Shown here: piece by piece, positions 1-64,000 of the stretch
Layout: every line of letters begins with the position of its first letter
How positions within the stretch are numbered: position 1 is the stretch's first letter
NCBI GenBank assembly: GCA_003528115.1
Contig: DOGZ01000006.1
Coordinates: 64,076 to 128,075 of the forward strand
Direction of reading: 5' to 3'
Origin: Candidatus Omnitrophota bacterium
Lineage (GTDB): Bacteria > Omnitrophota > Gorgyraeia > Zapsychrales > Zapsychraceae
Length of the DNA stretch: 64,000 nucleotides
The notes under the pieces: generated by a model
Database searches by the model: none
Seen by the model: the letters and a program-made list of their open reading frames with translations, nothing else
Told to the model about the DNA's origin: nothing
Position numbers and translations under genes: made by a program

Positions 1-258
1 CGCGATGGCGTTGCGCGTTCTCAACCCCAAAACGCCGTCTATCTTTCCGGGATTGTACCCATACAGTTTAAGGAGCGTTTGAATTTCTTCAACGGTGGGG
101 TTTTTTTCGTAAGGAACAATCTCGCCGATGAGCTCTTTTTCCTCGGCCCCTTCCTTATCCAAAAGGCTGTACAATTTGTCGCAGCCGGCACAACAGAGGC
201 TGAAGACTAAAAGAAATGAAATAAAAAAAATACGCGTTGCCGCGAATAAATTTCCCAT
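1..258 (-). CDS. lipoprotein with putative peptidoglycan-binding domain (partial; C-terminus outside window)
   Basis: Minus-strand ORF starting ATG at 256-258: MGNLFAATRIFFISFLLVFSLCCAGC... is a signal peptide with lipobox-like Cys, followed by LKLYGYNPGKIDGVLGLRTRNAIA resembling a PG_binding_1 motif. The ORF is open to the window edge. Confidence 0.4.
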   Translation of the reverse strand, partial: MGNLFAATRIFFISFLLVFSLCCAGCDKLYSLLDKEGAEEKELIGEIVPYEKNPTVEEIQTLLKLYGYNPGKIDGVLGLRTRNAIA

Positions 259-334
259 AAAGCTATCTTTAATGACATCTCAATGAATTTATTTTCTTTC
301 CTCATCAAAATTCTGTTGTCATCCACCTCATCGC

Positions 335-781
335 GTGTTAATACTATCAATAAAAAAGAGAAACGCAAGCCTTGAGGAAATCCAATCTCTTTTGAAAACC
401 ATGAAAAACAAACTCATCCTTTTTAGCCTGCTTATTATTTTTTCGGTCTTCTGTCTGCAGATTGTTTTAAATCCCTATTTACATCAGCGCGAAGTCACAA
501 AAATTGTCAAAATAATTCTAAAACATTGGAAAAACGGCGACCTGCCTGAGGCCTTTGTCTATTGGGAAGATCTCAGGCGCGCTCCGCCTATTTACGATCT
601 GGTTTCTTCCACCCTTATAGAAAAAACTTTTCATCTGAAGGACACGCCTCCCTACGCCCAAATTGTCGTCAAGTTGGAATTCCCGGAAGGCAACGTCATC
701 CCCTCAGGCAAGGAATGGGTTTTTGAATTAACCTATACAAAATCCGGCTGGAAGGTAAAAAATTTTCATCCTTTTCCATAG
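335..781 (+). CDS. hypothetical membrane-anchored protein (probable true start ATG at 401, MKNKLILFSLL...)
   Basis: ORF with an N-terminal hydrophobic segment. No recognisable catalytic motifs. Confidence 0.35.
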   Translation: MLILSIKKRNASLEEIQSLLKTMKNKLILFSLLIIFSVFCLQIVLNPYLHQREVTKIVKIILKHWKNGDLPEAFVYWEDLRRAPPIYDLVSSTLIEKTFHLKDTPPYAQIVVKLEFPEGNVIPSGKEWVFELTYTKSGWKVKNFHPFP

Positions 782-795
782 CCTTAAGAATTCCT

Positions 796-2226
796 TCACA
801 AGGCCTGCATTCCCCGACGGCACAATTCTCTGGCATAGTCCGTCCAGATACCTTGCCCCCAATACCGGAAACAGCTTGTCTGCGATAAAAGCAAATAAAG
901 GAAGGCTTCCCTATACGAATGACTTTTTACGTCAACTTTTTTGCCGTCAAATTTCTGATGAAAAGCCGCGCTTAATTTATTGATAGGATCCAGCACATCC
1001 TCATACCCCTTGACCCAATTCTTATCGTTGGTCCATGAGCCTTTATCGAGATTAAAACCCGCGTCTTTGTCATGAATTTTCTTGATCGCCTCATCGCAGG
1101 CGCCCGGGGCGAAACGATGTATTTCCTTCCATATCCTGTGCTGAGAAATAGGCTGAAGTGGAATAAACGAGGCCTCCTGAACGCCCGATTGTTTTAAAAA
1201 CTCCAGGTATTCCGATCCGTTCATGGCCACGTTCCCCTCGGTTCCAATCTCCGCGAAGGCGACCCTGTAGGCAGGTGGAAATTCATTCATCATCACCCCT
1301 CCGTTTTCCCCGTCACCGATCTGGCAGACAAAAGGAGGAATTTCCCGGCCTGCAACTTCCTGTTTTCCCGTAGATTTTGCCTCGTAACACGGCTGCATCT
1401 GGGCCACCAGTTTTGTATCCGAACCTTTTGTTTTGATCAGAGCCGTGATCTCTGCTGTTTCCCCCAAAGAATTCTTCGCCACCAATCGATGAGGCACGTG
1501 AGGTCGACGGATGCCGCTCCCGTCCAAATTTTCAACCGTATGCTCCTGGACCATCAGCCATTCATACCCGCACTCTTTTAGAGCCTTGACATATTCATAA
1601 CAAACATCCGGGTGGATCGGGAGATGCATTTCCGGCGGAGAAAACCCTTTGACTCTTCCGGCCGCCTCTTCTCCAAAGATAGCGGCGAAATGTTTCCGCC
1701 AGGCCATGATCTGCAGCTTGATATCCGGGACAGGCGTGGAACTGACAACGGCATGCGACCACGTCGTGCCAAGCCATTCAACATAGCGGTGATATTTCTT
1801 TTCTGAAGCAATATGTTTTAAATTTTCCAGCACCCGGCCGCCTTCCATCTGCCGTAATCCCCACAGGAGATTTCCGGAATAATCCAGCATCACCCGGGGA
1901 TTGCGTCCTTGATCGACGAGTTCCCTCACAATGTCCGACATCCTCGAATAACACTGCATAAAGACCGAGGCGTTGTGGTTATCCCCTATGTGTGGATTCT
2001 CCATCATATGCTGAAGATTGGAAATGAGCCCGGCGGTCATGAGGTCGCCTCCTCCGGCAGGGATGGTTGGTTGATGCATATGCAGGGCAATGCCGAAACT
2101 CGCTGAAACCCTGTTGAATTTAATATTCGACAACGGGGCATACTGCGGACTTTTTAAACCGGATAATTTCTGAATATCCTTTTCATCAAACGTGATATTA
2201 GGTAATCCCTCGATGACATCCGACAT
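796..2226 (-). CDS. glycoside hydrolase family 57 protein (alpha-amylase/alpha-glucanotransferase-like)
   Basis: 476 aa with HMHQP-type motif (GIALHMHQPTIP) typical of the GH57 N-terminal catalytic region. Adjacent to a GH57 branching enzyme and a glycogen-synthase-like GT. Confidence 0.55.
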   Translation of the reverse strand: MSDVIEGLPNITFDEKDIQKLSGLKSPQYAPLSNIKFNRVSASFGIALHMHQPTIPAGGGDLMTAGLISNLQHMMENPHIGDNHNASVFMQCYSRMSDIVRELVDQGRNPRVMLDYSGNLLWGLRQMEGGRVLENLKHIASEKKYHRYVEWLGTTWSHAVVSSTPVPDIKLQIMAWRKHFAAIFGEEAAGRVKGFSPPEMHLPIHPDVCYEYVKALKECGYEWLMVQEHTVENLDGSGIRRPHVPHRLVAKNSLGETAEITALIKTKGSDTKLVAQMQPCYEAKSTGKQEVAGREIPPFVCQIGDGENGGVMMNEFPPAYRVAFAEIGTEGNVAMNGSEYLEFLKQSGVQEASFIPLQPISQHRIWKEIHRFAPGACDEAIKKIHDKDAGFNLDKGSWTNDKNWVKGYEDVLDPINKLSAAFHQKFDGKKVDVKSHSYREAFLYLLLSQTSCFRYWGQGIWTDYARELCRRGMQAL

Positions 2227-2239
2227 CTCATCCTCCTCC

Positions 2240-3988
2240 TCACTTGACCTTGGACTTCTTTCGCCGCGCCGGTGACGCGCTTTTGGCGAAGGAGGTCTTT
2301 TGTTTCTTTGGAAGTTTTTGACTTTTCTTCAGAGCGCGCCTGCGGCGCTCCGGCTTCTTCTCCTCTTTTGGAATGGAATAATACCCCGCGCAATCCATGT
2401 GAGAAAAAATATTATCCCTCCATTCCACTTCTTTTAACCATGCCTCATCCAGGGTATTCTCTCTCAGGTCATGATACAAGCGCGTGAATCGCCCGATATG
2501 CTGCCTGACTCTTTTTTCAGCGTAAGCGACCATGGTCCCTGTCTTCATAATAAAAGGCCAGTCGCTGGCCTCGGCTAACAATAATTCCCTGGCGGCTTGA
2601 TTCACTGCCCGGCGGATAAAAGCTTGAGGGCCTGAGCGTTGTCGGGTTCCTTTTTTTCGCGCGGAAAAAAACTTTTGGGCTAATTCCCTCATGCGCTCGC
2701 CGGCCTTATGGACATGGCGATAAATCCAATCGTTTCCGCCATTGAGCCAGAATTCATTGTATCCCTTATAACCCCAGCTTGAAGCTGAGGGCACAGCCAT
2801 TTGATTAACAGGGTTGTCCTCGAGGTACTCAGAAGGCGTCTTTAACTCGATCGTTTCTTGGTCATAAACAATCTTTCGAATAAGAAAATCAATCCACATC
2901 GGGCCTTCAAACCACCAATGGCCGAACAATTCAGCGTCGTACGGAGCGACGATGATCGGTTTTCGGTCCATATGGGCCGCCAAGTGCTCAATCTGCTTTT
3001 CCCTGTTAAACATAAAATTCGCGGCGTGGCTTGCCGCTTTTTCCTTTGCCCAATCCGGTCTGTACACTTCTTTGTACTCCGTGGGACCGGTAATTCTCCA
3101 ATATTTAATACCTGTGTTTATTCTGATCCCCTGAGGATGAATATAGGGTTTGATATATTCATAATCAAGTTCATGCCCGATATCTCTGTAATACTCCCGG
3201 TAATCGACGTCTCCCGGATAGCCTTCTTTGGAACTCCAGACCTGTTTGGAGGATTCCCAATCCCGGCCAAAAGCCGCCACTCCCGACGGGCAATAAACCG
3301 GCGCGTAAACGCTGTACCGGGGTGTAGGATCCGCGTTGACGATCCCATGCGAATCGATAAAAAAATACCGCACCCCGTTCTCTTTCAAAATATCATCTAT
3401 GCCCGGAGCATACCCGCACTCCGGCAGCCAGATTCCTTTCGGCGGACGCCCAAATACTTTCGTGTAAAAATCCACCCCAATTTGAATCTGCGCCCTGGCG
3501 GAAGAGAGATTTTTCCCGATCATGGGCAAAAAACCGTGCGTCGCGCATGAGGTAATCACCTCGAGACATCCAAAATCCTGAAATTTTTTAAACGCCGCGA
3601 CAATATTATTTTGATACTGCCGCGTAAAGATCTCTTTAGTCCTTTTGAATTTCTCGTTATACATTAAAGCCAACCCGTGATAAAGCGGCTCATACCCTGT
3701 CCGGCTGATCTCTTTGTCCGACAACTCAATCAATTGATCAATATGCCGCAGGTAACGTTCTTGCAGGAAGGGATCCAGAAGCATCGAGGCCAGGGTCGGG
3801 GTTAAAGACATGGTGATCCGGAAGTTTATGCCGTCACGAACAAGCCGGTCAAAAACTTCAATGAGAGGAATATACGTCTCGGTGATCGCCTCGAAAAGCC
3901 AATTCTCTTCCAGGAAATATTCTTCTTCCGGATGGCGGACAAAAGGCAGGTGCGCGTGAAGCATCAAACATAAATAACCTTTGGACAT
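2240..3988 (-). CDS. GH57-family 1,4-alpha-glucan branching enzyme with C-terminal Lys/Arg-rich tail
   Basis: N-terminus LCLMLHAHLPFVRHPE... matches the GH57 branching-enzyme signature (HxHLPF). Length 582 aa. The last ~45 aa are KKPERRRRALKKSQKLPKKQKTSFAKSASPARRKKSKVK. Confidence 0.75.
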   Translation of the reverse strand: MSKGYLCLMLHAHLPFVRHPEEEYFLEENWLFEAITETYIPLIEVFDRLVRDGINFRITMSLTPTLASMLLDPFLQERYLRHIDQLIELSDKEISRTGYEPLYHGLALMYNEKFKRTKEIFTRQYQNNIVAAFKKFQDFGCLEVITSCATHGFLPMIGKNLSSARAQIQIGVDFYTKVFGRPPKGIWLPECGYAPGIDDILKENGVRYFFIDSHGIVNADPTPRYSVYAPVYCPSGVAAFGRDWESSKQVWSSKEGYPGDVDYREYYRDIGHELDYEYIKPYIHPQGIRINTGIKYWRITGPTEYKEVYRPDWAKEKAASHAANFMFNREKQIEHLAAHMDRKPIIVAPYDAELFGHWWFEGPMWIDFLIRKIVYDQETIELKTPSEYLEDNPVNQMAVPSASSWGYKGYNEFWLNGGNDWIYRHVHKAGERMRELAQKFFSARKKGTRQRSGPQAFIRRAVNQAARELLLAEASDWPFIMKTGTMVAYAEKRVRQHIGRFTRLYHDLRENTLDEAWLKEVEWRDNIFSHMDCAGYYSIPKEEKKPERRRRALKKSQKLPKKQKTSFAKSASPARRKKSKVK

Positions 3989-4008
3989 AGACTTTTATCG
4001 ATAGGTTA

Positions 4009-4185
4009 TTGACCTCCGTACAACTAATGGAACCCCCTCTTTTAGGAAACGGAGGTCGAGATACCCCTGCTTTCCAAATAAAACGCTTAGAGGAAGCAGG
4101 GACGTCCCAACTACCTCTGAATGATTCTTTGAGGGAAGTTGGGGCTGACTGCCGTAATGTTCCATTACTTTTAGGGAAGTCAGTA
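4009..4185 (-). repeat. structured intergenic repeat, family A copy 1 (leader of GH57 branching-enzyme gene)
   Basis: Shares TTGACCTCCGTA...GGTCGAGATAC...CTGACTGCC..TGTTCCATTACTTTT...GGAAGTCAGTA blocks with 18259-18354. Internal 9-bp perfect inverted repeat (gacctccgt/acggaggtc). Copy 1 carries an extra insert with two further hairpins. Confidence 0.5.
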
Positions 4186-4204
4186 GTTAAATCGAAAGCT
4201 TCTT

Positions 4205-5512
4205 TCAAGGGGCGTATAAGGTCTGGCTGCGTTCCACGGATGTGGAAATACTTCGGCTATCCACTTTGTCCGATGAAACGGCCACAAAAGGAAACGGGAT
4301 TTTCCCGTCGGGTAAGGCATACCGCAAACTGAACGTTCCGTCTTGACGTAAAGGGATTCTTTGATCCGCCAAATGAACCTCGGCATCCGGTTCCGTGCGG
4401 CCATACACAATAAGTTCCGTCCAAATTTCAAAAAAGAATTTTCTTCTTTTTTCTTCGGGCGCGCTGGAAATCCCCTGCGGCCGCGACTGACTCAAGGACT
4501 GGCTCGCCCCTCCTTGGATGGCCAGCTCCTCGGAGGATCCCAGGATAAATTTCTTATAAAATTCTTTCCATGTTAACCCACCCAGCCAATCTTCATCCAG
4601 AAGAACCCCTTCTTCGGAATATACCCTTCGAGCGTTTTCCCTCTCTAATATGAAAAGATTTTTCCCGTTCTTTCTTTCTGAACCTCTCCCTACAACCCTT
4701 TTAAAAAGAGGCACAAGTCTTTCATAATAACTCCTGACTTCCTCCGCGCTTAAAGGGATCCTCCCTCGGGCAAATGTCCTTGGACGTCCCTTGCTTTTAG
4801 CCAAGAACCCCGCGCCTTGAACACCTCTCCCGGAACTTTTCTGAATTTTAGACTCTCCCATCACGAACGGGGCTGGAGGCTCCATCGGGTCGCTCTTCCT
4901 CTCCATCCAAATCATATCTTTTCGTCCCGAAAGTCCTCTACGCGGCGTGATCACATTATTGGACCTGGCTAAAGTGAAGAAATCCCCGCCGGCCATGCGA
5001 AGGCCTATATCACAACAGTAGGACGTATTTTCGCCCCAGACATTGACATACCAATTGTTGGCCAAAGGACCGACATCCATATCAAACCAATGATTGGCAT
5101 TGGCGCCATTAAAATCCTTAAACGTTATGTCATACATCCTTAAAACATAAACCGCTTTATTAAAGTCCTGACCGGTCTTTTTCTTCATCTCTTCGATAGA
5201 AGACGGGGCAATCTCCCAGTAGGCATAGAGCCAGTAAGGATCTCGGGCCATGAGCGTCACACTGGTTGTGTTATAACTGGAAGGAAGCTCGTAACTGTCG
5301 ATTTCTTTTTTAAGAAAAGAATTTCCCGGGGGAATCGGATTGGATTTATCTAAAGGGAGCGGTAAAACAGACTTGTGTTTTTCCGGCAGAGGTTTTGACA
5401 GTTGTTTCTTGGGTAAGCGGCGTGGAGGATGTTGACCGCTTGAAAAAACGTTCTTTTTTTTTATCAAGACATCCTTTGGACTTTTATCTGTCTTGGATTT
5501 TTGCCGAATCAA
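4205..5512 (-). CDS. DUF4912-like protein associated with GH57 glycogen clusters
   Basis: 435 aa. Central region (ARDPYWLYAYWEI...WYVNVWG) resembles the DUF4912 family that typically neighbours GH57 branching enzymes. This is recalled, not searched. Confidence 0.4.
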   Translation of the reverse strand: MIRQKSKTDKSPKDVLIKKKNVFSSGQHPPRRLPKKQLSKPLPEKHKSVLPLPLDKSNPIPPGNSFLKKEIDSYELPSSYNTTSVTLMARDPYWLYAYWEIAPSSIEEMKKKTGQDFNKAVYVLRMYDITFKDFNGANANHWFDMDVGPLANNWYVNVWGENTSYCCDIGLRMAGGDFFTLARSNNVITPRRGLSGRKDMIWMERKSDPMEPPAPFVMGESKIQKSSGRGVQGAGFLAKSKGRPRTFARGRIPLSAEEVRSYYERLVPLFKRVVGRGSERKNGKNLFILERENARRVYSEEGVLLDEDWLGGLTWKEFYKKFILGSSEELAIQGGASQSLSQSRPQGISSAPEEKRRKFFFEIWTELIVYGRTEPDAEVHLADQRIPLRQDGTFSLRYALPDGKIPFPFVAVSSDKVDSRSISTSVERSQTLYAP

Positions 5513-5524
5513 ATTCTATTCTCC

Positions 5525-6685
5525 TTAACTCTGATAAACGGTCAAGACTTCATCGGCGATGGTGTCCCAAGAAAAGACCGTTTCAGCCGCCACGCGGCCG
5601 TTGGCGCCCATCCATCGGGCGTGTTCAAAATTAGCAAACAACGTTCCTATTCCCCACGCGATAGAATCCGAATTAGCGTTGATTTTAAAACCATTGACAT
5701 CGTGCCATACAATTTCCGAAGGTCCCCCGTTTATGCTGGCAATGACCGGTTTGCCGGCGCTCCAAGCCTCCAGAATAACGATCCCGAAAGGCTCATTGCG
5801 ACTGGGGATACAGACGCAATCACAAGCCTTAAAAAGATCCACCAGCTTCCAGCCGCTCAAATGTCCAAGGAATTTCGTCGCGTGACTAACGCCCCTGTGC
5901 CGCGCCGTGTTTTCAACACTCTGACGCATCGCGCCGTCACCGACAAAAACGAATTTAGCGTTATGATAATATTTCAAGACATGGGGAATGGCTTCGACCA
6001 GAAGATCCGGCCCTTTCTGAACGGCCATTCTTCCCGCGAACAAAACCACAGGATCCATCGTCCCGATCTCATAGGACTTTTTCACGGCCCCTGGATCAAG
6101 CCAACCGTCGAAATTCCTGTAACTAATGCCGTTATATATGACATCCATTTTCCCGTCGGGAACGCTGTAAATCCACTGGACCTCATTTTTCAGCGCGTTG
6201 GAAACCGTGATCACATGGTCGGCACAATAGGCTCCATGCCATTCAATATGCCGGATCCGTTCGGAATTCCCGCCCCAAAAATGGTTACCGCTGCGTCCAT
6301 ATTCCGTGGAATGCAGGGTAAAAACCGCTTTCCGGCCGCGGCCTTCTTTGATCCAGGACATCGCGTTCGCCGTCAACCAATCATGCGCGTGAACAATATC
6401 AAAAGCGCCTATGTGATCCTCCGTCTCAAAAAAGGTATGCACGAAGGAACGGCACATATTATTCATCTCTTCAACGAAATCCGGATGATGGGCGAAAGGA
6501 CAACGATGATAATGAACGCCGTCTATCCGTTCATACAGGGCATGGTCATGCCGTCCCATCCTGGTAAAAACATGCGTCTCATGCCCCTTGCGTTCCAGGG
6601 CGCAGGCCAATTCCGTCACATGACTGGCCACCCCACCGATATAAATAGAATGAGCGGTTTCCCAGGAAAAAAGAGCGATGCGCAT
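5525..6685 (-). CDS. GT4-family glycosyltransferase (glycogen synthase-like)
   Basis: MRIALFSWETAHSIYIGGVASHV... is a GT-B fold N-terminus. The C-terminal half has a GT4-like E-x7-E region (FGIVILEAWSAGKPVI). Start overlaps the CBM48 ORF stop by 1 nt. Confidence 0.7.
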   Translation of the reverse strand: MRIALFSWETAHSIYIGGVASHVTELACALERKGHETHVFTRMGRHDHALYERIDGVHYHRCPFAHHPDFVEEMNNMCRSFVHTFFETEDHIGAFDIVHAHDWLTANAMSWIKEGRGRKAVFTLHSTEYGRSGNHFWGGNSERIRHIEWHGAYCADHVITVSNALKNEVQWIYSVPDGKMDVIYNGISYRNFDGWLDPGAVKKSYEIGTMDPVVLFAGRMAVQKGPDLLVEAIPHVLKYYHNAKFVFVGDGAMRQSVENTARHRGVSHATKFLGHLSGWKLVDLFKACDCVCIPSRNEPFGIVILEAWSAGKPVIASINGGPSEIVWHDVNGFKINANSDSIAWGIGTLFANFEHARWMGANGRVAAETVFSWDTIADEVLTVYQS

Positions 6686-7035
6686 TAAATAGAAATTTCC
6701 TTTAGTGAGTTAACCGTTCCGCTCGGGCTCATAACCGTTTGCTTATTCGCCGGATCTGTCCACCACTGCTGATCCACAATAAATTTATATTCATACCGTC
6801 CCGGCGCCAACTCAACGCCCACTCTCCAAAGGCCATCTTTATCTTTCTTCATGGGAATTCCGTTCACATCCCAGGCCTTAAAATTACCCGTTAGAGCGAC
6901 CTTTTTGGCCGCGGGAGCCGCAAGTTCAAAATAAATTTTCTTTTTGAATAAGCTCTTCTTTACGGTCTTAAATAACTCTATCGTCGATGTTTTGGACGTA
7001 ATACCTTTCGTTATTTTTTTCACTCTGTTTTGCAT
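6685..7035 (-). CDS. stand-alone CBM48 / AMPK-beta glycogen-binding domain protein
   Basis: 116 aa. VALTGNFKAWDVNGIPMKKDKDGLWRVGVELAPGRYEYKFIVDQQWWTDP matches the CBM48 (isoamylase N / AMPK beta GBD) sequence pattern. Confidence 0.6.
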   Translation of the reverse strand: MQNRVKKITKGITSKTSTIELFKTVKKSLFKKKIYFELAAPAAKKVALTGNFKAWDVNGIPMKKDKDGLWRVGVELAPGRYEYKFIVDQQWWTDPANKQTVMSPSGTVNSLKEISI

Positions 7036-7288
7036 CTTCCGTCTCCTTTCAAGATTTGGCCGTATTCTGACATGACATTTTCATTCTGTCAAGAAATGGG
7101 TACTCTAAAACACCGGCTTTTCAAACACCTGGTCCTTGCGCGCAGATCTTTCGCGCGGCTCATCCAAACTAAAAGTCCAGACACAATTTTTTTATCTGCG
7201 TGCTGGGAACATTTCGCAATCTTTGCTAAAATACCTTTGAGTTTTTCACAAACTTTCCTTATGAAAAAAAGAAAGCGAACTAAACCTT

Positions 7289-9073
7289 ATGAAAAAGCTT
7301 AAAACAACCAAAAAAGTGCTTCAGCTCATTTTAGACTCAACTCTGGCCAGTCTGATCATGGTCGATCTGGAAGGGAAGATCGCCCTTGTCAATTCTTCAG
7401 CAGAAATGACATTTGGTTATAATAAAAAAGAACTGCTTGGCAAACCCATAGAAATCCTCGTCCCTCATCCTCTGCGCCAACAACACGTCAAAAACAGAAA
7501 AGAATATTTAATAAAGCCCGAACCGCGCTATATGGGAAAAGGCAGGGATCTGCGCGGCCTGCGAAAGGATGAAAGCGTGTTCCCCGCGGAAATCGGCCTT
7601 AATCCCCTCACCACCGAAGAAGGGCTTTTTATTATCTGTACCATCATCGATATCACCGACCGCAAAAAGGCCGAGGAAAAACTGGTCGAATCCGAAAAAA
7701 GATACCGCCAGCTCTACGAAGGAAGCCTTGACGGTTATGTCTTAGTCGACATGAATAGCCGTCTACTGGCGTTTAACCGCGCCTTTCAAAATATGCTCGG
7801 CTATACGGAAGAAGAACTATTCCTTTTAACTTATGCTAAACGCACCCCCAAGAAGTGGCATGCCATGGAAAGAAAAATTATCAAAGAGGATGTCTTAAAA
7901 AAAGGGCATTCAGAAATTTATGAAAAAGAGTACCTCAAAAAAGACGGCGCGATTATTCCCGTTGAATTAAGGACATATCTTGTCAAAGACAACGCCGGAA
8001 AACCGGCCGGCATGTGGGCCTTTGTTCGGGACATCACGGAACGCAAAAAAAACGAAGAAGAGCTTCAACATCTGCAGGATCATGTGAAGGCTGAAAAACG
8101 AAAACTGGAACAAGTTCTCAACATTGATCAGCGCATCAGTTCGATCCTGGAACTGAATCATCTGGTTGATTTCGTCATTGAAAAAGCGACCCAGATTCTC
8201 GAAGTGGAAAAATGTTCCTTGATGCTTCTCGACCCGGAATCCCAGGAACTCCTGATTAGAGGAGCGGTCGGTCTCACTAACGAAATCATTAAATCAACCA
8301 GAATTAAATTAGGCGAGCAAATTGCCGGTCTTGTGGCGAAAGAAGGAAAACCTTTACTGATTAATGACATTGAGTTCGATAAAATGATCTCCAGGAAAAA
8401 CCGCTCAGCCTACAAAACCAAATCTTTCTTGAGCGTCCCTATCAAACTGCATAACAAACTCATCGGTGTGGTTAATGTGTCTGACAAAAAATCCAAACGG
8501 CATACCGAGTTTACAGAAGACGATTTAAAAATTCTGTCGATGATCATCCGCCAGGCCGCTATCGCCATAGAAAACGCGAATTATTGCCGGAAGCTGGAAT
8601 ATTTAACGACGGTCGATCCTCACACGGAGATTTATAACCACAGATATTTTATCAAGGCCCTGGATCAGGAAATTCACCGTTCTCAACGTTATGGCCGTCC
8701 CTTATGTTTGATGATGATAGATATTGATGATTTCAAAACTTATAACGACACCCACGGCCATCCGCAAGGCGACCATCTCCTCAAAGAGGTCAGCAGGATT
8801 TTAAAAGGAACCTGCCGTATCGTCGACATCGTCTGCCGTTACGCGGGAGATAAGTTTGTTGTGATCTTTCCTGAGACGGATCTGCCTCAGGCACAAATCG
8901 TGGCGGGGAGATTGACAAACGCCCTCACCAATCTCAATGTAAAAAGTAAAATCACGGCCTGTATAGGAATAGCCGTTTTTATGAAGACCTCTGACCGCCG
9001 GGATCTCATCCTCAAAGCCGATCAGGCCCTCTACCGGGCGAAGAAAAAAGGGAAAGGCGAAATCTGCTGGTAA
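7289..9073 (+). CDS. PAS-PAS-GAF-GGDEF signalling protein with degenerate GGDEF motif (AGDKF)
   Basis: Two PAS-like segments, a GAF-like segment (EVEKCSLMLLDPESQELLIRGAVG...) and a C-terminal GGDEF domain (HTEIYNHRYF...RYAGDKFVVIF). The canonical GG[DE]EF is replaced by AGDKF. Confidence 0.75.
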   Translation: MKKLKTTKKVLQLILDSTLASLIMVDLEGKIALVNSSAEMTFGYNKKELLGKPIEILVPHPLRQQHVKNRKEYLIKPEPRYMGKGRDLRGLRKDESVFPAEIGLNPLTTEEGLFIICTIIDITDRKKAEEKLVESEKRYRQLYEGSLDGYVLVDMNSRLLAFNRAFQNMLGYTEEELFLLTYAKRTPKKWHAMERKIIKEDVLKKGHSEIYEKEYLKKDGAIIPVELRTYLVKDNAGKPAGMWAFVRDITERKKNEEELQHLQDHVKAEKRKLEQVLNIDQRISSILELNHLVDFVIEKATQILEVEKCSLMLLDPESQELLIRGAVGLTNEIIKSTRIKLGEQIAGLVAKEGKPLLINDIEFDKMISRKNRSAYKTKSFLSVPIKLHNKLIGVVNVSDKKSKRHTEFTEDDLKILSMIIRQAAIAIENANYCRKLEYLTTVDPHTEIYNHRYFIKALDQEIHRSQRYGRPLCLMMIDIDDFKTYNDTHGHPQGDHLLKEVSRILKGTCRIVDIVCRYAGDKFVVIFPETDLPQAQIVAGRLTNALTNLNVKSKITACIGIAVFMKTSDRRDLILKADQALYRAKKKGKGEICW

Positions 9074-9110
9074 AAAAACGCCAATTCGGCAGGCGCCTGT
9101 CGAATTGGCG
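9072..9110 (-). terminator. Rho-independent terminator (hairpin plus U-run on minus-strand RNA) between convergent GGDEF and giant genes
   Basis: A-run at 9072-9078, then a perfect 10-bp inverted repeat cgccaattcg / cgaattggcg with a 12-nt loop. On the minus strand this gives a hairpin followed by UUUUUUU, immediately after the giant-gene stop at 9140. Confidence 0.55.
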
Positions 9111-9139
9111 AATTGGTAATCATCTTGGTTTTAATCAAC

Positions 9140-12100
9140 TTACGCCAAAATTTCAGCGTAACCCAAACGTCTCTCTACCGGTCCAAGACTTAAGTTGTAA
9201 CCCTGTTCCGTTGATTTCTCATCTTGAGCGGCATTAAAAGGTTTGGATTTCTGCTCCTGACCGTAATCCGAATCAAACAGCCGAGGGTCATCAAACCCTA
9301 ACATCATCGGGATTTGCATATTATTCATGATAGGCTTGATCTCGATCAAGACCGGTAAAACGCCCTGGATATTGATCTGCTTGATAGGCTGCTGCCAAAC
9401 CGGCAAAGGCTTGCCGTCAGGATCACGCAGAATCTGCATATCCAGCATCGTGGGATCTAAATTGATACCACCCTGGCGTTCAACGCGATCTGCTCCTGCC
9501 TGACCACCGTCACTCTCCAAGGATTTAATCAATTGATCTAACTCGCTTAATCCATTTTTATTGACTTCAACCATCAATGCCCTGTCGAGCTTGCCATCGA
9601 TTTCTATCAATCGATTGTATTTTGCGGTTCGATCAGACCTTGAAAGAGAACCTGTTTTTATCCAGACCCGAGGCATTCTTTTTGTAACAGAATGCCGACC
9701 TTCCATCAACGTTGTAGCCCACTTTGCCAGATCAGCGATGAGGGTATCTTCTGTTTCTCCGGACCTGTGGGAAATCTTGACTGATATACCCATCAATAAT
9801 GCCAATCGTATTAACTCTTTTGTTTCTTTAATGCTTCCAACCTGGTTTACCTTGACCAGAATTGAGTTGATGGTATGCGGCGGGAAGGTCAAAATTTTTC
9901 CGGCGAATTCTATTGTTTCACCACGAACCGCCGCCTTCAATTGCCTCAAATTTGTCACCAGTAAATCATCCCCAACTGTATCTATTCCCATTTTTCTCTG
10001 CATATCGAAGGCCAGTGATTCATACTCGGGTGTCCCGGAAAGTGATGCCTGATTAGCAAATGTCGTTAACCCTTGGTGGCCCTTCATATCATTTTGATCA
10101 AAGGAGTCTTCCAGGGAAACAATAGGAAATCTGCGAACTAAGTCTATCCAGAACAATTGAAGTTCCTCTCTGTTTAGAACAAGAACATCACGTCCCTCAT
10201 ATTTGTCGATCTTTCCAATTAATTTTTCCTCATCTCCAGCTTTTATTGTGATTGGCTTAACATTGCCTTCCTTGTCCCTCTCTCCTTCTAACCAATAAGT
10301 TATCTCACCATCCTTACCTATGAAAGATCTCTCGCTAAACGCCCCATCTGTGGCAAAACCTATTTGTTTTCCAATAAGGTTACCCCATGGTGATTCCTGA
10401 ACGACTTCTGAGGCAATCCTCAAATAATCACTATTAGTAGGAACATTCGGCGCGAATCCTCCTTCATCCCCCACGTTTGTGTTAAGCCCTAATTTCTTTA
10501 ACTTCTTTTTTAAAAGTTGAAATAATTGGGCCTTAACAAAAATGGCTTCTTTTTCAGTCCTTATCGCGTTAGCACCTGTTGCCTGTGTATCTGGCACCAC
10601 GACAAGCATGGTCTCTTGAATATCAACATTGTTATCAGCATGCTCTCCACCATTCAAAATATTGGCTTGTGCTATAACATCATTAACAGGCTGGGGCCCT
10701 GGGTTCAACTCAAAGACTTCCACACCCTTGAGAGCAGCCGTCAAACGCAATGCCGCTGAAGAAATGGCCAAAATCGCGTTGGCTCCGAAGTAATTCTTCA
10801 ATTCCCAGTTCCCTCCAAATTGTTCTTCCATTTTTTGTAACCAGTCATCAATACTCCCCTCAAGCCCGGGGTAAACTTTCTTATCCCATATCGCTTGCTC
10901 TAGTTGTCCAATTAAAAATTCCGCTCGCAAAGCTGCGACCCTCGTTCCTTTGGACGAATACTTCTGAAGCCAGTCAATGGCCTCTTCTTTTGTGTTGGCT
11001 TTACCATCAGTCAAAGTTTTTATGACAGATGCCTCGCTAAGGTAAACAGTGCCTTTGGTATCTTTAATAGCAAACTCCGCCTGACCAGTCTTCACTCTTT
11101 TGGCAAAAGCATCGTCACGAATTTCTAAGGCCTCTCGTTCTCCTGTGGATGCCCCTGAAGGAACATAACCAAACCCTTGCTTCTCATTAAACCACAGTTT
11201 CACTTTTAAAGTTTGATTGCCGCGTGAGTCCAAAATACGCAACACCCTGTTTTGCTGGGAAATCATCGCCGTGTCCTGTGACCGGCTCTTTTGATAATCT
11301 CTTACCATTTCTGCCGACCCATTACTGCCAAAGGCCTTGAAGTGTTCGATGGCTGACGCCTCAATCGCTGCCGTGATCCTGTCTTTCACCCATCCCGGCA
11401 ACGCCTCCAACTCTCCCATAAACTTTCCAAAAATATTCTTCAATTCTTTTCCAATGAGCTTGTTCAGCTTCTTCGCTTCCGCTCCCTCACGCTTCTCAAC
11501 TCCATAATTCTTACCACTGTTCACAATCAAATCATCAATGATCCGATTCACTAAATCCTGCACCTGTTCGTCTTTTTCACCAACTCTAACCAACTGCTCC
11601 CACACAATATTTTGCCAGTGGGTCGCCACATGCGCGGATCTGATCCCCGCTGCCCTTAAGTACGGCAAATTCCTTAACGGCGTACCGGTCACCCCATGCT
11701 GGACGATCTCTATCCTATACGGCTTTAACGCGTCACTAATCGCCTTGGTCATCTGTAAATTCATCTGCGTCTCTATCGGGTTACCCTCTTTGTCATACGT
11801 GTTGCCATGGGATGTTCCGTTGTTGATCGCCAACCGCTCAATCTTGACACCATAATCCAGCAGCCCCTTACCTTCTTTCTCAACGATTGGATTTCCTTCA
11901 TTGTCTAACACTAATTCTGATGAGATGACAGCCCCCGTCTTCTCATCCTTGACCAATCTCTCTTGATACCTCTTCCCTGTCACAAATTCCAGGGCATCGG
12001 CTACCGTCGAGTTTGCATCGTCACCAATCTCGCCAACCTCGGCCTCATGACTGGCGTTCTCCGGCAAGAATCCATCCAAGAATGCCGTGATCAATACATT

Positions 12101-15100
12101 AAGCCGCGTCGGCATAAACGAAGCATCTAACGCAAAGACCGTAAACCCGGCGTCCACTTCCGCCTTCACCAGCTCATATGCCTTCTTGATGGCTTTTAAC
12201 GCGTTGGCCACATTCTCGTTCTCCTTTAACACCTCATCTCCTGTTGCCTTCAAAAACGCCTGGGCACGTTCTGACTTCCCAGAAATCTTCAGGATATCCT
12301 CGAATAAACCCGCCACAATGTCTTGCGCATTCTGATCTTTGATAAAATTATCATTTACCTTGACCGTGATATGATCACCCTTTAAAACATAGTCTGTAAA
12401 TTGGTTCCTCTCTCCTGCCTCCCGCACCGCATCGGCCAATAACCGTGCATTCTCCGGCTTGTACCCGCCCGGCCAGGTATATCCAAACTCACTCAACGCC
12501 TGCTGGAATATCACCACACTCCCGGTCTTCTTCGCCGCCTGCATCATCCCGGGCAATATCAGCAGCGTTCGGATATTTACCGCCATCGTCACTACATTAG
12601 ACCCTGCCTCACTCTCCAACGCTTCGTATAACTCCCGACCGGTCAATTTATCCGCTACCATGGCCGTGTCCGATGTGGCCGCGTCTCCCATCGCCTTTCG
12701 CATCTCAACAGCGGTTTGACGGATTTGGGCTTTAACCGGAAGCGCTCCGAAATGGATATGCCGTATCCCGTCGCCATGTTTCTGTTTCAAATCATTGATA
12801 TCCTTCATAACCTCCGCGATAGTGGTCTCTTTATTCATCTTAATAACAAGGTAAACGGAGTTCTTCGACTCTTTATAGTCTTTTACAAGCCTTTCCAATT
12901 CTCCTGTTTTATTACCTCCTGCTTTATAGATAATGCTCTTATATCGCCCCCCCAAAGCACTCAACAAAGCTCCAGGAACACGTTCATCTTCCCTCACCAA
13001 AGGTGTTATGCCGTTTTCAATAAAATTCGTTATTTGTTTTTGTACTCTTTTCGGGTCACTACTATCAAGGATTGCCGCTGTAACACCCATTTTCTTAAGC
13101 AATTCCGCCGACAGATGCGCTGTATAGGCTCCAATTCCCTGTGTGCTAACCCCATCTGTCGCCTCAACGACAAGGTCTACATAATTCTTTGCGTTTGGAT
13201 CTAAAGGTTGAATATCAAATAACGAAGCGGCGGACTCATCTCCCTCCAATACCTTCTGCCAGGCGCGATAGTCAGTCATAGGAACGGCATGAATAACCTT
13301 CACTTTGCCCTCTAAATTTAATTTCTTGGCTTCATAAGCCTTCAAATACTTTTGGGCTGAAGGTGTATCCATCTGCTTGCCATTAAAAATAACAGTTAAT
13401 TCATCTCCTGATCGAAGGGCAGCCTCAACTATGTTGGCTGTCGAATCTTCCCCTTCCTGGGCTTCTGCCTTTGCTGATGCCCGTCCGATAAAAGCCCCAA
13501 CATATCCAACCTTCTTGGTTAACCCGCCGATATTTTTCACGTTGGCACCACCGCCATAAATTAATGGAACGTCCGTCTCTGCCACTCCAACTGCTTTGGC
13601 AATGGCCTTGACAATGTATTCTTTTCGATACTGAGCCAAGGAATCAGGGATAGCCGTTGTCTTGATACCATTAACCGGTTCATAAGGATTGTAAATACGG
13701 CTCATGTATTCGGCAGGCATACCTTTGTACAAAACATTGATCTGTCCTTCGATTTCACCCTGCGTACTTAATTCTTCAATAATTTTATTCCGCAGTTCAA
13801 CGAGGGCAAATTTCTGAGGGGCGGATAAATCATCCTTTGTATATCCCCAGGCCGTCAGCATCTCCTTCAATTCTGTATCCGATGTTAAACTCTCAAACGT
13901 GCCGGTTTCAATCTTTTGCTTAAATTCAGGGGTATCAGTGATTCTTTGTTTATTCCTATCCTTTAAAAGACTCCTCAACTCTTTAATGGCGAACTCTTCC
14001 TCACGCACGTCCTTGGAATATCCAAAGGCCTGCAATAATAAGGAAGATTCTCGCTTAAAAGCATCAAAATCAATCGTTAAATATCCATCCATCCTTCTAA
14101 TAAAATCATCCAGACGGTTCTCGAAATCAGTACGTTGTGCCACTGGTTTATCAGAAACATATAACTCCGTAGCTTTTAATTTTATATTATTCTGAGTGAA
14201 ATTTCTTAAGGCTGTATAATCGTTTGTGATTTTTGTTCCTTCCCACATACGCTCAGGAAAGTCGCCAAAAGGATAAATCACATTAAAACCAGCCTTTAGA
14301 AATAGCTCCGCCTGCTTTCGGGCCATTTCGGCCGTAACTCCCAAATATTCTCTTGTCTCTGAATGATTGATCACAACGGTTGACGCGTAGGGAACATCTT
14401 CGGGCCTTACATCAGGTCCAATCTGAACGGCAATACTGATCGGACTTACTCTATAAAACTCCTCGCCATTCTCATCTCTGTAAGACTCCACATTCTTGGT
14501 GACGTTCATTAAATTTTGAAGCTCTTTTGTTCCTTTACGTTTATCAATTTTTCTGGCTTCCATAAACCGCTCTAAAGAAACCCCCTTATAATTAGCCTTT
14601 CCAATAGTTTTTAAGGCATCAAGAACATCTCTATTGATTTGGCTCAAAATCGCCTTATCTGATTTTGGTATAAGAACACCCTCTTTGTTGATGTTAGTCA
14701 ATACAGCCGGATCAGCCTTTTCCCCAACGGTATAACCATCAAACGTTGTTATATATTTATTCGTCGCTGTTATCAATGCTGGATCAACCTTCACACCTTT
14801 AAGCGCATCCTTGCCTTTAATTGTAGTCAATTGGGCTTTATCCACACCGAGAAGCCCGCCGGAGAAATACTTTCTTGGCAATACTTCCTGAGCCGCCGCG
14901 TCATAATCTTCCCGGATATAATCAAAGACACCCTTCTTAAAAGCCTCGAGATATTGGTTGTAAATCTTGATTTTAACGTCCTTGTCCGCGATATCAACGC
15001 CGGTGGTCTTGTTTTTATCCATATAAATCTGGCCCAAAAGACTTTCTTTGAGGTTGACCTTGTACCACGTGGCCAATATCATGGAATTGTAAATCTGGCG

Positions 15101-15934
15101 GAGTTTGGCAAAGTTCTTGCCTTCATTGACTTCTTTTTCGATCTCAGGGATAAGCACTTCCCGGACAACATCCGAAGAAATACCGCTAATGACCTCGGTC
15201 TCCCCTGTGCTTAAGTCATTCATGCCGAATTTTGCGCTGTCTTTATTCTGTTGCAGGGCTAAATAGTCCTCTTCCAGCATGACCTTCAAATGGCTCTGCA
15301 AAACAAAGATATTGTTCTCATTCTCATAAACAACTGCCTTATTCGGCACAATCCAGACTTTGTTAAAAGTATTCAGCGGAATATCGGTGGAACCATATTT
15401 TTCCTGGGCTTTAGCGTAAACCCTTTCCCAGAATTTCTTTCCAAGCTCATCTTCCGGATAAATAAGAGAAGCGGTCAATTGCTTGAGGATGTAGTCTTGC
15501 GCCAAAAGATCACGGCCTAACTCGGTCTGACCTAATTGATTAGGAATGATCCGGTTTTTTTCATACGGAGAAAGGTTGACCCACATTTCTTTTTCCGGGG
15601 TTGTCAGCGTGGCCAGGAAATATTTAACGAGTTTGGTGGATTCCGCGGCCAATTCATCCCCCTGAATCCCTGTATCGCCTGTATCGACAATGAAATCAAA
15701 GCGTAACGGATTATCTGGATACAGAGTCATCCCCTGAATCATAGTAGGGGTAAAGCCTTCACTCACAGGAACCATGGCTCCAACGGCAGGCAGATTCAAA
15801 CCTGCCTGCGGCACAAACTGGGCATAGCTTGCCTGCGGCGGCACGATCATGCTGGAAATGAATGTAACGGCAATGAATGAAGAAATGATTTTACTCATGA
15901 AATTATTCTTGGTCTGGGGAACGATAAGATACAT
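9140..15934 (-). CDS. giant (~2264 aa) secreted multidomain protein fusing TIM-like, class II FBA-like and enolase-like domains
   Basis: Uninterrupted ORF. Likely start is ATG at 15932-15934, preceded by GGAGG with a 9-nt spacer (the ORF-track start at 15940 is a TTG inside that spacer). Signal-peptide-like N-terminus (...IISSFIAVTFISSMIVPPQASYAQ). Internal enolase motifs VPSGASTGEREALEIRD, LNGGEHADNNVDIQE, NVGDEGGFAPN, VKVNQVGSIKE, SHRSGETEDTLIADLA, IKTGSLSRSDRTAKYNRL. Class II aldolase motifs GTSHG...VQHGVTGTP and EAEVGEIGD. TIM motifs NHSETR, YEPVNGIKT, IYGGGANVKN...GRASAKA. Confidence 0.8.
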   Translation of the reverse strand: MYLIVPQTKNNFMSKIISSFIAVTFISSMIVPPQASYAQFVPQAGLNLPAVGAMVPVSEGFTPTMIQGMTLYPDNPLRFDFIVDTGDTGIQGDELAAESTKLVKYFLATLTTPEKEMWVNLSPYEKNRIIPNQLGQTELGRDLLAQDYILKQLTASLIYPEDELGKKFWERVYAKAQEKYGSTDIPLNTFNKVWIVPNKAVVYENENNIFVLQSHLKVMLEEDYLALQQNKDSAKFGMNDLSTGETEVISGISSDVVREVLIPEIEKEVNEGKNFAKLRQIYNSMILATWYKVNLKESLLGQIYMDKNKTTGVDIADKDVKIKIYNQYLEAFKKGVFDYIREDYDAAAQEVLPRKYFSGGLLGVDKAQLTTIKGKDALKGVKVDPALITATNKYITTFDGYTVGEKADPAVLTNINKEGVLIPKSDKAILSQINRDVLDALKTIGKANYKGVSLERFMEARKIDKRKGTKELQNLMNVTKNVESYRDENGEEFYRVSPISIAVQIGPDVRPEDVPYASTVVINHSETREYLGVTAEMARKQAELFLKAGFNVIYPFGDFPERMWEGTKITNDYTALRNFTQNNIKLKATELYVSDKPVAQRTDFENRLDDFIRRMDGYLTIDFDAFKRESSLLLQAFGYSKDVREEEFAIKELRSLLKDRNKQRITDTPEFKQKIETGTFESLTSDTELKEMLTAWGYTKDDLSAPQKFALVELRNKIIEELSTQGEIEGQINVLYKGMPAEYMSRIYNPYEPVNGIKTTAIPDSLAQYRKEYIVKAIAKAVGVAETDVPLIYGGGANVKNIGGLTKKVGYVGAFIGRASAKAEAQEGEDSTANIVEAALRSGDELTVIFNGKQMDTPSAQKYLKAYEAKKLNLEGKVKVIHAVPMTDYRAWQKVLEGDESAASLFDIQPLDPNAKNYVDLVVEATDGVSTQGIGAYTAHLSAELLKKMGVTAAILDSSDPKRVQKQITNFIENGITPLVREDERVPGALLSALGGRYKSIIYKAGGNKTGELERLVKDYKESKNSVYLVIKMNKETTIAEVMKDINDLKQKHGDGIRHIHFGALPVKAQIRQTAVEMRKAMGDAATSDTAMVADKLTGRELYEALESEAGSNVVTMAVNIRTLLILPGMMQAAKKTGSVVIFQQALSEFGYTWPGGYKPENARLLADAVREAGERNQFTDYVLKGDHITVKVNDNFIKDQNAQDIVAGLFEDILKISGKSERAQAFLKATGDEVLKENENVANALKAIKKAYELVKAEVDAGFTVFALDASFMPTRLNVLITAFLDGFLPENASHEAEVGEIGDDANSTVADALEFVTGKRYQERLVKDEKTGAVISSELVLDNEGNPIVEKEGKGLLDYGVKIERLAINNGTSHGNTYDKEGNPIETQMNLQMTKAISDALKPYRIEIVQHGVTGTPLRNLPYLRAAGIRSAHVATHWQNIVWEQLVRVGEKDEQVQDLVNRIIDDLIVNSGKNYGVEKREGAEAKKLNKLIGKELKNIFGKFMGELEALPGWVKDRITAAIEASAIEHFKAFGSNGSAEMVRDYQKSRSQDTAMISQQNRVLRILDSRGNQTLKVKLWFNEKQGFGYVPSGASTGEREALEIRDDAFAKRVKTGQAEFAIKDTKGTVYLSEASVIKTLTDGKANTKEEAIDWLQKYSSKGTRVAALRAEFLIGQLEQAIWDKKVYPGLEGSIDDWLQKMEEQFGGNWELKNYFGANAILAISSAALRLTAALKGVEVFELNPGPQPVNDVIAQANILNGGEHADNNVDIQETMLVVVPDTQATGANAIRTEKEAIFVKAQLFQLLKKKLKKLGLNTNVGDEGGFAPNVPTNSDYLRIASEVVQESPWGNLIGKQIGFATDGAFSERSFIGKDGEITYWLEGERDKEGNVKPITIKAGDEEKLIGKIDKYEGRDVLVLNREELQLFWIDLVRRFPIVSLEDSFDQNDMKGHQGLTTFANQASLSGTPEYESLAFDMQRKMGIDTVGDDLLVTNLRQLKAAVRGETIEFAGKILTFPPHTINSILVKVNQVGSIKETKELIRLALLMGISVKISHRSGETEDTLIADLAKWATTLMEGRHSVTKRMPRVWIKTGSLSRSDRTAKYNRLIEIDGKLDRALMVEVNKNGLSELDQLIKSLESDGGQAGADRVERQGGINLDPTMLDMQILRDPDGKPLPVWQQPIKQINIQGVLPVLIEIKPIMNNMQIPMMLGFDDPRLFDSDYGQEQKSKPFNAAQDEKSTEQGYNLSLGPVERRLGYAEILA
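9566..11257 (-). other. enolase-like domain of giant protein (residues ~1562-2125) with catalytic residues apparently intact and two large insertions
   Basis: Near-identical matches to canonical enolase blocks (listed under the CDS). Coordinates were checked by back-translation: 11123-11164 reverse-complement encodes VPSGASTGEREALE. Confidence 0.8.
11591..12649 (-). other. class II fructose-bisphosphate aldolase-like domain of giant protein (residues ~1098-1450)
   Basis: VVTMAVNIRTL...PGMMQAAKKTGSVVIFQQALSE (cf. YAVGQFN...AILQAAEEEKSPVILGVSEGA), EAEVGEIGD (cf. EAELGTVGG), NGTSHGNTYDKEGNP (cf. GSVHGPYKGEPN), IVQHGVTGTP (cf. LVLHGGTGIP). Confidence 0.6.
13451..14458 (-). other. triose-phosphate-isomerase-like domain of giant protein (residues ~495-830), with a ~150-aa insertion
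   Basis: HSETR (cf. TIM HSERR), YEPV(N)GIKT (cf. YEPVWAIGTG), IYGGGANVKN and GRASAKAE (cf. IQYGGSV...VGGASLK). N-terminal NWK-type motif not recognised. Confidence 0.55.
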
Positions 15935-16169
15935 TGACAAAAACCTCCGTTTAAGGATAAACGATTTTATATTTAACTTATTGGATTAATTCAAGTTAAG
16001 TTGCTAAAGATCTAATAGTTGCAGAGCAAGAAGGTGAGAAAACGTTTTTTTAATTAGTTCAAGTGGTGAAAAGATAACATGTTTCTACGGGGAAAACAAG
16101 GGGGGGTGGTAAGAAAAAAATGGAACTTTTTGCCTTCATTTAAACAGACATGCGTTCAAAAATCAGGAT

Positions 16170-17144
16170 TTAGCCGTGTTCTCTATCCTTCTTTTCCTTT
16201 AACGATTTGAAAAAGAAAAAACCAATGACCATAAAAGTCATCACAGGGGCCACGTAATGAGGCACATGGATCCCGAATCCTTCCAACAACATCATCATCC
16301 CTAAAAAGAAAATGGAATACATGGCGCCGTTTTTTAAATACACATATTTTTTGATTTTGTCCACACCTCTGATCGTAAATTCCCTCACAACAAAAGCGCC
16401 CAGGCCATTACCCAGAATGATCAGAGGAACCGACATCGTAAAGGCAAACGCGCCAACAACGCCGTCGATGGAAAATGTCGCGTCCAAGACCTCAAGATAC
16501 ATAATTTTACTAATGTCGGATAAATCGCTTTTATTTTTCAATTCCACTTCCGCCTGCTCCGCGTATTGTTTAAAACCGTGCGTGATAAAAAACGCGCTCG
16601 CGCCTATAGAGGCCGCGAAAGCCAACATGGGATCTTTTTTAAGGGCATGCCAAATAATGACGGATAAAAGGGTGGAAACAACCGCGAAGAACCACACCCC
16701 CTGACGCCTGAAAAAATATTCGAGAGGCAATCCGAATTTTTTATGTTCCAGAAACAGCCAATGAAAAAATAAAAAAACTAAAAATATCCCGCCCCCCATC
16801 ATCAATAATGGAGACGATTGTTCCAGGGCTGTTTCCACCTGCGGGTCGCTACTGAAGGCCGCCATAAAAGATCCCCACGGGCCCAAGGCGGGACTTGACA
16901 CCCAGATAATAATCCACGGGAGCAAACCTCTCACAAGAAAGACCCCGAAAAAAATTCCCCAGATTAAAAACCATTTCCGCCACTTTTTATCCATGGTGGC
17001 CAGAACATCCGCGTTGACAACGGCATTATCAATGCTGGAAATCACTTCAAACACGCAAAGCCCCAAGACACTTAAAATGATTTGACCGATTCCCATATTA
17101 TTTCTTAACCTCCAATCAGTTTCATCTTCTTTACGCGCGGCCAA
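16170..17144 (-). CDS. TerC/DUF475-family integral membrane protein
   Basis: Multi-TM protein with a SIDNAVV motif characteristic of the TerC family. Confidence 0.55.
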   Translation of the reverse strand: MAARKEDETDWRLRNNMGIGQIILSVLGLCVFEVISSIDNAVVNADVLATMDKKWRKWFLIWGIFFGVFLVRGLLPWIIIWVSSPALGPWGSFMAAFSSDPQVETALEQSSPLLMMGGGIFLVFLFFHWLFLEHKKFGLPLEYFFRRQGVWFFAVVSTLLSVIIWHALKKDPMLAFAASIGASAFFITHGFKQYAEQAEVELKNKSDLSDISKIMYLEVLDATFSIDGVVGAFAFTMSVPLIILGNGLGAFVVREFTIRGVDKIKKYVYLKNGAMYSIFFLGMMMLLEGFGIHVPHYVAPVMTFMVIGFFFFKSLKEKKDREHG

Positions 17145-17347
17145 GCCTTGATTTCAGCTTCCCGCCTTAGCGCTTCGCTTTGATTCAAACACGTTTCCGA
17201 ATAAAGCAATTGATCGACCCCGAATGTTTTAGTAAACCGCCCGCCTCTTCCCCGACGATGCTCATTGAGCCGTCTCTCAAGACAGGTGGTGATCCCCGTA
17301 TACAGGCTGCCCCGTTTTGTCTTTAAGATGTACACATACCACATCAT
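17105..17347 (-). CDS. GIY-YIG domain protein (UPF0213-like)
   Basis: 80 aa: YVYILKTKRGSLYTGITTCLERRLNEH is a GIY-YIG motif. Overlaps the modC start by 4 nt. Confidence 0.6.
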   Translation of the reverse strand: MMWYVYILKTKRGSLYTGITTCLERRLNEHRRGRGGRFTKTFGVDQLLYSETCLNQSEALRREAEIKAWPRVKKMKLIGG

Positions 17348-18240
17348 GTCTTCTGATTTTCTTTCGGGAAGGCTTTTAAAATAATCGGATTAAACGCCTT
17401 TGCCGCGACCAGCACATGGTCTCCTGTGCTCAATCCCCTGACTTCATTCTCGGCCGCCACAACCTTCGTCAGGTTGTTTCCAATTTGCACGGTCACGATA
17501 TAAAGAAAATCCTCCTGCCGCATATCCACAATCACGCCGGGGAATTTAAATTTACCGCTGATGGTCTGCGCCGCGAAAATCTCGTCCGGTCTTCCGGACT
17601 TCTGGATCCGGCCTTTATCAAGAACTAAAATACGATCGGATAATTTAAAAATCTCGCTGAAATCGTGACTGACAAAAATCACCGACGCGTTATGACGCTT
17701 ATAAATATCCAACATCTCCTCTTGCAACTTCAACCGCAATTCCAGATCCTGCGACACGAACGGTTCATCCAAAAGTAAAACCTTCGGTTTACGCAACAAA
17801 GCGCGTATCAACGCGACCCGCTGCTTCTGCCCGCTTGAAAGCTGAGCCGGCCGCCGGCGCTGAAATTCCGTTAAATGAACCGCCTCCAGCAGCGCCTCAA
17901 TCATGCCAGCATCTTTTTTGTCTTGCAAGGCAAAATGTAAATTTTCCTCAACGGTCATGTTCGGGAAAAGATTATGTTCTTGAAAAACAAACCCGATCGA
18001 CCGTTTTTGAACAGGCCAATTGATCTTCTTGCGGCTGTCAAACCACACCTCCTTGCTTACTTCAATATACCCTTCTTCCGGTTCACTTAATCCGGCCATC
18101 ATGCGCAGAATCGTGGTCTTCCCCGCGCCGGATTTTCCGAAAAGCGTGACAAACTCGCCGACGCCCGATTCAAAACAAACATCCAATTCCATCGGGCCGT
18201 CGCTTGTATGCAATTTCTTTTTGGCTCTGACACGAATCAT
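17344..18240 (-). CDS. modC: molybdate ABC transporter ATP-binding protein with C-terminal TOBE domain
   Basis: Walker A GKSGAGKTT, ABC signature LSSGQKQRVALIRAL, Walker B LLLDEP, C-terminal TOBE-like region. Located in the modA-modB context. Confidence 0.8.
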   Translation of the reverse strand: MIRVRAKKKLHTSDGPMELDVCFESGVGEFVTLFGKSGAGKTTILRMMAGLSEPEEGYIEVSKEVWFDSRKKINWPVQKRSIGFVFQEHNLFPNMTVEENLHFALQDKKDAGMIEALLEAVHLTEFQRRRPAQLSSGQKQRVALIRALLRKPKVLLLDEPFVSQDLELRLKLQEEMLDIYKRHNASVIFVSHDFSEIFKLSDRILVLDKGRIQKSGRPDEIFAAQTISGKFKFPGVIVDMRQEDFLYIVTVQIGNNLTKVVAAENEVRGLSTGDHVLVAAKAFNPIILKAFPKENQKT

Positions 18241-18258
18241 ATCACGCGTACCAATTGA

Positions 18259-18354
18259 TTGACCTCCGTATAATTAATAGAGTTTTATTCTTCAGAGAAC
18301 GTAGGTCGAGATACTGACTGCCACAGTGTTCCATTACTTTTCCGGAAGTCAGTA
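18259..18354 (-). repeat. structured intergenic repeat, family A copy 2 (between modB and modC)
   Basis: Same conserved blocks and 9-bp inverted repeat as 4009-4185. GGAGG lies ~22 nt upstream of the modC ATG on the minus strand, the same geometry as copy 1. Confidence 0.5.
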
Positions 18355-18383
18355 ACCGGAGCCGTTGTCGCCTTAAAACGCTT

Positions 18384-19046
18384 TTACTGACCCCTTTTAT
18401 TTACCAGATTGAGCGCGAAAAGAATGCTGAAAGATATCATAATGAGGATCCCTGAATAAATATGAGCCTCCGCGTATTTTAAGGCCTCGACTTCGTTAAA
18501 GATGGCAATGGAGGCAACCCTCGTTTCCCCCGGAATATTCCCGCCAATCATCAGGACCACGCCGAACTCGCCGATGGTATGCGCGAACGACATCACAATA
18601 CCCGTCCAAAGCGCCGGTTTGATATTGGGTAAAATGACTTTAAATAACGTTTCTTTCTCCGTTTTCCCCAAGGTATACGCCGCCTCCCGAAGAGAAGAAG
18701 GAAAATTTTGGAAACCTGCTTTAAGGGGGTTTACCATGAACGGAAGGCTGAAAAGCACGGATCCGATCACAAGGCCCAGGAAGGTAAAAGGTATTCGGAC
18801 GTGAACAACATTTTCGAGAAACCGGCCGACCCCTGTCGATGGACTAAACAAAAGCAGGAGATAAAACCCCAGGACCGTCGGCGGTAAAATGAGCGGCATA
18901 CTCACCAAAGGTTCAATCAGGGATTTCCAGGACCGTCGGCTGACAGCCAGCCAATACGCCAGCGGAATGCCGGCCGCCACGAGGATCGCCGTGGTCGCGA
19001 ACGCCAATTGAAAGGTTAAGACTAAAGGACCAAAATCGAATTTCAT
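18384..19046 (-). CDS. modB: molybdate ABC transporter permease
   Basis: 220 aa, 5-6 TM, ABC type-I permease EAA-like loop (EAAYTLGKTEKETLFKVILP). Confidence 0.8.
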   Translation of the reverse strand: MKFDFGPLVLTFQLAFATTAILVAAGIPLAYWLAVSRRSWKSLIEPLVSMPLILPPTVLGFYLLLLFSPSTGVGRFLENVVHVRIPFTFLGLVIGSVLFSLPFMVNPLKAGFQNFPSSLREAAYTLGKTEKETLFKVILPNIKPALWTGIVMSFAHTIGEFGVVLMIGGNIPGETRVASIAIFNEVEALKYAEAHIYSGILIMISFSILFALNLVNKRGQ

Positions 19047-19477
19047 TGGGGGATCGGCATTAAAGATACTTCATTGGTTTTGACCAGCCATTCAACATGG
19101 TCATCCTCCTTAAGCCCCATGTCCCCAACGGATCTCGTGGAAATGATTGATTCAATCCATTTGCCCCGGTAATCCAAAATAATTTTACTTAAGACCGGCC
19201 CCGTTTCCACCTTCTTTATTCTCGCCGGAAAACGGTTCCTAAAACTGATAAGTCCTGATAAATTCTTGGCAATACCGACTTCTGTTTCTTTAAAAAGAAG
19301 GTGCGCCTTCTCGGCCAACTTATAGTGAAACGGCCCCTTTTTCCCTTCAAGAATGATCGAACTGAAAATGTCGCCGTCCACATCCACATTGATCATAGAA
19401 ATCATGTCTGAAGAATGGATATCGACGATAGTTCCCATGAGCGTATTCATCAACGTTCCCCCTCTTTCAATTGTCAT
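19043..19477 (-). CDS. tandem TOBE (Mop) molybdate-binding domain protein
   Basis: 144 aa with two N-x-L-x-G-x-V type TOBE repeats (NTLMGTIVDI..., ...SFRNRFPARIKKV). Embedded in the mod operon. Confidence 0.65.
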   Translation of the reverse strand: MTIERGGTLMNTLMGTIVDIHSSDMISMINVDVDGDIFSSIILEGKKGPFHYKLAEKAHLLFKETEVGIAKNLSGLISFRNRFPARIKKVETGPVLSKIILDYRGKWIESIISTRSVGDMGLKEDDHVEWLVKTNEVSLMPIPQ

Positions 19478-19481
19478 GGTG

Positions 19482-20303
19482 CTACGGTAAAACGTACCCG
19501 TGTTTTTGATAAATTTCTCTGGCCCGGGAAGAAAACAGAAACGCGTAAAACTTCTCCGCCGCCAAAAGATTATGCTCTTGGGCGTGTTGCAGGATCACGA
19601 CCCCTTGCGCGATCGGCTCATAGGTTTCTGGATCGATTTCCATCCACCATCCCTGATTTATCATCCTCGGCGACCGTACGACCGATTTGGCCGTGAAACC
19701 GATATCAACGGCCTTTAAGGTGATGAACTGATTCACCTGGGCCACACTTTCCCCGTAAACTATTTTCTTGTTCACCGCTTCATAAAGCCCTTCCTGCTTG
19801 AGAACTTGAACCGCTTGCCGGCCATAAGGAGATATTTTAGGATTGGGGAGGGCGATTTTTTGAATCAAAGGCGACTTCAGGATATTTAACCCCGCCGATA
19901 AATCCATCTTCTTCCCTGTCCACAAAACCAGCGTTCCGTAAGCGTAAACTTCGGGTCGGCGCGGCGCGAGGCCTTTATGATACAACCCTTGCGGATACTC
20001 CATATCCGCCGAAAGAAACAGATCAAACGGCGCCCCTTGTTCAATCTGGGAAACGATTTTACCGGAAGAACCTATGACGCCTTTCAGAGGGATCTTTTCC
20101 GTTGTTTCAAAAACCATCTTTAATTCCTCAAAGACATACTGCGCGTTGGACGCCACGGCAACGGTCAATCCGTCGGCAAAGCAAAGGCCGGAAAATATAA
20201 TACTGAAAATAAATACGATGACCGTCCGCGCCAATTTTAGCCCGCGTTTCTCAAGAGAAAGGACGTTATGATATCCCTGCTTTCCTAATAAAAAACTTTT
20301 CAT
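19482..20303 (-). CDS. modA: molybdate ABC transporter periplasmic binding protein
   Basis: 273 aa with signal peptide, LTVAVASNAQYVFEEL... typical ModA N-terminus. Operon context. Confidence 0.8.
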   Translation of the reverse strand: MKSFLLGKQGYHNVLSLEKRGLKLARTVIVFIFSIIFSGLCFADGLTVAVASNAQYVFEELKMVFETTEKIPLKGVIGSSGKIVSQIEQGAPFDLFLSADMEYPQGLYHKGLAPRRPEVYAYGTLVLWTGKKMDLSAGLNILKSPLIQKIALPNPKISPYGRQAVQVLKQEGLYEAVNKKIVYGESVAQVNQFITLKAVDIGFTAKSVVRSPRMINQGWWMEIDPETYEPIAQGVVILQHAQEHNLLAAEKFYAFLFSSRAREIYQKHGYVLP

Positions 20304-20893
20304 CCGCCCTCTTTTGCCGAACCCTTATTCAAAATCCCCGAAGACCAAATATCCATTACGGATTCAATGGCCTCGGGAAACGAGATCCTTTCTTCCCGGA
20401 GGAACTCCGGATTCAATACCTGGTCAATAGCGCCTAAATAAACACCCACGGCAACTGAGGGATGCACATTTCTAAATGCCCCCGCTTTTATCCCTTTTTG
20501 AATCTGTTCTCGAATATTTTGGATTTTCTCATTCCTGAACTTCGTAAAATCCTCATACAACAGCGGCACTTCTATCTTGATGTCTCCTAAAAAATGCTCG
20601 AACCATGGACCGAGCTGTTTTTGAATAAAAAACACACTCTTGCTAATAACCTCAAGGGAATCCGGATGAGCTTCTTCTATAAGATGCAACTCTTGATTAA
20701 TCTGATCTTTCAATCCCGAAAAAAGACCTTGGGCGATATCCTCCTTGCTGGGGAAGTATTTATAAATCGTATTCTTACTCATCATGAGGCCCTGCGCGAT
20801 CTCATCCATCGTGACTTTACGATAACCTGAGCGCATCATCAGCGTCATGGATACATTCAAAATTTTCTCTTTGATCCCATCGTTTAACTTCAT
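20300..20893 (-). CDS. TetR/AcrR-family transcriptional regulator
   Basis: N-terminal HTH (RSGYRKVTMDEIAQGLMMSKNTIYKYFPSKEDI). Overlaps modA start by 4 nt. Confidence 0.75.
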   Translation of the reverse strand: MKLNDGIKEKILNVSMTLMMRSGYRKVTMDEIAQGLMMSKNTIYKYFPSKEDIAQGLFSGLKDQINQELHLIEEAHPDSLEVISKSVFFIQKQLGPWFEHFLGDIKIEVPLLYEDFTKFRNEKIQNIREQIQKGIKAGAFRNVHPSVAVGVYLGAIDQVLNPEFLREERISFPEAIESVMDIWSSGILNKGSAKEGG

Positions 20894-21007
20894 AGGAGAT
20901 TATCATAAATTTATAAATACTCATTTAGTCTTTACAGTATTCTATTAATAAACTATTCGCTGTCAAGAGGTTTTTTTGTGATCAACCCAAATCAAATAAA
21001 AAATTAT

Positions 21008-21035
21008 CTTGACAAAAAGTAAATTAATTCTATAC
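21008..21035 (+). promoter_or_regulatory. sigma70-like promoter for Rrf2-sulfate transporter operon
   Basis: TTGACA (21008-21013), 16-nt spacer, TATACT (21030-21035), about 27 nt upstream of the Rrf2 ATG at 21063. Confidence 0.45.
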
Positions 21036-21062
21036 TCTACTCATTCTATGGGATATTAGATT

Positions 21063-21518
21063 ATGTTATCAAAGAAAACCAAATACGGCTTAAAAGCTCT
21101 TATTTATTTAACACGGCATTATACCAAAGGCCCTGTTCTTATCACGGATCTGGCCGCCTCTGAACACATTCCAAGAAAATTCCTGGAAACCATTTTGCTG
21201 GAATTAAAAAATAGGGGCGTATTGCAAAGTAAAAAAGGCCCTGGCGGAGGGTATTCCCTGGCGCGTCCTCCCCGGGATATTAAATTAGGCGAGATTGTTC
21301 GCTTGCTCAATGGGCCGTTAGCTCCGGTGAGCTGCGTGAGTCAGACAGCCTATCGGCGGTGCGAAGAATGCGCCGATGAAAACTCCTGCGGGATTCAAAT
21401 TGTGATGAAGGATGTCCGGGATGCCATCGCCCAAATCCTTGATTCAACGAGTTTTGACGATATCGTCCGCCGGATCCAGGAACAAACAGAAAAAGATATT
21501 TTTAATTTTATAATCTGA
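21063..21518 (+). CDS. Rrf2-family (IscR/CymR-like) transcriptional regulator with Cys cluster ligands
   Basis: [19 protein letters not shown]... is an Rrf2 wHTH. Three Cys ([19 protein letters not shown]) as in Fe-S-binding Rrf2 members. Confidence 0.8.
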
Positions 21519-21528
21519 GACAACGCTC

Positions 21529-22542
21529 ATGAAACTTAAATTCCTTTTAATATTTTTCTTACCGGCAATTTTATGGATAACTTTCTCCGGCACCGTTTCA
21601 CGGGCAAAAAAAATAACCCTCTTAAACCTCTCTTACGATCCCACCCGCGAATTATACGAGGAGTTTAATAACGCCTTCGCCAAACATTGGAAGAACCAAA
21701 CCGGTGAGGATGTCACCATTTATCAATCCCACGGCGGCAGCGGTAAACAAGCCCGAACGATCATTGACGGTTTGGAAGCGGATGTCGTGACCTTGGCCCT
21801 GGCTTATGACATTGATGCCATTGCGGAAAGGGCCGGCCTCTTGGATCAAAATTGGCAGTCGTTGTTACCGAACAATAGCTGCCCGTACACCTCAACCATT
21901 GTCTTCCTGGTCCGCAAAGGGAATCCCAAGAATATCCGGGACTGGGACGATTTAGCCAAACCAGGCATCCAAATTATTACTCCCAATCCCAAGATCTCCG
22001 GCGGTGCCAGATGGAATTATTTGGCGGCCTGGGGGGTCGCCTTGCATAAATGGGATCGTGATGAACAAAAGGCCATGTCATTTTTAAAAACCATTTTCAA
22101 AAACGTGCCTGTCCTGGATTCCGGGGCCCGGGGGGCGGCCACGACATTCATTGAACGCAAAATTGGAGATGTCCTGATCACGTGGGAAAATGAAGCTTAT
22201 CTGGCGGTCAATAAACTCGCCGGCGATCAGTTTGAAATTATCGTCCCTTCATTAAGCATTTTAGCAGAACCGCCGGTGGCCCTCGTTAAGCGTAACGCGG
22301 ATCAGCATGGCACGCGCCGGATGGCTGAAGAGTATCTCAAATATCTTTATTCTGAAGAAGGGCAAATAATCGCGGCGCGACATTATTTTCGACCACAATC
22401 AGAATCAGTCGCTCAAAGATACGCGGACCAATTTCAACCTGTTAAACTCTTTACGATCAAGGATGTCTTCGGCAGTTGGAAGAAGGCGCAAAGAACGCAT
22501 TTCTCCGATGGCGGCACCTTTGATCAAATTTATGAAAATTAA
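21529..22542 (+). CDS. sbp: sulfate/thiosulfate ABC transporter substrate-binding protein
   Basis: 337 aa with signal peptide. Sbp/CysP-like. Followed by cysT, cysW and cysA. Confidence 0.8.
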
Positions 22543-22579
22543 ATTACCCTAAAAAACTTTTAACAACTTCTCTATTACT

Positions 22580-23413
22580 ATGTTTCTCCTTAAACAACGC
22601 TCCTCACTACCCGGGTTTCATTTGGCTTTAGGCTATACCGTATTTTACTTAAGCCTGATTGTTTTGATCCCGTTATCGACGCTCTTTATCAAATCTTCCT
22701 CTTTGGATTGGAAGACGTTTATAGACATTGTCTCCGCCCCGCGCACTTTAGCCGCCATCCGGTTGAGTTTCAGCACCGCTTTTGTGGCAGCCTCGGTCAA
22801 TGTTTTCTTCGGGTTCATGATCGCGTGGGTCCTGGCGCGCTATCGCTTTCCGGGCAAAAAAATTATCGACGCGCTCATTGATTTCCCCTTCGCCTTACCC
22901 ACGGCGGTGGCGGGAATTGCCTTAACCGCGCTTTATTCCCCCCACGGCTGGGTCGGCCGGTATTTATATTCCTGGGGCATTGAATCCGCCTATAGTCCTC
23001 TGGGGATTACCTTGGCGCTCATTTTTATCGGCCTGCCTTTTGTTGTCCGCACGATTGAGCCGGTTATCCAAGAACTCGACCCTGAACTGGAAGAAGCCGC
23101 GGCCAGCCTTGGCGCCGGACGTTGGCAGACGTTTGGACGGGTACTTTTCCCGGTTTTGCTGCCGCCGCTTTTGACGGGATTTAATCTGGCTTTTGCCAGG
23201 GGCATTGCGGAATACGGATCCATTATTTTCATCGCCGGCAATATGCCCGGCAAAACCGAGATCGCGCCTCTTTTAATTATCACGAAGCTGGAACAATTTG
23301 ATTACACCGGAGCGACCGCGATTGCCGTCGTCATGTTAACCATTTCATTTATTCTTTTGGCTATAACAAATTTCTTACAATGGTGGGCATCTAAACGCAT
23401 TGGAATCAATTAA
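22580..23413 (+). CDS. cysT: sulfate ABC transporter permease CysT
   Basis: 277 aa, 6 TM, EAA loop (EAAASLGAGRWQTFGRVLFP). Operon position. Confidence 0.8.
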   Translation: MFLLKQRSSLPGFHLALGYTVFYLSLIVLIPLSTLFIKSSSLDWKTFIDIVSAPRTLAAIRLSFSTAFVAASVNVFFGFMIAWVLARYRFPGKKIIDALIDFPFALPTAVAGIALTALYSPHGWVGRYLYSWGIESAYSPLGITLALIFIGLPFVVRTIEPVIQELDPELEEAAASLGAGRWQTFGRVLFPVLLPPLLTGFNLAFARGIAEYGSIIFIAGNMPGKTEIAPLLIITKLEQFDYTGATAIAVVMLTISFILLAITNFLQWWASKRIGIN

Positions 23414-24257
23414 CATGTCTCAATCTCGACAGGAACCAACCATCATCCGACGAATACTCATTACCATCGCCTTATGGTATATAGGGTTTTTCTTGGTTTT
23501 ACCTTTAATGATCGTCTTTGCCTCGGCGCTCCATCAAGGCGTCGGCGTTTACCTAAGCTCGCTCCATGATCCTATGACCCTGGCCGCCATTCGCCTGACG
23601 CTCCTGACAGCGGTTGTCGCTGTGCCCCTCAATCTTTTTTTCGGCATTGCCGCCTCGTGGGCGATTGTGAAATTTGATTTCCGGGGGAAGAATCTCCTCC
23701 TGACGCTCATTGATTTACCTTTATCCGTTTCCCCGGTGATCTCCGGCTTAATTTACGTTTTACTGTTTGGCGCCCATGGCGCGTGGGGGCCTTGGCTAAA
23801 GGCGCACGGGATTCAAATTATTTTTACACCCGCGGCCATTATTCTGACGACGCTTTTCGTCACCTTCCCCCTGGTGGCCCGTGAACTGATTCCCATGATG
23901 AAAACCCTGGGCAACGATGAGGAAGAGGCGGCCATCACCCTCGGCGCCGGCGGATTTAAAACATTCTGGTATGTGACGTTGCCGAATATCAAGTGGGGGC
24001 TGTTGTACGGTGTGCTTTTATGCAACGCGCGGGCTATGGGGGAATTCGGCGCCGTCTCCGTCGTTTCCGGACATATCCGCGGCCTCACCAACACCCTGCC
24101 GCTTCATATTGAAATTTTGTATAACGAATATCAGTTTACAGCCGCCTTTGCCGCGGCCTCTCTTCTGGTTTTTCTGGCCCTGGTCACATTGGTGGCCAAG
24201 TCATTGATTGAACTAAAATTTAAAGCAGAACAGATGCCGCTGCTCAAGGGGAAATAA
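23400..24257 (+). CDS. cysW: sulfate ABC transporter permease CysW
   Basis: 285 aa permease paralogue with EAA loop (EEAAITLGAGGFKTFWYVTLP). Overlaps cysT by 14 nt. Confidence 0.8.
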   Translation: MESINMSQSRQEPTIIRRILITIALWYIGFFLVLPLMIVFASALHQGVGVYLSSLHDPMTLAAIRLTLLTAVVAVPLNLFFGIAASWAIVKFDFRGKNLLLTLIDLPLSVSPVISGLIYVLLFGAHGAWGPWLKAHGIQIIFTPAAIILTTLFVTFPLVARELIPMMKTLGNDEEEAAITLGAGGFKTFWYVTLPNIKWGLLYGVLLCNARAMGEFGAVSVVSGHIRGLTNTLPLHIEILYNEYQFTAAFAAASLLVFLALVTLVAKSLIELKFKAEQMPLLKGK

Positions 24258-24345
24258 CTGACCTGCCGACTTCCATAAAAAGCAATGAAACACTTTGGTC
24301 GTCAGCCCCAACTGTTCTGCGTTAATTATTCATGGGAGAACATCT

Positions 24346-25404
24346 ATGAGCATTGAAGTCAAAGGCGTATCCAAGACATTCGACACATTCAAGGCCCTGG
24401 ATCGCGTCGATTTAAACATTGAGACCGGCGAACTCCTCGCCCTTCTGGGGCCTTCCGGATCAGGAAAAACGACCCTCCTGCGCATCATTGCCGGGCTGGA
24501 AGTCGCGGATGAAGGCCAAATTCTTTTTCACGGTGAGGATACCAAAGAAAGGAAGGTCAAGGACCGCCAGGTAGGGTTTGTTTTCCAGCATTACGCGCTG
24601 TTTCGCCACATGACCGTTTTTGAAAACATTGCTTTCGGCTTACGGGTTAAACCCAAACATCTGCGCCTGTCCGACGCACAAATCAAAGAAAAAGTTCACG
24701 GGCTTTTGCGATTAATCCAGTTGGATTATATCGGAGAGCGTTACCCCTGGCAACTCTCCGGCGGACAACGCCAGCGCATTGCCCTGGCCCGGGCTTTAGC
24801 GGTTGAACCTAAAGTGCTTCTTTTAGATGAACCTTTTGGTTCTCTGGACGCGCAAGTGCGTAAAGAACTGCGTCAATGGCTGCGCCGGTTTCATGATCAA
24901 CTGCATATCACCAGCCTGTTTGTCACTCACGACCAGGAAGAAGCGCTGGAAGTGGCGGATAAAATTGTCGTCATGAATAAGGGGCGTCTGGAACAGGTGG
25001 GAACGCCGGAGGAGGTGTATCATAAACCGGCGAATAAATTTGTCTTAAACTTCTTGGGGAACGTCAACTTCTTCCATGCGCGGGTTGTAGACGGAAAAGC
25101 CTACCTGGGCAACGCCATGATCGACCTGCCGGATCTGCATAAAAACAGCAAGACGGCCAGTCTTTTTGTCCGGCCGCATCAGTTTGAACTCACCCGTCAG
25201 CCTAAAGACGGTTCATCGCTCAAGGCTGTCGCACTCACCATTAATCCCGCCGGCTCCGTCGTCAAAATCGATTTAAAATCCGAGGGAGGCGACACTTTCC
25301 AGGCCGAAATCACGCAAGAGGAATTTCAGGCCCTGCGTTTTCAGAAAGGCGACACGATCTACGTCTCCCTGCGCCAGGTAACGTATTATGAATATGAAAT
25401 CTGA
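24346..25404 (+). CDS. cysA: sulfate ABC transporter ATP-binding protein CysA (start taken at ATG 24346, MSIEVKG...)
   Basis: Walker [10 protein letters not shown], signature [15 protein letters not shown], Walker B LLLDEP, C-terminal TOBE-like domain. Confidence 0.8.
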
Positions 25405-25450
25405 TCCTTCGTACTAACCGTCCCATTCCTTGCCGCGGTTAACCAGGAAA

Positions 25451-27871
25451 TTATTCCAGATGTTGAATCCTTAAATCGCCGAAGGAACGGATCACGAAAT
25501 ACAAAGACGCGAGGAAAAAGAGAATCGCTAAAATAAGATTGACCTGGGGATCCAGCTCAATGGCGATCTCAACAGCCAGAAGTCCGAACAGCGTTGTAAA
25601 TTTTATCAAAGGATTAATCGCGACTGACGACGTGTCTTTAAACGGATCTCCAACGGTATCTCCGATCACCGTGGCCGCGTGAAGAGCCGTTCCTTTTTGA
25701 TCTTTGTATTTCACTTCAACCAACTTTTTCGCGTTGTCCCACGCCCCGCCGGCATTGGCCATGAAAATCGCCTGAAACAACCCAAAGATCGCCAATGAGA
25801 TCAAATACCCGACAAAAAAGAACGGATTAAAACAGGCAAAGGCCAACGTGCTCAAAAGAATCACCAGAAAGATATTCACCATGCTTTTCTGAACAAACTT
25901 TGTGCAAATTTCCACAACCTTCTTGCTGTCCTCAACCGAAGCCTTTGTCGCGCCTTCAAGTTTTATATTATCTTTAATAAAAGCGACCGCGTGATACGCC
26001 CCGGCCGTCACGGCGTGCAACGACGCGCCGGTAAACCAATAAATCACCGCGCCGCCGGCAATTAATCCCAGAAAAAACGGAGGATAGAGAAGAGAAAGTT
26101 TTTCGATATTCACCGTTAACCCGTGCGTAAGGATGACGATGATCGAAAAAATCATCGTCGTAGCCCCAACGACCGCCGTCCCGATAAGGACCGGTTTGGC
26201 CGTAGCCTTAAACGTATTACCGGCGCCGTCATTGGCTTCAAGATTATTTTTCGCTATCTCAAAATCAGGCGTAAATCCGAATTTTTCTTTGATCTCTGTC
26301 TTGATATTCGGGATTCCCTCAATGAGAGAAAGTTCATAAATGGATTGGGCATTGTCCGCGACGGGCCCGTAAGAATCCACGGCAATCGTCACCGGCCCCA
26401 TCCCCAAGAAGCCAAAGGCGACCAGTCCGAAGGCGAATATCGCCGGCGCGATCATAAGATCCGCCAAACCCTGCAAACTTACCCAATACGACATCCCCAT
26501 CAAAAACATAATCACCATCCCCATCCAGTACGCGCTGAAATTACCCGTTGTTAATCCCGCGAGAATATTGAGAGACCCGCCGCCCTTTTTAGAAAATTCA
26601 AAGATGTTTCTTACATAAATGGACTCCGTGGAGGTGAACACTTTGACTAATTCCGGAATCAAGGCCCCTGCAATGGTGCCGCACGAAATAATAGCGGCCA
26701 GCTTCCACCACAACGTTCCGCCGCCAAGCTCCGGGATTAAAAGATACGATGTGATAAACGTCAAGATAATCGATATGATCGACGTAATCCATACCAGCGA
26801 GGTCAACGGGATCTCATAGTTCATTTCTCGCGCATTTCCAAAACGGGCAAAGGAGATCATGCCATTGATCCAATACGCGAGACCGCTGGCGATAATCATA
26901 ATCAGCCGCATAACGAAAATCCAGACAAGAAGCTGAACTTGAAGAACGGGTTCAGGGATAGCCACCAGGATAAACGTAATCAGAGCGACCCCGGTGACGC
27001 CATACGTTTCAAAGCCGTCGGCCGTCGGCCCCACCGAATCACCGGCATTATCTCCCACGCAATCAGCGATAACGCCCGGATTACGGGCGTCGTCTTCCTT
27101 AATATTAAACGCGATCTTCATGAGGTCAGATCCAATGTCCGCGATCTTTGTAAAAATCCCGCCGGCGATCCTCAGCACGGACGCCCCCAAAGACTCCCCG
27201 ATCGCGAAACCTATAAAACACGGCCCCGCGTACTGAGGATCGATAAAAAGGAGGATACACAACATGATAAAAAGTTCGACGCTTACCAACACCATCCCAA
27301 GACTCATCCCCGCCTGCAAGGGGATAGAATAAACAGGATACGCTTTCCCTCTGAGACTGGCAAACGCGGAACAGGAATTAGCCATCGTATTAATCCGCAT
27401 CCCAAACCAGGCGACAAAATAACTTCCCGCGATACCTACCAAACTGGAAGCAACGATCATCGCCACCTTCGCGGCCTCAAAATGACGCAACACGCCGAAA
27501 TAACCGATAATAATAAGTCCTATGACCAGCTCCAGCCAAAGAATAAATTTTCCCTGCTCAATAAGATATGTCTTGCATGTGGCATAAATAAGTTCGGCAA
27601 CCTCGCGCATAACTTCATGAGTTTCAATCTTCCTGATCTGAAGGAACTGGACCAGGCCGAAAAGAAATCCAAACCCGCAGATGATCATCCCCCAGAGAAG
27701 GATCGCGTGACCGTTCATTTTCAAGAACGTCTCCGAAGACAAATCCGGGATAATCAAATCCGCCTCGCTCGCCCAAACGGGCTGGGCGACGGCCATCAAT
27801 CCCATCAGAATCATAAATAAAATTGTCCTAAAAAATCTTCCTTTTCCCGCGTCGAAAATGCGCATTATCAT
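25451..27871 (-). CDS. hppA: membrane-bound H+-translocating pyrophosphatase, K+-independent type
   Basis: DCVGDNAGD and VIGDTVGDPFKDTS motifs. GNTFKATAK carries Lys where K+-dependent enzymes have Ala (GNTTAAIGK). 806 aa, about 16 TM. Confidence 0.8.
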   Translation of the reverse strand: MIMRIFDAGKGRFFRTILFMILMGLMAVAQPVWASEADLIIPDLSSETFLKMNGHAILLWGMIICGFGFLFGLVQFLQIRKIETHEVMREVAELIYATCKTYLIEQGKFILWLELVIGLIIIGYFGVLRHFEAAKVAMIVASSLVGIAGSYFVAWFGMRINTMANSCSAFASLRGKAYPVYSIPLQAGMSLGMVLVSVELFIMLCILLFIDPQYAGPCFIGFAIGESLGASVLRIAGGIFTKIADIGSDLMKIAFNIKEDDARNPGVIADCVGDNAGDSVGPTADGFETYGVTGVALITFILVAIPEPVLQVQLLVWIFVMRLIMIIASGLAYWINGMISFARFGNAREMNYEIPLTSLVWITSIISIILTFITSYLLIPELGGGTLWWKLAAIISCGTIAGALIPELVKVFTSTESIYVRNIFEFSKKGGGSLNILAGLTTGNFSAYWMGMVIMFLMGMSYWVSLQGLADLMIAPAIFAFGLVAFGFLGMGPVTIAVDSYGPVADNAQSIYELSLIEGIPNIKTEIKEKFGFTPDFEIAKNNLEANDGAGNTFKATAKPVLIGTAVVGATTMIFSIIVILTHGLTVNIEKLSLLYPPFFLGLIAGGAVIYWFTGASLHAVTAGAYHAVAFIKDNIKLEGATKASVEDSKKVVEICTKFVQKSMVNIFLVILLSTLAFACFNPFFFVGYLISLAIFGLFQAIFMANAGGAWDNAKKLVEVKYKDQKGTALHAATVIGDTVGDPFKDTSSVAINPLIKFTTLFGLLAVEIAIELDPQVNLILAILFFLASLYFVIRSFGDLRIQHLE

Positions 27872-28085
27872 TTCAACTCCTCTCTTTGTTTTATATTATT
27901 AGCAGGCGTCATTATAACAACCACCCCCGCCCAACACCAGAGAAAATCAGGCTTTTTTTGGCTCTTTTTTTAGTTTTTCAAATACTTTCTCTGTTTCCCA
28001 TTCATAAAAAAATGGCGAAGCATGCTTTTCAGGGGTGCTTCGCCACTAAAATCCGCCACTACCTATTGCTTCAACGACTACTGCA

Positions 28086-28277
28086 TTAATTGTTGAGGAG
28101 GTCTTCTTTCTTTTTCTCAACATAATCTATGAGCCCTGCCAGGCGCTCAACTTCTAGTTCTAGATCTTTGCTATGACCACCGTACTCAAACCATACTTTA
28201 TTATTCTTGTGCCATTCATAAAATTGTTTGCCGAGATCATGAAAAAAACGATTATTCATAGACGTTACTCCACGCAA
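28086..28277 (-). CDS. hypothetical small protein
   Basis: 63-aa ORF, no recognisable motifs. Confidence 0.25.
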   Translation of the reverse strand: MRGVTSMNNRFFHDLGKQFYEWHKNNKVWFEYGGHSKDLELEVERLAGLIDYVEKKKEDLLNN

Positions 28278-28636
28278 TTAAATAACGCACACAAGACACG
28301 CTTCGTCATGCCAGAAATTCTGCCCGCACCGTAAGCGGCATCATCGATGAAATCCCAAGGATGCACATCCTTGAGGTTGGTTTTAAACTGCTTTGTCACT
28401 TCCTTAAACATCGAAATTGTTTCCTCGGTGATCTTTTTGGTCTTGGGGCCTTTAACCTTATGATGATCGTCAAGAATGATGTTCGCAACGCGCTCCGCGC
28501 TGCGCGAAAAACTTTGACCAATTCCTGTCACGGATTTCTTTATGGCTGAGGCCTTTCGGTCTTGCCCTTTATTTCTTTTTTGTTTCGTTGCGCCTGCTAT
28601 AGTTTCATTCACGGTATATGTCCGATTATAAGCCAT
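28265..28636 (-). CDS. hypothetical protein (start trimmed to ATG at 28634-28636, MAYNRTYTV...)
   Basis: The ORF-track 202-aa frame overlaps the upstream HEAT gene in another frame. An internal Met downstream of the HEAT-gene stop gives a non-overlapping 124-aa product. Confidence 0.3.
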   Translation of the reverse strand: MAYNRTYTVNETIAGATKQKRNKGQDRKASAIKKSVTGIGQSFSRSAERVANIILDDHHKVKGPKTKKITEETISMFKEVTKQFKTNLKDVHPWDFIDDAAYGAGRISGMTKRVLCALFNCVE

Positions 28637-28643
28637 AAATTTT

Positions 28644-30605
28644 TTACTTATGACGTTTATCTTTCTGACTTCTGCTGTTTGTCCCCTTGCCTCCCCTGCC
28701 CCGAACGACGCCGCGGGATGCGCTCTGCGCTTTTGGAAGGTTGTCCTTGTTTTTACGCTCGTGTTCCATGCGAAGATCACGCAAGAGGCGGGGATGCATA
28801 TAACTCTCTTGAGCGAGCGCTTTCCATGGCCGCGTCTGGCGCTCACGCTCCGACTCGGACGCCGCGTAATCATATCCGAGATCGGTACCCGCCATGACTT
28901 TAAGCATCATGATAGCTTCTTTACGAATTTTAATATTCGGGGCTTCGAGTTTCGGCACAAGGTTAACGAAGGCAAAATGATTAGCCATTGACCCGAGTTT
29001 TCGGATCGCGATACGCGCGACACTCTCATCGCTGTCATTCGCTAAACTCGCGATGGCCGTCGCTTCAGGCTCCCCCCCTGTGTGCTCCAGATAGTTCACG
29101 ATAAATCTGCGGACATGAGGGGCATGATCACCGATCGCTGATAGAACAACGTGCTTCGCTTCCACGGAGCCGAGTTTGACAAGCCCCATCATTCCCGCAA
29201 GCCGCAACGAAGAATTTTCGTCCGTTATAAACCGGCGGTAAAGGCCGACCATCGTCGGATAATCCAGCAGGCTCAAAAGAGACAGGAGTTGTCTTTTGGA
29301 AAATATATCCGCGTCCCTAACTAATTCATAGAGAAAGAGGACTGCCCTTTGGGGGGCATTACGGAAAAGGGTGTGCAAAACCGTCAGTTTCTCATCATTA
29401 TCAGCGATTTCACTTTTCAACTTGCGAGAAGCGGTCTCAAAAAAACCGTAGTCATCTATGTCATCGGTGCCCTCTTCCGTTCCTTGTTCCGCTGTGGGAA
29501 ATTCTTCCACTTCTTCTCCGGAAGATTCTTCAACGGCCGTTTTTTCTGAATTTTCCTCAAACGGGCATTCATCCAGGGTAGGCGATTCTGTGGAATCCTC
29601 CGACGAAGTTATAGGTTGAGGGACCGCAGACCTCAGGGCTTCCCGATCCTTTTCTTTCTCCCGGGCTAACCGACCCTCCTCAAGGTCTTTTTCGTACACC
29701 TCCTTGATATTCTTAAAAAGACCGACGACTTCATCGATAAGAACATCTATGCGCTTGGTTGTCTGGACCACATCCTGGTCGACCCGTGCGAGAAAATCCT
29801 CTTCGGTTTTCCATGATGTGCTTTCAGTGTTTTCGGTAAAGAATTGTTTTTTCTTTTCCATCATGAATTTTATCACCTCCCGTTTCTTCTCCATCAGTAA
29901 AGTAATCGTTTGTATCTTTTCATCCACGGCGGCCTGATAAGCCGCAGTCCTCTCACCGGTCACATGCAAAAGACCGCCAGAGATACAGTCGTTAAAATCC
30001 CTTCGGACCTCATGGAGGCTATTTGCAAGAAAACGGAGGTCGACCATCAGTTCAGTATATGGCTCCAGTTGGCCCCGCCGTTCGATACCAAGACTGTGTC
30101 GTCCTTTTTCTTCCGCAGCCGCCATTGGGCGATCGGAGCGAGAGGGCGGCGGAGTGCCGGATCCAGGCGATTTGGCCAAAAACACGTTCTTGACGCCCTT
30201 TAAAATCGCCGCCACTTTATTTTTTTGGGCTTTAGGTCTGGACGTGGCGACTGAAGGTTTGACCGCAACTTTCATCTTTGACGCTTTGGTTGGCGCTGTC
30301 CGCTGAGAGGTGGCGGAGAGGCCAAGTTTAGGTATTTCGACAGGCTCCGCGCGCCGCCTGAGCCTGTCCTGGGCCTTGGATTGAGAAAATCGAGGGGTTG
30401 GTTTCTTGTTAGAAATCTTCTGCGCGACAATATCTCGAATAAGTCTCTTGGCCTGCGTTGTTAATGCGCCGTCAGTTGGATCGAAATAGTAAGAAATAGC
30501 GCCGGCCTGAATATTCTCGTATAGCAATCTACCGAAAGAGGTAAACAGAGAATCTACCTGCGTGTCGCATTCCTTAAGAAGTTCCTGTGTCTTTTTTGTG
30601 ATCAT
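28644..30605 (-). CDS. HEAT/PBS-lyase repeat protein with coiled-coil and acidic N-terminal region
   Basis: C-terminal half has HEAT-like repeats (SSLRLAGMMGLVKLG...HVRRFIVNYLEHTG...ESVARIAIRKLG...IKIRKEAIMMLKVMAG). Confidence 0.55.
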   Translation of the reverse strand: MITKKTQELLKECDTQVDSLFTSFGRLLYENIQAGAISYYFDPTDGALTTQAKRLIRDIVAQKISNKKPTPRFSQSKAQDRLRRRAEPVEIPKLGLSATSQRTAPTKASKMKVAVKPSVATSRPKAQKNKVAAILKGVKNVFLAKSPGSGTPPPSRSDRPMAAAEEKGRHSLGIERRGQLEPYTELMVDLRFLANSLHEVRRDFNDCISGGLLHVTGERTAAYQAAVDEKIQTITLLMEKKREVIKFMMEKKKQFFTENTESTSWKTEEDFLARVDQDVVQTTKRIDVLIDEVVGLFKNIKEVYEKDLEEGRLAREKEKDREALRSAVPQPITSSEDSTESPTLDECPFEENSEKTAVEESSGEEVEEFPTAEQGTEEGTDDIDDYGFFETASRKLKSEIADNDEKLTVLHTLFRNAPQRAVLFLYELVRDADIFSKRQLLSLLSLLDYPTMVGLYRRFITDENSSLRLAGMMGLVKLGSVEAKHVVLSAIGDHAPHVRRFIVNYLEHTGGEPEATAIASLANDSDESVARIAIRKLGSMANHFAFVNLVPKLEAPNIKIRKEAIMMLKVMAGTDLGYDYAASESERERQTRPWKALAQESYMHPRLLRDLRMEHERKNKDNLPKAQSASRGVVRGRGGKGTNSRSQKDKRHK

Positions 30606-30626
30606 AATTTTTAAGTACTAGACCCT

Positions 30627-31127
30627 CTACACGTCCTTTACATCCTCGGTCATTTTTTCGATTTCTTTTTCAAGATCAACGTTGACCGGCGCCTCTTTTT
30701 TAACAGTTGTTTTGTTCCCAACCTTCTTAACCTGGCCTTTAGCTTTTCCCTTAATCATACCCTTGGCTTCTTTCTTCACCATCTTCGCCGGCGAAGAAAG
30801 AGAAGAAATTTCTTTTTTTTCTTGGCTTTCTTTCCTAGTTTTACTCTCGGCATGGCCTGTTTCGACGGATTCCATCCCCGCCTTAAAGGACTCCCCCATA
30901 TCTTTCGTGCTTTTCTTAACGGTCTTTTCCACCTTTTGAAACACGTCCCCGGCCTTCTCGCCGACCGTCTCACACAACTCCTGTGTTACGGAGACCATCT
31001 CTTTCCAAGGTTTCGTTTTCGCGACCTTGCCGAGCCCCATGACCTTCCGACAAAGGGTCCCTGTGCCGTAAGCAACGCTTTTCATGAAATTTTTTCCTAC
31101 AGCCTTTTTACTTTTTTCTTTTGTCAT
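30627..31127 (-). CDS. Lys-rich hypothetical protein
   Basis: 166 aa, about 25% Lys, no recognisable fold. Confidence 0.35.
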   Translation of the reverse strand: MTKEKSKKAVGKNFMKSVAYGTGTLCRKVMGLGKVAKTKPWKEMVSVTQELCETVGEKAGDVFQKVEKTVKKSTKDMGESFKAGMESVETGHAESKTRKESQEKKEISSLSSPAKMVKKEAKGMIKGKAKGQVKKVGNKTTVKKEAPVNVDLEKEIEKMTEDVKDV

Positions 31128-32386
31128 GCCGCCACCCCTTTTCGTCCCGGTATGAGTTTTTTTAATGCCTTCTCAGCCGCTTTTTTGACCTCTTCCTCTC
31201 TATCTGAAAGCAAATTTTTAATCGTAGTAAGCGCTCCTTCAGGCTTAACAACCGATAGCATTTCAATCAGGCTGATGCGTACATACGGACTCTCATCCGT
31301 CCATGCCATGATGGCCTTCCTGATGCCTTCCTCTCCGTGATAAATCCCCAGATACGTCACGGCCAGCCCTCGGATATGTTGATCGCTGTCCTTGAGGAAT
31401 CTTTCAAGGATCTTGCGGTACTTATCGCTCCCATGTCTCCCGAGGCTCTTAATCGCCGCTATCCTGACCTTCGCGTCGGGATCGCTTAAGCCTAATTCAA
31501 GAAAATCTTTACTCTCACCTTCCTTCATCCGAGAGATATTCTTTATTACCGCCAATCGAACACGGCTGCTGACATCCTTCATAGCAAATTCGTACACTTT
31601 TCGGAGAGCCTCTTTCCCAGTAACATGCGCAATCTGACTGACGCATATTTCGCGCTCGCGCTCGTTGCCCTTCTTAAGATGCTCAAGGTTTTTTTTAAAA
31701 AGTTTTTTTTCCGCATCAGAAGCAAAAATTGCCGTTTGGAAAATATTTTCAAGGATATCTTCGTCCCCAAATCCCTCTCGTGCAAGCGGGACGCTCCTCA
31801 CGCTTTCTTCTGCGACGGCCCTCTTCACTGCAACTTCTGCGGACACGCATTCCTCAGTGGCTGCCGCCGCGTTCTCCGCAGAAGGCAAGGATTCTTCTAC
31901 GACGTTCTGGACTGCGCCCGGTGAAACGAAGTTTTTTTGTTCCTCCTTCTCGGGCTCAAGCACCTTCTCGCATCGAGACGCCTCTTTATCAGATTCTTCT
32001 TCAACAACTTCTGAATCCTCCGTCTCGATGGGCTCTTCAGGATCCTCTACTTTTGGGGGTTCCTCTCCTTGTGAAGTTTCCTCTTCCACCGGTCGTTTTT
32101 CTTCCTCTTCAACTTCACTTTCCCCCACGGGATGCTCGTCGTCGTAAATCTCTTCAAACTTCTGTATCCTCTCCTGTAAATAATCCAAAAGTCTTACGAG
32201 TTTTTCCACCTCTTTTTCTTTCGCTTCCCCTTCAGAGGTGCCGAGGAACCGTACATCCTGAGATTTATAAAAATGATACATTATTTCTCCAAACAAGAAA
32301 ATTAATTTCTTCTGTTTGAGCTTTATTTCTTGTAAGTGTTGCGCCATCAAGTTTCTCCTTTTATTGTCACAGCCATACTCTTTCAA
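31124..32386 (-). CDS. HEAT-repeat protein with acidic Glu/Asp-rich segment
   Basis: HEAT-like repeats (VRLAVIKNISRM...AKVRIAAIKSLGRHG...QHIRGLAVTYLG...PYVRISLIEMLS...EEVKKAAEKALKKL). Confidence 0.55.
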   Translation of the reverse strand: MKEYGCDNKRRNLMAQHLQEIKLKQKKLIFLFGEIMYHFYKSQDVRFLGTSEGEAKEKEVEKLVRLLDYLQERIQKFEEIYDDEHPVGESEVEEEEKRPVEEETSQGEEPPKVEDPEEPIETEDSEVVEEESDKEASRCEKVLEPEKEEQKNFVSPGAVQNVVEESLPSAENAAAATEECVSAEVAVKRAVAEESVRSVPLAREGFGDEDILENIFQTAIFASDAEKKLFKKNLEHLKKGNEREREICVSQIAHVTGKEALRKVYEFAMKDVSSRVRLAVIKNISRMKEGESKDFLELGLSDPDAKVRIAAIKSLGRHGSDKYRKILERFLKDSDQHIRGLAVTYLGIYHGEEGIRKAIMAWTDESPYVRISLIEMLSVVKPEGALTTIKNLLSDREEEVKKAAEKALKKLIPGRKGVAA

Positions 32387-33269
32387 TTATCCTATGCGTT
32401 CCTAGGGCTAAAACGGCATACAACATAAACGCCAGGATAGAAGCGGATGATGTCATATTCATGATCATCGTTGTCAGAAGCGTCAAAGGTTTTTGTAATA
32501 GGGCTCCCCAGGCATGCGCGAGGTTTACGAAATACACATTATTCACCGCCTCACTCCTCGGCAGGGAATCAACGGTGTTTAACCATGCCTGCCATGCGGC
32601 GTGCTCCTCTGCGGTTAGCCGCTTAACCCGCGACGGTTTCTCAAACTGCGCAACCTGGACCTTCCAGCCCTCGTCTAAAAGAAGCTCATCTTTCATCTCC
32701 ACGAAATCTTCCGTCAACCCCTTAACAAATATCCTGCTTTCATAATCCGTAATCACAACCTGTTTTCCTTTGAACTGAACGCCAAAAGCTGTACCCCTTA
32801 CGCCGGCAATGGCCACCGGCGTACGCACCTCGAAGGTCGAACCTTTCTCGAGTTGATTCAACTTTAGCATAATTTCCCCTTTATCCATGAACAGATTCGT
32901 CTGCTTCTTTATCCTGGCGCTTTCGAGGACGACCCTGGAATTAGCGCCAATCCTCATGACATCCTTCCTCATGTCATCATAAGCCACTTCGACAAAAGAA
33001 CCATCGTCCGTCGTAATTTTATCCTGCGCGTTCAAAAACATGCCGACCTTCGGTGTTATTTTTTCATCAGCACGCTCGATCAAAACAGCACCTGACATCC
33101 TCAGGATATGGGCGTGATCCGGTGAATCATTGTAAAGAAAATTGACCGCCAAAAGGATTGCCAAAAGCGCGCCCCCAATTCTAATAAAAAGAGAATATCG
33201 CTCCATCAGTGAATCTTCCATTAATATCGGTCGGCTTTTCGCATGATTGACTGCCATTATTTTCCCCAT
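32367..33269 (-). CDS. FecR-domain membrane-anchored protein
   Basis: N-terminal TM, then FecR-like beta-rich region (VEVAYDDMRKDVMRIGANSRVVLE...FEVRTPVAIAGVRGTAFGVQ). Confidence 0.5.
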   Translation of the reverse strand: MGKIMAVNHAKSRPILMEDSLMERYSLFIRIGGALLAILLAVNFLYNDSPDHAHILRMSGAVLIERADEKITPKVGMFLNAQDKITTDDGSFVEVAYDDMRKDVMRIGANSRVVLESARIKKQTNLFMDKGEIMLKLNQLEKGSTFEVRTPVAIAGVRGTAFGVQFKGKQVVITDYESRIFVKGLTEDFVEMKDELLLDEGWKVQVAQFEKPSRVKRLTAEEHAAWQAWLNTVDSLPRSEAVNNVYFVNLAHAWGALLQKPLTLLTTMIMNMTSSASILAFMLYAVLALGTHRIIERVWL

Positions 33270-33967
33270 AACATCTTCGAAAGCAGCGAGTTATCTTTGG
33301 ACTTCCCCTTTCCCTTTACTTTACTTTTCGCTGCAGGCACCTCATCTTCCGGCTCTACGATCCCATCGGATACTTCAGACTGTTCTTCAGCCAGCATCAC
33401 TGGTTCGGCCTCCCCCGAAGAAAAATATTTCTTTTGAGGATCAACTCCAACTCCCCGCAACTGAAAATTAAATTTAAAATCCTTCAACTCAAAAACGCGC
33501 TCAAGTTCAGCTTTAAGGACTTCCTCAATTTGGTTTAATTCCTGGTAAATCGAGGAAACGCCGTCAAGAGCGATGGCGATTTGAATCTCGATCTGTGTCC
33601 CTTTGCGTTCGAAATCAACGCCGATATCGCTCGCGCACGGATTCTGCTCGACGATCTGCTGGATAAAATTTCTGATTGCCGTCTGAGGAACATTTAAAGC
33701 TTTCCCGTTCTTTTCAACCTCGATCATTTGGGGTGCCGGTTTAGCCCTAGAGGAGATGACCAGAAGGATAAATCCTAAAAGGACAAAAAATAACCCTACC
33801 CCGGAAATTGTCGCGAGGGCTTTCGGAACCGCGATCAAATGACTATAAAACGCCCCAAGCCTCTCCGGGGAGAGACGGCCTAATCCGAAGGCGATAAGCA
33901 CGAGACCTTCTAACATGCAGAGCGTCGCCGCAAACACCATAAATATTTTTATAAAAAAAGATTTCAT
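33257..33967 (-). CDS. hypothetical membrane protein (2 N-terminal TM helices, acidic C-terminal tail)
   Basis: 236 aa. Possible Asp23/AmaP-like architecture (weak). Confidence 0.3.
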   Translation of the reverse strand: MKSFFIKIFMVFAATLCMLEGLVLIAFGLGRLSPERLGAFYSHLIAVPKALATISGVGLFFVLLGFILLVISSRAKPAPQMIEVEKNGKALNVPQTAIRNFIQQIVEQNPCASDIGVDFERKGTQIEIQIAIALDGVSSIYQELNQIEEVLKAELERVFELKDFKFNFQLRGVGVDPQKKYFSSGEAEPVMLAEEQSEVSDGIVEPEDEVPAAKSKVKGKGKSKDNSLLSKMLWGK

Positions 33968-33979
33968 CTCAATTCTTTC

Positions 33980-34324
33980 CTAAAGATCAAAAAGCAGCTC
34001 GCGGCACGACGGAGGGGTCTTAAGGCCCCCCTGCTTCTTCTCAATCCTTTCCTCAATGACTTTGGCTATCTTTTTGATATCCGCTTTGGGGCGCTGCGTA
34101 TCCTGCCGGCCTAGTTTGATCGCGGCCACTAAAGACAGGACCTTAACCATCTCCGCAAAAGACATCGCCTCGCAGATTTGATGGATGTCCTCCCGGAGAG
34201 TCGTATCAACGTCGAGACCATCCAACGCTCGGACGAATGGCGAGTTTTTATCGAGCTTACTGATTCCCGCCCGCGCGGCCTCGCTCAAAAAGGAGACCAG
34301 TTGTTGCTTGAGTTGTGCCTTCAT
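33980..34324 (-). CDS. hypothetical protein
   Basis: 114-aa ORF in the same minus-strand gene string. Confidence 0.3.
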   Translation of the reverse strand: MKAQLKQQLVSFLSEAARAGISKLDKNSPFVRALDGLDVDTTLREDIHQICEAMSFAEMVKVLSLVAAIKLGRQDTQRPKADIKKIAKVIEERIEKKQGGLKTPPSCRELLFDL

Positions 34325-34452
34325 GATAATCAGGAGTTCGTGCGGAAAATACTCTCTTTAAATTCGTTGACTTTTTTTTGACTATCCCACCAAGACATCA
34401 TAATCTTTATCATAAACGACGAAAAGGCGCTAATCACAGTTAGAGCACGAAT

Positions 34453-35058
34453 TTATTTGGGTTGCCCAATAGGCGTAAAGCCTTCCATCTCACCTTCTCC
34501 GATTGTAAGAACACCTTGTTTTTTTCTCGAACTCCGCATGAAAGAAATCTTATAATCTTTTTCCGGAGGGGCCTTGGCAACAAGATCCTGGAAATGCGCA
34601 AGGCTGGTAATCTTTTTTGTATCAAATGAGAGGAGAATATCCCCGGCCTTTAATCCTGCCTTGTCCGCCCATGAATTCCCCATCACGCCGGTGATTTTGA
34701 CCTTGCCTCCACCAACGGGGATGACCTCAGCACCCATTTGTTTTATAAGCACAGGCGCCTGCTGTCCCGGGAAAAGAACCGGTGCGCCGGCCATCGCTGC
34801 CTGCTGCATCATGCCGCCCTGATAGGGATAATACCCTTGACCACCCTGGTTAGGGTAATACCCTTGACCCTGTTGCGGTAGCGGATAATACGCGGCAGGT
34901 GAATACGCGCTTTGCTTCAACATGTCCGCCGTGGTTATCTCATGCAACGTTTCTTCAACCGCATACTGTGCCCTATCGTTACTAAAGAGCGCTATAACGA
35001 GCATGACGAGAAACGCCACCCCACATATACTTATAATAACTTCCTTCTTCATCATCAC
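34453..35058 (-). CDS. PDZ-domain protein with Gln/Gly/Tyr-rich low-complexity segment
   Basis: N-terminal TM. QGQGYYPNQGGQGYYPYQGG repeat. PDZ core (GAEVIPVGGGKVKITGVMGNSWADKAGLKAGDILLSFD). Confidence 0.55.
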   Translation of the reverse strand: MMMKKEVIISICGVAFLVMLVIALFSNDRAQYAVEETLHEITTADMLKQSAYSPAAYYPLPQQGQGYYPNQGGQGYYPYQGGMMQQAAMAGAPVLFPGQQAPVLIKQMGAEVIPVGGGKVKITGVMGNSWADKAGLKAGDILLSFDTKKITSLAHFQDLVAKAPPEKDYKISFMRSSRKKQGVLTIGEGEMEGFTPIGQPK

Positions 35059-35116
35059 TCCTTTTTATCAGAAAGCCTTCAGCTTTCATCTGGAGGCTAA
35101 TAACGATTACCGCTAA

Positions 35117-35299
35117 TTACGTGCCTTGCGGGTGATCCTGACGGCCTAACAAAAAATAAAGGATCATCCCTATCAAGGGCAGAATAAAAATCAGTACGCT
35201 CCAGAGAATTTTTTTTGCCATCGGCAGATATCCACGTAACACATCCACAATGACGCCAATCACCAGAAGAACGTAAAAAACGCCTAATAAAGATTCCAT
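35117..35299 (-). CDS. PLDc_N-like small membrane protein
   Basis: 60 aa, two TM, pattern resembling the PLD-nuclease N-terminal (PLDc_N) family (ILWSVLIFILPLIGMILYFLLGR). Confidence 0.45.
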   Translation of the reverse strand: MESLLGVFYVLLVIGVIVDVLRGYLPMAKKILWSVLIFILPLIGMILYFLLGRQDHPQGT

Positions 35300-35333
35300 G
35301 GCTTTCCCTCCTTCTTTTTATTGTTGTTGATCC

Positions 35334-36347
35334 TTACGGCGCTAAAAATAATTTTATGGCAAGCACTACCAAAATAATTACGAACAAATAAAGCGTTACT
35401 TTCGTATTTAGCTTCGGCGCAATGCGCGCGCCGGCCTGGGCGCCAGCCACTACACCAATCCCCATCCAAAGGGCCTCGGCATACATGACATTACCCAAAA
35501 AAACATGGGGCAAAAGAGCGATCGCGCAGGTAAGCAGCGTTACAAAATGGCTCGTCGCCGTGGCGACATGCGAAGGATAATTCAAAAGAAAAATCAGAAT
35601 CGGCACCTGAAACACGCCTCCGCCGATACCTAAAAACCCGCAAAAAAAACCCAGCAAAATGTTCATCGATATGCCCAGTCCATCGTTCGCGTAAAAATCA
35701 TACTTGACACCGAATTGGTCGATGAATTTCACCCGTCGGAACCCTGAGGCCTTAGCTTCTTTAAGATATTTCTGCTTTTGATCGGTTGTCTTATCTATCC
35801 TGCCGACGCTAAAAAAAGTATACACGGCTAAAAAAATCAAAAAGATTCCGAAGATATGGTCAAAAAACGTAAGATTAACAAGATGATGGGTAAAGCTGGA
35901 TATCAGGGCTCCCGGCATTGCTGCGAGCGTAAACTTTATACCGCCCGTATAATCTATCCTTTTTTGCGCGGCATATCCGGCGCATCCGGATGAGGCGTTT
36001 AATAAGACGATAAAAAGCGATGTGGCAACAAGAAGCTCATTCTCCCACCCATAAAAGAAAACCAAAAGCGGCAGAATAATGGGTCCCCCGCCTATTCCGA
36101 CGATCGTTCCATAACAGCCGATAGCCAAACCCGTTATAAGTAAAATCCACCAGGCCGGTTGATCAGCAGCGACGGTCGGGGAGAGCTGTCCAGCCGGTTG
36201 CGCGATGGCCGGAATCTGCAGAGACGGCGGGACACGCGATGTGGATGAGCTAAACATCGCAAAAAGGGCAAGGATCACGAACAAACCCGTGAGACCTATC
36301 TTTGTATAATCTGTCCAATCGTATACAACCTCATTCTTAACGCGCAT
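35334..36347 (-). CDS. TauE/SafE-family membrane protein (stand-alone MamO-C-terminal-like)
   Basis: Duplicated TauE-type Gly-rich helices (GTIVGIGGGPIILPLLVFFYG ... GFLGIGGGVFQVPILIF). In magnetosome clusters of some lineages the TauE half of MamO is a separate gene. Confidence 0.6.
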   Translation of the reverse strand: MRVKNEVVYDWTDYTKIGLTGLFVILALFAMFSSSTSRVPPSLQIPAIAQPAGQLSPTVAADQPAWWILLITGLAIGCYGTIVGIGGGPIILPLLVFFYGWENELLVATSLFIVLLNASSGCAGYAAQKRIDYTGGIKFTLAAMPGALISSFTHHLVNLTFFDHIFGIFLIFLAVYTFFSVGRIDKTTDQKQKYLKEAKASGFRRVKFIDQFGVKYDFYANDGLGISMNILLGFFCGFLGIGGGVFQVPILIFLLNYPSHVATATSHFVTLLTCAIALLPHVFLGNVMYAEALWMGIGVVAGAQAGARIAPKLNTKVTLYLFVIILVVLAIKLFLAP

Positions 36348-36360
36348 GCTGTAAATCTCC

Positions 36361-38163
36361 TTAAGGGATGATGCTTAAAAATATAATGTAAAAAGTCGAG
36401 AGCACAAGAATGACAATCGTTATCGGTATTCCCAGACGGCTGTAATTAGCGAAGGTCAGGCCTTCCTTTTTCTTCTGATCCGTCCCCAGTTCCTCAGCAA
36501 GAGTCTGAGCTATGATGCCCGCGCTGGCGCCTGAAATACACGCGCAGGCCCCTGCTATTGATCCTAAATTTAAAGCCCACCACACAACATCCGTAAAATC
36601 CGCGAATCCTGAATGCATGACAATAGGGACAAGAAACGCCGATGCCGGTCCGGAGCTCATCAGCGCCGTAAGAAGCGTCGTTACCAACATCAAAAAGATC
36701 GGATACAGAATCTTATTGCCCATCGACATCGCGATGAGACCATCAGAAACAACCTTTAGAAGTCCGGAGTACAACGCGCCGCCGACGATCAAAAAGAGCG
36801 CGAAAAAGAATAATATGTCCGTGAGGCTTATCTTTTTTATCACCTCTTTGGCCTTTTGGTTCTCGATGGCCAAAAGGATAAAAGCACCGCCCATGGCTAT
36901 CGGCGCAAGATGTATCTTAAAACTCGGTAAAACTATAAAGGCCAGAAGAACACACCCCAAGATAAAAAGGACTCTTTTAATGTTAGGCCAATCCATCTTC
37001 ATGGCGCCAACTTCTTGTTCGACTTTGCTGAGGAATGCTTTCTCCAGTTTAAGAGACTTGACTTTTCCCTTATGCCGCAACTCGAAAAACCACAGATACC
37101 AGAGAAAAACAGCTAAAAACACAGCGCATATAGGTCCCATGACGATGAGAAAATCCATGAACGTTAATCCCGCGCTCGAGGCCATCAGCATATTGGAAAA
37201 ATCTCCAATCGGGGTAATGTTTCCGCCGATAACGGAAGAAATGATTTCAGCAATAACAACGGTGACAGGCTCGAAGTTCAATCCCCGCGAGGCATAAATT
37301 GTTATGGGAATAATGACCAAAATAACCGACATATTGTTAACCAGCGCTGACGCGATAAAGGTCATGATACACAAAGAGAGGATCACCTTGACGGAGTCGG
37401 CTTTTGACGTGATGATGATTTTCTTTGAAACATACTCAAAAAACCGTAAATCCTCGAGAAATATGGTGAAAATACTCATTCCCATAAAGATGAAAATCGG
37501 GCTCATCCGGATAGAGTCGAACGCCTCGGTTTGGTTATAAAAACCAAAAACCGAACCGGCGACCAGCATAAGGACCGCGCCCAGCGTCACACACACCGTA
37601 CGATTAAAGAGATTTAAGAAAAGCATGGAAAAGGTAATAAAGACAATCACCAGGACGACTAATATATCCCTGCCATTGGGCCCAAAGATGTCGATGCCGG
37701 CATGGACGGGAATTTTATCGGCCATATTCATGATTCTGCCATTACGCCAAATAACAAAGCTGACCTTCTCACTTGGCTTACTCTGTGACATCAAATACGC
37801 GAGGTGATTGGCGGACTGGACATCAACGCCATTGTATTCGAGGATCACATCCCCGCGCCTGATATCGATAAGACGCCTGGCCGACCCTTTCGGGACATTG
37901 TTCACTAAAACCCCGCCCACATTAGAGAGATTAAATTCCTTGGCGATGATGGTATTGACGGTAATGACATCAAATTCAAGGGCATTGGTGCCGCCGGATT
38001 GAACCAGACGCGGTTTGCTGGATCGAGGCATATTTCTGGTATCTATAAAAAGCGCCGCGAGCACAACAATGACAACCAGGGCAATGGCCGCCTCCATAAA
38101 CGGAAAACTCTTGAAACGCTCCAATTTATCTTTTTGCAAAGATCTTGACCTACTCAAAGCCAT
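36361..38163 (-). CDS. PDZ domain fused to ArsB/NhaD-superfamily ion permease (MamN-like)
   Basis: N-terminal TM plus PDZ (GGVLVNNVPKGSARRLIDIRRGDVILEYNGVDV). C-terminal ~440 aa polytopic permease with ArsB/NhaD-like motifs (NITPIGDFSNMLMASSAGL..., GSIAGACACISGASAGIIAQ). Confidence 0.55.
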   Translation of the reverse strand: MALSRSRSLQKDKLERFKSFPFMEAAIALVVIVVLAALFIDTRNMPRSSKPRLVQSGGTNALEFDVITVNTIIAKEFNLSNVGGVLVNNVPKGSARRLIDIRRGDVILEYNGVDVQSANHLAYLMSQSKPSEKVSFVIWRNGRIMNMADKIPVHAGIDIFGPNGRDILVVLVIVFITFSMLFLNLFNRTVCVTLGAVLMLVAGSVFGFYNQTEAFDSIRMSPIFIFMGMSIFTIFLEDLRFFEYVSKKIIITSKADSVKVILSLCIMTFIASALVNNMSVILVIIPITIYASRGLNFEPVTVVIAEIISSVIGGNITPIGDFSNMLMASSAGLTFMDFLIVMGPICAVFLAVFLWYLWFFELRHKGKVKSLKLEKAFLSKVEQEVGAMKMDWPNIKRVLFILGCVLLAFIVLPSFKIHLAPIAMGGAFILLAIENQKAKEVIKKISLTDILFFFALFLIVGGALYSGLLKVVSDGLIAMSMGNKILYPIFLMLVTTLLTALMSSGPASAFLVPIVMHSGFADFTDVVWWALNLGSIAGACACISGASAGIIAQTLAEELGTDQKKKEGLTFANYSRLGIPITIVILVLSTFYIIFLSIIP

Positions 38164-38243
38164 TGTTTTCTCCCGTCATTTTTCCTCATTTCCTTTTATG
38201 TGTGAAGGGAATGACCTGCCTCACCTGATTCGGCGGCCTCTCA

Positions 38244-39005
38244 TCAATTCGTCGATTTCTCCGCAGAATCGACTTGCATGGGAATAGGTTCTTTGAAATT
38301 TGGATCAATTTGTATTCGAACCGGTGTTTTAAGATCTTGATCCAGTTCCGCGTAATGAAACATTTCTTCCTTATATCCAAATATAAACGCGAAGAAACTC
38401 GCCGGAATCTGGCGAACACAAGCGTGAAAAACGCTGGCAGCCTTGTTATACTCCATGCGGCTGGCGGCAATGCGGTTTTCACTCTCAACAAGCGCGTCCA
38501 TCAATTTCTGAAAATTAGCGCTTAATTTAAGATCAGGGTACGCTTCGGCAATGGCCATGAATTTAGAAAGGGCATCTTCGATATTCCCCGCCTTCATTTT
38601 AGCCAATTCATTAAGGCCGTTCTTTTCGATCGCATTCAGGATCCTATCCGTCTTTTGCAAGGTGTCTGCCCGCTTGTCCGCCATATACTGGTACATCATA
38701 CGTTCATGCTGCGCATAAACAATAATCGTCTTGGCCAGATTAATCGCAAGATCTTTTCTCCTCTGGAGCTGTACCTCGATTTGGTGTTGCTCCATTTCTG
38801 TAAACCGCGAAAGTTGAATAAATTTGTTATGGTAATAAACGCCCAGGAGTATCATCACCACGGCCAGCAGAGAGGCCACAAGTCCTTCTTTCCTTTTTAA
38901 ATTACTGAAATTGATTTTTTGCCACCTATGTTTTCTTACCGGTTGGAACTCTTCCAAATCATTGGCAAAAAGTCTCTTGATTGTCTCTGATATCATCCTG
39001 CTCAT
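38244..39005 (-). CDS. mamQ: LemA-family protein (MamQ-like)
   Basis: N-terminal TM plus LemA signature (QIEVQLQRRKDLAINLAKTIIVYAQHE). The position next to mamA/mamB-like genes mirrors mamQ. Confidence 0.55.
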   Translation of the reverse strand: MSRMISETIKRLFANDLEEFQPVRKHRWQKINFSNLKRKEGLVASLLAVVMILLGVYYHNKFIQLSRFTEMEQHQIEVQLQRRKDLAINLAKTIIVYAQHERMMYQYMADKRADTLQKTDRILNAIEKNGLNELAKMKAGNIEDALSKFMAIAEAYPDLKLSANFQKLMDALVESENRIAASRMEYNKAASVFHACVRQIPASFFAFIFGYKEEMFHYAELDQDLKTPVRIQIDPNFKEPIPMQVDSAEKSTN

Positions 39006-39164
39006 GGGTTTTTCTCCCGCCTTTTTTATTTTTTCATAACTGCCCGCAAAACACGTTCAACATAAAACCCTACACAATCGCAATTCATTTCAAAGTCGGA
39101 AATCCCCTGATAAACTCAGGCTTCCAAGCAAAGTCGCCGGCCACTCCGACCCCTCAAACATTTT

Positions 39165-40013
39165 TTAAACCCTGGGTCTGTATTTTTCCCCCCCCCCCCG
39201 CTTAACTCCTCGTTGGATTCTCTCCATATCCATTGCCTTCTTGAAGCACGCCACGGCGTCCTTATGACTGCCGGAATTTTCATACAAAAATCCAAGGGCT
39301 TGATAATATACCGCCTCTCGGGGTTCGAGGTCGATGGCTTTCTTATAAAAATTCTTAGCCTCTTCAATCTGTTCAATCTTCTCGTAACAGGTGCCTAGTT
39401 GATAATAGATGTCGCTATTATCCGGCTGGAGCTCGCTAGCCTTATTAAGAAAAATGATCGCTTCAGGATAATCTTCGCTCATAAAGAGGCAATCGCCGAG
39501 TTCGCTAATAATGTCCGGGTCATCTTTATTAAGTTTTTCCGCTTTTCGCAAATAGCGCATCGCCTCTTTAGTTTGGTCCATATTTTTGTGGCACATGGCA
39601 ATCATATAGAGAATCTCGGCATCGTTCTCTTTTCCATTTTCGATATACTCGAGAAAATAGTCCTTGGCCGTCTCGTAATCGCCCTTATCAAAGTATTTGT
39701 AGCCCAGCTCCTTGTTGAAATTAACTTTGTTTTCTGCGGGCCCAACAAAAATATTCTTGTAACCTTCCGTGAGGCCGTTAATGAGCCGCTCGGTCGTCGA
39801 AAGAGATGCGAAAGCGGCAACTTGTAACTTTTGGCCGAGGGAGGGATTTCTTTTTTCTTCTTTGCCCTTTTTGTTTTTTTCGGACTTCCTTACCGTTTTT
39901 TCTTCTTTCACTTCTTCGCCTTCGTCAACTGATTCCTCTTCTTCTACCTTATCGGTTATATTGCTGTCTTTCTTCATTTCGCCGTGCCGATGATATTTTT
40001 TAAGCTGTTCCAT
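39165..40013 (-). CDS. mamA: TPR-repeat protein (MamA-like) with Lys/Glu-rich N-terminal extension
   Basis: About 5 TPR units (AKDYFLEYIENGK..., AMRYLRKAEKLNKDDP..., AIIFLNKASELQPDNS..., AKNFYKKAIDLEPREA..., AVACFKKAMDM). Adjacent to the CDF pair. Confidence 0.55.
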   Translation of the reverse strand: MEQLKKYHRHGEMKKDSNITDKVEEEESVDEGEEVKEEKTVRKSEKNKKGKEEKRNPSLGQKLQVAAFASLSTTERLINGLTEGYKNIFVGPAENKVNFNKELGYKYFDKGDYETAKDYFLEYIENGKENDAEILYMIAMCHKNMDQTKEAMRYLRKAEKLNKDDPDIISELGDCLFMSEDYPEAIIFLNKASELQPDNSDIYYQLGTCYEKIEQIEEAKNFYKKAIDLEPREAVYYQALGFLYENSGSHKDAVACFKKAMDMERIQRGVKRGGGEKYRPRV

Positions 40014-40031
40014 ATTTCCTCCATGCGTTTA

Positions 40032-40988
40032 TTAAGCGACCGGATTAAGCTGATTCTTTGCGCCCAGCGGCCTATTCGTTTTTGTAACCAAATTTTCTTT
40101 ACAAGTAAAAGAAATGGTCACCTCTTTTACTTGATTAAATCGGCGCATGATCGCCTGACGTACTTCGCGGGTTATGGCATGCCCCTCTTTAACTGTTCTT
40201 TTGGGATCGATAATAATCTCCATATCGATCCAAGCCTTCTGTCCAACCCTGCGGATATGGATATAATTTACGCCCTTGACTTGCCTGTACTGGAGCACCA
40301 CCTTCTCGATAAGCTTTCTTTTCTCACCTGGAAGCGATTCGTCAATGAGATTTTTAAAGGCCTGGAGACCTAAGATAACCGCCGACTTGGCGATCATCAA
40401 CCCGACTAGAACCGCTGCCAGCGCGTCGAGTATAGGAAAGCCGATGTTCGCCGCAAAAACCCCGAACAAAACCGCGACGCTTGATAACATATCTGACCTG
40501 TTTTCTTGGGCATTGGCAATCATGGCCGGAGAGTTCATCTTTTTCCCAGCGCAGAAACCATAAGAAGACAGGATATAGTTAGCGATGACGGCCACAAGCG
40601 CGGCAAAAAAAGCCGCCATGTGAGGAGGATGGATAACGCCGCTTGCGATCACCGCGAGCGCGTCCAAGAGAATCATACACGCTATTCCTAAAAGCAACAC
40701 GTAGGCAAAGACCGCGCCTAAAAATTCGGACTTCCCCAGACCCCAAGGATATTTTTTATCGTCCCTATGCCGCGAGAGGCCGACGGTTATAATAACCATC
40801 AAAGTGGTTACAACGTCTGTCCCGGAATGGATCCCGTCGGCGACAAGACCTTTTGACTTTGCGACATATCCTATGTATATCTGAAAAAGAGCCAGTGTCG
40901 CGTTCCCCAGGAGAACCACCCAGGGGACTATTTTTGAACATCGGATACATTTCTCTTCCATAACCAGTCGCTTACTCCTCTGGAACAA
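40032..40988 (-). CDS. mamM: cation diffusion facilitator transporter (MamM-like)
   Basis: 318 aa CDF with N-terminal CxRC (EEKCIRCSK), 6 TM and a C-terminal cytoplasmic domain. Paired with a second CDF, as mamM/mamB are. Confidence 0.55.
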   Translation of the reverse strand: MFQRSKRLVMEEKCIRCSKIVPWVVLLGNATLALFQIYIGYVAKSKGLVADGIHSGTDVVTTLMVIITVGLSRHRDDKKYPWGLGKSEFLGAVFAYVLLLGIACMILLDALAVIASGVIHPPHMAAFFAALVAVIANYILSSYGFCAGKKMNSPAMIANAQENRSDMLSSVAVLFGVFAANIGFPILDALAAVLVGLMIAKSAVILGLQAFKNLIDESLPGEKRKLIEKVVLQYRQVKGVNYIHIRRVGQKAWIDMEIIIDPKRTVKEGHAITREVRQAIMRRFNQVKEVTISFTCKENLVTKTNRPLGAKNQLNPVA

Positions 40989-41868
40989 CCTGTATAGCGA
41001 TGTTCCCTATATGTTTATCTTCACCGCGTAAATACGCCTTGACCGATTGATTTATCTTCTTCGCCTCGAGGACGCTTATCTTCGGATCCAGTTGCATGAT
41101 AACATCTAGAACAATCTGCCTTCCTGATTGACGTCCCCGCACTTGGTTAACTCTGCTTACGCCACTGACCTTAAGAATACAGTTTTTTATATTTTCAAGA
41201 TAATCAGCAGGGAGATTCGTATCCATAATGCCTTTAAGGCCTTCTTTAAGAATAGCAAAACTGCCGTGCAAGACGTGGGCGCATTCAAAAATGGCTATAG
41301 CCGGGTCAACCCAATGCATCCCTTTGCGTGTGACGATCACGCCGACAGCAACCAAAAGAGATGAGATAACATCAATCTTATTATGTTCCGCGTGCGCCTT
41401 TAACGCGGGACTGTTCAGTTCCTTGCCGCCACAATGCGCGAACTTATAGAGAAGTCCGTTGATAACAGCGCTCAAGATGGCCACAAAAAATACAACCATG
41501 TGCTGAACAATAAGAATACGTTTCGCGATAACAATGAACGAACTGAAGATGAGTGCGACCGTGCCCAAAATCATCGTGGCGCTCATTATGACCTGGGCGA
41601 TAAACTCGATTTTGCCGTAACCGTAAGGGTACCGATGATCCGCCGGCTTTTTTGAATACTTTATGCCGGTAATAACGACCACGGAGGAACTTATGTCGCT
41701 TAAATTACACAAGCCGCTTCCGATTAAGGCGCGACTGCGTCCCAAAAAACCGACGAAAAGCTTAAAGGCCGCGAGAAAAAGATTCGCCAGAAGTCCCAAC
41801 AGGATGGTCTTACGCGCGCAGGCCTCACATTTTTCCGGATTTTTTGTTGACTCATGCCTCATCTTCAA
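40972..41868 (-). CDS. mamB: cation diffusion facilitator transporter (MamB-like)
   Basis: 298 aa CDF. N-terminal CEAC. KPADHRYPYGYGKIEF and NSPALKAHAEHNKIDVISS closely resemble recalled MamB blocks (KPADERYPFGYGN..., NSPAIIANAWDNRSDAISS). Confidence 0.6.
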   Translation of the reverse strand: MKMRHESTKNPEKCEACARKTILLGLLANLFLAAFKLFVGFLGRSRALIGSGLCNLSDISSSVVVITGIKYSKKPADHRYPYGYGKIEFIAQVIMSATMILGTVALIFSSFIVIAKRILIVQHMVVFFVAILSAVINGLLYKFAHCGGKELNSPALKAHAEHNKIDVISSLLVAVGVIVTRKGMHWVDPAIAIFECAHVLHGSFAILKEGLKGIMDTNLPADYLENIKNCILKVSGVSRVNQVRGRQSGRQIVLDVIMQLDPKISVLEAKKINQSVKAYLRGEDKHIGNIAIQVVPEE

Positions 41869-42127
41869 ACAGTTCCTCGTCCTCTTCCACCAATTCGCTT
41901 AATTTCCGTTTCTTCTTCATCTTAGCGCCAATGTGGACCATAAACCAAAATATGTTTGACGCGCCAATCAGGTACGAAATCAATATGATAACGATCAACC
42001 CGCATTGCCGACCTCTAAAAAGCGGTATCCATATCGGAACGGGCGTGAGATTCTCAAAGATAAACATGCCCAAAAAGGTAAGGATCAAAAGCAGCGCGAT
42101 TATCTTCAATACCGTCTTTATCTTCAT
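41852..42127 (-). CDS. small 2-TM membrane protein with basic then acidic C-terminal tail (MamL-like candidate)
   Basis: 91 aa, two hydrophobic helices, KMKKKRK then EEDEELFEDEA tail. Overlaps the mamB-like start. Confidence 0.4.
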   Translation of the reverse strand: MKIKTVLKIIALLLILTFLGMFIFENLTPVPIWIPLFRGRQCGLIVIILISYLIGASNIFWFMVHIGAKMKKKRKLSELVEEDEELFEDEA

Positions 42128-42221
42128 AAAGATCTCTTCCTCTGGCCAGCCTCCCTAGGGTAGACCTCCCATTTTACTTTCTATTCTAATGAAAGGTTCG
42201 TCCTGTCATAGGACGGCCTTG

Positions 42222-43373
42222 TTATTTCTTTAAAATGATATGACACGTGTTGCATTTACCGCGATATTCATGCGGAGGAATCGCCCCCCTAGTTATCGGC
42301 GGCGGGTTAGGCAATATGTCCCCCGCGTCTGTCGGAAGTTGACCGCCGGTCGCCATAAAAATATGGCAAGCCGTACATGGCTGATGCCTGATGCGATGCG
42401 GACTTAAGGCATTTGGCGTTATGGGTTGGGCAGCCTCATTTTGTGAAAATCCCAGTGTCCTTGTTGATGAGAATGTAAATTCCAGTAATTGCCCGCGCCG
42501 GGAAACGAGTATTTTTGCTTTATACCTATTTTTCACTCTTCTCGTGGCTTCGGTAAAGGCAATGAGGTCTGGTGTGGCAATCCGATTTACAGCAACGACC
42601 ACATCTCCCGCCAATATCCCGGATTCAGCGGACTCAAGCGATATCTCATCAACGAGAAGCCCATTGATTTCCGCAGGAACCTGATATTCCTTGGCCAACT
42701 CCGGTGTAAGCGGAATAAGTTCGATCCCGAGCCAGTGCCCCTCAATGAGTTCTTTGTGGACGGCGCCCTGTTCTCTCGGGCTAGGGAGTTTCAAGGGAGG
42801 AGTATTCTGGCCGCCCATAATCGCTCCTGCCTCGCCGGCAGCCGGACCTGCCTCGGCTGTTTCAGCAGGCGAACGATTCGCAAACGCTGCCTGCGTCATC
42901 CCCTGAGGAATACCGGCAGTACCGGTAATCGCCGCATCAAGATTCAGCGCTTTTTTATCGTTGATTCCTAATTTATTTTCCATGGTAATATAAAGCGGCT
43001 GCCCATTGCGCAGCATATCCAAAAGGACGCCCGTCTCTAAGTTTGCCGCCTTGGCTCCTTTAAGAAATTCAGATATGTTCTTTACTTTTTTATTGTTAAT
43101 CGCCTTCAAAAGGTCGCCGCCGAGCACGCCTGCCGAATAGGCCGGGTCCTCACTCCAGTTGACAACGACACCTTGCTCATCTTTGGGAATGTTGAACTCC
43201 ATCCTAAGCGCGGGCGTGATGTTTGAGACCGACATACCGGCCCACTCGGCATCACCAGCGCCTATATGCATAAGCGCTGCCATAAAGAAAAGCGCCATGG
43301 CTCCAAGCGTTAGGAGAAGAAGAAATCTCTGTCTATTTTTGTGACGGTGTTGGTTAAGTTTATCAGGCATCAA
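42222..43373 (-). CDS. PDZ-domain protein with two C-terminal CXXCH magnetochrome-like motifs (MamP / MamE-Cter-like)
   Basis: N-terminal TM, two PDZ-like regions, then SPHRIRHQPCTACH and PPHEYRGKCNTCH (P-x-H-x5-6-C-x-x-C-H). Confidence 0.6.
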   Translation of the reverse strand: MMPDKLNQHRHKNRQRFLLLLTLGAMALFFMAALMHIGAGDAEWAGMSVSNITPALRMEFNIPKDEQGVVVNWSEDPAYSAGVLGGDLLKAINNKKVKNISEFLKGAKAANLETGVLLDMLRNGQPLYITMENKLGINDKKALNLDAAITGTAGIPQGMTQAAFANRSPAETAEAGPAAGEAGAIMGGQNTPPLKLPSPREQGAVHKELIEGHWLGIELIPLTPELAKEYQVPAEINGLLVDEISLESAESGILAGDVVVAVNRIATPDLIAFTEATRRVKNRYKAKILVSRRGQLLEFTFSSTRTLGFSQNEAAQPITPNALSPHRIRHQPCTACHIFMATGGQLPTDAGDILPNPPPITRGAIPPHEYRGKCNTCHIILKK

Positions 43374-43382
43374 TACGTTGTA

Positions 43383-43646
43383 TTATTTTGAGGTTGTTTT
43401 AGGTTTAAGTTCAATACGCTCGATAGCGGTATTGCATTCCTTGCAGACCCAAAGCTGTCTCTTGGCTCCCATCATATATAAACCAATCACAAAGAGTGGA
43501 ATCCCTAAAACCGCGCCGATCCAAAAAAGCGTCGCGAAAACACCGCCCGCGACTAAAAATCCTCCAACTTTCCTACTATAGCGAGGTCCTGTATAAGACT
43601 GCATCTCGCCATTACAAAGCGAACAAATTAAAGGCTTGTTTGTCAT
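43383..43646 (-). CDS. small membrane protein with split zinc-ribbon (CSLC...CKEC) flanking a TM hairpin
   Basis: 87 aa. CxxC at residues 8-11 and 68-71, two TM helices between. Confidence 0.4.
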   Translation of the reverse strand: MTNKPLICSLCNGEMQSYTGPRYSRKVGGFLVAGGVFATLFWIGAVLGIPLFVIGLYMMGAKRQLWVCKECNTAIERIELKPKTTSK

Positions 43647-43909
43647 CTCTCCCTCTTTTTCATGGTTTCATTGTAATCGTGACGAGTAATCAATTCATCA
43701 ATGGCTTTTTCTTTTTCGACGTCAATAACCTCTTGAGCTCTTTCTTCGGTGTGTTCTGCAACAATTTCTTGCCCCTTCATCGTCTTATCGCTTGAAACGC
43801 TCTTAGAAGTTGTGCAAGATGGTCCGTTGGGTTTTTTAGTAACGATGGACACTATCGCGCCCGCTGTCATTGATATAACAATAACTCCCAAGATCGAAAA
43901 TGGCTCCAT
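43643..43909 (-). CDS. small single-TM protein with charged C-terminal tail
   Basis: 88 aa. N-terminal TM (FSILGVIVISMTAGAIVSIV), K/E-rich tail. Confidence 0.35.
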   Translation of the reverse strand: MEPFSILGVIVISMTAGAIVSIVTKKPNGPSCTTSKSVSSDKTMKGQEIVAEHTEERAQEVIDVEKEKAIDELITRHDYNETMKKRER

Positions 43910-43969
43910 GCTTTTCCTCCTCGTTAACCCACGTTAATAACATTTATGAGCCTGCCTTAATATAAACGC

Positions 43970-45472
43970 TCAATTGCCGCCACCAATGACGACGTGCGCG
44001 GTGTTTGGGTCCTGCATTACGTTATTCTGCGTCTGACTATTTTGCATCCTGCTCTGAATATTCTGCGCGCCCGCCGGGGTTCCCAATTGATGGCAATTGG
44101 TGCATGATCCCCGGTACTCATGAGGCATAATGATAGGGGGTGCAACTGCTGCCCCTTGCGGTGTGCCCTGGGCCACAAAACCTGCATTTTGCGTCATAGC
44201 GACCTGGTTTGTAAAATTACCGGTACCGCCAAAGCCTAACGGAGCCGCATTGTTTGGGATATTTTGATTCTGCGAATACGCGCCACCTTGTGCCATAATC
44301 TGGTCACAGTTAGGGCATCGAGGATACGGATCGTTTGGATCTTTCTGGGCATACATCCTCCAGTTACAATTTGGACAGAGAAAAAAACCGGTTGATTCAG
44401 GGCCCTGCCAAAAATTTGGCTGGTTGGTCATCTGGTTCATCTGGGGCCGAAGTTGTGTCATATCTGCCGCCCATTGCCCTTCTGACCACCACTTCCCGAT
44501 TTTATTCTGGTTAGACATATCGAGGGCCAAGGGAGAAGCACAGTTCGGACAATTCGGAAAGTTATTCCCCTGACGGGTCGCTTTCATTCGCCAATTACAA
44601 TTCGGACAAACAAAAGCCTGTTGCCCCCAACCAAAAGCGGCCTGAGTCCCCGCCGTAGCAAAATTATTCCCCATGCCCATACCATCCATCACGCCTTTGT
44701 TGTATATGTCCTGTGTTCCCCAGCCGGCTGGCACCCCACCATATATGCCGCCGCCCTGCATTCGATTCGGAATTGGGCAGAAATAATTGTTCATTCCCAT
44801 GCCCTGCATATCCTGCATTCCCCAACCAGTTTGTGTTGCTTGTTGTGCGACATTTTGCTGCATCATCAGTGTTCCTTGCCCGTGGACTGCTTGCGCATTG
44901 CCCCAAGTCGGTTGAGGCGTTTGCATTATCGGTGAAATTTGGGGAATATTCGCCGTAGGTTGCGGTACTTGTGCTATCCGGGCTTGCCGATAAAGCTTGA
45001 TGACATTGCGCGTCTGACCTTGATACCCGCCAAACACCCGTATGTCGAATTGCAAAAGAATGTTATAACTTTGCTGGTCTATGCTTCCTACGATAACGGC
45101 TTCCTCCCCTTTGCCGGCTATTAAATACGCGATCTGAGGATTAGGCTCCGCGCCACGATAAGGATTCTTTATGGCCTCAACGAGTTTTCTTGACAAAGGA
45201 TCGACCACCAAAAAGAAGCTCGCCTCAGACAATGTCGCGGATACATTTGAAGCCAAAGACGGTCCGTCCGTAGCAACAACGATTTTCCCGCAGGCGGGAT
45301 TTCCCAGTCTTGAATTCTGGGATCCAGGTGAGAATAGGGCATACACACCGACGACTAATACAAAAACAATTGCGCCAAAAATAAAATAAGTATTTAAGTC
45401 GGTATTTCTTACACGCGCTGTGAATTCCTCAAAGAATGTCTTGATGATTTTCTCTTGGGGTTTCTTTACCAT
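43970..45472 (-). CDS. mosaic protein: TM + NifX/NifB-like (FeMo-cofactor-binding-fold) domain + Gln/Gly/Met-rich region + two CPNC...CPNC zinc-ribbon pairs + C-terminal magnetochrome-like CXXCH
   Basis: GKIVVATDGPSLASNVSATLSEASFFLVVDP...AYLIAGKGEEAVIVGSI resembles the dinitrogenase FeMo-cofactor-binding fold. CPNCNWRM...CPNC occurs twice. C-terminal MPHEYRGSCTNCHQ. Confidence 0.55.
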   Translation of the reverse strand: MVKKPQEKIIKTFFEEFTARVRNTDLNTYFIFGAIVFVLVVGVYALFSPGSQNSRLGNPACGKIVVATDGPSLASNVSATLSEASFFLVVDPLSRKLVEAIKNPYRGAEPNPQIAYLIAGKGEEAVIVGSIDQQSYNILLQFDIRVFGGYQGQTRNVIKLYRQARIAQVPQPTANIPQISPIMQTPQPTWGNAQAVHGQGTLMMQQNVAQQATQTGWGMQDMQGMGMNNYFCPIPNRMQGGGIYGGVPAGWGTQDIYNKGVMDGMGMGNNFATAGTQAAFGWGQQAFVCPNCNWRMKATRQGNNFPNCPNCASPLALDMSNQNKIGKWWSEGQWAADMTQLRPQMNQMTNQPNFWQGPESTGFFLCPNCNWRMYAQKDPNDPYPRCPNCDQIMAQGGAYSQNQNIPNNAAPLGFGGTGNFTNQVAMTQNAGFVAQGTPQGAAVAPPIIMPHEYRGSCTNCHQLGTPAGAQNIQSRMQNSQTQNNVMQDPNTAHVVIGGGN

Positions 45473-45526
45473 AATTCTCTCCTCATCTGATATATCGACA
45501 TCAGCAATTCATAAGAACTGATAATA

Positions 45527-46117
45527 TCACTTAAAAACAGGACCGTACTGAAACACTTTTCCAGAAAACGGCGAACCAAGCTGCCAACTCCCCTTATTTG
45601 GTCCTAAAAGCGGGCCGTATTGATATTCGAAGGGGATGGCTATATATAAAGTCTTTCCATCCCGATTAATGTCTAAGAGAATTCCTTCCGTATATTGAAC
45701 ACTATTAGCCACTTTGACAAAGGCACGGGCCGTCGCAACGGGCTTCCGGCCAATGGCGACGATAACATCACCGGTCTTTACTCCGTATTTTTGGGCCAAT
45801 TGTTTTCCCTCATCAATAACGAACATCCCTTTGATTTTAGCCTGGATATTGAATTCCTTCCTGATACTCCGTGAAAGAGGGGCCAGCTCCATACCGACCC
45901 ACATCAAGCTGTCTCCTTTTTCAATAACCATGCCTTTTGTCACTTCCTTTGGTTCCTGCTTCTCTGGAAGGATCTCTAAGGAAGATAATAATCGGAAAAA
46001 GACAATGATCCCGAAGACCACGATACCGGCAAAATACCACGGCTTTTCTAACGCAAAATCTTTAACCTGTTTTTGAAATTTTTTAAATGTAGGATTCGCC
46101 CTGGACTTTGTGTTCAT
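45527..46117 (-). CDS. membrane-anchored PDZ-domain protein
   Basis: N-terminal TM plus PDZ (GMFVIDEGKQLAQKYGVKTGDVIVAIGRKPV). Confidence 0.55.
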   Translation of the reverse strand: MNTKSRANPTFKKFQKQVKDFALEKPWYFAGIVVFGIIVFFRLLSSLEILPEKQEPKEVTKGMVIEKGDSLMWVGMELAPLSRSIRKEFNIQAKIKGMFVIDEGKQLAQKYGVKTGDVIVAIGRKPVATARAFVKVANSVQYTEGILLDINRDGKTLYIAIPFEYQYGPLLGPNKGSWQLGSPFSGKVFQYGPVFK

Positions 46118-47517
46118 TGTAATTTTATTAACACCTCATCGACCTTACCGTTTCTAAGGACACGCACGTTGACGTTGTCCCCAGTCTTAAAATGCGCGAC
46201 TATTTTTGGAATATCGTCTTTCCCGGTAATCGGCACACCGGCTACCGCGACAATGATGTCTCCGCGTTGGATACCGGCAAAACTGGCTGGAGATTCGTCA
46301 ATAACTCTATTGACTAAAACACCCTGCCGCTCGGTAATCCCGAACTGTCGCGCTATGACAGCGTCCACCGGCATGACCTCAATCCCAAAATGAACAGGAA
46401 TTGGGGCTTTTTGCGTCTTATTAAGATCCCTAAAGTCTCCGACCAGCATCCCTTTTTGATCAACTGGGAATGAATAGTTCTTGCCGAGATTTTCCGCAAG
46501 AAAATCTTTACAGTCATTGATCGGTATGGCAAACCCTGTCCCGCTAAAAACTCCTGTCGGCGCGTAAATAGCCGTATTGATTCCAATAACCTCTCCTCTT
46601 AAATTAACAAGGGGGCCTCCGGATGATCCTCGGTTTATGGGCGTGTCCGTCTGAAAAAGGTTTTTATACCGAACACCTTCAATCGCGATGGATTTCCGTA
46701 TGCCGCTGATAATCCCGCTGGTAACTGTCTGCTCAATACCAAAAGGGCTGCCCACGGCGATGACATAATCACCTAACTGGCTGAAACTGGAATCCCCTAA
46801 TTTCGCTTCGGGAAATGGGCCGTCGGCTTTGACTTTAATAAGGACCAGGTCGTTGTCGGGATCCTGCGCGATAATATCCGCGTGATAATCACGGGGAGGC
46901 GTACCAAAGATTGTTACAACGATATCCGTTGCATCGTGGGTCACATGACAGTTCGTCAGCACATATCCTCGTTCATCAACAATGACGCCCGCGCCGATAT
47001 TCTCGTATCCTTTATTTTCAATAAATTTATCAACACTACCGTCAAACGAAGGGATAAATTTTAAATTTTGCGCATCGATGGCTTGCCGATTGCCGGGTGA
47101 ACGAACAATTCTTCGGGCATGCACGTCACACACGGAAGGGATGACAGCATTAACAGCGTCTTTCAATGAATTCTGAAAAACGCTGTGTGATGAATTGGCC
47201 ACAAGCTGCATATTCCCGTAGGGTGTTGCCTTAGTGATGCCCGCGAGTGCATAATCCCCGGCAGATTGTGGACTGTTCACGGCGGCCTGCGTAACCGCTT
47301 TGGGGAAGGACGGCTCACCGGTAATAGGAGAAGTGACCTTGGGCACGCGCTCCTTTTCCATCTCAACCCCTTGAATGATATCTTCCCTCTTCATCATAAC
47401 CCAAAAAACTAACATGACGCAGATAAGAGCCACGCCGGCAATCCAGGGACCGATCGGTTGATTACAAAATTGACCTCTGTTTTCATCCATCACATAAACT
47501 CCGCTGTCCGTCCCCAA
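46114..47517 (-). CDS. trypsin-like serine protease (HtrA/DegP family) with C-terminal PDZ (MamE-Nter / MamO-like)
   Basis: Catalytic triad context: TNCHVTHDAT (His), DLVLIKV (Asp), GSSGGPLVN (Ser). PDZ at the C-terminus. N-terminal TM. No CXXCH, so the magnetochrome part appears to be encoded separately (42222..43373). Confidence 0.7.
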   Translation of the reverse strand: MGTDSGVYVMDENRGQFCNQPIGPWIAGVALICVMLVFWVMMKREDIIQGVEMEKERVPKVTSPITGEPSFPKAVTQAAVNSPQSAGDYALAGITKATPYGNMQLVANSSHSVFQNSLKDAVNAVIPSVCDVHARRIVRSPGNRQAIDAQNLKFIPSFDGSVDKFIENKGYENIGAGVIVDERGYVLTNCHVTHDATDIVVTIFGTPPRDYHADIIAQDPDNDLVLIKVKADGPFPEAKLGDSSFSQLGDYVIAVGSPFGIEQTVTSGIISGIRKSIAIEGVRYKNLFQTDTPINRGSSGGPLVNLRGEVIGINTAIYAPTGVFSGTGFAIPINDCKDFLAENLGKNYSFPVDQKGMLVGDFRDLNKTQKAPIPVHFGIEVMPVDAVIARQFGITERQGVLVNRVIDESPASFAGIQRGDIIVAVAGVPITGKDDIPKIVAHFKTGDNVNVRVLRNGKVDEVLIKLQ

Positions 47518-47573
47518 CCGGTCTATTGCAAATTTGTTGCTTAGTTTTCCCGGTAGAGTTTCTCACATAACAA

Positions 47574-47636
47574 TACCGTGTCAACTTAATGATGATTAGT
47601 TAGGCACGGTACAACTCTTCGCTCTTTCTGAAAATA
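47574..47636. repeat. conserved hairpin motif, family B copy 1 (upstream of protease gene)
   Basis: TACCGTGTCAACTTAAT-(14 nt)-CACGGTACAAC-(8 nt)-CTTTCTGAAAAT. Stem bases co-vary with copy 2 (C:G in copy 1, T:A in copy 2). Confidence 0.5.
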
Positions 47637-47693
47637 TCTATTACTGACCTCCACGAAAAAAATGGCACTGGCATTATGAGTGTCGTCAAATTA

Positions 47694-47912
47694 TCAAAAG
47701 ACAAATTTGTTGGCAGCATCAACGTCCGTTGATGGATTCGGAAAAGCCGCCTGCACTGCGGCTTTCTTGGGTGTCGCCTTGCGATGCGCTTTACCATGCT
47801 TACGGGTGCCTTTGAATTCAATGAAAATCGCGCCCGCCATGACAACGCAAACCACAACGATGACCAAGAATCCGAGCCAAGGACTAAAACATTTTTCCTT
47901 CTTACCGATCAT
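47694..47912 (-). CDS. small single-TM protein with basic C-terminal tail
   Basis: 72 aa. TM (WLGFLVIVVVCVVMAGAIFI) then KGTRKHGKAHRKATPKK. Confidence 0.35.
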   Translation of the reverse strand: MIGKKEKCFSPWLGFLVIVVVCVVMAGAIFIEFKGTRKHGKAHRKATPKKAAVQAAFPNPSTDVDAANKFVF

Positions 47913-47927
47913 GATACCTCGCAGATA

Positions 47928-48098
47928 TTATTTTTTGTCCTTTTGGAGTTTCATCCCGGTGTTGACCGCGATAAGTCCTCCGATAAAAAGCACCAGAGGT
48001 AGGAATCCCCGCAGAAAATCGCCGAAATTATCCCACCATCCTATAATCCCGATGAGTCCAAGAACTGCCGCAACCGCTCCGCCGATAATATGTACCAT
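47928..48098 (-). CDS. unannotated 56-aa 2-TM protein (MamI-like candidate). Below the ORF-track size cut-off.
   Basis: Reverse-complement of 47928-48098 gives MVHIIGGAVAAVLGLIGIIGWWDNFGDFLRGFLPLVLFIGGLIAVNTGMKLQKDKK. Two Gly-rich helices separated by a WW-containing loop, reminiscent of MamI. Confidence 0.4.
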   Translation of the reverse strand: MVHIIGGAVAAVLGLIGIIGWWDNFGDFLRGFLPLVLFIGGLIAVNTGMKLQKDKK

Positions 48099-48155
48099 TC
48101 ACTTTCTCCTTTCGTTATCCAGTTCAACTTTATCCTTTAGTTTCAGAAAATTTTT

Positions 48156-48617
48156 CTATGTGAAAATTTTTAAGAGCGCGTTCTTCGCCGAAGCGAAATG
48201 TTTGCCGGATAAATAAAACCTTTCTCTAAAAAATTCATTAATTTTGTCCTTTTTCGCGGACATAAGGACGTTTGAGGATTCCGCCACCGCGTTTTGTTCC
48301 ATCCTCTTAAGAACTTTTTTTCTCTGAGGATAGTCCCTGGCAAGATATTTAGGGTCTGCTGAAGTAATTTCCTTTGATTCCAAACAAGACACGCTTGGTG
48401 AGTCAGTACCGGATTCGGTGGGCTCTTGTTTAATCGATTGGCTTTCTTTCTTGAGAAGAACTAGGATGGCTTCTCTGGGTATTCTCTGGTGCCCGCCAAG
48501 GGTGGAAACAGCTAAAAGTTTACCTTTTTTGATCCAATTAAGAATTGTAAAACGTGTTACATCGCAGATCTTTGCCGCTTGCGATGTCGTTAAGTACTCG
48601 TTAGGCATAACTGGCAT
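48156..48617 (-). CDS. HTH DNA-binding protein (excisionase/MerR-like HTH; MamR-like?)
   Basis: N-terminus LTTSQAAKICDVTRFTILNWIKKGKLLAVSTLGGHQRIPRE is a MerR/excisionase-type HTH_17 motif. The C-terminal 100 aa have no recognisable fold. Confidence 0.5.
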   Translation of the reverse strand: MPVMPNEYLTTSQAAKICDVTRFTILNWIKKGKLLAVSTLGGHQRIPREAILVLLKKESQSIKQEPTESGTDSPSVSCLESKEITSADPKYLARDYPQRKKVLKRMEQNAVAESSNVLMSAKKDKINEFFRERFYLSGKHFASAKNALLKIFT

Positions 48618-48629
48618 GTCTTAATTTAA

Positions 48630-48902
48630 AATGTTGAATAGAACAGATTGAAAAATTAAATTACACAGTTTAAAGCGGGTGGCGCGTAATGTTTTATATA
48701 AAAACGTCCGCGTTGTCAATTTATATTTTCACTTGATAAAAATGTTGAAATTGTTGAAGTAGTTTCATACGATTTTTATTAAGGGAAATCGAGTTTAAAG
48801 TTAGAAATATCCTCGTTAACTCAGGATGGGCAACTATCTGGCATCATTGGGATAATGATGCTTGCCGCTTTGGACTAACGAATGTTGAAATTGCCGAAGT
48901 CA
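48630..48902. promoter_or_regulatory. three direct repeats AATGTTGAA(ATTGYYGAAGT) in the 292-bp intergenic region upstream of the HTH gene
   Basis: aatgttgaatagaacag (48630), aatgttgaaattgttgaagtag (48741), aatgttgaaattgccgaagtca (48881). Confidence 0.4.
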
Positions 48903-48909
48903 TCATCTC

Positions 48910-49680
48910 TTAAAACCTGAGATACTTGCGGCAAAGGCCGGTAAGAAAGAGAGGTAAAATAAAAAGACCGCTAAAAGCTTCGATAACGGCAACCGCTTTA
49001 CTAAATCCAATAGGAATTACATATTCAGCGCCCACTTTAGTGAACGTGGTAAAACTAAAATAGGTTGCCTGAAATAAATCAGGTTTTATGATCATATTGT
49101 CCCTGCTAAGGTGTCCGCGGGTATATAACACCGAGCATAAGAGAACCAACAAAAAGCCGAAAAACGCTGTACGGTGAGGTCGCTCACCATGCCCCCATAC
49201 GAGGGAAGAAAAGGTCAAGGTTATAAGGGGAACCAATCTCCTGCCAACTAACTTGAGGTTGAACTTAATTTCCACATTATCATCTTTCTTCGAAGCACGA
49301 AACAAATCAAAGAATAGAAATTTTCGATAAGATTCTTTGGACCTAAAAAAACATTCGGAATAGGCAAGGTAATCATGATCCCGCTCATAACTGACTGCCG
49401 CATATTTATAGAGCATGGAGGCATACTCTAAATCCATGGAAACCTCTGCTTCTCGGGCGGCTTCCTCATAAAGGTAGGCGATACGCTGAAATGTTTTTTG
49501 CCCAAACATAAGCGCCAGGCTGCTTGCCGCGGCAGCCAAACAAATCGCCGCCTGATTATGTTTTTCTTCCTTTTGAAAGGCCCTGGCAGCTTGAAAATAT
49601 AAATCCCCCGCATCTTCATACTTATGTTCCCCAAGAAGCTGTTGGGCTTTTTGCTCAAGCGATTTTAAATCTGATGCCAT
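48910..49680 (-). CDS. two-TM pore-domain (Ion_trans_2-like) channel protein with N-terminal soluble helical domain
   Basis: C-terminal TM-pore loop-TM with FTTFTKVGAEY in place of the K-channel TTVGYG filter. Confidence 0.45.
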   Translation of the reverse strand: MASDLKSLEQKAQQLLGEHKYEDAGDLYFQAARAFQKEEKHNQAAICLAAAASSLALMFGQKTFQRIAYLYEEAAREAEVSMDLEYASMLYKYAAVSYERDHDYLAYSECFFRSKESYRKFLFFDLFRASKKDDNVEIKFNLKLVGRRLVPLITLTFSSLVWGHGERPHRTAFFGFLLVLLCSVLYTRGHLSRDNMIIKPDLFQATYFSFTTFTKVGAEYVIPIGFSKAVAVIEAFSGLFILPLFLTGLCRKYLRF

Positions 49681-49681
49681 T

Positions 49682-50035
49682 TTATAGCCCTTTCAAGGCA
49701 TCTTCGCGATTCTCAAAAATACCGAATAACTTATGCACTTTGGTAATCTCAAATACACCTATATTTCTTTTATTGACATGACATAAGCGCATGCGCCCGC
49801 CGACTTTTTCCAAATTTTGAAACATCTCGAGAAGGGTGGCAATCCCTGAGCTGTCAATAAAGCCAACCTTTTCAAAATCAATTAAAACCTTGATATTCCC
49901 GTCTTTTAAAATTTTTTTAAAGGTCTCCCGCAACATATTGGAATAATTCATATTGAGTTCACCCTCCAATTTAACAATGACATTATCGTTTATTTTCTCA
50001 ATTTTTATGTTCACTTTCCCCTCCCTTGCTTTCAA
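49682..50035 (-). CDS. STAS-domain anti-sigma factor antagonist (SpoIIAA/RsbV-like)
   Basis: 117 aa. GELNMNYSNMLRETF...IDFEKVGFIDSSGIATLLE is a STAS fold with a conserved phospho-Ser context (DSSG). Confidence 0.75.
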   Translation of the reverse strand: MKAREGKVNIKIEKINDNVIVKLEGELNMNYSNMLRETFKKILKDGNIKVLIDFEKVGFIDSSGIATLLEMFQNLEKVGGRMRLCHVNKRNIGVFEITKVHKLFGIFENREDALKGL

Positions 50036-50474
50036 ACAACTTAATCATTTTAATCGTTCGTCCTTTACTGAAGAATTTCACGTCATTCATTATCTTTCTG
50101 ATTAAATATATCCCGCGACCTTGATGTTGCATAATATTCTCCGGCGTGGTGGGATCCGGTAAGACACGATAATCAAATCCTTCTCCCTGGTCACTCACTT
50201 CCAGGGTCAATTGGCTTTTATCAATTTTGATGAGGACATGGACACCTAAAGCACTGTTCAATTTATTCCCATGCTTAACGGCATTAACGACTGCTTCATG
50301 CAAACAAAACTTTATGTTAAAAATGTCGTTTTCCTTCACGGGCAGAAGACGCAACTTTTCAACCGCCGAAGAAATAAAATCAGGCACAAGGGCCATCTTT
50401 GAAGGAATGGTTTCATTAAGAATTATTGTTGAGGCCATTGGATTGTTTTGGGCTTGCTGAAGAACATTAACCAT
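49998..50474 (-). CDS. anti-sigma regulatory factor / Ser-protein kinase (RsbW/SpoIIAB-like, HATPase_c)
   Basis: LHEAVVNAVKHGN (N-box), DQGEGFD (G1-box). 158 aa. Overlaps the STAS gene. Confidence 0.7.
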   Translation of the reverse strand: MVNVLQQAQNNPMASTIILNETIPSKMALVPDFISSAVEKLRLLPVKENDIFNIKFCLHEAVVNAVKHGNKLNSALGVHVLIKIDKSQLTLEVSDQGEGFDYRVLPDPTTPENIMQHQGRGIYLIRKIMNDVKFFSKGRTIKMIKLFESKGGESEHKN

Positions 50475-50562
50475 ACGGTTTTAATTAAGGCGGTAGTATA
50501 TCAAAATATCCCATCTGCGCAAAATAAAAATAATCTGCCTTAACAATGGATAGCTTAACGGC

Positions 50563-52479
50563 CTAAACAATTTTAACAACGACCAGGGTAATATCGTCAT
50601 GCTGTTTGGATTTTGACTCGAATGTTGTTACATCTTTTTCAATCACCTCGCGCAGTTGTTGCGCTGATAAATCCCGGTGAGCATCCGCTAAAGACGCAAG
50701 CTTCTCGGCCGTGTACATCTCGGATTTGGCATTGACAGCCTCAGTTATCCCATCCGTATAAAAAATAAAGATGTCGCCTTGCTCATATTTTACCTGATTA
50801 CCCGAATAAGGCCTTTTGATCATCCCTAAAGGCAATCCTTCCGCCACATCTAAAAAAACTGGTTTTTTATCTTTAGCTAAATATAAAACAGGAACATGTC
50901 CGCCATTGGCATACGCCATGACCCGGCTGTCAAGATCAAAAACCCCATAAAAAAGAGTCACCAAAAGATTCGCGGAAGATTCTTGAATAATTTTTTCATT
51001 CAAATGGCGCAACGCCTCCTGCGGGGCAATCTCCGGCTTGGCAAAAAACTTAAATGAACTCGTGACCATGGCCATAAAAAGGCTGGCGGGGACCCCTTTC
51101 CCCGTGACATCCCCTATCAACACCCCGAATTTCCCCTCATCAAATTCAAAAAAATCATAGAGATCACCCCCTACCTGACGGGCAGTAAGCATAGCCGCAG
51201 TCATATCAAATCCCGCAATCGTAGGCACTATCGCGGGGAGGAAACTTTGCTGTATCTGTTTGGCAATTTGCAGCTCTTTTTCCAAGACAATGCGTTCCTT
51301 AAATTCCATAATATATTTGAACAATGTGCAGGAAAAATAAAGAAGACTGGTAATGAACATGGGATAAAAGATGTCGATCCAAAGGCCTCGCATATTAAAA
51401 AACAACACGCACGATAAAACAAAAATAGAATTGACTCCCAGAAGAATTCCCAATGCCCGCAGAGGAGAAGTCTTGGTAGAAGATGCAAAGATAAATAGAA
51501 CCAAAAGAAAAAGGATACACAAATTGACTGCCTTCGATTCTCTTGTAATAAAATTTTTATTGATGATCGAGTTAAAAATTTCCGCGTGTATCCCTACAGC
51601 AGGGTAAAGCGACTCGAGCGGGGTTGAATGCAAATCCGTTGTTCCGTCTGCCGTAAAACCGACCAGGCATACCTTGCCTTTAAAAACATTGAGATCCAGC
51701 AGGCCTTCTTCTCCCGTGGTGTGGGCCTTATACGACTGCAGGATATCTACGTATGAATAGTGTTGACACTCGCCTCCCCATTTCCCGGAAAAATTGATAA
51801 TAATGTTTGAGTTTTCATCCAATGGTATTTTTTGGTGAGAGCCATACGCGAAATGCCCTCCCGGTACCAGACGGCTATTGTGCTGGCCCAATCCCAAATA
51901 ATCATAACTTACTAAGAAAGCCATGGAAGGGTACATATCTTTTTTATAGCGAATATACAAAGGGACTCTTCTAAATTTTCCATCAAAATCAGGAATAATA
52001 TTAATATGCCCTGTCCCCTTGGCGAGACGTGTGAGGTTTTCTAAATTTTGCGCGGAATATTTAACGGCCTGAAGCATGTTCCGTTCCGTTTTAGGGACAA
52101 CTTCAAAAACATAGGGCAAATAGACATTCCCGGCAGAACGCATGGCTTCCTGTAATTCGTTATCCCCTCTCTGGGGCTCGCTAAAAAAAATGTCGAAGAC
52201 AATGGCCTTGGCGCCAAATTCGGAAAGGGCTTTGATGAGCATTGCGTGATACCCCCTATCCAAGGGAAAGCGACCGAGTTTTTCGATGGTATCATTGCCA
52301 ATTTCAATAATAACAATTTTATCTGTTGCTGGGATATGGGGACGAAACCGAAACCGCAAATCGAGGGTGCCCAATTCATAATTATCGAAAAGGTGGAAGT
52401 ATGACCCCGCAAAAATAGAGCTGATGATTAAAAGGATTGAAACGGCCAAAATACCGCGTTTGAGAAATTTTGTAAACAT
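50563..52479 (-). CDS. CHASE2 sensor domain fused to PP2C/SpoIIE-type phosphatase (RsbU-like)
   Basis: N-terminal TM plus periplasmic CHASE2-like domain plus TM bundle. C-terminal PP2C (GGDLYDFFEFDEGKFGVLIGDVTGKG...FIFYTDGITEA). Confidence 0.7.
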   Translation of the reverse strand: MFTKFLKRGILAVSILLIISSIFAGSYFHLFDNYELGTLDLRFRFRPHIPATDKIVIIEIGNDTIEKLGRFPLDRGYHAMLIKALSEFGAKAIVFDIFFSEPQRGDNELQEAMRSAGNVYLPYVFEVVPKTERNMLQAVKYSAQNLENLTRLAKGTGHINIIPDFDGKFRRVPLYIRYKKDMYPSMAFLVSYDYLGLGQHNSRLVPGGHFAYGSHQKIPLDENSNIIINFSGKWGGECQHYSYVDILQSYKAHTTGEEGLLDLNVFKGKVCLVGFTADGTTDLHSTPLESLYPAVGIHAEIFNSIINKNFITRESKAVNLCILFLLVLFIFASSTKTSPLRALGILLGVNSIFVLSCVLFFNMRGLWIDIFYPMFITSLLYFSCTLFKYIMEFKERIVLEKELQIAKQIQQSFLPAIVPTIAGFDMTAAMLTARQVGGDLYDFFEFDEGKFGVLIGDVTGKGVPASLFMAMVTSSFKFFAKPEIAPQEALRHLNEKIIQESSANLLVTLFYGVFDLDSRVMAYANGGHVPVLYLAKDKKPVFLDVAEGLPLGMIKRPYSGNQVKYEQGDIFIFYTDGITEAVNAKSEMYTAEKLASLADAHRDLSAQQLREVIEKDVTTFESKSKQHDDITLVVVKIV

Positions 52480-52683
52480 GCTGAGCCTTTTAGGACTTTC
52501 GCGTTTGGATGAAATGCGAGGCGCAACCGAGGAGTCCCGGGAAAAGCTCGGGATAAACTCCGCGAGGCGTACTGTTGTGTACGCTGAACAAGCGCAGAAG
52601 GTTGCAACTTTCTAACCACTCCATAGCTATTAGCTTACCTCAATATCTTTGTCTTGGAAATGGTATCTATTGAAAAATCCGGG

Positions 52684-52716
52684 TTAAATAAATAAGCCCG
52701 CTTGTTTCAGCGGGCC
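52684..52716 (-). terminator. Rho-independent terminator downstream of the P-type ATPase gene (minus strand)
   Basis: gcccgc/gcgggc 6-bp stem with 8-nt loop at 52696-52715. The forward strand is preceded by aaataaataa, so the minus-strand RNA has a hairpin followed by UUAUUUAUUU. Confidence 0.5.
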
Positions 52717-52741
52717 TATTTTCCTTAATGTTATAAAATCC

Positions 52742-54889
52742 CTATCGAAGTAATCGAAGCGCATTAAAAACAACGACGATAGTAGCCCCCATATCCGCCG
52801 CAATCGCCATCCAGAGATTTGAAATCCCTACAAATGTAAGAATGACAAAAAGTCCTTTAACGCCAATTGAAAAGGCAATGTTTTGTTGAATAATCTTAAG
52901 TGTCCGATGGGAATGTTGGATTAACCAAGGAATTTTTTCAATGTTATCGGACATCAAGGCGATATCCGCAGTTTCGATTGCCATGTCCGTTCCCATCCCC
53001 GCCATCGCAATGCCAATGTGGGCAGAGGCTAAAGCCGGGGTATCGTTAATCCCATCACCAATCATGCCGGTTTTATATTTTTGAGAAAGATCGTGAATAA
53101 TTTTGACTTTATCCTCCGGTAATAATTGGGCATGCACTTCATCCATCCCCAGGGATTTTCCGACCGCTTGGGCGGTTTGCCAATTGTCCCCCGTCAATAA
53201 AATCACTTTTTGAATTCCCAAAACTTTAAGCTCTCGAACAATATCTTTGACATCCGCTCGGATTTGGTCCTTCAGCGTTATGATGCCGCAAATATGTTCC
53301 TGATCGCAAATCCCAACAATGGTATGCGCCTCGTCTTCAAGATTTTTTGCAAGCGTATGAAATTCTTCGGTTTCAACACCGAGTTCGTCCATCATTTTAT
53401 GACTGCCAATCCAGTACTTTTTCCCGTCAACGAACCCGTAAGCTCCTTTCCCGGGAAGAACGGTATATTCCGTTGAAGCCAAGGATTTAATTTGTGATTG
53501 TTTTGCCTTCTTTAAAATGGACCGCGCTAAAGGATGGCAGCTGTGCTGTTCTAAGGCCGCGGCGAGTCCAAGCAGTCGGGTTTCCGTATTCCCATTTAAA
53601 GGAATAATCTTTTCGACTTGAGGTTTTCCATACGTGATCGTCCCCGTTTTATCCAAGGCCAAAACCGACATTCGACCAATGCCTTCCAAAAAGACACCGC
53701 CTTTAATTAAAATTCCGTTTCTGGCCGCGCGGGTCAACCCGGCCACAATACTAACGGGAGTCGAAATCACCAGCGCGCAAGGACAACCGATGACCAAAAG
53801 AACCAAGGCATCATAAAACCATTTTGACCAATTCCCCAAAAATAAAGGCGGTATGGTAGCAATGACAACAGCAATCAGCAGCATAAAAGGTGTATAGTAA
53901 CGCGCGAACTTGTCTACCCATTGTTCGCTGGGTGCCTTGCGATCCAGCCCTTCTTCAACCATTCGAATAATTCTCGCCAATGTGGTGTCGCTTGCTGGTT
54001 TGGTCACGCTAAATTCAATAGAGCTTTCCTCATTCAAGGTCCCTGCGTAAACGTTGTCCCCTATCGTTTTGGTAACAGGGACGGCTTCTCCCGTGAGCAT
54101 GCTTTCATTGATCGCGGACGTTCCTTGAGTGATTGTCCCATCCAAAGCGATCTTTTCCCCCGGTCGAACCAGAACAGTCGAATTAAGAGGAATCTCTTCG
54201 ACAGGTTTTTCTGCAACGATGCCGTCTGAAGTCCTATAACGCGCAACCGGCGGAGAAATCTGTAACAAGGATTCAATCGCGCGACGCGCCTTGGAAACGC
54301 TCCAGGACTCCAGATAAAGAGAAATCGCAAAAAGAAAGATGACCGTCGCGCCTTCAAACCATTCGCCGATAATCACGGCGCCGATCACGGCAATCGTCAT
54401 TAATAGATTAATGTTCGGACTTAACGTTCGAATGGCATACATAGCCCCGGGAAGAACAAAACAGATCGCCGAAGCGATGGAGAGACTATAAAAAATTATA
54501 CTTAATAACGGCAAGACATGCTGTTCATGGCTACCTTTGATAATATCGGCAATATTTTTATGGAAATATACCTGTGAGAGGAAACCTAAAAGAAGAAATG
54601 TCCCAGATATGACTGTCATTACAAATTTCTTATCAAAAACCCGGGATTTTGACGCGTGTGATTTCTCGAATAAAACCTTCTCCCACAAAACGGCCTCCAT
54701 GCCGGTTTTTTGGATAGAATTAAATAGTTGCTCGACAAGTCGTTCGTCTTCCAACTCCGCGGTCATTTTCCCTTTCAAAACATCAAAAGAGAGACAATCC
54801 TCTCCCCCGACCAAAGGACCGACAGCTTTTTTTAAGATGGCAATCTCCTCAGCGCAATCCATGCCGATGATTTTTAATTCAACCTTCAT
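52742..54889 (-). CDS. heavy-metal translocating P1B-type ATPase (Zn/Cd/Pb-type)
   Basis: N-terminal HMA-like domain (GMDCAEE). TM CPC motif (GCPCALVIS), DKTGT phosphorylation site, GDGINDTPAL hinge. Confidence 0.8.
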   Translation of the reverse strand: MKVELKIIGMDCAEEIAILKKAVGPLVGGEDCLSFDVLKGKMTAELEDERLVEQLFNSIQKTGMEAVLWEKVLFEKSHASKSRVFDKKFVMTVISGTFLLLGFLSQVYFHKNIADIIKGSHEQHVLPLLSIIFYSLSIASAICFVLPGAMYAIRTLSPNINLLMTIAVIGAVIIGEWFEGATVIFLFAISLYLESWSVSKARRAIESLLQISPPVARYRTSDGIVAEKPVEEIPLNSTVLVRPGEKIALDGTITQGTSAINESMLTGEAVPVTKTIGDNVYAGTLNEESSIEFSVTKPASDTTLARIIRMVEEGLDRKAPSEQWVDKFARYYTPFMLLIAVVIATIPPLFLGNWSKWFYDALVLLVIGCPCALVISTPVSIVAGLTRAARNGILIKGGVFLEGIGRMSVLALDKTGTITYGKPQVEKIIPLNGNTETRLLGLAAALEQHSCHPLARSILKKAKQSQIKSLASTEYTVLPGKGAYGFVDGKKYWIGSHKMMDELGVETEEFHTLAKNLEDEAHTIVGICDQEHICGIITLKDQIRADVKDIVRELKVLGIQKVILLTGDNWQTAQAVGKSLGMDEVHAQLLPEDKVKIIHDLSQKYKTGMIGDGINDTPALASAHIGIAMAGMGTDMAIETADIALMSDNIEKIPWLIQHSHRTLKIIQQNIAFSIGVKGLFVILTFVGISNLWMAIAADMGATIVVVFNALRLLR

Positions 54890-54892
54890 CCT

Positions 54893-56233
54893 TTAGAATT
54901 CGATTTGTGTTTGTACATAAAAGTAATCAATTGGTTTTTTAGATCCGGTTGCGTCTTCGAAGAACTTTCCGGTAAAAAACCTGTTCGCGCTGGCAATGAT
55001 ATTGCAGTTCTCAAAAAGATTGTATGTCGTGATGAGGTTGATTTCATCCCCCAGATTCTTGCTTATCCCATTGGGCGTTTTATCCGAAAGTAAATAATGG
55101 TTATCCAGATTCAAATTCAACTTGGAGGTTAAATCCAGCGATAGGCCCGCAACGAATATATGCATACCGCTGGCTCTGGCGTCGCCCACCGTAATACCGC
55201 TAAGGTCTGGAATAAGACTGGTATCACCCACCAGATAATTATCGTTGTAAATGTTACCGTGAAATTCCCTAAATTTTTTATCTTGGGCATTATTGTCTCC
55301 GCTTCCAAAGGCGTAAGCGGTAAATATACGGGTCTTATGTTCAGAATCCATGGTGTAACCTGCCTCGATATGCCCGCCATAGGCGCTGATAGTATCCTGA
55401 GCCAAACGCTCGGAGTTTTCAATCTTACCAAATTGATAGAGCGGTTCTATCTCATAATCAAATCCACCCTTAGTCTTACCGGCTAATCTTGTTCCTAAAG
55501 TAAACCATTTATCACTAGCCGGAAGGTCGGTATGAAAAAACTGAAAACCGCCTTTGTGATAAAAGAAATATAAATCAACAGCCGAATCGTGCGTTAGTTC
55601 ATAACTCGAATAAGCGCCGTATAAAGCAGGCTCGTTATCGCTTGTATTTTCATTGAGTTTAACGTAACGGGCGCCGATTAAATCTACCCAAAAATTGTCT
55701 TTGGGAGCGATTTTGATTTTTCCCCCATCCCAAACAAGCCCCTCGTAAAAGTCATTCGGGCCTAAAAAGAACGACGTTCCGTAAGAAAGTTCCTGCCGTC
55801 CAACCTTAAGGCCTACGGGAAGATTTTCCATGCCGGAGAATTCAACATACGCCTGATATAGATTCACCTCAGAGTAATCGTCGGGATTCTCCCGCGTATA
55901 GAATTGGCCTTGGATAAAGCCTGCTAATGACTTCATCGGCTTTACGGACAGATTTAGCCGCGTCCTCGAGACGACTTGTTCATCGTGTGTATCAGGGCTA
56001 AAGCCAAAGTCGCTTAAAAGCTGATTTCGAACAAAGTCGCCACGCACACGCGCTTGAGCCCCCATGTGAAAGATATCACTGATTTTCTTTCCAGCATCAA
56101 TTTCATGACGTTCTTCGCCGACCTCCTTTTCCTCATCATGAATACTCGCAGCACTGACACTATGGCCCTGAACGAATACCCCCAAAGCTAAAAACAAGCA
56201 AATTCCCTTAATTTTAAACATGCTTGCCTTCAT
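54893..56233 (-). CDS. outer-membrane beta-barrel protein (signal peptide, C-terminal Phe)
   Basis: Signal peptide (...GHSVSAAS), alternating-hydrophobic beta-strand pattern, ends ...YVQTQIEF. Confidence 0.45.
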   Translation of the reverse strand: MKASMFKIKGICLFLALGVFVQGHSVSAASIHDEEKEVGEERHEIDAGKKISDIFHMGAQARVRGDFVRNQLLSDFGFSPDTHDEQVVSRTRLNLSVKPMKSLAGFIQGQFYTRENPDDYSEVNLYQAYVEFSGMENLPVGLKVGRQELSYGTSFFLGPNDFYEGLVWDGGKIKIAPKDNFWVDLIGARYVKLNENTSDNEPALYGAYSSYELTHDSAVDLYFFYHKGGFQFFHTDLPASDKWFTLGTRLAGKTKGGFDYEIEPLYQFGKIENSERLAQDTISAYGGHIEAGYTMDSEHKTRIFTAYAFGSGDNNAQDKKFREFHGNIYNDNYLVGDTSLIPDLSGITVGDARASGMHIFVAGLSLDLTSKLNLNLDNHYLLSDKTPNGISKNLGDEINLITTYNLFENCNIIASANRFFTGKFFEDATGSKKPIDYFYVQTQIEF

Positions 56234-56251
56234 ATTTCTTTCATTTTAATT

Positions 56252-56872
56252 TTATCCTTTATCAAAAATGTTGGTCAAAGCGGCATTTTCTTCGCCCACT
56301 TTATCCAAATCGGATTTGATAAGTTGAAAAGCGTCCAGTAGTTTACGTACCCCTTCTGTCAGCGAACGCGAAGAAATCGTGGCACCCGTCACGCCGTCAA
56401 TATCCTTGCGCACCTGTAAGGGATCCTGCGCTGTTTTCCCCAGATACTGACGCAGAAAACGCCGTTTCGCAATGGGCTTCCCCCTGATTTCTTTATAGTC
56501 CAAAATAACCACTTCGACAACATTCCCCTCGAGGGTGAGGGCAACCAGATAGTGGATACCCCCCCACTTCCCTTTCACTGTATCTTCCAGGGCATAACCG
56601 CCAACCTGCGCCCCCTCTTTGACCGAATACGCGATGACTTTCACAGAATGTCCCTCGCTAAAAATCACGCCGGCGGTTTCTTCAATGCGCCGTATTTGCT
56701 CTTCGGACAAAGCAACAATCTTTTTGTCAAAAGCCAAAGCCTTAGGAAAAACCTGCCTTAACGCTTGATCGGTCGCGATCAATTCTTCAGCGATGGAAAA
56801 GCGGCAAAAAAAGAAAAGGCTGCAGATCACCCAAACGAAGATACACAGAGTGTTTAAGTGGACTCTTTTCAT
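56252..56872 (-). CDS. secreted FMN-binding (FMN_bind) domain protein
   Basis: Signal/TM at the N-terminus. C-terminal DGVTGATISSRSLTEGV matches the FMN_bind motif (covalent FMN on Thr, as in NqrC/RnfG/PplA). Confidence 0.6.
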   Translation of the reverse strand: MKRVHLNTLCIFVWVICSLFFFCRFSIAEELIATDQALRQVFPKALAFDKKIVALSEEQIRRIEETAGVIFSEGHSVKVIAYSVKEGAQVGGYALEDTVKGKWGGIHYLVALTLEGNVVEVVILDYKEIRGKPIAKRRFLRQYLGKTAQDPLQVRKDIDGVTGATISSRSLTEGVRKLLDAFQLIKSDLDKVGEENAALTNIFDKG

Positions 56873-56884
56873 GATTCGATGTGA

Positions 56885-58246
56885 TTAAAATCCCATGGCG
56901 ACAGAGGTGATAAATCCATCATTGTTTCCTGCTTCCAGGACTTCACTCTTTGTGCGGTTCCACTGATATTCAAATTTAAAGACAACATTATCGATGGGTC
57001 GATAGTTGAGGCCTAATGTCCATCTATCCTCACGATTGTTCGTATTACCGGCGTCCGAATCATCGCTGATGAGCGCCCAATCATATCGCGTGACGGCGGT
57101 CAAGGTCGGATCTTTGAAGTTGCTCCCCAGAAATGTGTTATTCAAAAACTCCGGCCAAAAATGATAATTGAACTGGGTGTAGGCCCCTTGGAAGAAATTG
57201 GCCAAATCGCTGGAAAGCGTTGGGCTTTCCTCGACTCCAAAATACGCATATTCACCGACAAATTCCAATGGACCCCAGTTCGATAACCAATCCATTCCTA
57301 TTCCTGAAATACTATCATCCGTCTTATTGTAGTCGCCCCAATAACCACTAAAAGCCACCTCATGGCCCGATATCGGCTCTACACTAACACGACCAACTAT
57401 GGACTTGCCTTCGTTATTGTCGATTTTAAGGCTATTCTTCGCCCCACCCATACCTGTGTCAGAAAATCCGGTATCTAAACCATTGACAACATAAACTTCA
57501 TATTTCAACAATAAATCTTCATAACTTCCGATAGAGGGATTCATATCACCGAAAAATCCATAACCGGCTTCTGTCCAGGTTGTCGGAATAATATCTCTAG
57601 CCAAGATGGGTCTATCGGATAAATCCTGCAAATCAGAATCATGATAAAGATTATAACGCCCGAAGGGAACCAAAAGCGCGCCTGCCCGAAGATTAACCAT
57701 TTCGTTAATGAGGTAATCTCCGTAGGCCTGTTCAACCTTGATTTCGCCGTCACTGCTGGGCGTATTCGGTCCGCCGTATTCAATTTCCAATTCCGAATTA
57801 AATCTCAATTTGTCATGCATGGCCGCGCCGATATTGATAATCCATCGATGCTGCTGAAATGTTGAATCGGTTTTCGCTAAATCGCGATACTCCGTGTCAA
57901 AATAACCGCCCAGGGTTACATCCCCAAAACCAAAAGGGTTTCGGACAAGAAGGCCGCCGCTTCCCACGGGCCCCTGGCGCCGTCCGACATATTCAACATT
58001 CAGGGTTTCCGCCTTGACTTCCTCTTTAATCTGGTCCCTGATTTCGTCCACTTTATCACTGACCTTCAGCTCCTGATTGGCCTCCAACTGGTCAACCTTC
58101 GCTTGTAAGGCCTGGATTTTCGATTCGTAGTCATCCTTTAACTGCAGAATCATGGTTTTTAACTCTTCGATTGAGTCGGCGTAAACAGGCAGGCTCACCC
58201 ATGCCAAGATCATCATGGCCACTACTGTAATCCTCAACACTCTCAT
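56885..58246 (-). CDS. outer-membrane porin with N-terminal coiled-coil (OprO/P-like architecture)
   Basis: Signal peptide, about 60-aa coiled-coil (LKTMILQLKDDYESKIQALQAKVDQLEANQELK), beta-barrel, ends ...SVAMGF. Confidence 0.5.
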   Translation of the reverse strand: MRVLRITVVAMMILAWVSLPVYADSIEELKTMILQLKDDYESKIQALQAKVDQLEANQELKVSDKVDEIRDQIKEEVKAETLNVEYVGRRQGPVGSGGLLVRNPFGFGDVTLGGYFDTEYRDLAKTDSTFQQHRWIINIGAAMHDKLRFNSELEIEYGGPNTPSSDGEIKVEQAYGDYLINEMVNLRAGALLVPFGRYNLYHDSDLQDLSDRPILARDIIPTTWTEAGYGFFGDMNPSIGSYEDLLLKYEVYVVNGLDTGFSDTGMGGAKNSLKIDNNEGKSIVGRVSVEPISGHEVAFSGYWGDYNKTDDSISGIGMDWLSNWGPLEFVGEYAYFGVEESPTLSSDLANFFQGAYTQFNYHFWPEFLNNTFLGSNFKDPTLTAVTRYDWALISDDSDAGNTNNREDRWTLGLNYRPIDNVVFKFEYQWNRTKSEVLEAGNNDGFITSVAMGF

Positions 58247-58379
58247 CTCATCCTCCTTTTTTTCGATGGTTGTTAATCCTTAACTTCTAATTAGAAGTTC
58301 GGGGTCAACGAAGGTTATTAATACTTGACTCGACATTTGTACTACGCTAATATAACTTTTAAAAAAATGAATCATACCG

Positions 58380-58940
58380 ATGGAACTTACGCTACCGAAT
58401 TTATTTCACAACTTTCTTAACCTCCTCTCGATAGGATCAAGTGACCACGCGAGCCTTCATGTGCTTGTTGTTCATTTCCCGATTGCCTTATTTTTTACGG
58501 CGCCCTTATTCATTGTCCTGGGATTAACCTTTGAACGGCTGTCCAAAGCCTTTTACGCGGCTTCCCTCCTGCTCATGGGACTGGGGATGCTCACCTTATT
58601 TCTGTCCATCTCGACGGGCGAGGCGGCCAGCGAAACGTTAAATCTTCTTCCTGATGCCCTTGAGACGCTTGAGGCCCATGATCGCCTCAACTTACAATGC
58701 CGCTTCGTGTTTAGCATCCTCACAGGGATCTGGGCTGTTTATGTTTTGTCCTTTTCCCGGCTGAACAAAGTATTTTCCAGAAAAATTCATATCGTCATTC
58801 TACTTTCTTTCCTGCTCATTTATTCGTATGGCCTCCTCATCCTCTTGAGTGCTGCCCATCAGGGCGGCAAACTTGTCCATCATCACGGGATTAAATCAAA
58901 ACTTTTCGACCGACCCGCACTGAGCGTCACCCCTCAGTAG
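58380..58940 (+). CDS. hypothetical polytopic membrane protein
   Basis: 186 aa, 4-5 TM helices. The only plus-strand gene in the 49-64 kb region. Confidence 0.4.
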   Translation: MELTLPNLFHNFLNLLSIGSSDHASLHVLVVHFPIALFFTAPLFIVLGLTFERLSKAFYAASLLLMGLGMLTLFLSISTGEAASETLNLLPDALETLEAHDRLNLQCRFVFSILTGIWAVYVLSFSRLNKVFSRKIHIVILLSFLLIYSYGLLILLSAAHQGGKLVHHHGIKSKLFDRPALSVTPQ

Positions 58941-59003
58941 TACTGTGTCAACTTAATTGTTAATATGTGGAACACAGTACAACACTGCGCCTTTTCTGAA
59001 AAT
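58941..59003. repeat. conserved hairpin motif, family B copy 2 (immediately after the 58380..58940 stop, downstream of feoB)
   Basis: TACTGTGTCAACTTAAT-(15 nt)-CACAGTACAAC-(8 nt)-CTTTTCTGAAAAT. Confidence 0.5.
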
Positions 59004-59108
59004 GTCCGCAATTAATTTGACGGCGCACTAGAGGGAGCGTTTGTCCGGCCATGCTACGAAAACCGCGTTAACAAAAAGCAGGTTCTAACCTTCCCGCCGC
59101 GGGCAGGC

Positions 59109-59270
59109 TTAAATCTTCCTTGGCTCATGGGAAGGATCACATTTTTTACACGCCGATTGATGTGAATGACAATTCTGACACAGCTCGCCAACTTTGATAG
59201 TCCGCCTGATATAGCTAATAATAAATGTCATCGATAGGGTGAACATTATGACTAAAATAATAATTTCCAT
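59109..59270 (-). CDS. unannotated FeoB-associated Cys-rich small membrane protein (53 aa)
   Basis: Reverse-complement gives MEIIILVIMFTLSMTFIISYIRRTIKVGELCQNCHSHQSACKKCDPSHEPRKI. AAGGGAG lies 8 nt upstream and the ORF starts 15 nt after the feoB stop. TM plus CxxCHxH...CxxC matches the FeoB-associated Cys-rich family architecture. Confidence 0.45.
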   Translation of the reverse strand: MEIIILVIMFTLSMTFIISYIRRTIKVGELCQNCHSHQSACKKCDPSHEPRKI

Positions 59271-59284
59271 CTTGCGACTCCCTT

Positions 59285-61516
59285 TTAACCTTTAAAACCT
59301 AAAATCAATCCTCCCTGGTAGACGATGAACGCCACTATCCAAGCCAGACTGATGCCATAGACAACCGCAAACAGTGTCCATCGAGCTGAACCAAGTTCGC
59401 GGTACATGATTCCCATTGTTCCCAGGCATGGGATGTAAATAAGGGTAAAAAACATAAACGCTAAGGAGGTGAGAGGCGTCATATTTCGTTTGACAGCTTC
59501 TCTTAATCCATCACTCTTTTCATTCTCTTCTACGCCGGTTTGGTAAAGGACGCCAAATGTAGAGACGACAATCTCTTTCGCCGCTATGCCTGTTATCAAC
59601 GCGATCCCGGCTTTCCAATCAAAACCCAAAGGTCTTAAAACAGGTTCTATAAATTTACCGATCCGGCCAGCATAACTTTTGGATATTCGTTCGTTTTCTT
59701 GCTGAGCTTGAATTGTGTCAATCTGGGATGTTTTCTCAGCAGTAATAATTTCTATTTCCTCCGGGTTGTTTAGCGTGGCCATACGGCTGTCATATTGGGT
59801 TTCTATAGAGGCGACGCGCTCGCTATAATTTTTTGAATACTCAACGTTTCGAGGAAATGCCGAAATAAACCATATGACGATAGAAGCCGCGAGGATAATC
59901 CCTCCTATTTTTTCTAGAAAAATGGACCCTTTTTCCCACATGTGAATGAGGACACTTTTAAGCAAAGGAAGCCTATACGGCGGGAGTTCCATAACAAACG
60001 GCGAGGCCTCACCTTTAAAGATAGTTTTTCGAAAAAGTTGACCAACGAGAATGGCAAGAACAATTCCCGTGACATAAATCCCGAATATGACATTCCCCGC
60101 CTTTTCTTCAAAGAAAGCCCCGGCTAAAAGAACATAAACGGGAAGCCTCGCGCTGCAACTGATCAATGGATTGATCAAAATCGTTATCATCCTGTCTGTT
60201 TTGTTTTCTAAAGTTCTTGTCGCCATGATCGCGGGGGCGTTGCACCCGAAACCCATAATCATCGGAATAAAAGATTTTCCGTGAAGTCCGATGGTATGCA
60301 TGACCCTGTCCATAATAAAAGCGGCCCTGGCCATATAACCCGTATCTTCAAAAAGGGAAATAAAAAAGAAAAGGATTAGGATATTCGGTAAATAGACCAA
60401 AACGCCTCCTACTCCTGAAATAACGCCATCGACAACAAGATCCCTAACAAGGCCCTCTGGGATGATATTGGTAAAAAAACTGCTGATCATTCCCACGAGA
60501 CCATCAATCCATTCCATGGGATAAGAGCCTACGGTGAATGTCGCTTGAAACATCACCCAAAGTAAACCAAAAAGGATCGGGACGCCTAGAAAGCGGTTCG
60601 TCATGACTTTGTCGATCCTATCCGATATCGTTCGTCGATCAGCATTTCGATGACGATAGACTTCTTGCAGAAGTCCTTTAATAAATCCGTAACGGTTGTC
60701 GGCCATGATGATTTCGGTTTCATCGTTCAACCGGATCTCAATGTGAGTTTGACTTTTTTCAACCTGTTTCAAAATGGCGTCTTGATTTGGAAAGGTGCTG
60801 CGAATTTCCTTAACGATTTCATCATCGCGTTCAAGGAGTTTTACGGAAAGCCATCTGGTTGAGAATCCGTCAAGTAATCCCCTGTCTTTGTTGATCTCTG
60901 TTTGAATCTTTTGGAGCTCTTCTTCTACCTCATGGCCGTAGTTAATCTGTTGGTCTCGCACCAAAGGCTCTTTTTTCTCATAGATGGCAACAACCTCTCC
61001 CAGTAATTCTCTAATCCCATGACCCCTGTTACCAACCGTAGGAATGATCGGCATCCCTAAAAGCTGACCGAGTTTTTTCTTATCAATGCTGATCCCTTTG
61101 TGTTCGGCTTCGTCATGCATATTAAGAGCGATGACCGTTTTGGCCCCAAGCTCAATTAATTGTGTTGTTAAGTAGAGATTTCGTTCCAGGTTGGTTGAGT
61201 CAATAATATTGACGATCACATCCGGCTTTTCCTTAATAATAAAATCCCGGGCAACAACCTCTTCGATAGAATACGCTGTCAAACTATATGTCCCCGGGAG
61301 ATCAACAACCCTTATCTCATACTCCCCAAAATTGACCTTCCCTTCTTTCTGTTCAACCGTTACCCCCGCCCAATTCCCGACATGCTGACGGCTTCCGGTC
61401 AACGCGTTGAAAATACACGTTTTCCCCGAATTAGGATTTCCACAAAGACCGATTTTGATTATCTTTCTTTTCTGTTCCACATTAGACTTCTTTTCAGAGG
61501 TGGTCTCAGTTAACAT
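59285..61516 (-). CDS. feoB: ferrous iron transporter FeoB
   Basis: N-terminal G-domain (GNPNSGKT, DLPGTYS, NMHD) plus polytopic C-terminal domain with gate motifs. 743 aa. Confidence 0.85.
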   Translation of the reverse strand: MLTETTSEKKSNVEQKRKIIKIGLCGNPNSGKTCIFNALTGSRQHVGNWAGVTVEQKEGKVNFGEYEIRVVDLPGTYSLTAYSIEEVVARDFIIKEKPDVIVNIIDSTNLERNLYLTTQLIELGAKTVIALNMHDEAEHKGISIDKKKLGQLLGMPIIPTVGNRGHGIRELLGEVVAIYEKKEPLVRDQQINYGHEVEEELQKIQTEINKDRGLLDGFSTRWLSVKLLERDDEIVKEIRSTFPNQDAILKQVEKSQTHIEIRLNDETEIIMADNRYGFIKGLLQEVYRHRNADRRTISDRIDKVMTNRFLGVPILFGLLWVMFQATFTVGSYPMEWIDGLVGMISSFFTNIIPEGLVRDLVVDGVISGVGGVLVYLPNILILFFFISLFEDTGYMARAAFIMDRVMHTIGLHGKSFIPMIMGFGCNAPAIMATRTLENKTDRMITILINPLISCSARLPVYVLLAGAFFEEKAGNVIFGIYVTGIVLAILVGQLFRKTIFKGEASPFVMELPPYRLPLLKSVLIHMWEKGSIFLEKIGGIILAASIVIWFISAFPRNVEYSKNYSERVASIETQYDSRMATLNNPEEIEIITAEKTSQIDTIQAQQENERISKSYAGRIGKFIEPVLRPLGFDWKAGIALITGIAAKEIVVSTFGVLYQTGVEENEKSDGLREAVKRNMTPLTSLAFMFFTLIYIPCLGTMGIMYRELGSARWTLFAVVYGISLAWIVAFIVYQGGLILGFKG

Positions 61517-61749
61517 TGCCTTCCTCCTTCAATCATATCAATATGAATGTGAAGAGCCATCGTTCTGTCTAACGCCATTCTTGTGTTTTCTAATTTGATA
61601 ATAAGGTTATTGCCGAAGGTTTGCTGAAGGATCTCAACAGAATTTCCCAATAAAAATCCTAGCTCTGTTAGATACTGTCTCAAGTTTGAATGCCCGGTTA
61701 ATTTCACGATCTTCGCTTTCTCACCGATACCTAATAAGGTTAGCGGCAT
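61510..61749 (-). CDS. feoA: FeoA family protein
   Basis: 79 aa SH3-like FeoA (PLTLLGIGEKAKIVKL...LGFLLGNSVEI). Confidence 0.7.
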   Translation of the reverse strand: MPLTLLGIGEKAKIVKLTGHSNLRQYLTELGFLLGNSVEILQQTFGNNLIIKLENTRMALDRTMALHIHIDMIEGGRQC

Positions 61750-61764
61750 ACCGTGTCCCCCCTC

Positions 61765-61998
61765 TTATAATTTTTCAATAAACACATGTTTTGCTTCATC
61801 GCGTCTTAAAGACAAATGGTACCCTTTAAGAACTAATTCCATGGGATCACCCAAAGGCGCCACTTTCTCGACATAAATCTCAGTTCCTTTCACAAATCCC
61901 ATCTCGAGCAATCTCTTTTTGATTGCCCTGTCCCCAGCAATCTTTAGCACCTTACAATCTCCTTTTACAGCGAGCTCGCTTAAAATCGATTGTTCCAT
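61765..61998 (-). CDS. feoA: FeoA family protein (second copy)
   Basis: 77 aa (ELAVKGDCKVLKIAGDRAIKKRLLEMGFVKGTEIYV). Confidence 0.7.
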   Translation of the reverse strand: MEQSILSELAVKGDCKVLKIAGDRAIKKRLLEMGFVKGTEIYVEKVAPLGDPMELVLKGYHLSLRRDEAKHVFIEKL

Positions 61999-62136
61999 AG
62001 AAAATATCCTTTCCCGACATTGTTATGCCGATGACGCTTCGCGGTTTTTGTTCTCCATCCGATTCGCCACCGGCCCTCTCATGTTTCTTGCTTCTATTAT
62101 ATATGCACACATATTCATATATACAACTAAAAAAAA

Positions 62137-62544
62137 TCAGGCCTGCGTCACATGCCTTAATCCTTCCTCAAACAAACTATTAATATGCCCGTCATCTAGG
62201 GTGTAGTAAGCGACTTTTCCGTCTTTGCGGCATTTTACTAAACTCATATTTCTGAGCACTCTCAACTGATGAGAGATTGCGGACTGACTGATGCCTAAAA
62301 GTGAGGCGATATCGCACACACATAATTCCTCTTCTAAGAGAGCAAATATGATTTTCGTCCTTGTGAGATCCCCCAGCACCTTGAAAGTCTGAGCGACCTT
62401 AGTCATAACCACATCCGTCTTCATCTGCTTTTTGACAGCCGCGACTCTTCCTTTGTTTATACATAAAACTCCAAAGGAAATATTTTTTCTTTTGGATCTT
62501 TTGATCATTTGCCCTCTTTTATATATGCATATATGCTCATGCAA
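62137..62544 (-). CDS. ArsR/SmtB-family metalloregulator with ELCVCD motif (true start possibly ATG at 62424)
   Basis: LGDLTRTKIIFALLEEELCVCDIASLLGISQSAISHQLRVL is an ArsR wHTH with a CVC metal-site motif. First gene of the minus-strand feoAAB string. Confidence 0.65.
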   Translation of the reverse strand: MHEHICIYKRGQMIKRSKRKNISFGVLCINKGRVAAVKKQMKTDVVMTKVAQTFKVLGDLTRTKIIFALLEEELCVCDIASLLGISQSAISHQLRVLRNMSLVKCRKDGKVAYYTLDDGHINSLFEEGLRHVTQA

Positions 62545-62593
62545 GAATATAGCCGACCTTTTATTTTTGTCAAGTTTTTAAATTATTTTTTCT

Positions 62594-63166
62594 TTACGCT
62601 TTCTTCCACTTATTAACAATCGCGCCGATTCTTTCCTGCACTTTGTTTTTCGCCTCGGCATCATTGAGGATTTGATCGACCAACGCCTGATGCTCTTCGG
62701 CCATGCGCAGGATATCGAGTTGCATTTCTTTATTTTTTTTCTCGAGCCGAAACTGCTCAACGGCATGCTTTAAAGGAAAAATAACCTTATCCTTATCGTC
62801 AATGGGTTTAAGGATGTAGTCAAAAGCGCCTTCGCGTACGGCTTCCTGACAGGATTCCAGCGTTCCGTATCCCGTCAGAAAAATGACAGGAATTTTTCTC
62901 TGCGTTTCGTTAAGATACCTCAGCAATTCGATGCCCGGTTTTTTAGGCATTTTTAAATCACTGATAATCGCTTCGACATCGGTTTCGTTTTCCAGGACTT
63001 TTACGGCGTTATCGACCGAATCCGCCAGAGAGACATTAAATCCACACTCGGTTAATAATTCACCCAGCGATTCCCGTATGGCCTCTTCGTCATCGACCAG
63101 CAAAACCCGCCTTTTTAATATATCCTTTGCCATGATTCCTCCTCCAAGTTTTACAAAAGTTTCCAT
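62594..63166 (-). CDS. response regulator, receiver domain plus coiled-coil tail, no DNA-binding domain (likely start MAKDIL at 63133)
   Basis: LLVDDEEAIRESL...ISDLKMPKKPGIELL...LTGYG...KP is a CheY-like receiver with phospho-Asp context. Confidence 0.7.
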   Translation of the reverse strand: METFVKLGGGIMAKDILKRRVLLVDDEEAIRESLGELLTECGFNVSLADSVDNAVKVLENETDVEAIISDLKMPKKPGIELLRYLNETQRKIPVIFLTGYGTLESCQEAVREGAFDYILKPIDDKDKVIFPLKHAVEQFRLEKKNKEMQLDILRMAEEHQALVDQILNDAEAKNKVQERIGAIVNKWKKA

Positions 63167-64000
63167 TCGCCTTTCAGGGATTCAGCGAGTTCTCCATCCG
63201 TGGATAAAATTTTATCCTTTCCGATAGGGAGCACAAAATAAAAAATCTTCCTCGCGTTGTTCAACGGCGTAAAACCGATCAAGCCGTTATGATTTTTAAT
63301 AATGTTATAACAAACGGAAAGGCCTAGACCCGTCCCTTTCCCGGGTTCTTTCGTCGTAAAAAAGGGGTCGAAAATATTTTCCTCCGTGCCGGTTTTCACA
63401 ACGATGCCGTTGTCGATAATCCCGGTAAGGATGCCTTTGCCGTCTTTTAATTTTTTGGAAACGATGTCGATGGTGCCCCCTTCTTTTTGATTAAAGTGTT
63501 CGTCCACGGCATCGCGGGCATTGACTAAAAAGTTAATAACCACATCCTGAATCTGATACCGGTCGATGGGAATGGCGGGAAGCTCTTTTTCAAGATTCAT
63601 CGTTACCGCAATATTATGATCTTTAAGTTGTTGCCCTAAAAGGAAAACCCCATCGGTAATAGGACGATTGACATCTCCTTCAATAAACCCTTCTTTGCGG
63701 CTGCCGGAATAATCGTGGATCCGTTTAACAATCGTGCCCAGCCGGACAAATTGGTCTTTAATCTTGATGATTTTTTCTTTAAGCGCGGGATGACTGATGA
63801 TGTCTTTGTTCATCAAAAGAGATTCCATGTGTGTTGAGATCGCCATTAAGGGTTGGTTCATTTCATGCGCGACCCCAGCGCCCAATTCACCGACCGCGGT
63901 CAATTTTGCTGCCTGCAAAAGCTGAGCCTGCTGGGTTTTCACCTGTTGACGAAGTTTTTGGTTCTCCAGCGCTCTTTTGATGTTCAGACTTAGCTCGTCA
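63151..64000 (-). CDS. sensor histidine kinase (HisKA plus HATPase_c). N-terminal part continues beyond window end.
   Basis: H-box GVAHEMNQPL, N-box FLVNARDAV, G-boxes GTGLGLSVC. The frame stays open upstream of the GTG at 63942 to the window edge. Confidence 0.7.
   Translation of the reverse strand, partial: DELSLNIKRALENQKLRQQVKTQQAQLLQAAKLTAVGELGAGVAHEMNQPLMAISTHMESLLMNKDIISHPALKEKIIKIKDQFVRLGTIVKRIHDYSGSRKEGFIEGDVNRPITDGVFLLGQQLKDHNIAVTMNLEKELPAIPIDRYQIQDVVINFLVNARDAVDEHFNQKEGGTIDIVSKKLKDGKGILTGIIDNGIVVKTGTEENIFDPFFTTKEPGKGTGLGLSVCYNIIKNHNGLIGFTPLNNARKIFYFVLPIGKDKILSTDGELAESLKGEWKLL

What the first reader, a model, noticed from the sequence alone, without database searches (positions are those of the whole stretch)
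9140..15934. Secreted giant protein fusing triose-phosphate isomerase-, class II aldolase- and enolase-like domains in one 2264-aa frame
A single uninterrupted ORF has a signal-peptide-like N-terminus and a ~450-aa N-terminal region of unknown fold. It then contains a TIM-like domain (HSETR, YEPV, IYGGG...ASAKA), an unassigned ~220-aa region, a class II FBA-like domain (GTSHG, VQHGVTGTP, EAEVGEIGD), and an enolase-like domain. The enolase domain has every canonical catalytic and metal-ligand block nearly identical to bona fide enolases (VPSGASTGEREALEIRD, NGGEHADNNVDIQE, NVGDEGGFAPN, LEDSFDQ, VKVNQVGS, SHRSGETEDT, KTGSLSRSDRTAKYN). Both the TIM-like and the enolase-like domain carry large insertions. 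Three consecutive lower-glycolysis enzymes in one exported polypeptide is not a described architecture. It could be a surface-displayed glycolytic/adhesin scaffold built on enolase moonlighting. It could be a metabolite-channelling polyprotein. Or it could be a decoy or nutritional-interaction protein of a host-dependent bacterium.
Basis: partly seen in the sequence, partly recalled or inferred. Interest (0 to 1): 0.9.

Follow-up and report, generated by a model that had tools for sequence, protein, structure and literature searches.

The report
Cysteine-free exported multi-enzyme carrier protein
The 2264-residue gene is real and fuses triose-phosphate-isomerase-like, aldolase-like and enolase domains, and it is one member of a very large Omnitrophota-only family of signal-peptide-bearing, almost cysteine-free proteins that carry ordinary cytoplasmic enzymes between shared, uncharacterised head and tail modules.

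Summary
An unbroken reading frame (window 9140-15934, minus strand; ATG with a GGAGG ribosome site) encodes 2264 aa with Pfam-significant TIM, class II aldolase and enolase domains.

The enolase keeps every catalytic and metal residue, although it is only about 35% identical to any canonical enolase. The aldolase keeps its motif set. The TIM part is split and atypical.

The protein is not a one-off. Residues 1-360 (signal-peptide-like segment plus an orphan domain ending in invariant RKYFSGG) and a C-terminal peptide motif (GGI[DN]L[DN]P...LQIKRDGNGVPLP...PVIINI.P) recur in at least 8,000 protein clusters. All named sources are Omnitrophota. Each cluster carries different cytoplasmic-type enzymes.

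Family proteins are about 20-fold depleted in cysteine (0 of 2264 here), and the cysteines that remain include catalytic ones. A short D-x-A-M-[LMTV] motif marks cargo junctions.

Best reading: a Sec-exported, modular carrier-cargo enzyme. Its destination (envelope, surface or another cell) is unresolved. Two preprints had already noted glycolytic domains in giant Omnitrophota proteins. The shared modules, the cysteine purge and the junction motif were not found in the literature searched.

The parts
9140..15934 (-). Whole coding sequence, 2264 aa plus stop (9140-9142)
   Evidence: The start was chosen from the RBS and from homologue N-termini.
15944..15948 (-). Shine-Dalgarno GGAGG, 9 nt upstream of the ATG
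   Evidence: Other genes of the window use the same kind of site.
15821..15934 (-). Signal-peptide-like segment, aa 1-38: n-region with K9 and K15, h-region IISSFIAVTFISSMIV, c-region PPQASYA, then Q39
   Evidence: It is the only strongly hydrophobic segment of the protein. The n/h/c pattern and the small-x-A-Q site are conserved across the family. Cleavage is inferred, not shown.
14855..15820 (-). Family N-module, aa 39-360, ending in invariant RKYFSGG
14384..14854 (-). Linker and unassigned region, aa 361-517, with a degenerate junction motif DKAIL at aa 426-430 (14645-14659)
   Evidence: No family hit, low AF2 confidence, motif scan.
13415..14383 (-). TIM-like part A, aa 518-840: HSETR (His95 equivalent), YEPV (Glu165 equivalent), IYGGG, GRASAK; about 120-aa insertion at aa 600-722 (13769-14137)
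   Evidence: Pfam TIM 1.7e-16 on this fragment.
12671..13414 (-). TIM-like part B, aa 841-1088: FNGK (possible Asn11/Lys13 equivalent) and GAYTAHLS, but LDSS in place of GHSE and YKAG in place of YEPV
   Evidence: Pfam TIM 20.8 bits, E 3e-4; PDB alignments. The residue assignments are by inspection. No significant self-similarity to part A.
12656..12670 (-). Junction motif D-T-A-M-V (aa 1089-1093). The Met sits where a free-standing class II aldolase would start.
11276..12661 (-). Class II fructose-bisphosphate-aldolase-like domain, aa 1092-1553 (GDH, AGFTVFALDAS, EAEVGEIG, GTSHG, VQHGVTG)
   Evidence: Pfam F_bP_aldolase 8.3e-16, profile positions 17-248 of 277, with about 100 aa of insertions. 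Weak partial matches to solved class II aldolases.
11261..11275 (-). Junction motif D-T-A-M-I (aa 1554-1558). The Met sits where a free-standing enolase would start (M + 10 aa + LDSRGN).
9587..11266 (-). Enolase domain, aa 1557-2116, with five insertions
   Evidence: Pfam and TIGR01060. All catalytic and metal positions are aligned and conserved. It is 34-36% identical to canonical enolases.
9572..9586 (-). Degenerate junction motif D-R-A-L-M (aa 2117-2121)
9299..9472 (-). Family C-module core, aa 2155-2212: GGINLDPTMLDMQILRDPDGKPLPVWQQPIKQINIQGVLPVLIEIKPI..IPMMLG
   Evidence: Present in 111/119 best hits, about 20 aa from their C-termini. No Pfam hit. AF2 gives no globular fold, pLDDT 60.
9143..9298 (-). 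Acidic spacer and terminal motif (..YNLSLGPVERR..)
   Evidence: A weakly conserved LSYNLSL.P.E.R motif near the C-terminus of many members.

Best explanation
The gene encodes a modular 'carrier-cargo' protein of an Omnitrophota-specific family.

How it most likely works:
1. A Sec-type signal peptide (aa 1-38, probably cut after SYA) takes the unfolded chain out of the cytoplasm.
2. The orphan N-module (aa 39-360) and the C-terminal peptide motif (aa 2155-2212) are common handling modules for sorting, anchoring or assembly. Every family member shares them.
3. The middle is interchangeable cargo. Here it is an atypical two-part TIM-like unit, a class II aldolase and an enolase. The last two are set off by a D-x-A-M junction motif.
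4. The cargo domains are working enzymes, not relics. Aldolase, TIM and enolase need only divalent metals, so they could interconvert sugar phosphates (fructose-1,6-bisphosphate to triose phosphates; 2-phosphoglycerate to phosphoenolpyruvate) outside the cytoplasm.

Shown: the architecture, the size and taxonomic range of the family, conservation of catalytic residues, cysteine exclusion, and the junction motif.

Inferred: export, signal-peptide cleavage, the roles of the N- and C-modules, and the place of action.
For: Domains and residues.

Shared head and tail with variable cargo: 119/119 and 111/119 of the best hits. Cargo includes PGK, UGPase, PGM, GPI, GAPDH, isocitrate lyase/malate synthase, PEP-utilising enzymes, receiver, GGDEF and others.

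Family size and range: 8,062 cluster representatives, 6,273 of them at E<=1e-30. A genome scan gave 575 confirmed loci. The 77 loci kept are named Omnitrophota/Omnitrophica, or carry labels that may be mis-assigned ("uncultured Planctomycetales", "Planctomycetales bacterium", "bacterium"). One genome contributes up to 7 of them.

Signal-peptide features: 196/198 hydrophobic core, 195/198 net-positive n-region, 169/198 [ASGTV]-x-[AG]-Q. The query has a single hydrophobic segment, and no charged residue follows it for about 20 aa.

Cysteine exclusion:
- 0 Cys in 2264 aa here.
- 0.05% in the family beyond residue 45, against 0.9-1.14% in neighbouring genes.
- Canonical enolases carry 3.9 Cys each, and 1 of 119 is Cys-free.
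- Other signal-peptide proteins of the window are also Cys-poor, while soluble cytoplasmic neighbours have 6-8 Cys each.

Catalysis under selection:
- The enolase is 34-36% identical to canonical enolases, yet all active-site positions are kept.
- Relatives keep Cys at GAPDH SCTT, isocitrate lyase KKCGH (the only Cys in 2577 aa of P0011), radical-SAM CxxxCxxC and PEP-utiliser GVCGEHG.

From my own knowledge: exclusion of cysteine from exported proteins is a described signature in bacteria without efficient oxidative folding, and in substrates that cross the outer membrane unfolded.
Against: - No signal-peptide predictor or experiment was available, so cleavage and export are inferred.
- Much family cargo needs ATP, NAD, SAM/Fe-S or partner kinases (PGK, GAPDH, radical SAM, receiver, sigma-54 AAA). 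That is hard to reconcile with a periplasmic or extracellular site after Sec transport.
- The N-module has no recognisable fold, and the C-module does not fold alone. Their roles are guesses.
- No conserved accessory or secretion gene lies next to family genes.
- The TIM unit lacks a clear Asn11/Lys13 region in the part that holds His95/Glu165.
- I could not check whether the genome also has canonical free-standing tpiA, fba and eno.
Confidence: 0.5

Rival explanations
1. Polyprotein precursor. The chain is cut at the D-x-A-M junctions (for example between Ala and Met) to release an aldolase and an enolase with native-like N-termini. The head and tail serve only for delivery. This can coexist with export.
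For: - The motif is 21.6-fold over expectation and strictly specific: D not E, A not G or S, M not L.
- Its density is 0.77 per 1000 aa, against 0.076 in other ORFs of the same loci.
- It lies in linkers after the N-module (66 cases) and before the C-module (39 cases).
- The Met coincides with the canonical start of enolase and aldolase here, and of GAPDH in P0063.
- Synonymous sites are not conserved and there is no Shine-Dalgarno sequence, so the signal is at the protein level.
- West-Roberts et al. proposed cleavage of giant Omnitrophota proteins.
Against: - Only 86 of 182 complete members have the strict motif outside the C-module.
- Many cargo junctions lack it, for example PGK in P0014 and GPI in P0047.
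- No protease with this specificity is known to me, and none is linked in the loci.
- There are no proteomic data.
Confidence: 0.2
2. Delivered effector. After export, the protein or its cargo is transferred into another cell (host or prey), where ATP, NAD and sugar phosphates are available, and rewires that cell's central metabolism.
For: - The cargo repertoire is cytoplasmic in type.
- The cysteine purge resembles that of substrates that travel unfolded.
- Some Omnitrophota are epibiotic predators for which transfer of molecules into prey was inferred.
- The layout (conserved N-terminal trafficking region, a short motif, variable cargo) resembles polymorphic toxin systems. This comparison is from my own knowledge and is an analogy only.
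Against: - This organism carries a magnetosome gene cluster, and no host is known for it.
- No translocation machinery is linked.
- Housekeeping enzymes are odd effectors.
- There is no evidence of transfer.
Confidence: 0.12
3. Membrane-tethered cytoplasmic metabolon. The N-terminal helix is an uncleaved anchor, and the enzymes stay on the cytoplasmic face, organising glycolysis and glycogen metabolism in small cells.
For: - The cargo needs cytoplasmic cofactors.
- The gene lies next to a glycogen gene cluster.
- The 2026 preprint considers an inner-membrane-anchored reading for its TM-only giant proteins.
Against: - Positive charges precede the helix and none follow it, which predicts N-in, bulk-out topology.
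- A conserved small-x-A-Q site follows helix-breaking prolines.
- This reading does not explain the 20-fold cysteine exclusion shared with other exported proteins of the window.
Confidence: 0.15
4. Non-catalytic scaffold, adhesin or decoy built from enzyme folds (a moonlighting-enolase type).
For: - The domains are strongly divergent with large insertions, and score below the NCBIfam equivalog cut-offs (eno 245 against 300).
- The TIM unit is probably incomplete.
Against: - Every enolase catalytic and metal residue is kept at 35% overall identity.
- Family members purge cysteine but spare catalytic cysteines. That pattern only makes sense if catalysis is selected.
Confidence: 0.05
5. Assembly chimera or hidden frameshift joining separate genes.
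For: The GenBank record has a scaffold gap inside the N-module. The triple combination was seen in this organism only.
Against: - There is no stop or frameshift in 6.8 kb.
- The gap fill encodes the family consensus in frame.
- Head and tail modules sit in one frame, as in more than 100 independent assemblies.
- P0002-P0004 join TIM and aldolase, and P0009 and P0010 carry enolase, in the same kind of protein.
Confidence: 0.02

Closest known systems
Giant Omnitrophota proteins: 'Archaeovorins' (West-Roberts et al. 2023, bioRxiv 10.1101/2023.11.21.568195) and 'multi-enzyme metabolic cluster' giants (bioRxiv 10.64898/2026.06.07.730766)
   Same: Same phylum. TIM, GPI, FBPase, PGM, aldolase and PPDK domains sit inside very long proteins that are predicted to be extracellular or to carry a signal peptide. 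Proteolytic processing was suggested. The destination is equally puzzling.
   Different: Those proteins are 10,000-147,000 aa with many transmembrane helices. This one is 2,264 aa with a single N-terminal hydrophobic segment. In the passages I read, neither paper describes the shared N-module, the C-terminal motif, the cysteine purge or the D-x-A-M motif. I did not test whether the giants carry these modules.
Fused glycolytic enzymes (PGK-TIM of Thermotoga, NF010569; TPI-GAPDH of stramenopiles, PMC3527533)
   Same: Two glycolytic enzymes in one polypeptide, in the second case with a targeting peptide that relocates them.
   Different: Those are two-enzyme cytoplasmic or mitochondrial fusions of adjacent steps, with canonical sequences. 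Here there are three non-adjacent steps, heavy divergence, and family-wide head and tail modules.
Surface 'moonlighting' enolase of many bacteria (own knowledge)
   Same: Enolase outside the cytoplasm.
   Different: Moonlighting enolase is the ordinary cytoplasmic protein without a signal peptide. This is a dedicated, signal-peptide-bearing, Cys-free paralogue embedded in a fusion.
Polymorphic toxin / two-partner-secretion proteins such as CdiA (own knowledge)
   Same: An N-terminal signal peptide plus a conserved N-terminal region, variable cargo demarcated by a short conserved peptide motif, many paralogues, and low cysteine content.
   Different: There is no TPS domain hit, and the N-module model is mixed alpha/beta, not a beta-helix. 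The cargo is housekeeping enzymes, not toxins. A conserved C-terminal motif follows the cargo. No partner transporter gene is linked.
Cysteine exclusion in exported proteins (described for Gram-positive bacteria and for autotransporter passengers; own knowledge)
   Same: Exported proteins selectively lack cysteine.
   Different: Here the exclusion applies to classic cytoplasmic enzymes, and it spares catalytic cysteines.

Membership tests
Enolase (phosphopyruvate hydratase; PF03952 + PF00113, TIGR01060) | N-terminal domain plus C-terminal barrel detected above the curated Pfam thresholds | tested here: met
   Enolase_N 64.9 bits (cut-off 35); Enolase_C 175 bits (cut-off 21.5).
Enolase (phosphopyruvate hydratase; PF03952 + PF00113, TIGR01060) | Catalytic Glu/Lys/His and the three metal ligands, plus the SGASTG loop | tested here: met
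   SGASTG, GGEHADNNVDIQE, GDEGG, ATDGA, LEDSF, GDDLL, VKVNQ, SHRSGETED and IKTGS all align with the corresponding blocks of solved enolase 6bfy.
Enolase (phosphopyruvate hydratase; PF03952 + PF00113, TIGR01060) | Equivalog-level score (NCBIfam TIGR01060 cut-off 300 bits) | tested here: not met
   245.1 bits. It is 34-36% identical to canonical enolases and has five insertions.
Enolase (phosphopyruvate hydratase; PF03952 + PF00113, TIGR01060) | Enzymatic activity | not testable with these tools
   Needs an assay of the recombinant domain.
Class II fructose-bisphosphate aldolase (PF01116) | Pfam model above the gathering score | tested here: met
   51.9-58.8 bits (cut-off 25.5), profile positions 17-248 of 277.
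Class II fructose-bisphosphate aldolase (PF01116) | Asp-His pair and two further His zinc ligands, plus the EAELG glutamate | tested here: inconclusive
   GDH, EAEVGEIG, GTSHG and VQHG are present in the expected order. Only the AGFT..EAEVG segment and VQHG are aligned to solved aldolases, and weakly. The GDH assignment is by inspection, across a roughly 55-aa insertion.
Class II fructose-bisphosphate aldolase (PF01116) | Equivalog-level score (TIGR01859 / TIGR00167) | tested here: not met
   28-30 bits against cut-offs of 343 and 216.
Triose-phosphate isomerase (PF00121) | Pfam model above the gathering score | tested here: met
   67.3 bits (cut-off 20.1), in three stretches.
Triose-phosphate isomerase (PF00121) | One complete (beta/alpha)8 barrel holding Asn11, Lys13, His95 and Glu165 | tested here: inconclusive
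   Part A has His95/Glu165/phosphate-loop equivalents but no recognisable beta1-beta3. Part B has an FNGK and beta3-like segment, but His95 and Glu165 are replaced. The layout could be a tandem of two defective units or a permuted barrel.
Triose-phosphate isomerase (PF00121) | Equivalog-level score (TIGR00419 cut-off 130.6) | tested here: not met
   38.3 bits.
Sec-type cleavable signal peptide | Positive n-region, hydrophobic h-region of 10-16 residues, c-region with small residues at -3 and -1 | tested here: met
   K9 and K15; IISSFIAVTFISSMIV; PPQASYA followed by Q. These are heuristics only.
Sec-type cleavable signal peptide | Actual export and cleavage | not testable with these tools
   No predictor or experiment was available.
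Omnitrophota N-module/C-module carrier family (defined here) | N-terminal module ending in RKYFSGG, at the protein's N-terminus | tested here: met
   55-68% identity to 119 hits, with the invariant columns listed.
Omnitrophota N-module/C-module carrier family (defined here) | C-terminal GGI[DN]L..LQI.RD..G.PLP..QP..I.G..P motif near the C-terminus | tested here: met
   aa 2155-2212. G56, G57, I58, D72, G75, Q83, I90, G92 and P95 are invariant in alignment A2.
Omnitrophota N-module/C-module carrier family (defined here) | Near absence of cysteine beyond the signal segment | tested here: met
   0 Cys; family 0.042-0.05%.
Archaeovorin-type giant proteins (West-Roberts et al. 2023) | Giant size (tens of thousands of residues) with many transmembrane segments | tested here: not met
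   2,264 aa with one hydrophobic segment; definition as read.
Two-partner-secretion / autotransporter / T9SS substrates | TPS domain, C-terminal beta-barrel, or T9SS C-terminal domain | tested here: not met
   No such Pfam or NCBIfam hit. The N-module model is mixed alpha/beta with no structural match. The C-module is about 55 aa and does not fold alone.

The most novel reading that the evidence does not exclude
Omnitrophota maintain a phylum-wide, signal-peptide-addressed, cysteine-purged 'second set' of cytoplasmic-type enzymes. It spans thousands of clusters and covers glycolysis, glycogen and nucleotide-sugar metabolism, and signalling. These enzymes work in a place other than the producer's cytoplasm: a metabolically active envelope or intracellular compartment, a surface matrix, or another cell. 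The orphan N-module and the C-terminal peptide would form a previously undescribed sorting or head-to-tail assembly system, and D-x-A-M would be its processing or docking site.
Probability: 0.3. Interest if true: 0.9.

Novelty: new variant of a known kind. Interest (0 to 1): 0.7.

Why it matters
If these proteins really leave the cytoplasm with working aldolase, enolase, GAPDH, PGK or radical-SAM domains, central metabolism in this phylum is not confined to the cytoplasm. That would bear on how ultra-small, often partner-dependent Omnitrophota feed.

It would also explain the odd 'metabolic' content of their record-size proteins.

Practical consequences:
- The family gives a defined, tractable 2-kb-scale entry point (head module, tail motif, junction motif) to a problem so far studied only on giants of 10-147 kaa.
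- Pathway calls for Omnitrophota (enolase, PGK, GAPDH 'present') may be counting exported paralogues.
- The catalytic-cysteine-only pattern is a clean natural experiment on cysteine exclusion.

Tried and rejected
1. Internal translation starts at D-x-A-M. Rejected: there is no Shine-Dalgarno sequence, G is depleted at -10, and synonymous positions are not conserved, while true genes here use GGAGG/AAGGAG. D is strongly preferred over E.
2. D-x-A-M as a DNA recombination site. Not supported, for the same reason.
4. C-module as a folded sorting domain. AF2 gives mostly coil, pLDDT 60.
5. A conserved accessory gene next to family genes. Among 50 downstream neighbours, only further family members recur (9 cases); no PilZ or secretion genes do.
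6. Free-standing enolase or TIM in 1.35 Mb of fetched Omnitrophota DNA. Every enolase hit and the full-length TIM hit (L055) lie inside family ORFs; the L068 and L004 TIM hits were not assigned (L004's lies upstream of that locus's family ORF). The sample is too small to conclude anything.
7. Homologue search with the TIM unit. It returned nothing, not even the identical GenBank protein, so it is an uninformative negative. There are no relatives among the held sequences.
8. Tandem-duplication signal between TIM parts A and B. Not significant: score 41 against a shuffle mean of 36.6 +/- 4.8.
9. Twin-arginine signal. The family consensus is ..L.YRILS.., with a single Arg and a strongly hydrophobic core, so Sec rather than Tat.
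10. The first literature search was badly framed and gave nothing. Kizina et al. 2022 is not held in the library.
Full report
**What is in the sequence**

The minus strand carries one open frame from 15940 (TTG) to the stop at 9140-9142. The most likely start is the ATG at 15934. It has GGAGG 9 nt upstream, as true genes of this window do. It is also where the N-termini of more than 100 homologues begin to align. The product is 2264 aa.

Pfam finds four domains, each above its gathering score:
- TIM: 2e-18
- Class II aldolase: 1.1e-13
- Enolase_N: 1e-17
- Enolase_C: 2.9e-51

NCBIfam finds the same three enzymes, but all far below the equivalog cut-offs (enolase 245 against 300). These are divergent versions.

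**Source organism and the public record**

The identical protein is a GenBank 'hypothetical protein' of Omnitrophica WOR_2 bacterium GWC2_45_7. That record has an 81-N gap inside the gene, so its protein lacks the first 94 residues. The window fills the gap with sequence that encodes the family consensus in frame.

**The enzyme domains**

*Enolase (aa 1557-2116).* It aligns with solved enolases over its whole length, with five insertions. It keeps the SGASTG loop, the catalytic Glu, Lys and His residues and the three metal ligands. Even so, it is only 34-36% identical to any canonical enolase. Its one close relative (61%) is a fragment fused to a different, transmembrane-rich upstream region.

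*Aldolase (aa 1092-1553).* It has GDH, AGFT..DAS, EAEVGEIG, GTSHG and VQHG in the canonical order, with about 100 aa of insertions. Only part of it aligns to solved structures, so the metal-ligand assignment is partly by inspection.

*TIM region.* It is odd.
- Part A (aa 518-840) holds the His95, Glu165 and phosphate-loop equivalents, around a 120-aa insertion.
- No beta1-beta3 region with Asn11/Lys13 is recognisable before part A.
It has a plausible FNGK, but His95 and Glu165 are replaced.

I could not decide whether this is a tandem of two defective units or a permuted barrel. The unit has no detectable relatives.

**The protein is one of a very large family**

The full-length search returned over a hundred proteins of 1,200-3,600 aa. 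They match only the first roughly 350 residues (55-68% identity) and a short stretch near the C-terminus. In between they carry other enzymes:
- Central carbon and sugar metabolism: PGK, UDP-glucose pyrophosphorylase, phosphoglucomutase, glucose-6-phosphate isomerase, GAPDH, isocitrate lyase/malate synthase, PEP-utilising enzymes, PEPCK, starch-synthase domains.
- Signalling and other: receiver, GGDEF, sigma-54 AAA, radical SAM, HEAT repeats and more.

The head module ends in an invariant RKYFSGG. The tail is a roughly 55-residue motif, GGI[DN]L[DN]P..LDLQIKRDGNGVPLP..QQPI..M.I.GF.PVIINI.P...LP.LLG. It is followed by an acidic spacer and a weak LSYNLSL.P.E.R motif.

An exhaustive search of 1.84 billion cluster representatives found 8,062 with the head module, 6,273 of them at E<=1e-30. 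All 77 loci kept are from Omnitrophota or from probably mislabelled bins. Up to seven come from one genome, and 17 of 75 loci hold tandem copies. The window itself holds only this one copy.

Neither module matches anything known:
- No Pfam, NCBIfam or PDB sequence relative.
- The AF2 model of the head (pLDDT 66, mixed alpha/beta) has no structural neighbour.
- The tail does not fold on its own.

**Evidence on localisation**

The first 38 residues have the three parts of a Sec signal peptide. This holds across the family:
- 196 of 198 have a strongly hydrophobic core.
- 195 of 198 have a net-positive n-region.
- 169 of 198 have small-x-[AG]-Q after helix-breaking prolines.

It is the only hydrophobic segment of the protein. 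The charge distribution predicts that the bulk lies outside.

The independent evidence is cysteine content:
- The protein has no cysteine in 2264 residues.
- Family proteins have 0.04-0.05% Cys beyond residue 45. Neighbouring genes of the same genomes have 0.9-1.14%.
- Canonical enolases average 3.9 Cys each.
- The other signal-peptide proteins of this window are also Cys-poor, while soluble cytoplasmic neighbours carry 6-8 Cys each.

Cysteine exclusion from exported proteins is a known signature (my own knowledge). I therefore regard export as the best-supported reading, though it is not shown.

**Evidence that the cargo is catalytic**

Among the cysteines that remain in relatives are several that chemistry requires:
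- SCTT of GAPDH.
- KKCGH of isocitrate lyase. In P0011 this is the single Cys in 2577 residues.
- CxxxCxxC of a radical-SAM domain.
- GVCGEHG of a PEP-utilising enzyme.

Most of the 159 remaining cysteines were not assigned to a known motif. Together with the intact enolase active site at 35% identity, this argues that catalysis is under selection. It argues against a decoy or a purely structural role.

It also sharpens the puzzle. GAPDH, PGK, radical SAM and receiver domains need NAD, ATP, Fe-S assembly or kinases, which a periplasm or a cell surface does not obviously offer. For this particular protein the difficulty is smaller, because aldolase, TIM and enolase need only metal ions.

**A junction motif**

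D-x-A-M-[LMTVIA] occurs 401 times in 309 family sequences against 18.5 expected. It is strictly specific: D 21.6-fold against E 0.5-fold, A against G 0.9-fold, M against L 1.3-fold. It is ten times denser than in other ORFs of the same loci, and it concentrates just after the head module and just before the tail.

In this protein, DTAMV precedes the aldolase and DTAMI precedes the enolase. Degenerate copies (DKAIL, DRALM) lie after the head and before the tail. The Met falls where free-standing enolase, aldolase and (in P0063) GAPDH would start.

Synonymous positions are not conserved and no ribosome-binding site precedes the motif. The signal therefore acts on the protein. It remains a guess, and half the members lack the strict motif.

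**Context**

The neighbouring genes are:
- a TerC/DUF475 membrane protein upstream;
- a convergent PAS-GAF-GGDEF gene;
- a glycogen gene cluster downstream, with Cys-containing, signal-less proteins.

No accessory gene recurs next to family members. The window also holds the magnetosome gene cluster already reported for this genome. The organism is therefore a putative magnetotactic Omnitrophota, and the 'host-dependent' premise is not established for it.

**Comparison with what is known**

West-Roberts et al. (2023 preprint) listed TIM, GPI, FBPase, PGM, aldolase and PPDK domains in giant 'Archaeovorins' that were predicted to be extracellular. They doubted the localisation and suggested proteolytic processing. 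A 2026 preprint describes 'multi-enzyme metabolic cluster' giants with a signal peptide and many transmembrane helices.

The general phenomenon is therefore known. This protein is a small, single-anchor variant. I did not find the head/tail modular family, the cysteine purge that spares catalytic residues, or the junction motif described in the library. The library is incomplete; Kizina et al. 2022 is not held.

**Verdict**

The finding is a new variant of a known kind. Its real interest lies in the family and in the unresolved destination of its enzymes.

Noticed in passing
window 34453-47517 (minus strand), with HEAT/FecR genes at 28644-33269: A magnetosome gene cluster: LemA (MamQ-like), TPR (MamA-like), two CDF transporters (MamB/M-like), PDZ plus magnetochrome (MamP-like), trypsin plus PDZ (MamE/O-like), TauE, PDZ plus CitMHS. 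It was already reported for Omnitrophica GWC2_45_7 by Lin et al. 2018 (PMC5955933).
   Followed up: partly
window 15705-15800; L078 220-300: GenBank contig MHGD01000054.1 has an 81-N scaffold gap inside this gene, so the public protein (2170 aa) lacks the signal peptide and the first 94 residues. The window has 96 nt there, which encode the family consensus LNLP..G.MV...F.P..I.G.T..PDNPL.
   Followed up: yes
window 796-7035 (minus strand): A glycogen-metabolism cluster downstream of the gene: two GH57 proteins (one a branching enzyme), DUF4912, a GT4/GT5 synthase and a CBM48 protein. All lack a signal peptide and, apart from the 116-aa CBM48 protein (0 Cys), have normal cysteine content.
   Followed up: partly
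L057 12782-14062: In another family member the enolase barrel (residues 144-415 of a canonical enolase) precedes the enolase N-domain (residues 14-95) in the same frame. This is an apparent permutation of domain order, reminiscent of the split TIM here.
   Followed up: no
P0217 (474-aa fragment on a 1.5-kb metagenome contig): The only close relative of this enolase (61% identity, with the same N-domain insertion) is fused to a different upstream region with two long hydrophobic stretches. The same cargo type is therefore reused in another context.
   Followed up: partly
window 14855-14875 and 9467-9472; family alignments A1-A3: The N-module ends in an invariant Gly-Gly (RKYFSGG) and the C-module begins with an invariant Gly-Gly (GGI[DN]L). 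I did not test whether these are double-glycine-type processing sites.
   Followed up: no
L004, L005, L008, L013, L015, L019, L028, L031, L035, L037, L044, L045, L050, L052, L057, L063, L073: Family genes often lie in same-strand tandem arrays of two or three (17 of 75 loci). The only recurrent downstream neighbour is another family member.
   Followed up: partly
window 9143-9298; alignment A2: A second, weaker motif (D)LSYNLSL.P.E.R.R lies near the extreme C-terminus of many members, after an acidic spacer.
   Followed up: no
window 12671-14650: The word-indexed homologue search with the TIM unit returned no hit at all, not even the identical GenBank protein. Negatives from that tool on this low-similarity region are uninformative.
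   Followed up: no
whole protein, window 9140-15934: Histidine is also low (0.8%) in this protein. I did not examine this across the family.
   Followed up: no

Follow-up and report, generated by a model that had tools for sequence, protein, structure and literature searches.

Gene Content and Organization of the Locus

The window, by which we mean the whole 64,000-nt stretch analyzed here, contains a run of 26 co-directional genes at 28086-48608, all on the minus strand and thus read from 48608 to 28086. In the database gene calls, the largest intergenic gap of the run is 203 nt and five gene pairs overlap by 1-11 nt; the genes are probably transcribed in a single long unit or a few of them, and scans of the cluster for promoters and terminators gave nothing above shuffled controls. 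Hydrophobic segments occur in 18 of the 26 genes, and the last five gene products are soluble and highly charged. A magnetosome gene cluster is the gene set for intracellular magnetic crystals in some bacteria, and the original prediction of such a cluster is borne out: every gene listed is present at its predicted place and orientation, seven have a magnetosome model as their top NCBIfam match (MamN, 237 bits; MamQ, 114; MamA, 138; MamB, 231; MamM, 246; MamP, 213; MamI, 47), and the genes recur in the same order in 12 loci belonging to other Omnitrophota genomes (10 genome loci and two extended loci). All NCBIfam magnetosome matches fall below their equivalog cut-offs (e.g., MamB 231 vs. 350, MamP 213 vs. 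300, and MamI 47 vs. 80), so the case for orthology is built on the ranking of scores, on synteny, and on published trees.

The first cluster gene (48156..48608) encodes an HTH_17/excisionase-type DNA-binding protein of 150-153 aa (Pfam HTH_17, 38.5 bits; NCBIfam excisionase domain, 37 bits; MamR model merely E=0.043), which stands at the cluster head in 8/10 related loci and is possibly a regulator. It is followed by a MamI homologue of 56 aa with two hydrophobic segments (47928..48098; NCBIfam MamI E=1.8e-12), 81-89% identical in six related loci; an identical protein carries the precomputed Pfam annotation PF26391:MamI. The next product, p72 (47694..47912), is a 72-aa single-pass membrane protein with one hydrophobic segment, found at the same position in six loci (49-57% identity), for which Pfam and NCBIfam profile searches returned no family. 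The expectation that the 55-90-aa proteins of the locus have two transmembrane segments holds for MamI and, as described below, for p91 and the PLDc_N protein, but p72, p88, and p87 have one.

At about 46114..47517 lies the gene for a serine protease of the HtrA/DegP type, which carries an anchor at its N terminus and a single PDZ domain (Pfam Trypsin_2, 107.8 bits, plus PDZ). Its catalytic triad is intact, with His, Asp, and Ser positions aligning with DegP, and NCBIfam ranks the DegP subfamily first (292 bits), MamE second (255), and MamO lower (91). A motif scan found no CXXCH in this protein, which resembles the N-terminal half of MamE. The gene overlaps by 4 nt that of a 196-aa membrane-anchored PDZ protein (45527..46117; 52-63% identity in six loci), which scores below the Pfam thresholds for PDZ_2 and PDZ_1, matches the DegP PDZ region and MamP in NCBIfam (37 bits), and is MamE-C-terminal/FmpA-like in architecture only.

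Magnetochrome Proteins and Neighboring Small Membrane Proteins

The MamP homologue (about 42222..43373) consists of an anchor, an extra N-terminal PDZ domain, and a MamP core of one PDZ domain and two magnetochrome units, with the CXXCH motifs CTACH and CNTCH. It exceeds the Pfam MCR (PF18509) cut-off (37.8 vs. 30.4 bits), and residues 188-381 match the MamP structure (PDB 4JJ0) at E=7.5e-39 with both CXXCH motifs aligned, in agreement with the magnetochrome identity first proposed for it. Among its 250 homologues, the named ones come mostly from Candidatus Omnitrophica/Omnitrophota MAGs. The protease, the magnetochrome proteins, and TauE (below) are encoded by separate genes, the split arrangement that had been described from the outset.

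A third CXXCH protein, p500 (500 aa; 43970..45472), was missing from the earlier gene list. Domain and motif searches gave the order TM anchor, NifX/NifB-like domain (63-173), Q/G/M-rich linker, four CPNC zinc-ribbon motifs, and a single C-terminal magnetochrome unit (CTNCH at 457). Its Pfam scores for Nitro_FeMo-Co (25.2 bits) and MCR (22.8 bits) are each slightly under threshold, one Omnitrophota homologue exceeds the MCR threshold, and in the PDB it matches MTH1175 (E=2.9e-6) as well as, at E=0.0025, the magnetochrome unit of MamP. Among 1.84 billion cluster representatives, only 33 are homologues of p500 at E<=1e-30.

Three small membrane proteins flank MamP or lie close to it. The 88-aa p88 (43643..43909), single-pass with one hydrophobic segment and an acidic tail, is poorly conserved (30-37% identity, three loci only), and Pfam and NCBIfam profile searches gave no family. 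The 87-aa p87 (43383..43646; 60-72% identity in seven loci) has one hydrophobic segment between two CxxC motifs (CSLC at 8 and CKEC at 68), a LITAF-like layout, with a below-threshold Pfam zf-LITAF-like match (E=0.01). The 91-aa p91 (41852..42127) has a pair of hydrophobic segments and a tail that is first basic, then acidic; it shows a weak LapA_dom match (19 bits) and no magnetosome match in NCBIfam, is MamL-like by layout only, and sits between the MamP and CDF genes in 10/10 loci (41-71% identity).

CDF Transporters, MamA, MamQ, MamN, and TauE

Both CDF transporters contain the Pfam Cation_efflux and ZT_dimer domains and score far higher against magnetosome models than against generic FieF. 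The first (about 40972..41868; N-terminal CxxC, CEAC at residue 12; 68-83% identity in 10/10 loci) is MamM-type, with NCBIfam scores of 245.7 bits for MamM (below the equivalog cut-off of 350), 195.8 for MamB, and 114.6 for FieF. The block KPADHRYPYGYGKIEF, originally read as MamB-like, is indeed present but belongs to this MamM-type protein. The second (about 40032..40988; CIRC at residue 5; 68-84% identity in 10/10 loci) scores 231.3 bits for MamB, 221.4 for MamM, and 112.2 for FieF, so that its assignment to MamB over MamM is marginal; its C-terminal domain matches PDB 6qek "Magnetosome protein" (E=2.3e-9) and MamM C-terminal domains.

Further along the run, the MamA homologue (39165..40013) is a TPR protein extended at the N terminus by an acidic stretch, for which the next TPR family reaches 66.7 bits vs. 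138 for MamA; it also matches PDB MamA chains (E=1e-18 to 1e-12). The MamQ homologue (38244..39005; 54-68% identity in 10 loci) is a LemA-family protein with one TM segment (Pfam LemA, 112.6 bits), and MamQ is its sole NCBIfam match. The 600-aa product of 36361..38163 confirms the predicted MamN-like permease (ArsB scores 34 bits vs. 237 for MamN) and adds an N-terminal PDZ domain to it: an anchor and PDZ domain (PDZ_6/PDZ_2) precede a CitMHS/ArsB-type permease of about 11 TM segments (Pfam CitMHS, 174.8 bits), and relatives keep the same 600-aa architecture (58-79% identity in 10/10 loci). Adjoining MamN in 10/10 loci (71-79% identity) is a stand-alone TauE/SafE permease (35334..36347; Pfam TauE, 189 bits), comparable to the C-terminal part of MamO, although NCBIfam MamO residues 373-648 match at merely 17.6 bits. 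Score does not separate MamQ from generic LemA, TauE from generic TauE, or the protease from generic DegP.

Extent of the Cluster and Displaced Genes

The original prediction placed the cluster at 35117-48617; its right part holds, but the conserved left end is 28086 rather than 35117, and synteny supports the suggestion that the HEAT, FecR, and PDZ genes at 28.6-35 kb are part of the island. This left part begins with a 60-aa membrane protein that has a PLDc_N domain and two hydrophobic segments (35117..35299; Pfam PLDc_N, 36.7 bits; 7/10 loci), a 199-aa membrane-anchored PDZ protein (34453..35052; PDZ_6, 39.1 bits; PDZ_2, 38.9 bits; 48-65% identity, 10/10 loci), and a 114-aa soluble protein (33980..34324; 44-65% identity, seven loci) that has no family in Pfam or NCBIfam profile searches. 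A 236-aa AmaP-like membrane anchor protein (33257..33967; NCBIfam AmaP, 57.2 bits, cut-off 55; 45-63% identity, six loci) and a 296-aa FecR-domain membrane protein (32367..33257; Pfam FecR, 46.4 bits; 55-62% identity, four loci) follow. In relatives, a divergent FeoB-like gene comes after the AmaP-like gene and a DtxR/FeoA-like gene after the FecR gene; GWA2_45_18, the source genome identified below, lacks both.

The acidic 407-aa HEAT-repeat protein (31124..32347; HEAT_2, 78.8 bits) has 23 matches besides its own cluster: 17 strong ones (E<=3e-66) from Omnitrophota magnetosome-cluster contigs or unnamed assemblies, and six weaker ones (E 3e-10 to 1e-4) that are generic HEAT-repeat proteins. 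Beyond it lie a 166-aa lysine-rich soluble protein (30627..31127; 47-50% identity, three loci; same position in loci L016 and L017), for which a family search gave none, and a charged 653-aa protein with C-terminal HEAT repeats (28644..30605; HEAT_2, 40.5 bits). The latter has only 20 homologues, the named ones all from Candidatus Omnitrophica/Omnitrophota, and several share contigs with MamP and MamQ homologues. Two small soluble genes (28086..28612) end the conserved run, encoding 115 aa (28265-28612) and 57 aa (28086-28259), 59% and 68% identical to the 114-aa and 61-aa genes after the HEAT protein of L016.

The next gene past the cluster, encoding an H+-pyrophosphatase (25451-27871), has no counterpart in related loci; the flanking HppA, STAS, and SpoIIE genes are not conserved there, and the Ion_trans_2 flanking gene has one partial match, at the upstream edge of L011. 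No actin-like gene occurs anywhere in the window, and the positions at which relatives have the actin-like MamK, a ParA-like gene, and a third HEAT gene lack them here. A MamK/Mad28-like actin-like gene does lie ~7 kb past the right window end on the same contig (L018), so that the genome has a further magnetosome gene just outside the window. At 62594..64000, also on the minus strand, lie genes for a response regulator (62594-63166) and for a hybrid of response regulator and histidine kinase (from 63151, truncated where the window ends). Their orthologues (55-72% identity) adjoin actin-like genes in L016, L017, L020, and L021; the pair marks the margin of a second, displaced part of the cluster, which extends beyond the window. 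For the feoAB genes at 59-62 kb, once suggested as a peripheral part of the island, membership is not supported: this FeoB is canonical (TIGR00437, 662 bits) and shares only 28% identity with the divergent FeoB-like gene inside relatives' clusters, and other loci have no feoAB beside the orthologous response regulator.

Source Genome and Interpretation

By blastn, the window is 99.995% identical over 19.1 kb to MHFX01000005.1 (GCA_001804395.1, Omnitrophica WOR_2 bacterium GWA2_45_18) and 100% identical to an ENA contig; the protein accession OGW98142.1 is from the same bacterium. This source agrees with the Omnitrophota or deep-branching type of cluster originally proposed. A chimeric assembly is unlikely, because the contig is the same in the ENA, NCBI, and Logan assemblies, which are independent of one another. 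Domain content, homology ranking, conserved gene order, and genome identity, all directly observed, lead us to read 28086-48608 as the principal part of the GWA2_45_18 magnetosome gene cluster, with a probability of about 0.92. Lin et al. 2018 (ISME J, PMC5955933) list this genome with a nearly complete magnetosome cluster and, with it included, found MamA, B, E, M, and Q to form monophyletic clades with non-magnetotactic homologues outside. Since the window is nearly identical to a contig of the genome named there, this exact cluster was already published in 2018, and the present result is a correct rediscovery. GWA2_45_18 is a metagenome-assembled genome that stems from the groundwater of an aquifer rather than from magnetically enriched cells, and its magnetosomes are a prediction from gene content.

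From homology with studied systems, we infer every biochemical role in the following model, as well as the magnetotaxis of the cells. MamI, MamQ, the MamB-type CDF, and perhaps p91 would convert inner membrane into the magnetosome compartment, and MamA (a TPR coat protein), the active HtrA protease, and partner PDZ proteins would sort and process magnetosome proteins. The MamB/MamM pair may load ferrous iron, with MamP (two magnetochrome haems) and p500 (NifX-like domain and magnetochrome unit) balancing Fe(II) and Fe(III), and PDZ::MamN and TauE could handle protons or anions from crystal growth. The soluble charged HEAT proteins (28.6-32.3 kb) and the actin-like proteins encoded ~7 kb past the window end may organize the crystal chain. 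The mineral is probably magnetite; mineral type in Omnitrophota is debated, and Uzun et al. 2020 group Omnitrophota Mam proteins with the greigite group.

Several of these components have characterized counterparts in D. magneticus RS-1, where mamB, mamQ, and a stand-alone island tauE are essential for magnetite, and FmpB (magnetochrome + PDZ + NifX/NifB) promotes particle formation (PMC4287615). Two parts of p500 recur in MCR-PDZ-NifX proteins, in swapped order: its NifX-like domain (E=2e-9) and its magnetochrome unit (E=3e-4). Chain building in RS-1 involves the HEAT protein Mad23, coiled-coil Mad proteins, and actin-like proteins (PMC12748827), and the 407-aa HEAT protein, none of whose matches is named Mad23, is Mad23-like in architecture.

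Source Genome and Prior Reports

The window comes from the genome of Omnitrophica WOR_2 bacterium GWA2_45_18: by blastn it matches contig MHFX01000005.1 of GCA_001804395.1 at 99.995% identity across 19.1 kb (100% for the ENA contig), and the protein accession of the MamP homologue belongs to the same organism. This genome was assembled from a metagenome of groundwater from the Rifle aquifer. Lin et al. (2018, ISME J) described nearly complete magnetosome clusters in two published Omnitrophica genomes, GWC2_45_7 and GWA2_45_18, which resemble each other and differ from those of other phyla; stated that mad genes occur in Omnitrophica clusters; and, in a genome set that includes GWA2_45_18, found MamA, B, E, M, and Q to form monophyletic clades without non-magnetotactic homologues (PMC5955933). 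A further 20 Omnitrophota genomes were added by Lin et al. (2020, Microbiome), and most of the homologues retrieved here come from these. Since the window is a GWA2_45_18 contig whose cluster was named in the 2018 study, the present result is the rediscovery of a known cluster.

The original prediction recognized this divergent magnetosome cluster from raw sequence, and its interpretation is supported overall, with minor corrections. Omnitrophota clusters bear on the debate over the age and spread of magnetotaxis and on how few genes a bacterial organelle needs. To the earlier reports we add a gene-by-gene map with boundaries from synteny, together with differences from related clusters that can be used for accessory-gene comparison (missing FeoB-like and DtxR/FeoA-like genes, a displaced chain module, and a domain shuffle in p500, a 500-aa product).

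As to the mineral, we regard it as unlikely that the cluster directs formation of greigite (Fe3S4) instead of magnetite (Fe3O4). Uzun et al. (2020) found Omnitrophica Mam proteins to group with the putative greigite set and noted that the case for magnetite goes back to a single contaminated genome from one cell; both cluster types also occur in some Omnitrophota genomes (Lin et al. 2020). However, putative greigite-type or mixed clusters are found in only a small fraction of the Lin et al. 2020 genomes, so most clusters of that study are of the magnetite type, and deep-branching magnetotactic bacteria, including Omnitrophota, have been described with tooth-shaped magnetite (PMC12748827).

Layout and Extent of the Cluster

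ORF listing, translation, and Pfam scans confirm the predicted all-minus-strand gene cluster as an unbroken minus-strand run. By the database annotation of the identical contig, this run comprises 26 genes, from 48608 down to 28086, with overlaps of 1-11 nt in five gene pairs and a largest gap of 203 nt. At least one hydrophobic segment is present in 18 of the 26 products, and the last five, HEAT407 (31124-32347), p166 (30627-31127), HEAT653 (28644-30605), p115 (28265-28612), and p57 (28086-28259; p-names give product length in amino acids), are soluble and highly charged. Promoter and terminator scans of 27.5-49.2 kb returned counts not above those of shuffled controls and thus carry no information on operon boundaries. 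The window contains no tRNA genes and no Rfam families, and hence no integration-site or riboswitch mark of an island edge; nor does GC content set the cluster apart.

The extent of the cluster was read from synteny. Species-representative genomes were scanned with the MamQ homologue, which returned 10 loci, all 10 from Omnitrophota, and gene order was taken from a tblastn matrix of these loci and from two extended loci (L016 and L017). The conserved order begins HTH (48156-48608), MamI, p72 (47694-47912), protease, PDZ196 (45527-46117), p500, (p88; 43643-43909), p87 (43383-43646), MamP, p91, CDF-M, CDF-B, MamA, MamQ, PDZ::MamN, TauE. It continues with PLDc_N (35117-35299), PDZ199 (34453-35052), p114 (33980-34324), AmaP-like (33257-33967), [FeoB-like], FecR (32367-33257), [DtxR/FeoA-like], HEAT407, p166, HEAT653, p115, p57, after which the relatives go on with [HEAT344, two small genes, ParA-like, 270-aa gene, two actin-like, 206-aa gene, Hpt protein, RR-HK388, RR180], where square brackets mark genes present in relatives and missing at that place in the window. 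The order of these clustered, co-oriented genes is kept across 12 loci of other Omnitrophota genomes. The flanks are not conserved across the 10 loci, neither the H+-pyrophosphatase on the left nor the STAS, HATPase, and SpoIIE genes on the right, and the Ion_trans_2 flank gene gave one partial match, at the upstream edge of locus L011. The conserved order and the unconserved flanks support the suggestion that the HEAT, FecR, and PDZ genes at 28.6-35 kb belong to the island, and set its left boundary at 28086.

Just upstream of the cluster, a partner-switching module (49682-52479, minus strand) encodes a CHASE2-SpoIIE phosphatase, an anti-sigma-type HATPase, and a STAS antagonist, and is adjoined by the Ion_trans_2 protein (48910-49680). 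Two of the related loci, L006 and L008, both belong to one Omnitrophota genome (isolate nDJH6bin5) and are separate loci with MamQ, PDZ::MamN, TauE, and CDF genes (MamQ identity 68% and 62%); both lack the usual upstream block of MamP, p500, protease, and MamI, and the pair may represent a duplicated or second-type cluster. Elsewhere in the window, a glycogen-metabolism group unrelated to the cluster occupies 796-7035 on the minus strand (two GH57 enzymes, one of them a branching enzyme; DUF4912; a GT4/starch-synthase-like transferase; CBM48). A single 2266-aa ORF at 9140-15940 (minus strand) has partial matches in series to triosephosphate isomerase, class-II fructose-bisphosphate aldolase, and the N- and C-terminal parts of enolase, with long unmatched stretches between these glycolytic domains; on the ENA contig it is likewise annotated as a single gene, of 2264 aa. 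A strongly negative GC skew (about -0.25) is seen over 10-14 kb.

Missing Genes and a Displaced Actin-Like Module

FeoB-like and DtxR/FeoA-like genes, which four to six relatives carry among the AmaP, FecR, and HEAT genes, are missing from the cluster here. In related locus L007 they lie at 15628-17622 and 18517-19275, respectively, and the divergent FeoB-like protein of the relatives scores 327 bits against TIGR00437. In the window, AmaP and FecR overlap by 1 nt at 33257 with no FeoB-like gene between them, and FecR and HEAT407 are separated by a 19-nt gap (32347-32367) with no DtxR/FeoA-like gene between them.

The ParA-like and actin-like genes found inside the clusters of relatives are absent from the window. 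The 64-kb window holds no actin-like gene (the MamK feature); one is present about 7 kb beyond its right end on the same contig (Pfam Volactin; NCBIfam MamK only 24.8 bits), and the MamK feature is thus found in the genome and not in the window. This gene is the orthologue of the larger actin-like gene of the relatives (74% identity). With it, in the contig stretch beyond the window (L018 1-10016), are an orthologue of the 206-aa gene (195 aa here) and an Hpt-like gene. Sensor kinases follow these, and then, at the window end, the response-regulator/histidine-kinase hybrid RR-HK388 and the response regulator RR190. Orthologues of the last two lie between two actin-like genes in two metagenome loci. 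Because these orthologues flank actin-like genes elsewhere and the actin-like module adjoins them on this contig, RR190 (62594-63166) and RR-HK388 (63151 onwards, cut by the window end) belong to a second cluster segment. Taken with the actin-like, 195-aa, and Hpt-like genes about 7 kb past the window, they make the cluster bipartite in this genome. The actin-like/two-component module stands upstream of the cluster here, about 14 kb away, whereas it is downstream in L016 and L017. An H+-pyrophosphatase gene (25451-27871, minus strand) sits exactly where the relatives carry on with HEAT344, ParA, and actin genes, and marks a rearrangement breakpoint; the first 10.8 kb of MHFX01000005.1 may hold HEAT344, ParA, and the second actin gene.

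The stretch between the actin module and the cluster contains a canonical feoAB along with genes for a P-type ATPase and outer-membrane proteins. The suggestion that feoAB belongs to the island did not hold: the feoA-feoA-feoB genes at 59.3-62.0 kb encode a canonical FeoB (662 bits) only 28% identical to the cluster-type FeoB of the relatives, and feoAB does not follow the RR190 orthologue in other loci; we found no sign that it is a conserved component of the cluster. It is speculation that feoAB stands in for the missing dedicated FeoB; if a housekeeping FeoAB had replaced a dedicated magnetosome FeoB, the locus would be a natural experiment on dispensable accessory genes. The remaining genes between feoAB and the cluster (52742-58246, minus strand) encode a heavy-metal P-type ATPase, two outer-membrane barrels (Alginate_exp and a faint Porin_O_P), and FMN_bind.

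An alternative is a silent or decaying relic, whose genes descend from a magnetosome cluster in a population that no longer makes magnetosomes. The missing cluster-internal FeoB-like and DtxR/FeoA-like genes speak for it, as do the break after the 57-aa gene, with the pyrophosphatase in place of HEAT344, ParA, and actin genes, and the aquifer groundwater source with no phenotype known; a silent cluster is reported in a non-magnetotactic phototroph (PMC9938234). However, none of the 26 reading frames is broken, their lengths are conserved, and their identity to orthologues is 45-89%; the catalytic triad, CXXCH motifs, and CxxC motifs are all retained in the cluster proteins; the contig still carries the displaced actin-like module; the nearby canonical feoAB could supply iron; and near-identical sequence recurs in several independent assemblies. 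We regard a relic as quite unlikely. A more novel reading, to which we give roughly two chances in five, is that the genome carries a pared-down and rearranged version of the Omnitrophota cluster, not yet described in detail and distinguished by the clean lack of FeoB-like and DtxR/FeoA-like genes, the upstream chain module, and three lineage-restricted proteins (p500, the PDZ::MamN fusion, and a LITAF-like 87-aa protein).

Magnetosome-Family Homologues

The NCBIfam magnetosome models, built from alphaproteobacterial proteins, are the top match for seven cluster genes. All of the NCBIfam matches fall under the equivalog cut-offs (e.g., 350 for both CDFs), as expected given the distance of the phylum from the model organisms, and the case for orthology is therefore made from score ranking, synteny, and published trees. 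The predicted MamB/MamM pair is upheld: for each of the two adjacent CDF genes, these two models are the two best matches, at about twice the FieF score (40032-40961, MamB-type: MamB 231 bits, MamM 221, FieF 112; 40972-41862, MamM-type: MamM 246 bits, MamB 196, FieF 115). The PDZ/CXXCH protein at 42222-43370, predicted to be a magnetochrome MamP, scores 37.8 bits against PF18509 (cut-off 30.4) and 213 bits against NCBIfam MamP (DegP, 62), and aligns with the solved MamP structure (PDB 4JJ0, E=7.5e-39), where the two CXXCH motifs line up; its recorded gene start is one codon after the TTG start of the longest ORF. The expected MamI, MamA, and MamQ are likewise present. The 56-aa MamI homologue (47928-48098) is matched in two libraries (NCBIfam, E=1.8e-12; precomputed Pfam MamI, PF26391), and the TPR protein at 39165-40013 scores 138 bits for MamA vs. 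67 for the next TPR family, while the LemA protein at 38244-39005 scores 114 bits for MamQ vs. 112.6 for Pfam LemA and is not separated from generic LemA. The PDZ::MamN permease (36361-38163) scores best as MamN (237 bits vs. 34 for ArsB).

The HtrA protease (46114-47490; Trypsin_2 and PDZ), predicted as MamE/MamO-like, holds up on the MamE side, with 255 bits and a His/Asp/Ser triad that aligns to DegP; the MamO model gives only 91 bits, and generic DegP is higher than either (292). As the triad is kept and neither CXXCH nor magnetochrome is present, the protease corresponds to the N-terminal half of alphaproteobacterial MamE only. A second, degenerate (MamO-type) protease was not found in the cluster, and the stand-alone TauE (35334-36347) matches MamO residues 373-648 at only 17.6 bits. 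Such a stand-alone TauE is a known arrangement in deep-branching clusters, and Desulfovibrio magneticus RS-1 needs its stand-alone tauE to form magnetite (PMC4287615). A MamL-like assignment for p91 (41852-42127) fell away, since no NCBIfam or Pfam magnetosome family matches it at E<=0.1 and only its layout fits, a short product with two TM segments and a charged tail. All genes in this section are on the minus strand.

An alternative is that the locus serves generic metal efflux and envelope stress (CDF pumps, HtrA, TPR, LemA) and only resembles magnetosome genes. In its favour are the wide occurrence of the CDF, HtrA, LemA, TPR, TauE, and PDZ families, the close generic scores (DegP, LemA, and the CDF superfamily at 214 and 182 bits), and the miss of every equivalog cut-off, but it is effectively refuted by the magnetochrome score over the Pfam threshold, the match to solved MamP, the double match of MamI, the MamN, MamA, and MamB/MamM margins over ArsB, TPR, and FieF, the gene order shared with genomes from magnetically enriched samples (Lin et al. 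2020), and the published monophyly that takes in GWA2_45_18 (Lin et al. 2018, PMC5955933).

Domain Architecture of p500

The product p500 (43970-45472, minus strand), left uninterpreted in the original prediction, comprises a membrane anchor, a NifX/NifB-like domain (PDB MTH1175, E=2.9e-6), zinc ribbons with four CPNC motifs, and a magnetochrome unit at the C-terminus. When 1.84 billion representatives were scanned in full with HMMER, only 33 relatives appeared at E<=1e-30; remoter matches share the NifX-like domain only, and several of them are magnetochrome-PDZ-NifX proteins. This is the architecture of RS-1 FmpB, the loss of which lowers particle number (PMC4287615). Compared with a magnetochrome-PDZ-NifX protein, p500 has both domain types in common, in reversed order and with PDZ missing. 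Given that its NifX-like domain precedes the CPNC motifs and the lone magnetochrome unit, and that it lacks a PDZ, p500 is not a member of the FmpB family. We read it as a putative accessory protein in redox or iron handling, by analogy with FmpB; as part of the rearranged-form reading, it may be a domain-shuffled analogue of FmpB. Mad6 was considered for p500 and rejected, since Mad6 is NapH-like and FmpB is the nearer analogue. Separately, five metagenome proteins of about 500 aa (P0217, P0218, P0219, P0226, and P0234) are of the FmpB type, each joining a PDZ to two or three magnetochrome units and to one or two NifX-like domains, and related proteins of 1000-1100 aa have PDZ and NifX-like domains and no magnetochrome.

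Proposed Mechanism

From domain content, homology ranking, and gene order, which are observed directly, and from Magnetospirillum and RS-1 genetics, we infer a functional model in six steps. MamI, MamQ, and MamB would remodel the membrane; MamA would then sort proteins, with the HtrA protease and PDZ partners performing proteolytic maturation; and the MamB/MamM pair would import iron. MamP and p500 would poise the redox state, PDZ::MamN and TauE would handle protons or anions, and the HEAT and actin-like proteins would finally assemble the chain. In RS-1, chain building involves Mad23 (HEAT), coiled-coil Mad proteins, and actin-like proteins (PMC12748827).

Comparison with Known Systems

With the Magnetospirillum mamAB operon, the cluster shares homologues of MamI, E, P, M, B, A, Q, and N and the MamO C-terminal domain, and with them the core functions: building the membrane, transporting iron, controlling the redox state, and sorting. 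It differs in the split MamE, the lack of a MamO protease domain, and the addition of lineage-specific genes. MamH, J, K, L, R, S, T, U, and V have no family match in the cluster save weak ones (MamR, E=0.043; MamT, with MamX, via the CXXCH region only). The Nitrospirota clusters (mam, man, and mad23-26) are likewise deep-branching and have a membrane-protein half followed by HEAT/coiled-coil soluble proteins (PMC9840458); man genes are reported from Nitrospirae only (Lin et al. 2018, PMC5955933).

Likeness to the RS-1 island extends to separate genes for protease, PDZ, and magnetochrome proteins, a stand-alone TauE, and a protein that joins magnetochrome to NifX/NifB (FmpB in RS-1) (PMC4287615), as well as to HEAT-containing soluble proteins, which in RS-1 serve chain organization (PMC12748827). 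In contrast to FmpB, p500 reverses the domain order and has zinc ribbons in place of PDZ, and MamN is present in the window cluster as a PDZ fusion. No homologues of the named proteins Mad1, Mad2, Mad6, and Mad23 were shown for the window cluster, and no Mad-named proteins occur among the homologues of HEAT653 and HEAT407, for which there is no discriminating NCBIfam model; HEAT653 matches come from Omnitrophota or unnamed assemblies only, and HEAT407 adds to these six weak matches among generic HEAT-repeat proteins. Of the functions for which Mad proteins are named (Mad23, HEAT; Mad28, actin-like; Mad29, ATPase; Mad17 and Mad30, iron transport), the window thus offers HEAT proteins, whereas ParA-like and actin-like genes occur in the clusters of relatives and the FeoB-like and DtxR/FeoA-like genes are missing. 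The closest counterparts are the Omnitrophota-type clusters (Lin et al. 2018, 2020), of which the window cluster is one: from the HTH gene to the 57-aa gene it matches 12 loci, including PDZ::MamN, TauE, p500, and the HEAT proteins.

Follow-up and report, generated by a model that had tools for sequence, protein, structure and literature searches.

A probable MamP orthologue with two PDZ domains and two magnetochrome units in an Omnitrophota magnetosome gene cluster

Gene layout and magnetochrome motifs of the mamP locus

The window, that is, the whole 64,000 nt stretch of DNA analysed here, has the sequence of contig MHFX01000005.1 from Omnitrophica WOR_2 bacterium GWA2_45_18, a genome obtained through groundwater metagenomics (Rifle) without magnetic enrichment. 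On its minus strand, an open reading frame (ORF) spans 42222..43373, in which the ATG at 43368-43370 was taken as the start of a probable mamP gene; this start is supported by the homologues, which begin with MPDKL or MPNKI. The encoded protein is composed, in order, of a transmembrane (TM) anchor, a first PDZ domain (PDZ1), an Ala/Gly/Glu/Pro-rich linker, a second PDZ domain (PDZ2) and two magnetochrome units (MCR1 and MCR2) (Table 1). The original prediction had placed two magnetochrome-like motifs at the C-terminus of a double-PDZ protein. Both motifs were located there, within the final 64 residues before the stop codon (PNALSPHRIRHQPC...CNTCHIILKK, encoded by 42225-42416), and both PDZ domains were recovered, by Pfam as PDZ families in two stretches and by AlphaFold2 as two PDZ folds at residues 42-131 and 217-302 with pLDDT >90. 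The conserved Pro, expected about 7-8 residues upstream of CXXCH, precedes the first Cys by 8 and 7 residues, while the proposed P-x-H spacing had to be corrected to an adjacent PH pair (PH-x6-CXXCH in MCR1 and PH-x5-CXXCH in MCR2).

Translating the window in six frames gave 10 CXXCH occurrences, where 100 shuffles averaged 3.6, and three distinct P(x)H-x4-8-CXXCH sites, where the shuffles averaged 0.08 and never exceeded 1. A chance origin of the motifs was thereby rejected. All three P(x)H-x4-8-CXXCH sites fall in two adjacent genes of one cluster.

Table 1. Features of the mamP locus and the surrounding gene cluster, in window positions
Feature	Position	Strand	Evidence or remark
TauE/mamO-Cter-like	35334-36347	-	Pfam and NCBIfam scans
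PDZ-mamN-like transporter	36361-38163	-	Pfam and NCBIfam scans
mamQ LemA	38244-39005	-	Pfam and NCBIfam scans
mamA TPR	39165-40013	-	Pfam and NCBIfam scans
mamB-like CDF	40032-40988	-	Pfam and NCBIfam scans
mamM-like CDF	40972-41868	-	Pfam and NCBIfam scans
Probable mamP orthologue, 382 aa + stop	42222..43370	-	ORF; NCBIfam MamP E 5e-63; PDB 4JJ0 E 7.5e-39
Magnetochrome 2, full unit	42237..42296	-	I360-x6-P367 H368-x5-C374 NT C377 H378-I379
MCR2 motif PPHEYRGKCNTCH	42240-42278	-	
Magnetochrome 1, full unit ITPNALSPHRIRHQPCTACHI	42360..42422	-	I318-x6-P325 H326-x6-C333 TA C336 H337-I338
MCR1 motif SPHRIRHQPCTACH	42363-42404	-	
PDZ2, MamP-type PDZ with E211, H213, E218, E243	42468..42743	-	Alignment to MO-1 MamP
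PDZ1, extra membrane-proximal PDZ	42981..43250	-	Pfam PDZ_1/PDZ_2, residues 43-130; pLDDT >90
N-terminal helix with the sole membrane-spanning segment	43257..43364	-	Core FLLLLTLGAMALFFMAALM; AlphaFold2 helix 4-39
Neighbour gene, 500 aa	43970..45472	-	Pfam Nitro_FeMo-Co, Zn ribbon and MCR, all sub-threshold
Third magnetochrome-like unit VAPPIIMPHEYRGSCTNCHQL	44084..44146	-	PH-x5-CXXCH; motif MPHEYRGSCTNCH at 44090-44128
NifX-like domain of the 500-aa protein	44978..45289	-	Pfam PF02579, residues 75-162, 25.2 bits (cutoff 26.3)
TM-anchored single-PDZ protein, 196 aa	45527..46117	-	Paralogue of the MamP TM-PDZ1 module; syntenic in Omnitrophota
mamE-like HtrA protease	46114..47517	-	NCBIfam MamE 255 bits; Pfam Trypsin_2

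The Kyte-Doolittle hydrophobicity of the protein peaks at residue 17 (2.46), and the basic residues KNRQR precede the hydrophobic core; based on the positive-inside rule, the protein is predicted to be oriented N-in, with the remainder periplasmic or magnetosome-lumenal. PDZ1 shares 23% identity with PDZ2 and 35% with the PDZ of the neighbouring single-PDZ gene, and it has none of the iron-pocket ("crucible") residues. Four of these reside in PDZ2; E313 (42435-42437), the remaining one, is located in the stretch from PDZ2 to MCR1.

The gene order of the cluster is mamE, PDZ, NifX-MCR, mamP, mamM, mamB, mamA, mamQ, mamN-like and mamO(TauE), in which the genes downstream of mamP span 35334..41868 (-). 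Approximately 20 intact ORFs follow one another on one strand with overlapping start/stop junctions. Neither mamK nor mamI was recognised within the window; four small conserved ORFs (72, 87, 88 and 91 aa) match no significant NCBIfam or Pfam family, so that mamI and mamL could not be assigned. A promoter/terminator consensus scan over 33-49 kb returned 19 promoter and 22 terminator hits, compared with 24.9 and 19.0 in shuffles, respectively; counts no higher than these mean that operon boundaries are not derivable from the scan. The same gene order is common to approximately 22 Omnitrophota metagenome-assembled genomes (MAGs), many of which stem from magnetically enriched samples (Lin 2018, 2020). 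The genome of the window itself was absent from the contigs recovered for synteny, presumably because it is no species representative.

The mamE-like product contains a trypsin domain with the catalytic-serine motif GSSGG and one PDZ, and a motif check of 46114-47517 found no CXXCH. The MamP / MamE-C-terminal architecture that had been suggested held for its MamP part but not for the MamE C-terminus.

Identity and architecture of the probable MamP orthologue

MamP is an iron-oxidising cytochrome used by magnetotactic bacteria in magnetite crystal growth; it acts as a dimeric ferroxidase, and its mutants have crystal-size defects. Among the NCBIfam models, MamP (NF040965) was the best family for the ORF by >150 bits, scoring 213.4 bits, followed by HtrA PDZ regions at no more than 62 bits, yet its equivalog cutoff of 300 bits was missed. 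Since NF040965 appears to have been built mainly from Proteobacteria, we read this shortfall as divergence rather than exclusion. The alignment to the magnetochrome profile that had been recommended as a check returned Pfam MCR (PF18509) as the only cytochrome family matched, with 37.8 bits for the whole protein against a gathering threshold of 30.4 bits; not every unit passes this threshold alone, the MCR2 peptide scoring 34.8 bits and the MCR1 peptide 20.6 bits.

Comparison with the experimentally solved structures pointed in the same direction. Using phmmer, residues 188-381 were aligned to MO-1 MamP (4JJ0), the two PH..CXXCH units being in register, with a single 1-residue gap in each unit region, and the top Foldseek matches to the AlphaFold2 model were 4JJ3 and 4JJ0 (4JJ3_B, E 3.2e-11, 42% identity). 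This match rests on PDZ2, as the model is of low confidence in the haem region (pLDDT <50 over residues 310-383), which we attribute to the absence of haem from the model. The model thus supports the two PDZ folds and the TM helix, and leaves the magnetochrome fold without structural confirmation.

Residue conservation provided a finer measure. The iron-pocket residues of MO-1 MamP, Glu91, His93, Glu98, Glu123 and Glu193 (PMC3905215), correspond to E211, H213, E218, E243 and E313 here, which are kept in at least 120 of 121 homologues and are invariant in alignment A1. Both magnetochromes are present in 118 of 120 relatives. In the 49 sequences of alignment A1, P325, H326, C333, C336 and H337 of MCR1 are invariant, as are H368, C374, C377 and H378 of MCR2, so that the haem ligands are invariant throughout. 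The published magnetochrome consensus reads psi1-X5-9-PH-X5-9-CX2CH-psi2, with [P/T/H]H as the sixth-ligand pair (PMC3971196); both units fit its CX2CH, upstream PH pair and psi1/psi2 positions, the flanking hydrophobics being I318/I338 and I360/I379, of which I318 and I360 are invariant. The outcome named beforehand as contrary, a better fit to generic multihaem folds or a deviant spacing, was not observed, and the spacing is that of the magnetochrome consensus. Taken together, the Pfam, NCBIfam, 4JJ0, iron-pocket and cluster evidence bears out the prediction of magnetochrome motifs in a MamP-type protein. We consider it very likely that ORF 42222-43370 is the MamP orthologue of the GWA2_45_18 magnetosome gene cluster and acts by a MamP-like mechanism.

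MO-1 MamP (4JJ0/4JJ3) and Magnetospirillum MamP (NF040965) share a TM anchor followed by PDZ, MCR1 and MCR2. The ORF is 42% identical to MO-1 MamP over approximately 170-190 residues, with PH-x5/6-CXXCH units, an inter-unit linker of about equal length and the five crucible residues in common, and, like classical mamP, it adjoins mamM/mamB-type genes in a mamAB-like operon. Unlike classical MamP, it is longer by approximately 110 aa, owing to the extra PDZ and a linker of approximately 70 Ala/Gly/Glu/Pro-rich residues, and the PH-to-CXXCH gap in MCR1 is six residues instead of five. The canonical TM-PDZ-MCR1-MCR2 protein corresponds to residues 1-39 plus 213-382, and the extra PDZ (42-131) and the linker are inserted after the TM segment, which is a variation on the MamP architecture and not a loss. 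MamPs of other Omnitrophota MAGs are 47-83% identical, with equal architecture and gene order and no material difference.

The mamP finding was already known, in that Lin et al. 2018 (ISME J; PMC5955933; supplement) list a near-complete magnetosome cluster in GWA2_45_18 (MHFX00000000); the cluster has thus been known since 2018, and the mamP result is a re-discovery of a core magnetosome gene with nothing new for the field. The word "MamP" has zero occurrences in the main texts of Lin et al. 2018 (PMC5955933) and Lin et al. 2020 (PMC7602337), neither of which discusses MamP domain architecture in its text, and MHFX is absent from the supplement of Uzun 2020. A literature search returned nothing joining "Omnitrophus magneticus" with magnetochrome, and in the literature searched we found no description of the extra membrane-proximal PDZ in Omnitrophota MamP, of an Omnitrophota MamE lacking haem motifs, or of the NifX-like/zinc-ribbon/single-magnetochrome protein described below.

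A NifX-like neighbour with a third magnetochrome-like unit

The 500-aa product of the neighbour gene carries the third motif, which the original prediction had correctly assigned to the next large gene at about 44087-44134. Its one hydrophobic segment is N-terminal and serves as a TM anchor, followed by a NifX/MTH1175-like domain, a Q/G/N/M-rich region that holds two CPNC..CPNC zinc ribbons, and one C-terminal magnetochrome, which would thus face the lumen or periplasm. Against Pfam MCR, the third unit stayed under the 30.4 cutoff whether scored as a peptide (28.9 bits) or within the whole protein (22.8 bits). In alignment A2, H451, C457, C460 and H461 (C457TNC460H461) are invariant. Its psi1 is V443, while the psi2 position is occupied by Gln (Q462, followed by L463), which departs from the consensus and is kept in at least 90% of alignment A2. 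We collected 56 homologues of the 500-aa protein, nearly all from Omnitrophica, and at least one magnetochrome was found in 50 of them.

The NifX-like domain is of the dinitrogenase iron-molybdenum cofactor family. Against the PDB, it matched 1EO1 (MTH1175; E 2.8e-6) and 1RDU (E 5.8e-5). A profile search with the 500-aa family retrieved, via the NifX domain, MCR-PDZ-NifX proteins of the Desulfobacterota MamP*/FmpB type at E 1e-36 to 1e-24, including a "magnetosome protein MamP" of Ca. Desulfarcum epimagneticum.

FmpB/MamP* (DMR_41100) of Desulfovibrio magneticus RS-1 and its counterparts in other Desulfobacterota carry a NifX/NifB-like domain in addition to magnetochrome(s) (PMC3971196 Table 1; PMC4287615). 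The 500-aa protein resembles them in being TM-anchored and putatively luminal and in joining a magnetochrome with NifX, and the NifX domains are homologous. The two nevertheless differ in domain order (NifX N-terminal and MCR C-terminal, versus MCR-PDZ-NifX), in MCR number (usually one in the 500-aa family, versus two to five), in the lack of a PDZ in the 500-aa protein, with a separate PDZ gene just upstream, and in the two to six zinc ribbons and the Q/G/N/M-rich region inserted in the 500-aa family. Furthermore, in Omnitrophota the 500-aa protein occurs alongside a canonical MamP, whereas RS-1 and BW-1 have no canonical MamP (PMC3971196). The 500-aa protein and FmpB/MamP* are thus related and probably function alike without sharing an architecture, and by analogy with FmpB the former is probably a further luminal redox partner.

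Proposed mechanism and alternative readings

A mechanism can be proposed by the precedent of Siponen 2013, as summarised in PMC3971196 and PMC3840617, with topology and dimerisation modelled on the MO-1 and AMB-1 work. The single N-terminal helix would anchor MamP in either the magnetosome membrane or the cytoplasmic membrane, and the remainder would face the lumen or periplasm, where the cytochrome c maturation machinery would attach one haem c per CXXCH; no cytochrome c maturation genes were recognised within the window. The His of each CXXCH would serve as the fifth iron ligand and the upstream PH His as the sixth. Two PDZ2 domains would dimerise as in MO-1 MamP to form an acidic crucible (E211, H213, E218, E243 and E313), above which four haems would hang exposed to solvent. 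The MamM/MamB CDF transporters encoded nearby could supply Fe(II), which would then be bound in the crucible and oxidised to Fe(III), giving the mixed-valence iron that magnetite requires; by analogy, both haem attachment and ferroxidase activity are ascribed to this MamP. PDZ1 is most likely a protein-interaction module, because it has no pocket residues, and the quaternary arrangement may differ, because characterised MamP lacks any equivalent of PDZ1 and of the 70-residue linker. By this reading GWA2_45_18, an organism known from its genome alone, would form magnetosomes.

A genuine MamP-type dihaem protein could also serve a role other than Fe(II) oxidation for magnetite, for which electron exchange with the NifX/MCR neighbour, a reductase function or greigite (Fe3S4) formation come into consideration. 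Uzun et al. 2020 clustered Omnitrophica Mam proteins with the greigite group and left the mineral type unresolved, Omnitrophota genomes with both types of cluster are described in Lin 2020, MamP is here paired with a NifX-like, potentially Fe-S-binding luminal protein, and even model strains have yielded no known electron partner for MamP. Nonetheless, the five pocket residues on which MamP depends for its function in AMB-1 and MO-1 are strictly conserved, which argues for unchanged iron-binding chemistry, and nothing sulfide-specific was found within the window; we therefore hold such a role to be unlikely, though the most credible of the alternatives.

Somewhat less likely still, the cluster could be silent or a relic, its MamP intact in sequence and unused. 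The unrecognised mamK and mamI and the origin of the genome outside magnetic enrichment would agree with this, and silent clusters have been described from other bacteria (PMC9938234); against it stand the run of intact one-strand ORFs with overlapping junctions, the strong conservation of sequence and order in approximately 22 genomes, and the invariance of the functional residues.

We regard it as highly improbable that the ORF is instead MamT or a C-terminal part split off from MamE, as in the "MamE-Cter" type of deep-branching magnetotactic bacteria. Alphaproteobacteria MamE is made of the same building blocks as the MamP ORF, in that it likewise joins magnetochromes with PDZ and a magnetosome membrane anchor; Planctomycetota relatives (P0087, P0098 and P0105) carry a trypsin domain joined to a MamP-like module; and the MamE of this cluster is free of haem motifs, as though they had been relocated. 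However, the NCBIfam MamE and MamT models gave no match at E <=0.01, compared with 213 bits for MamP, the MamP-specific crucible residues are present, and the PDZ-MCR-MCR order is that of MamP, while MamE is arranged as trypsin-MCR-MCR-PDZ and MamT has no PDZ (PMC3971196). MamE identity was rejected on the absence of a trypsin domain from ORF 42222-43370 together with the unmatched NCBIfam MamE model, and MamT identity (TM plus tandem MCRs only) on the presence of two PDZs and the unmatched NCBIfam MamT model.

Haem c is universally attached through CXXCH. A generic small multihaem c-type cytochrome, such as a respiratory electron carrier with incidental PDZs and no relation to magnetosomes, would accord with this, with the confinement of the motifs to the C-terminal 64 residues and with the sub-threshold score of MCR1 alone, but is hardly tenable and effectively refuted by the Pfam, PDB, crucible and cluster evidence: no other cytochrome family (c3, paired-CXXCH etc.) was matched at E <=10 by the three motif peptides or at E <=0.01 by the whole proteins, the best PDB match is MamP across PDZ2 and both haem units, and the crucible residues are kept in a gene within a syntenic magnetosome cluster.

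Returning to the MamP orthologue, we tentatively suggest, as a possibility with the odds somewhat against it, that Omnitrophota run their own magnetosome redox module, composed of a two-PDZ MamP, a magnetochrome-less MamE and a permuted NifX/zinc-ribbon/Q-G-N-M-rich/single-magnetochrome protein. Such a module is undescribed as such. In this arrangement the captured PDZ of MamP would be paralogous to the neighbouring single-PDZ gene. If the NifX-like domain indeed carries an Fe-S or iron species in the lumen, this would amount to iron handling of a new kind, and it could bear on magnetite versus greigite formation in Omnitrophota, a phylum of questioned mineral type in which the strictly conserved MamP iron pocket is itself of note. 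Together with this pocket, the second PDZ, the haem-less MamE and the NifX/zinc-ribbon/single-MCR partner provide testable handles on the organisation of iron redox in deep-branching magnetotactic bacteria.

A further point of modest value concerns annotation. The GenBank entry for the GWA2_45_18 MamP is labelled "hypothetical protein" and starts at an internal Met, which cuts the TM helix and loses the membrane anchor. The motifs also show that magnetochromes can be picked out reliably by reading raw sequence.

Magnetochrome motifs and family identity of MamP

Translated in all six frames, the window contains 10 CXXCH motifs (mean of 100 shuffles 3.6), and P(x)H-x4-8-CXXCH was found at three distinct sites (shuffle mean 0.08, maximum 1), all of which lie within the mamP ORF and its large neighbour. 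The span 42225-42416, originally predicted to hold two magnetochrome-like motifs, is exactly the last 64 codons of the mamP ORF, whose translation ends with both units as ...PNALSPHRIRHQPCTACHIFMATGGQLPTDAGDILPNPPPITRGAIPPHEYRGKCNTCHIILKK*; the third copy expected in the next large gene was also located there. Residues I318...P325 H326...C333xxC336H337 I338 of the first unit (MCR1) and I360...P367 H368...C374xxC377H378 I379 of the second (MCR2) match the published consensus, psi1-X5-9-PH-X5-9-CX2CH-psi2 (PMC3971196). The predicted distance to the haem motif held, as PH-x6-CXXCH and PH-x5-CXXCH, whereas the P-x-H pair proved to be an adjacent P-H.

Features of the window discussed in the text
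Feature	Position	Strand	Remark
mamP ORF	42222..43373	-	383 codons from TTG; 382 aa from ATG at 43368-43370
First motif (MCR1)	42363-42404	-	mamP ORF
Second motif (MCR2)	42240-42278	-	mamP ORF
mamP start region	43295-43373	-	
Third motif	44090-44128	-	MPHEYRGSCTNCH; next large ORF
NifX-like / zinc-ribbon / MCR protein	43970-45472	-	500 aa
TM-anchored single-PDZ protein	45527-46117	-	
MamE-like HtrA protease	46114-47517	-	trypsin plus PDZ, without CXXCH
Small membrane ORF	41852-42127	-	91 aa
Small membrane ORF	47694-47912	-	72 aa
CxxC membrane ORF	43383-43646	-	87 aa
MamN-like transporter	36361-38163	-	600 aa
TauE protein	35334-36347	-	
Far end of cluster	28265-33967	-	
H+-pyrophosphatase	25451-27871		
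Region past mamE	48156-63942		
FeoB	59285-61516		
CQNCH motif	59166-59180		unannotated frame
Glycolytic-domain ORF	9140-15940	-	2266 aa

The predicted double-PDZ architecture was borne out, since two stretches of the protein match Pfam PDZ families and AlphaFold2 (49-sequence alignment) modelled a TM helix at residues 4-39 and PDZ folds at 42-131 and 217-302 with pLDDT above 90. The Pfam magnetochrome family PF18509 scored 37.8 bits against the protein (cutoff 30.4) and was the sole match of the first, second and third motif peptides alone (20.6, 34.8 and 28.9 bits), for which no other cytochrome family appeared in Pfam at E values up to 10. A better fit to generic multihaem folds was not seen, and a generic multihaem cytochrome is ruled out by the profile results together with the gene context.

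By far the best family was NCBIfam MamP (213 bits, E 5e-63), a score below the equivalog cutoff of 300. The solved MamP of MO-1 (4JJ0/4JJ3) aligned with residues 188-381 (E 7.5e-39), both haem units being in register, and was the top Foldseek match (E 3e-11, 42% identity), with tandem-PDZ HtrA proteases ranking below. The iron-binding 'crucible' of MO-1 MamP is lined by Glu91, His93, Glu98, Glu123 and Glu193 (PMC3905215), which correspond to E211, H213, E218, E243 and E313; these were kept in at least 120 of 121 relatives, while both haem units were found in 118 of 120, with ligand residues invariant in the curated alignment. Of the MamP / MamE-C-terminal architecture originally proposed, these comparisons support MamP and not the MamE C-terminus; MamE or MamT identity is ruled out by domain content and model scores.

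In contrast to textbook MamP, here the TM helix is followed by an additional PDZ (PDZ1) and an Ala/Gly/Glu/Pro-rich linker of roughly 70 residues, and only then comes the canonical PDZ (PDZ2). PDZ1 shares only 23% identity with PDZ2 and lacks the pocket residues; its 35% identity to the TM-PDZ protein encoded two genes upstream suggests a paralogue fusion with a protein-interaction role. Further arrangements occur in more distant relatives, among them PDZ-PDZ-MCR-PDZ-MCR-MCR in a KSB1 bacterium and trypsin-PDZ-PDZ-MCR×2-3 in Planctomycetota. In Planctomycetota/Phycisphaerae (loci L023-L033; proteins P0087, P0098, P0105), the MamP-like PDZ-MCR module, with two or three magnetochromes, either forms one polypeptide with a MamE-type trypsin protease or comes immediately after it, and no NifX-MCR gene was detected near it in these loci. 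MamE of the present cluster carries no magnetochromes.

The GenBank model of mamP, a 358-aa 'hypothetical protein', begins at an internal Met (MALFFMAAL...) and so lacks the basic N-terminal residues and the greater part of the TM helix. In about 50 genomes, homologues start about 24 residues earlier with MPDKL/MPNKI..., and this longer form supports the ATG as the mamP start.

Gene cluster and the NifX-like protein

The neighbours of mamP all lie on one strand with several overlapping junctions, in the order 72-aa ORF, MamE-like protease, single-PDZ protein, 500-aa protein, two small membrane ORFs, MamP, 91-aa ORF, MamM-like and MamB-like CDF transporters, MamA (TPR), MamQ (LemA), PDZ-MamN-like transporter, TauE protein (MamO C-terminal type), another PDZ protein, AmaP-like anchor, FecR-like protein and HEAT-repeat proteins. 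By tblastn of the cluster proteins against 33 related loci, the order from the 72-aa ORF to the AmaP-like gene was common to about 22 Omnitrophota MAGs, and Planctomycetota relatives showed another arrangement.

Six PDZ domains occur in five proteins of the cluster. The MamN-like transporter has an N-terminal TM plus PDZ extension and 'MamO' is represented only by the stand-alone TauE protein, both being kept in Omnitrophota loci. Directly upstream of mamP, the 87-aa ORF, with N- and C-terminal CxxC around two hydrophobic segments, is syntenic at 56-77% identity in every Omnitrophota locus examined and has no Pfam or NCBIfam family. The conserved 91-aa ORF (weak LapA-like match, acidic tail EEDEELFEDEA) and 72-aa ORF flank the mamE and mamP genes; neither is recognised by a Pfam or NCBIfam model, and they may correspond to mamI or mamL.

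The family of the 500-aa protein, almost entirely confined to Omnitrophota, combines a TM segment, a NifX/MTH1175-like domain (PDB 1EO1, E 2.8e-6), a Q/G/N/M-rich region containing 0-6 zinc ribbons (CxxC…CxxC), and 1-4 C-terminal magnetochromes, usually one, with a conserved CHQ. An exhaustive profile search linked its NifX domain to Desulfobacterota TM-MCR(2-5)-PDZ-NifX(1-2) proteins (E 1e-36 to 1e-24), including 'magnetosome protein MamP' of Ca. Desulfarcum epimagneticum. These are the MamP*/FmpB class, of which RS-1 mutants form fewer particles (PMC3971196 Table 1; PMC4287615). The Omnitrophota protein is thus related to FmpB and probably works alike. Its domain architecture differs, and Omnitrophota also have a canonical MamP beside it, unlike RS-1 and BW-1. 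Two very long distant matches, P0186 (Desulfamplus sp. MAG, 1262 aa) and P0189, have two PDZ and several NifX-like domains, CxxC pairs that resemble zinc ribbons, and extended 'GMPTA' repeats, with no obvious magnetochrome, and appear to be another elaboration of the NifX-in-magnetosome theme.

Proposed function and prior knowledge

For MamP, the analysis shows homology, conserved motifs and pocket residues, one TM segment and the cluster context. By analogy with MO-1 and AMB-1 MamP (PMC3971196, PMC3840617), the N-terminal helix would anchor a body located in the magnetosome lumen or periplasm, and each CXXCH would covalently hold one haem liganded by its own His and the PH His. Two PDZ2 domains would dimerise to form an acidic pocket with four exposed haems above; Fe(II) imported by MamM/MamB could bind there and be oxidised, and the resulting Fe(III) would pass through ferrihydrite to magnetite. 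The redox role could be another one, for example in greigite formation (Uzun 2020 called the mineral type of Omnitrophica into question) or as an electron relay with the NifX protein, but the pocket residues, the ligand residues and the gene order are strictly conserved, which speaks against it. The same conservation disfavours a cluster that is silent in this organism.

NCBI contig MHFX01000005.1 (assembly GCA_001804395.1) carries a gene for the identical MamP protein; MHFX00000000 is Omnitrophica WOR_2 bacterium GWA2_45_18, whose origin is given as Rifle well CD01 (Lin et al. 2018 ISME J, Supplementary Table 2, PMC5955933). The cluster is thus a published one: Lin et al. 2018 report that this public genome holds a nearly complete magnetosome gene cluster, recognised there for the first time. 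A further 20 Omnitrophota MTB genomes came with Lin et al. 2020 (PMC7602337), and many of our homologues and loci are from that set. MamP, which belongs to the core mam genes, is not mentioned in the text of either paper. The MamP finding is thus already known, and any novelty would lie in the lineage-specific extras.

Other genes of the window

At the far end of the cluster, adjoined by an H+-pyrophosphatase gene, are two HEAT-repeat proteins (653 and 420 aa), which we take to be Mad23-like by domain content, together with a FecR-domain protein, an AmaP-like membrane anchor and two ORFs without family. Past mamE, an HTH regulator and an ion-channel protein accompany a partner-switching set (STAS, HATPase_c_2 kinase, CHASE2-SpoIIE phosphatase), followed by a metal-uptake-looking block of P-type ATPase, two porin-like proteins, FMN_bind protein and FeoB, farther along the window than the cluster; a CQNCH motif lies immediately downstream of feoB. 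The 2266-aa ORF, apparently several glycolytic-enzyme domains joined in one giant protein, has strong Pfam matches to triosephosphate isomerase (726-827), class-II fructose-bisphosphate aldolase (1112-1456) and the N- and C-terminal domains of enolase (1567-2120; Enolase_C E 2.9e-51), and its region has unusually negative GC and AT skew.
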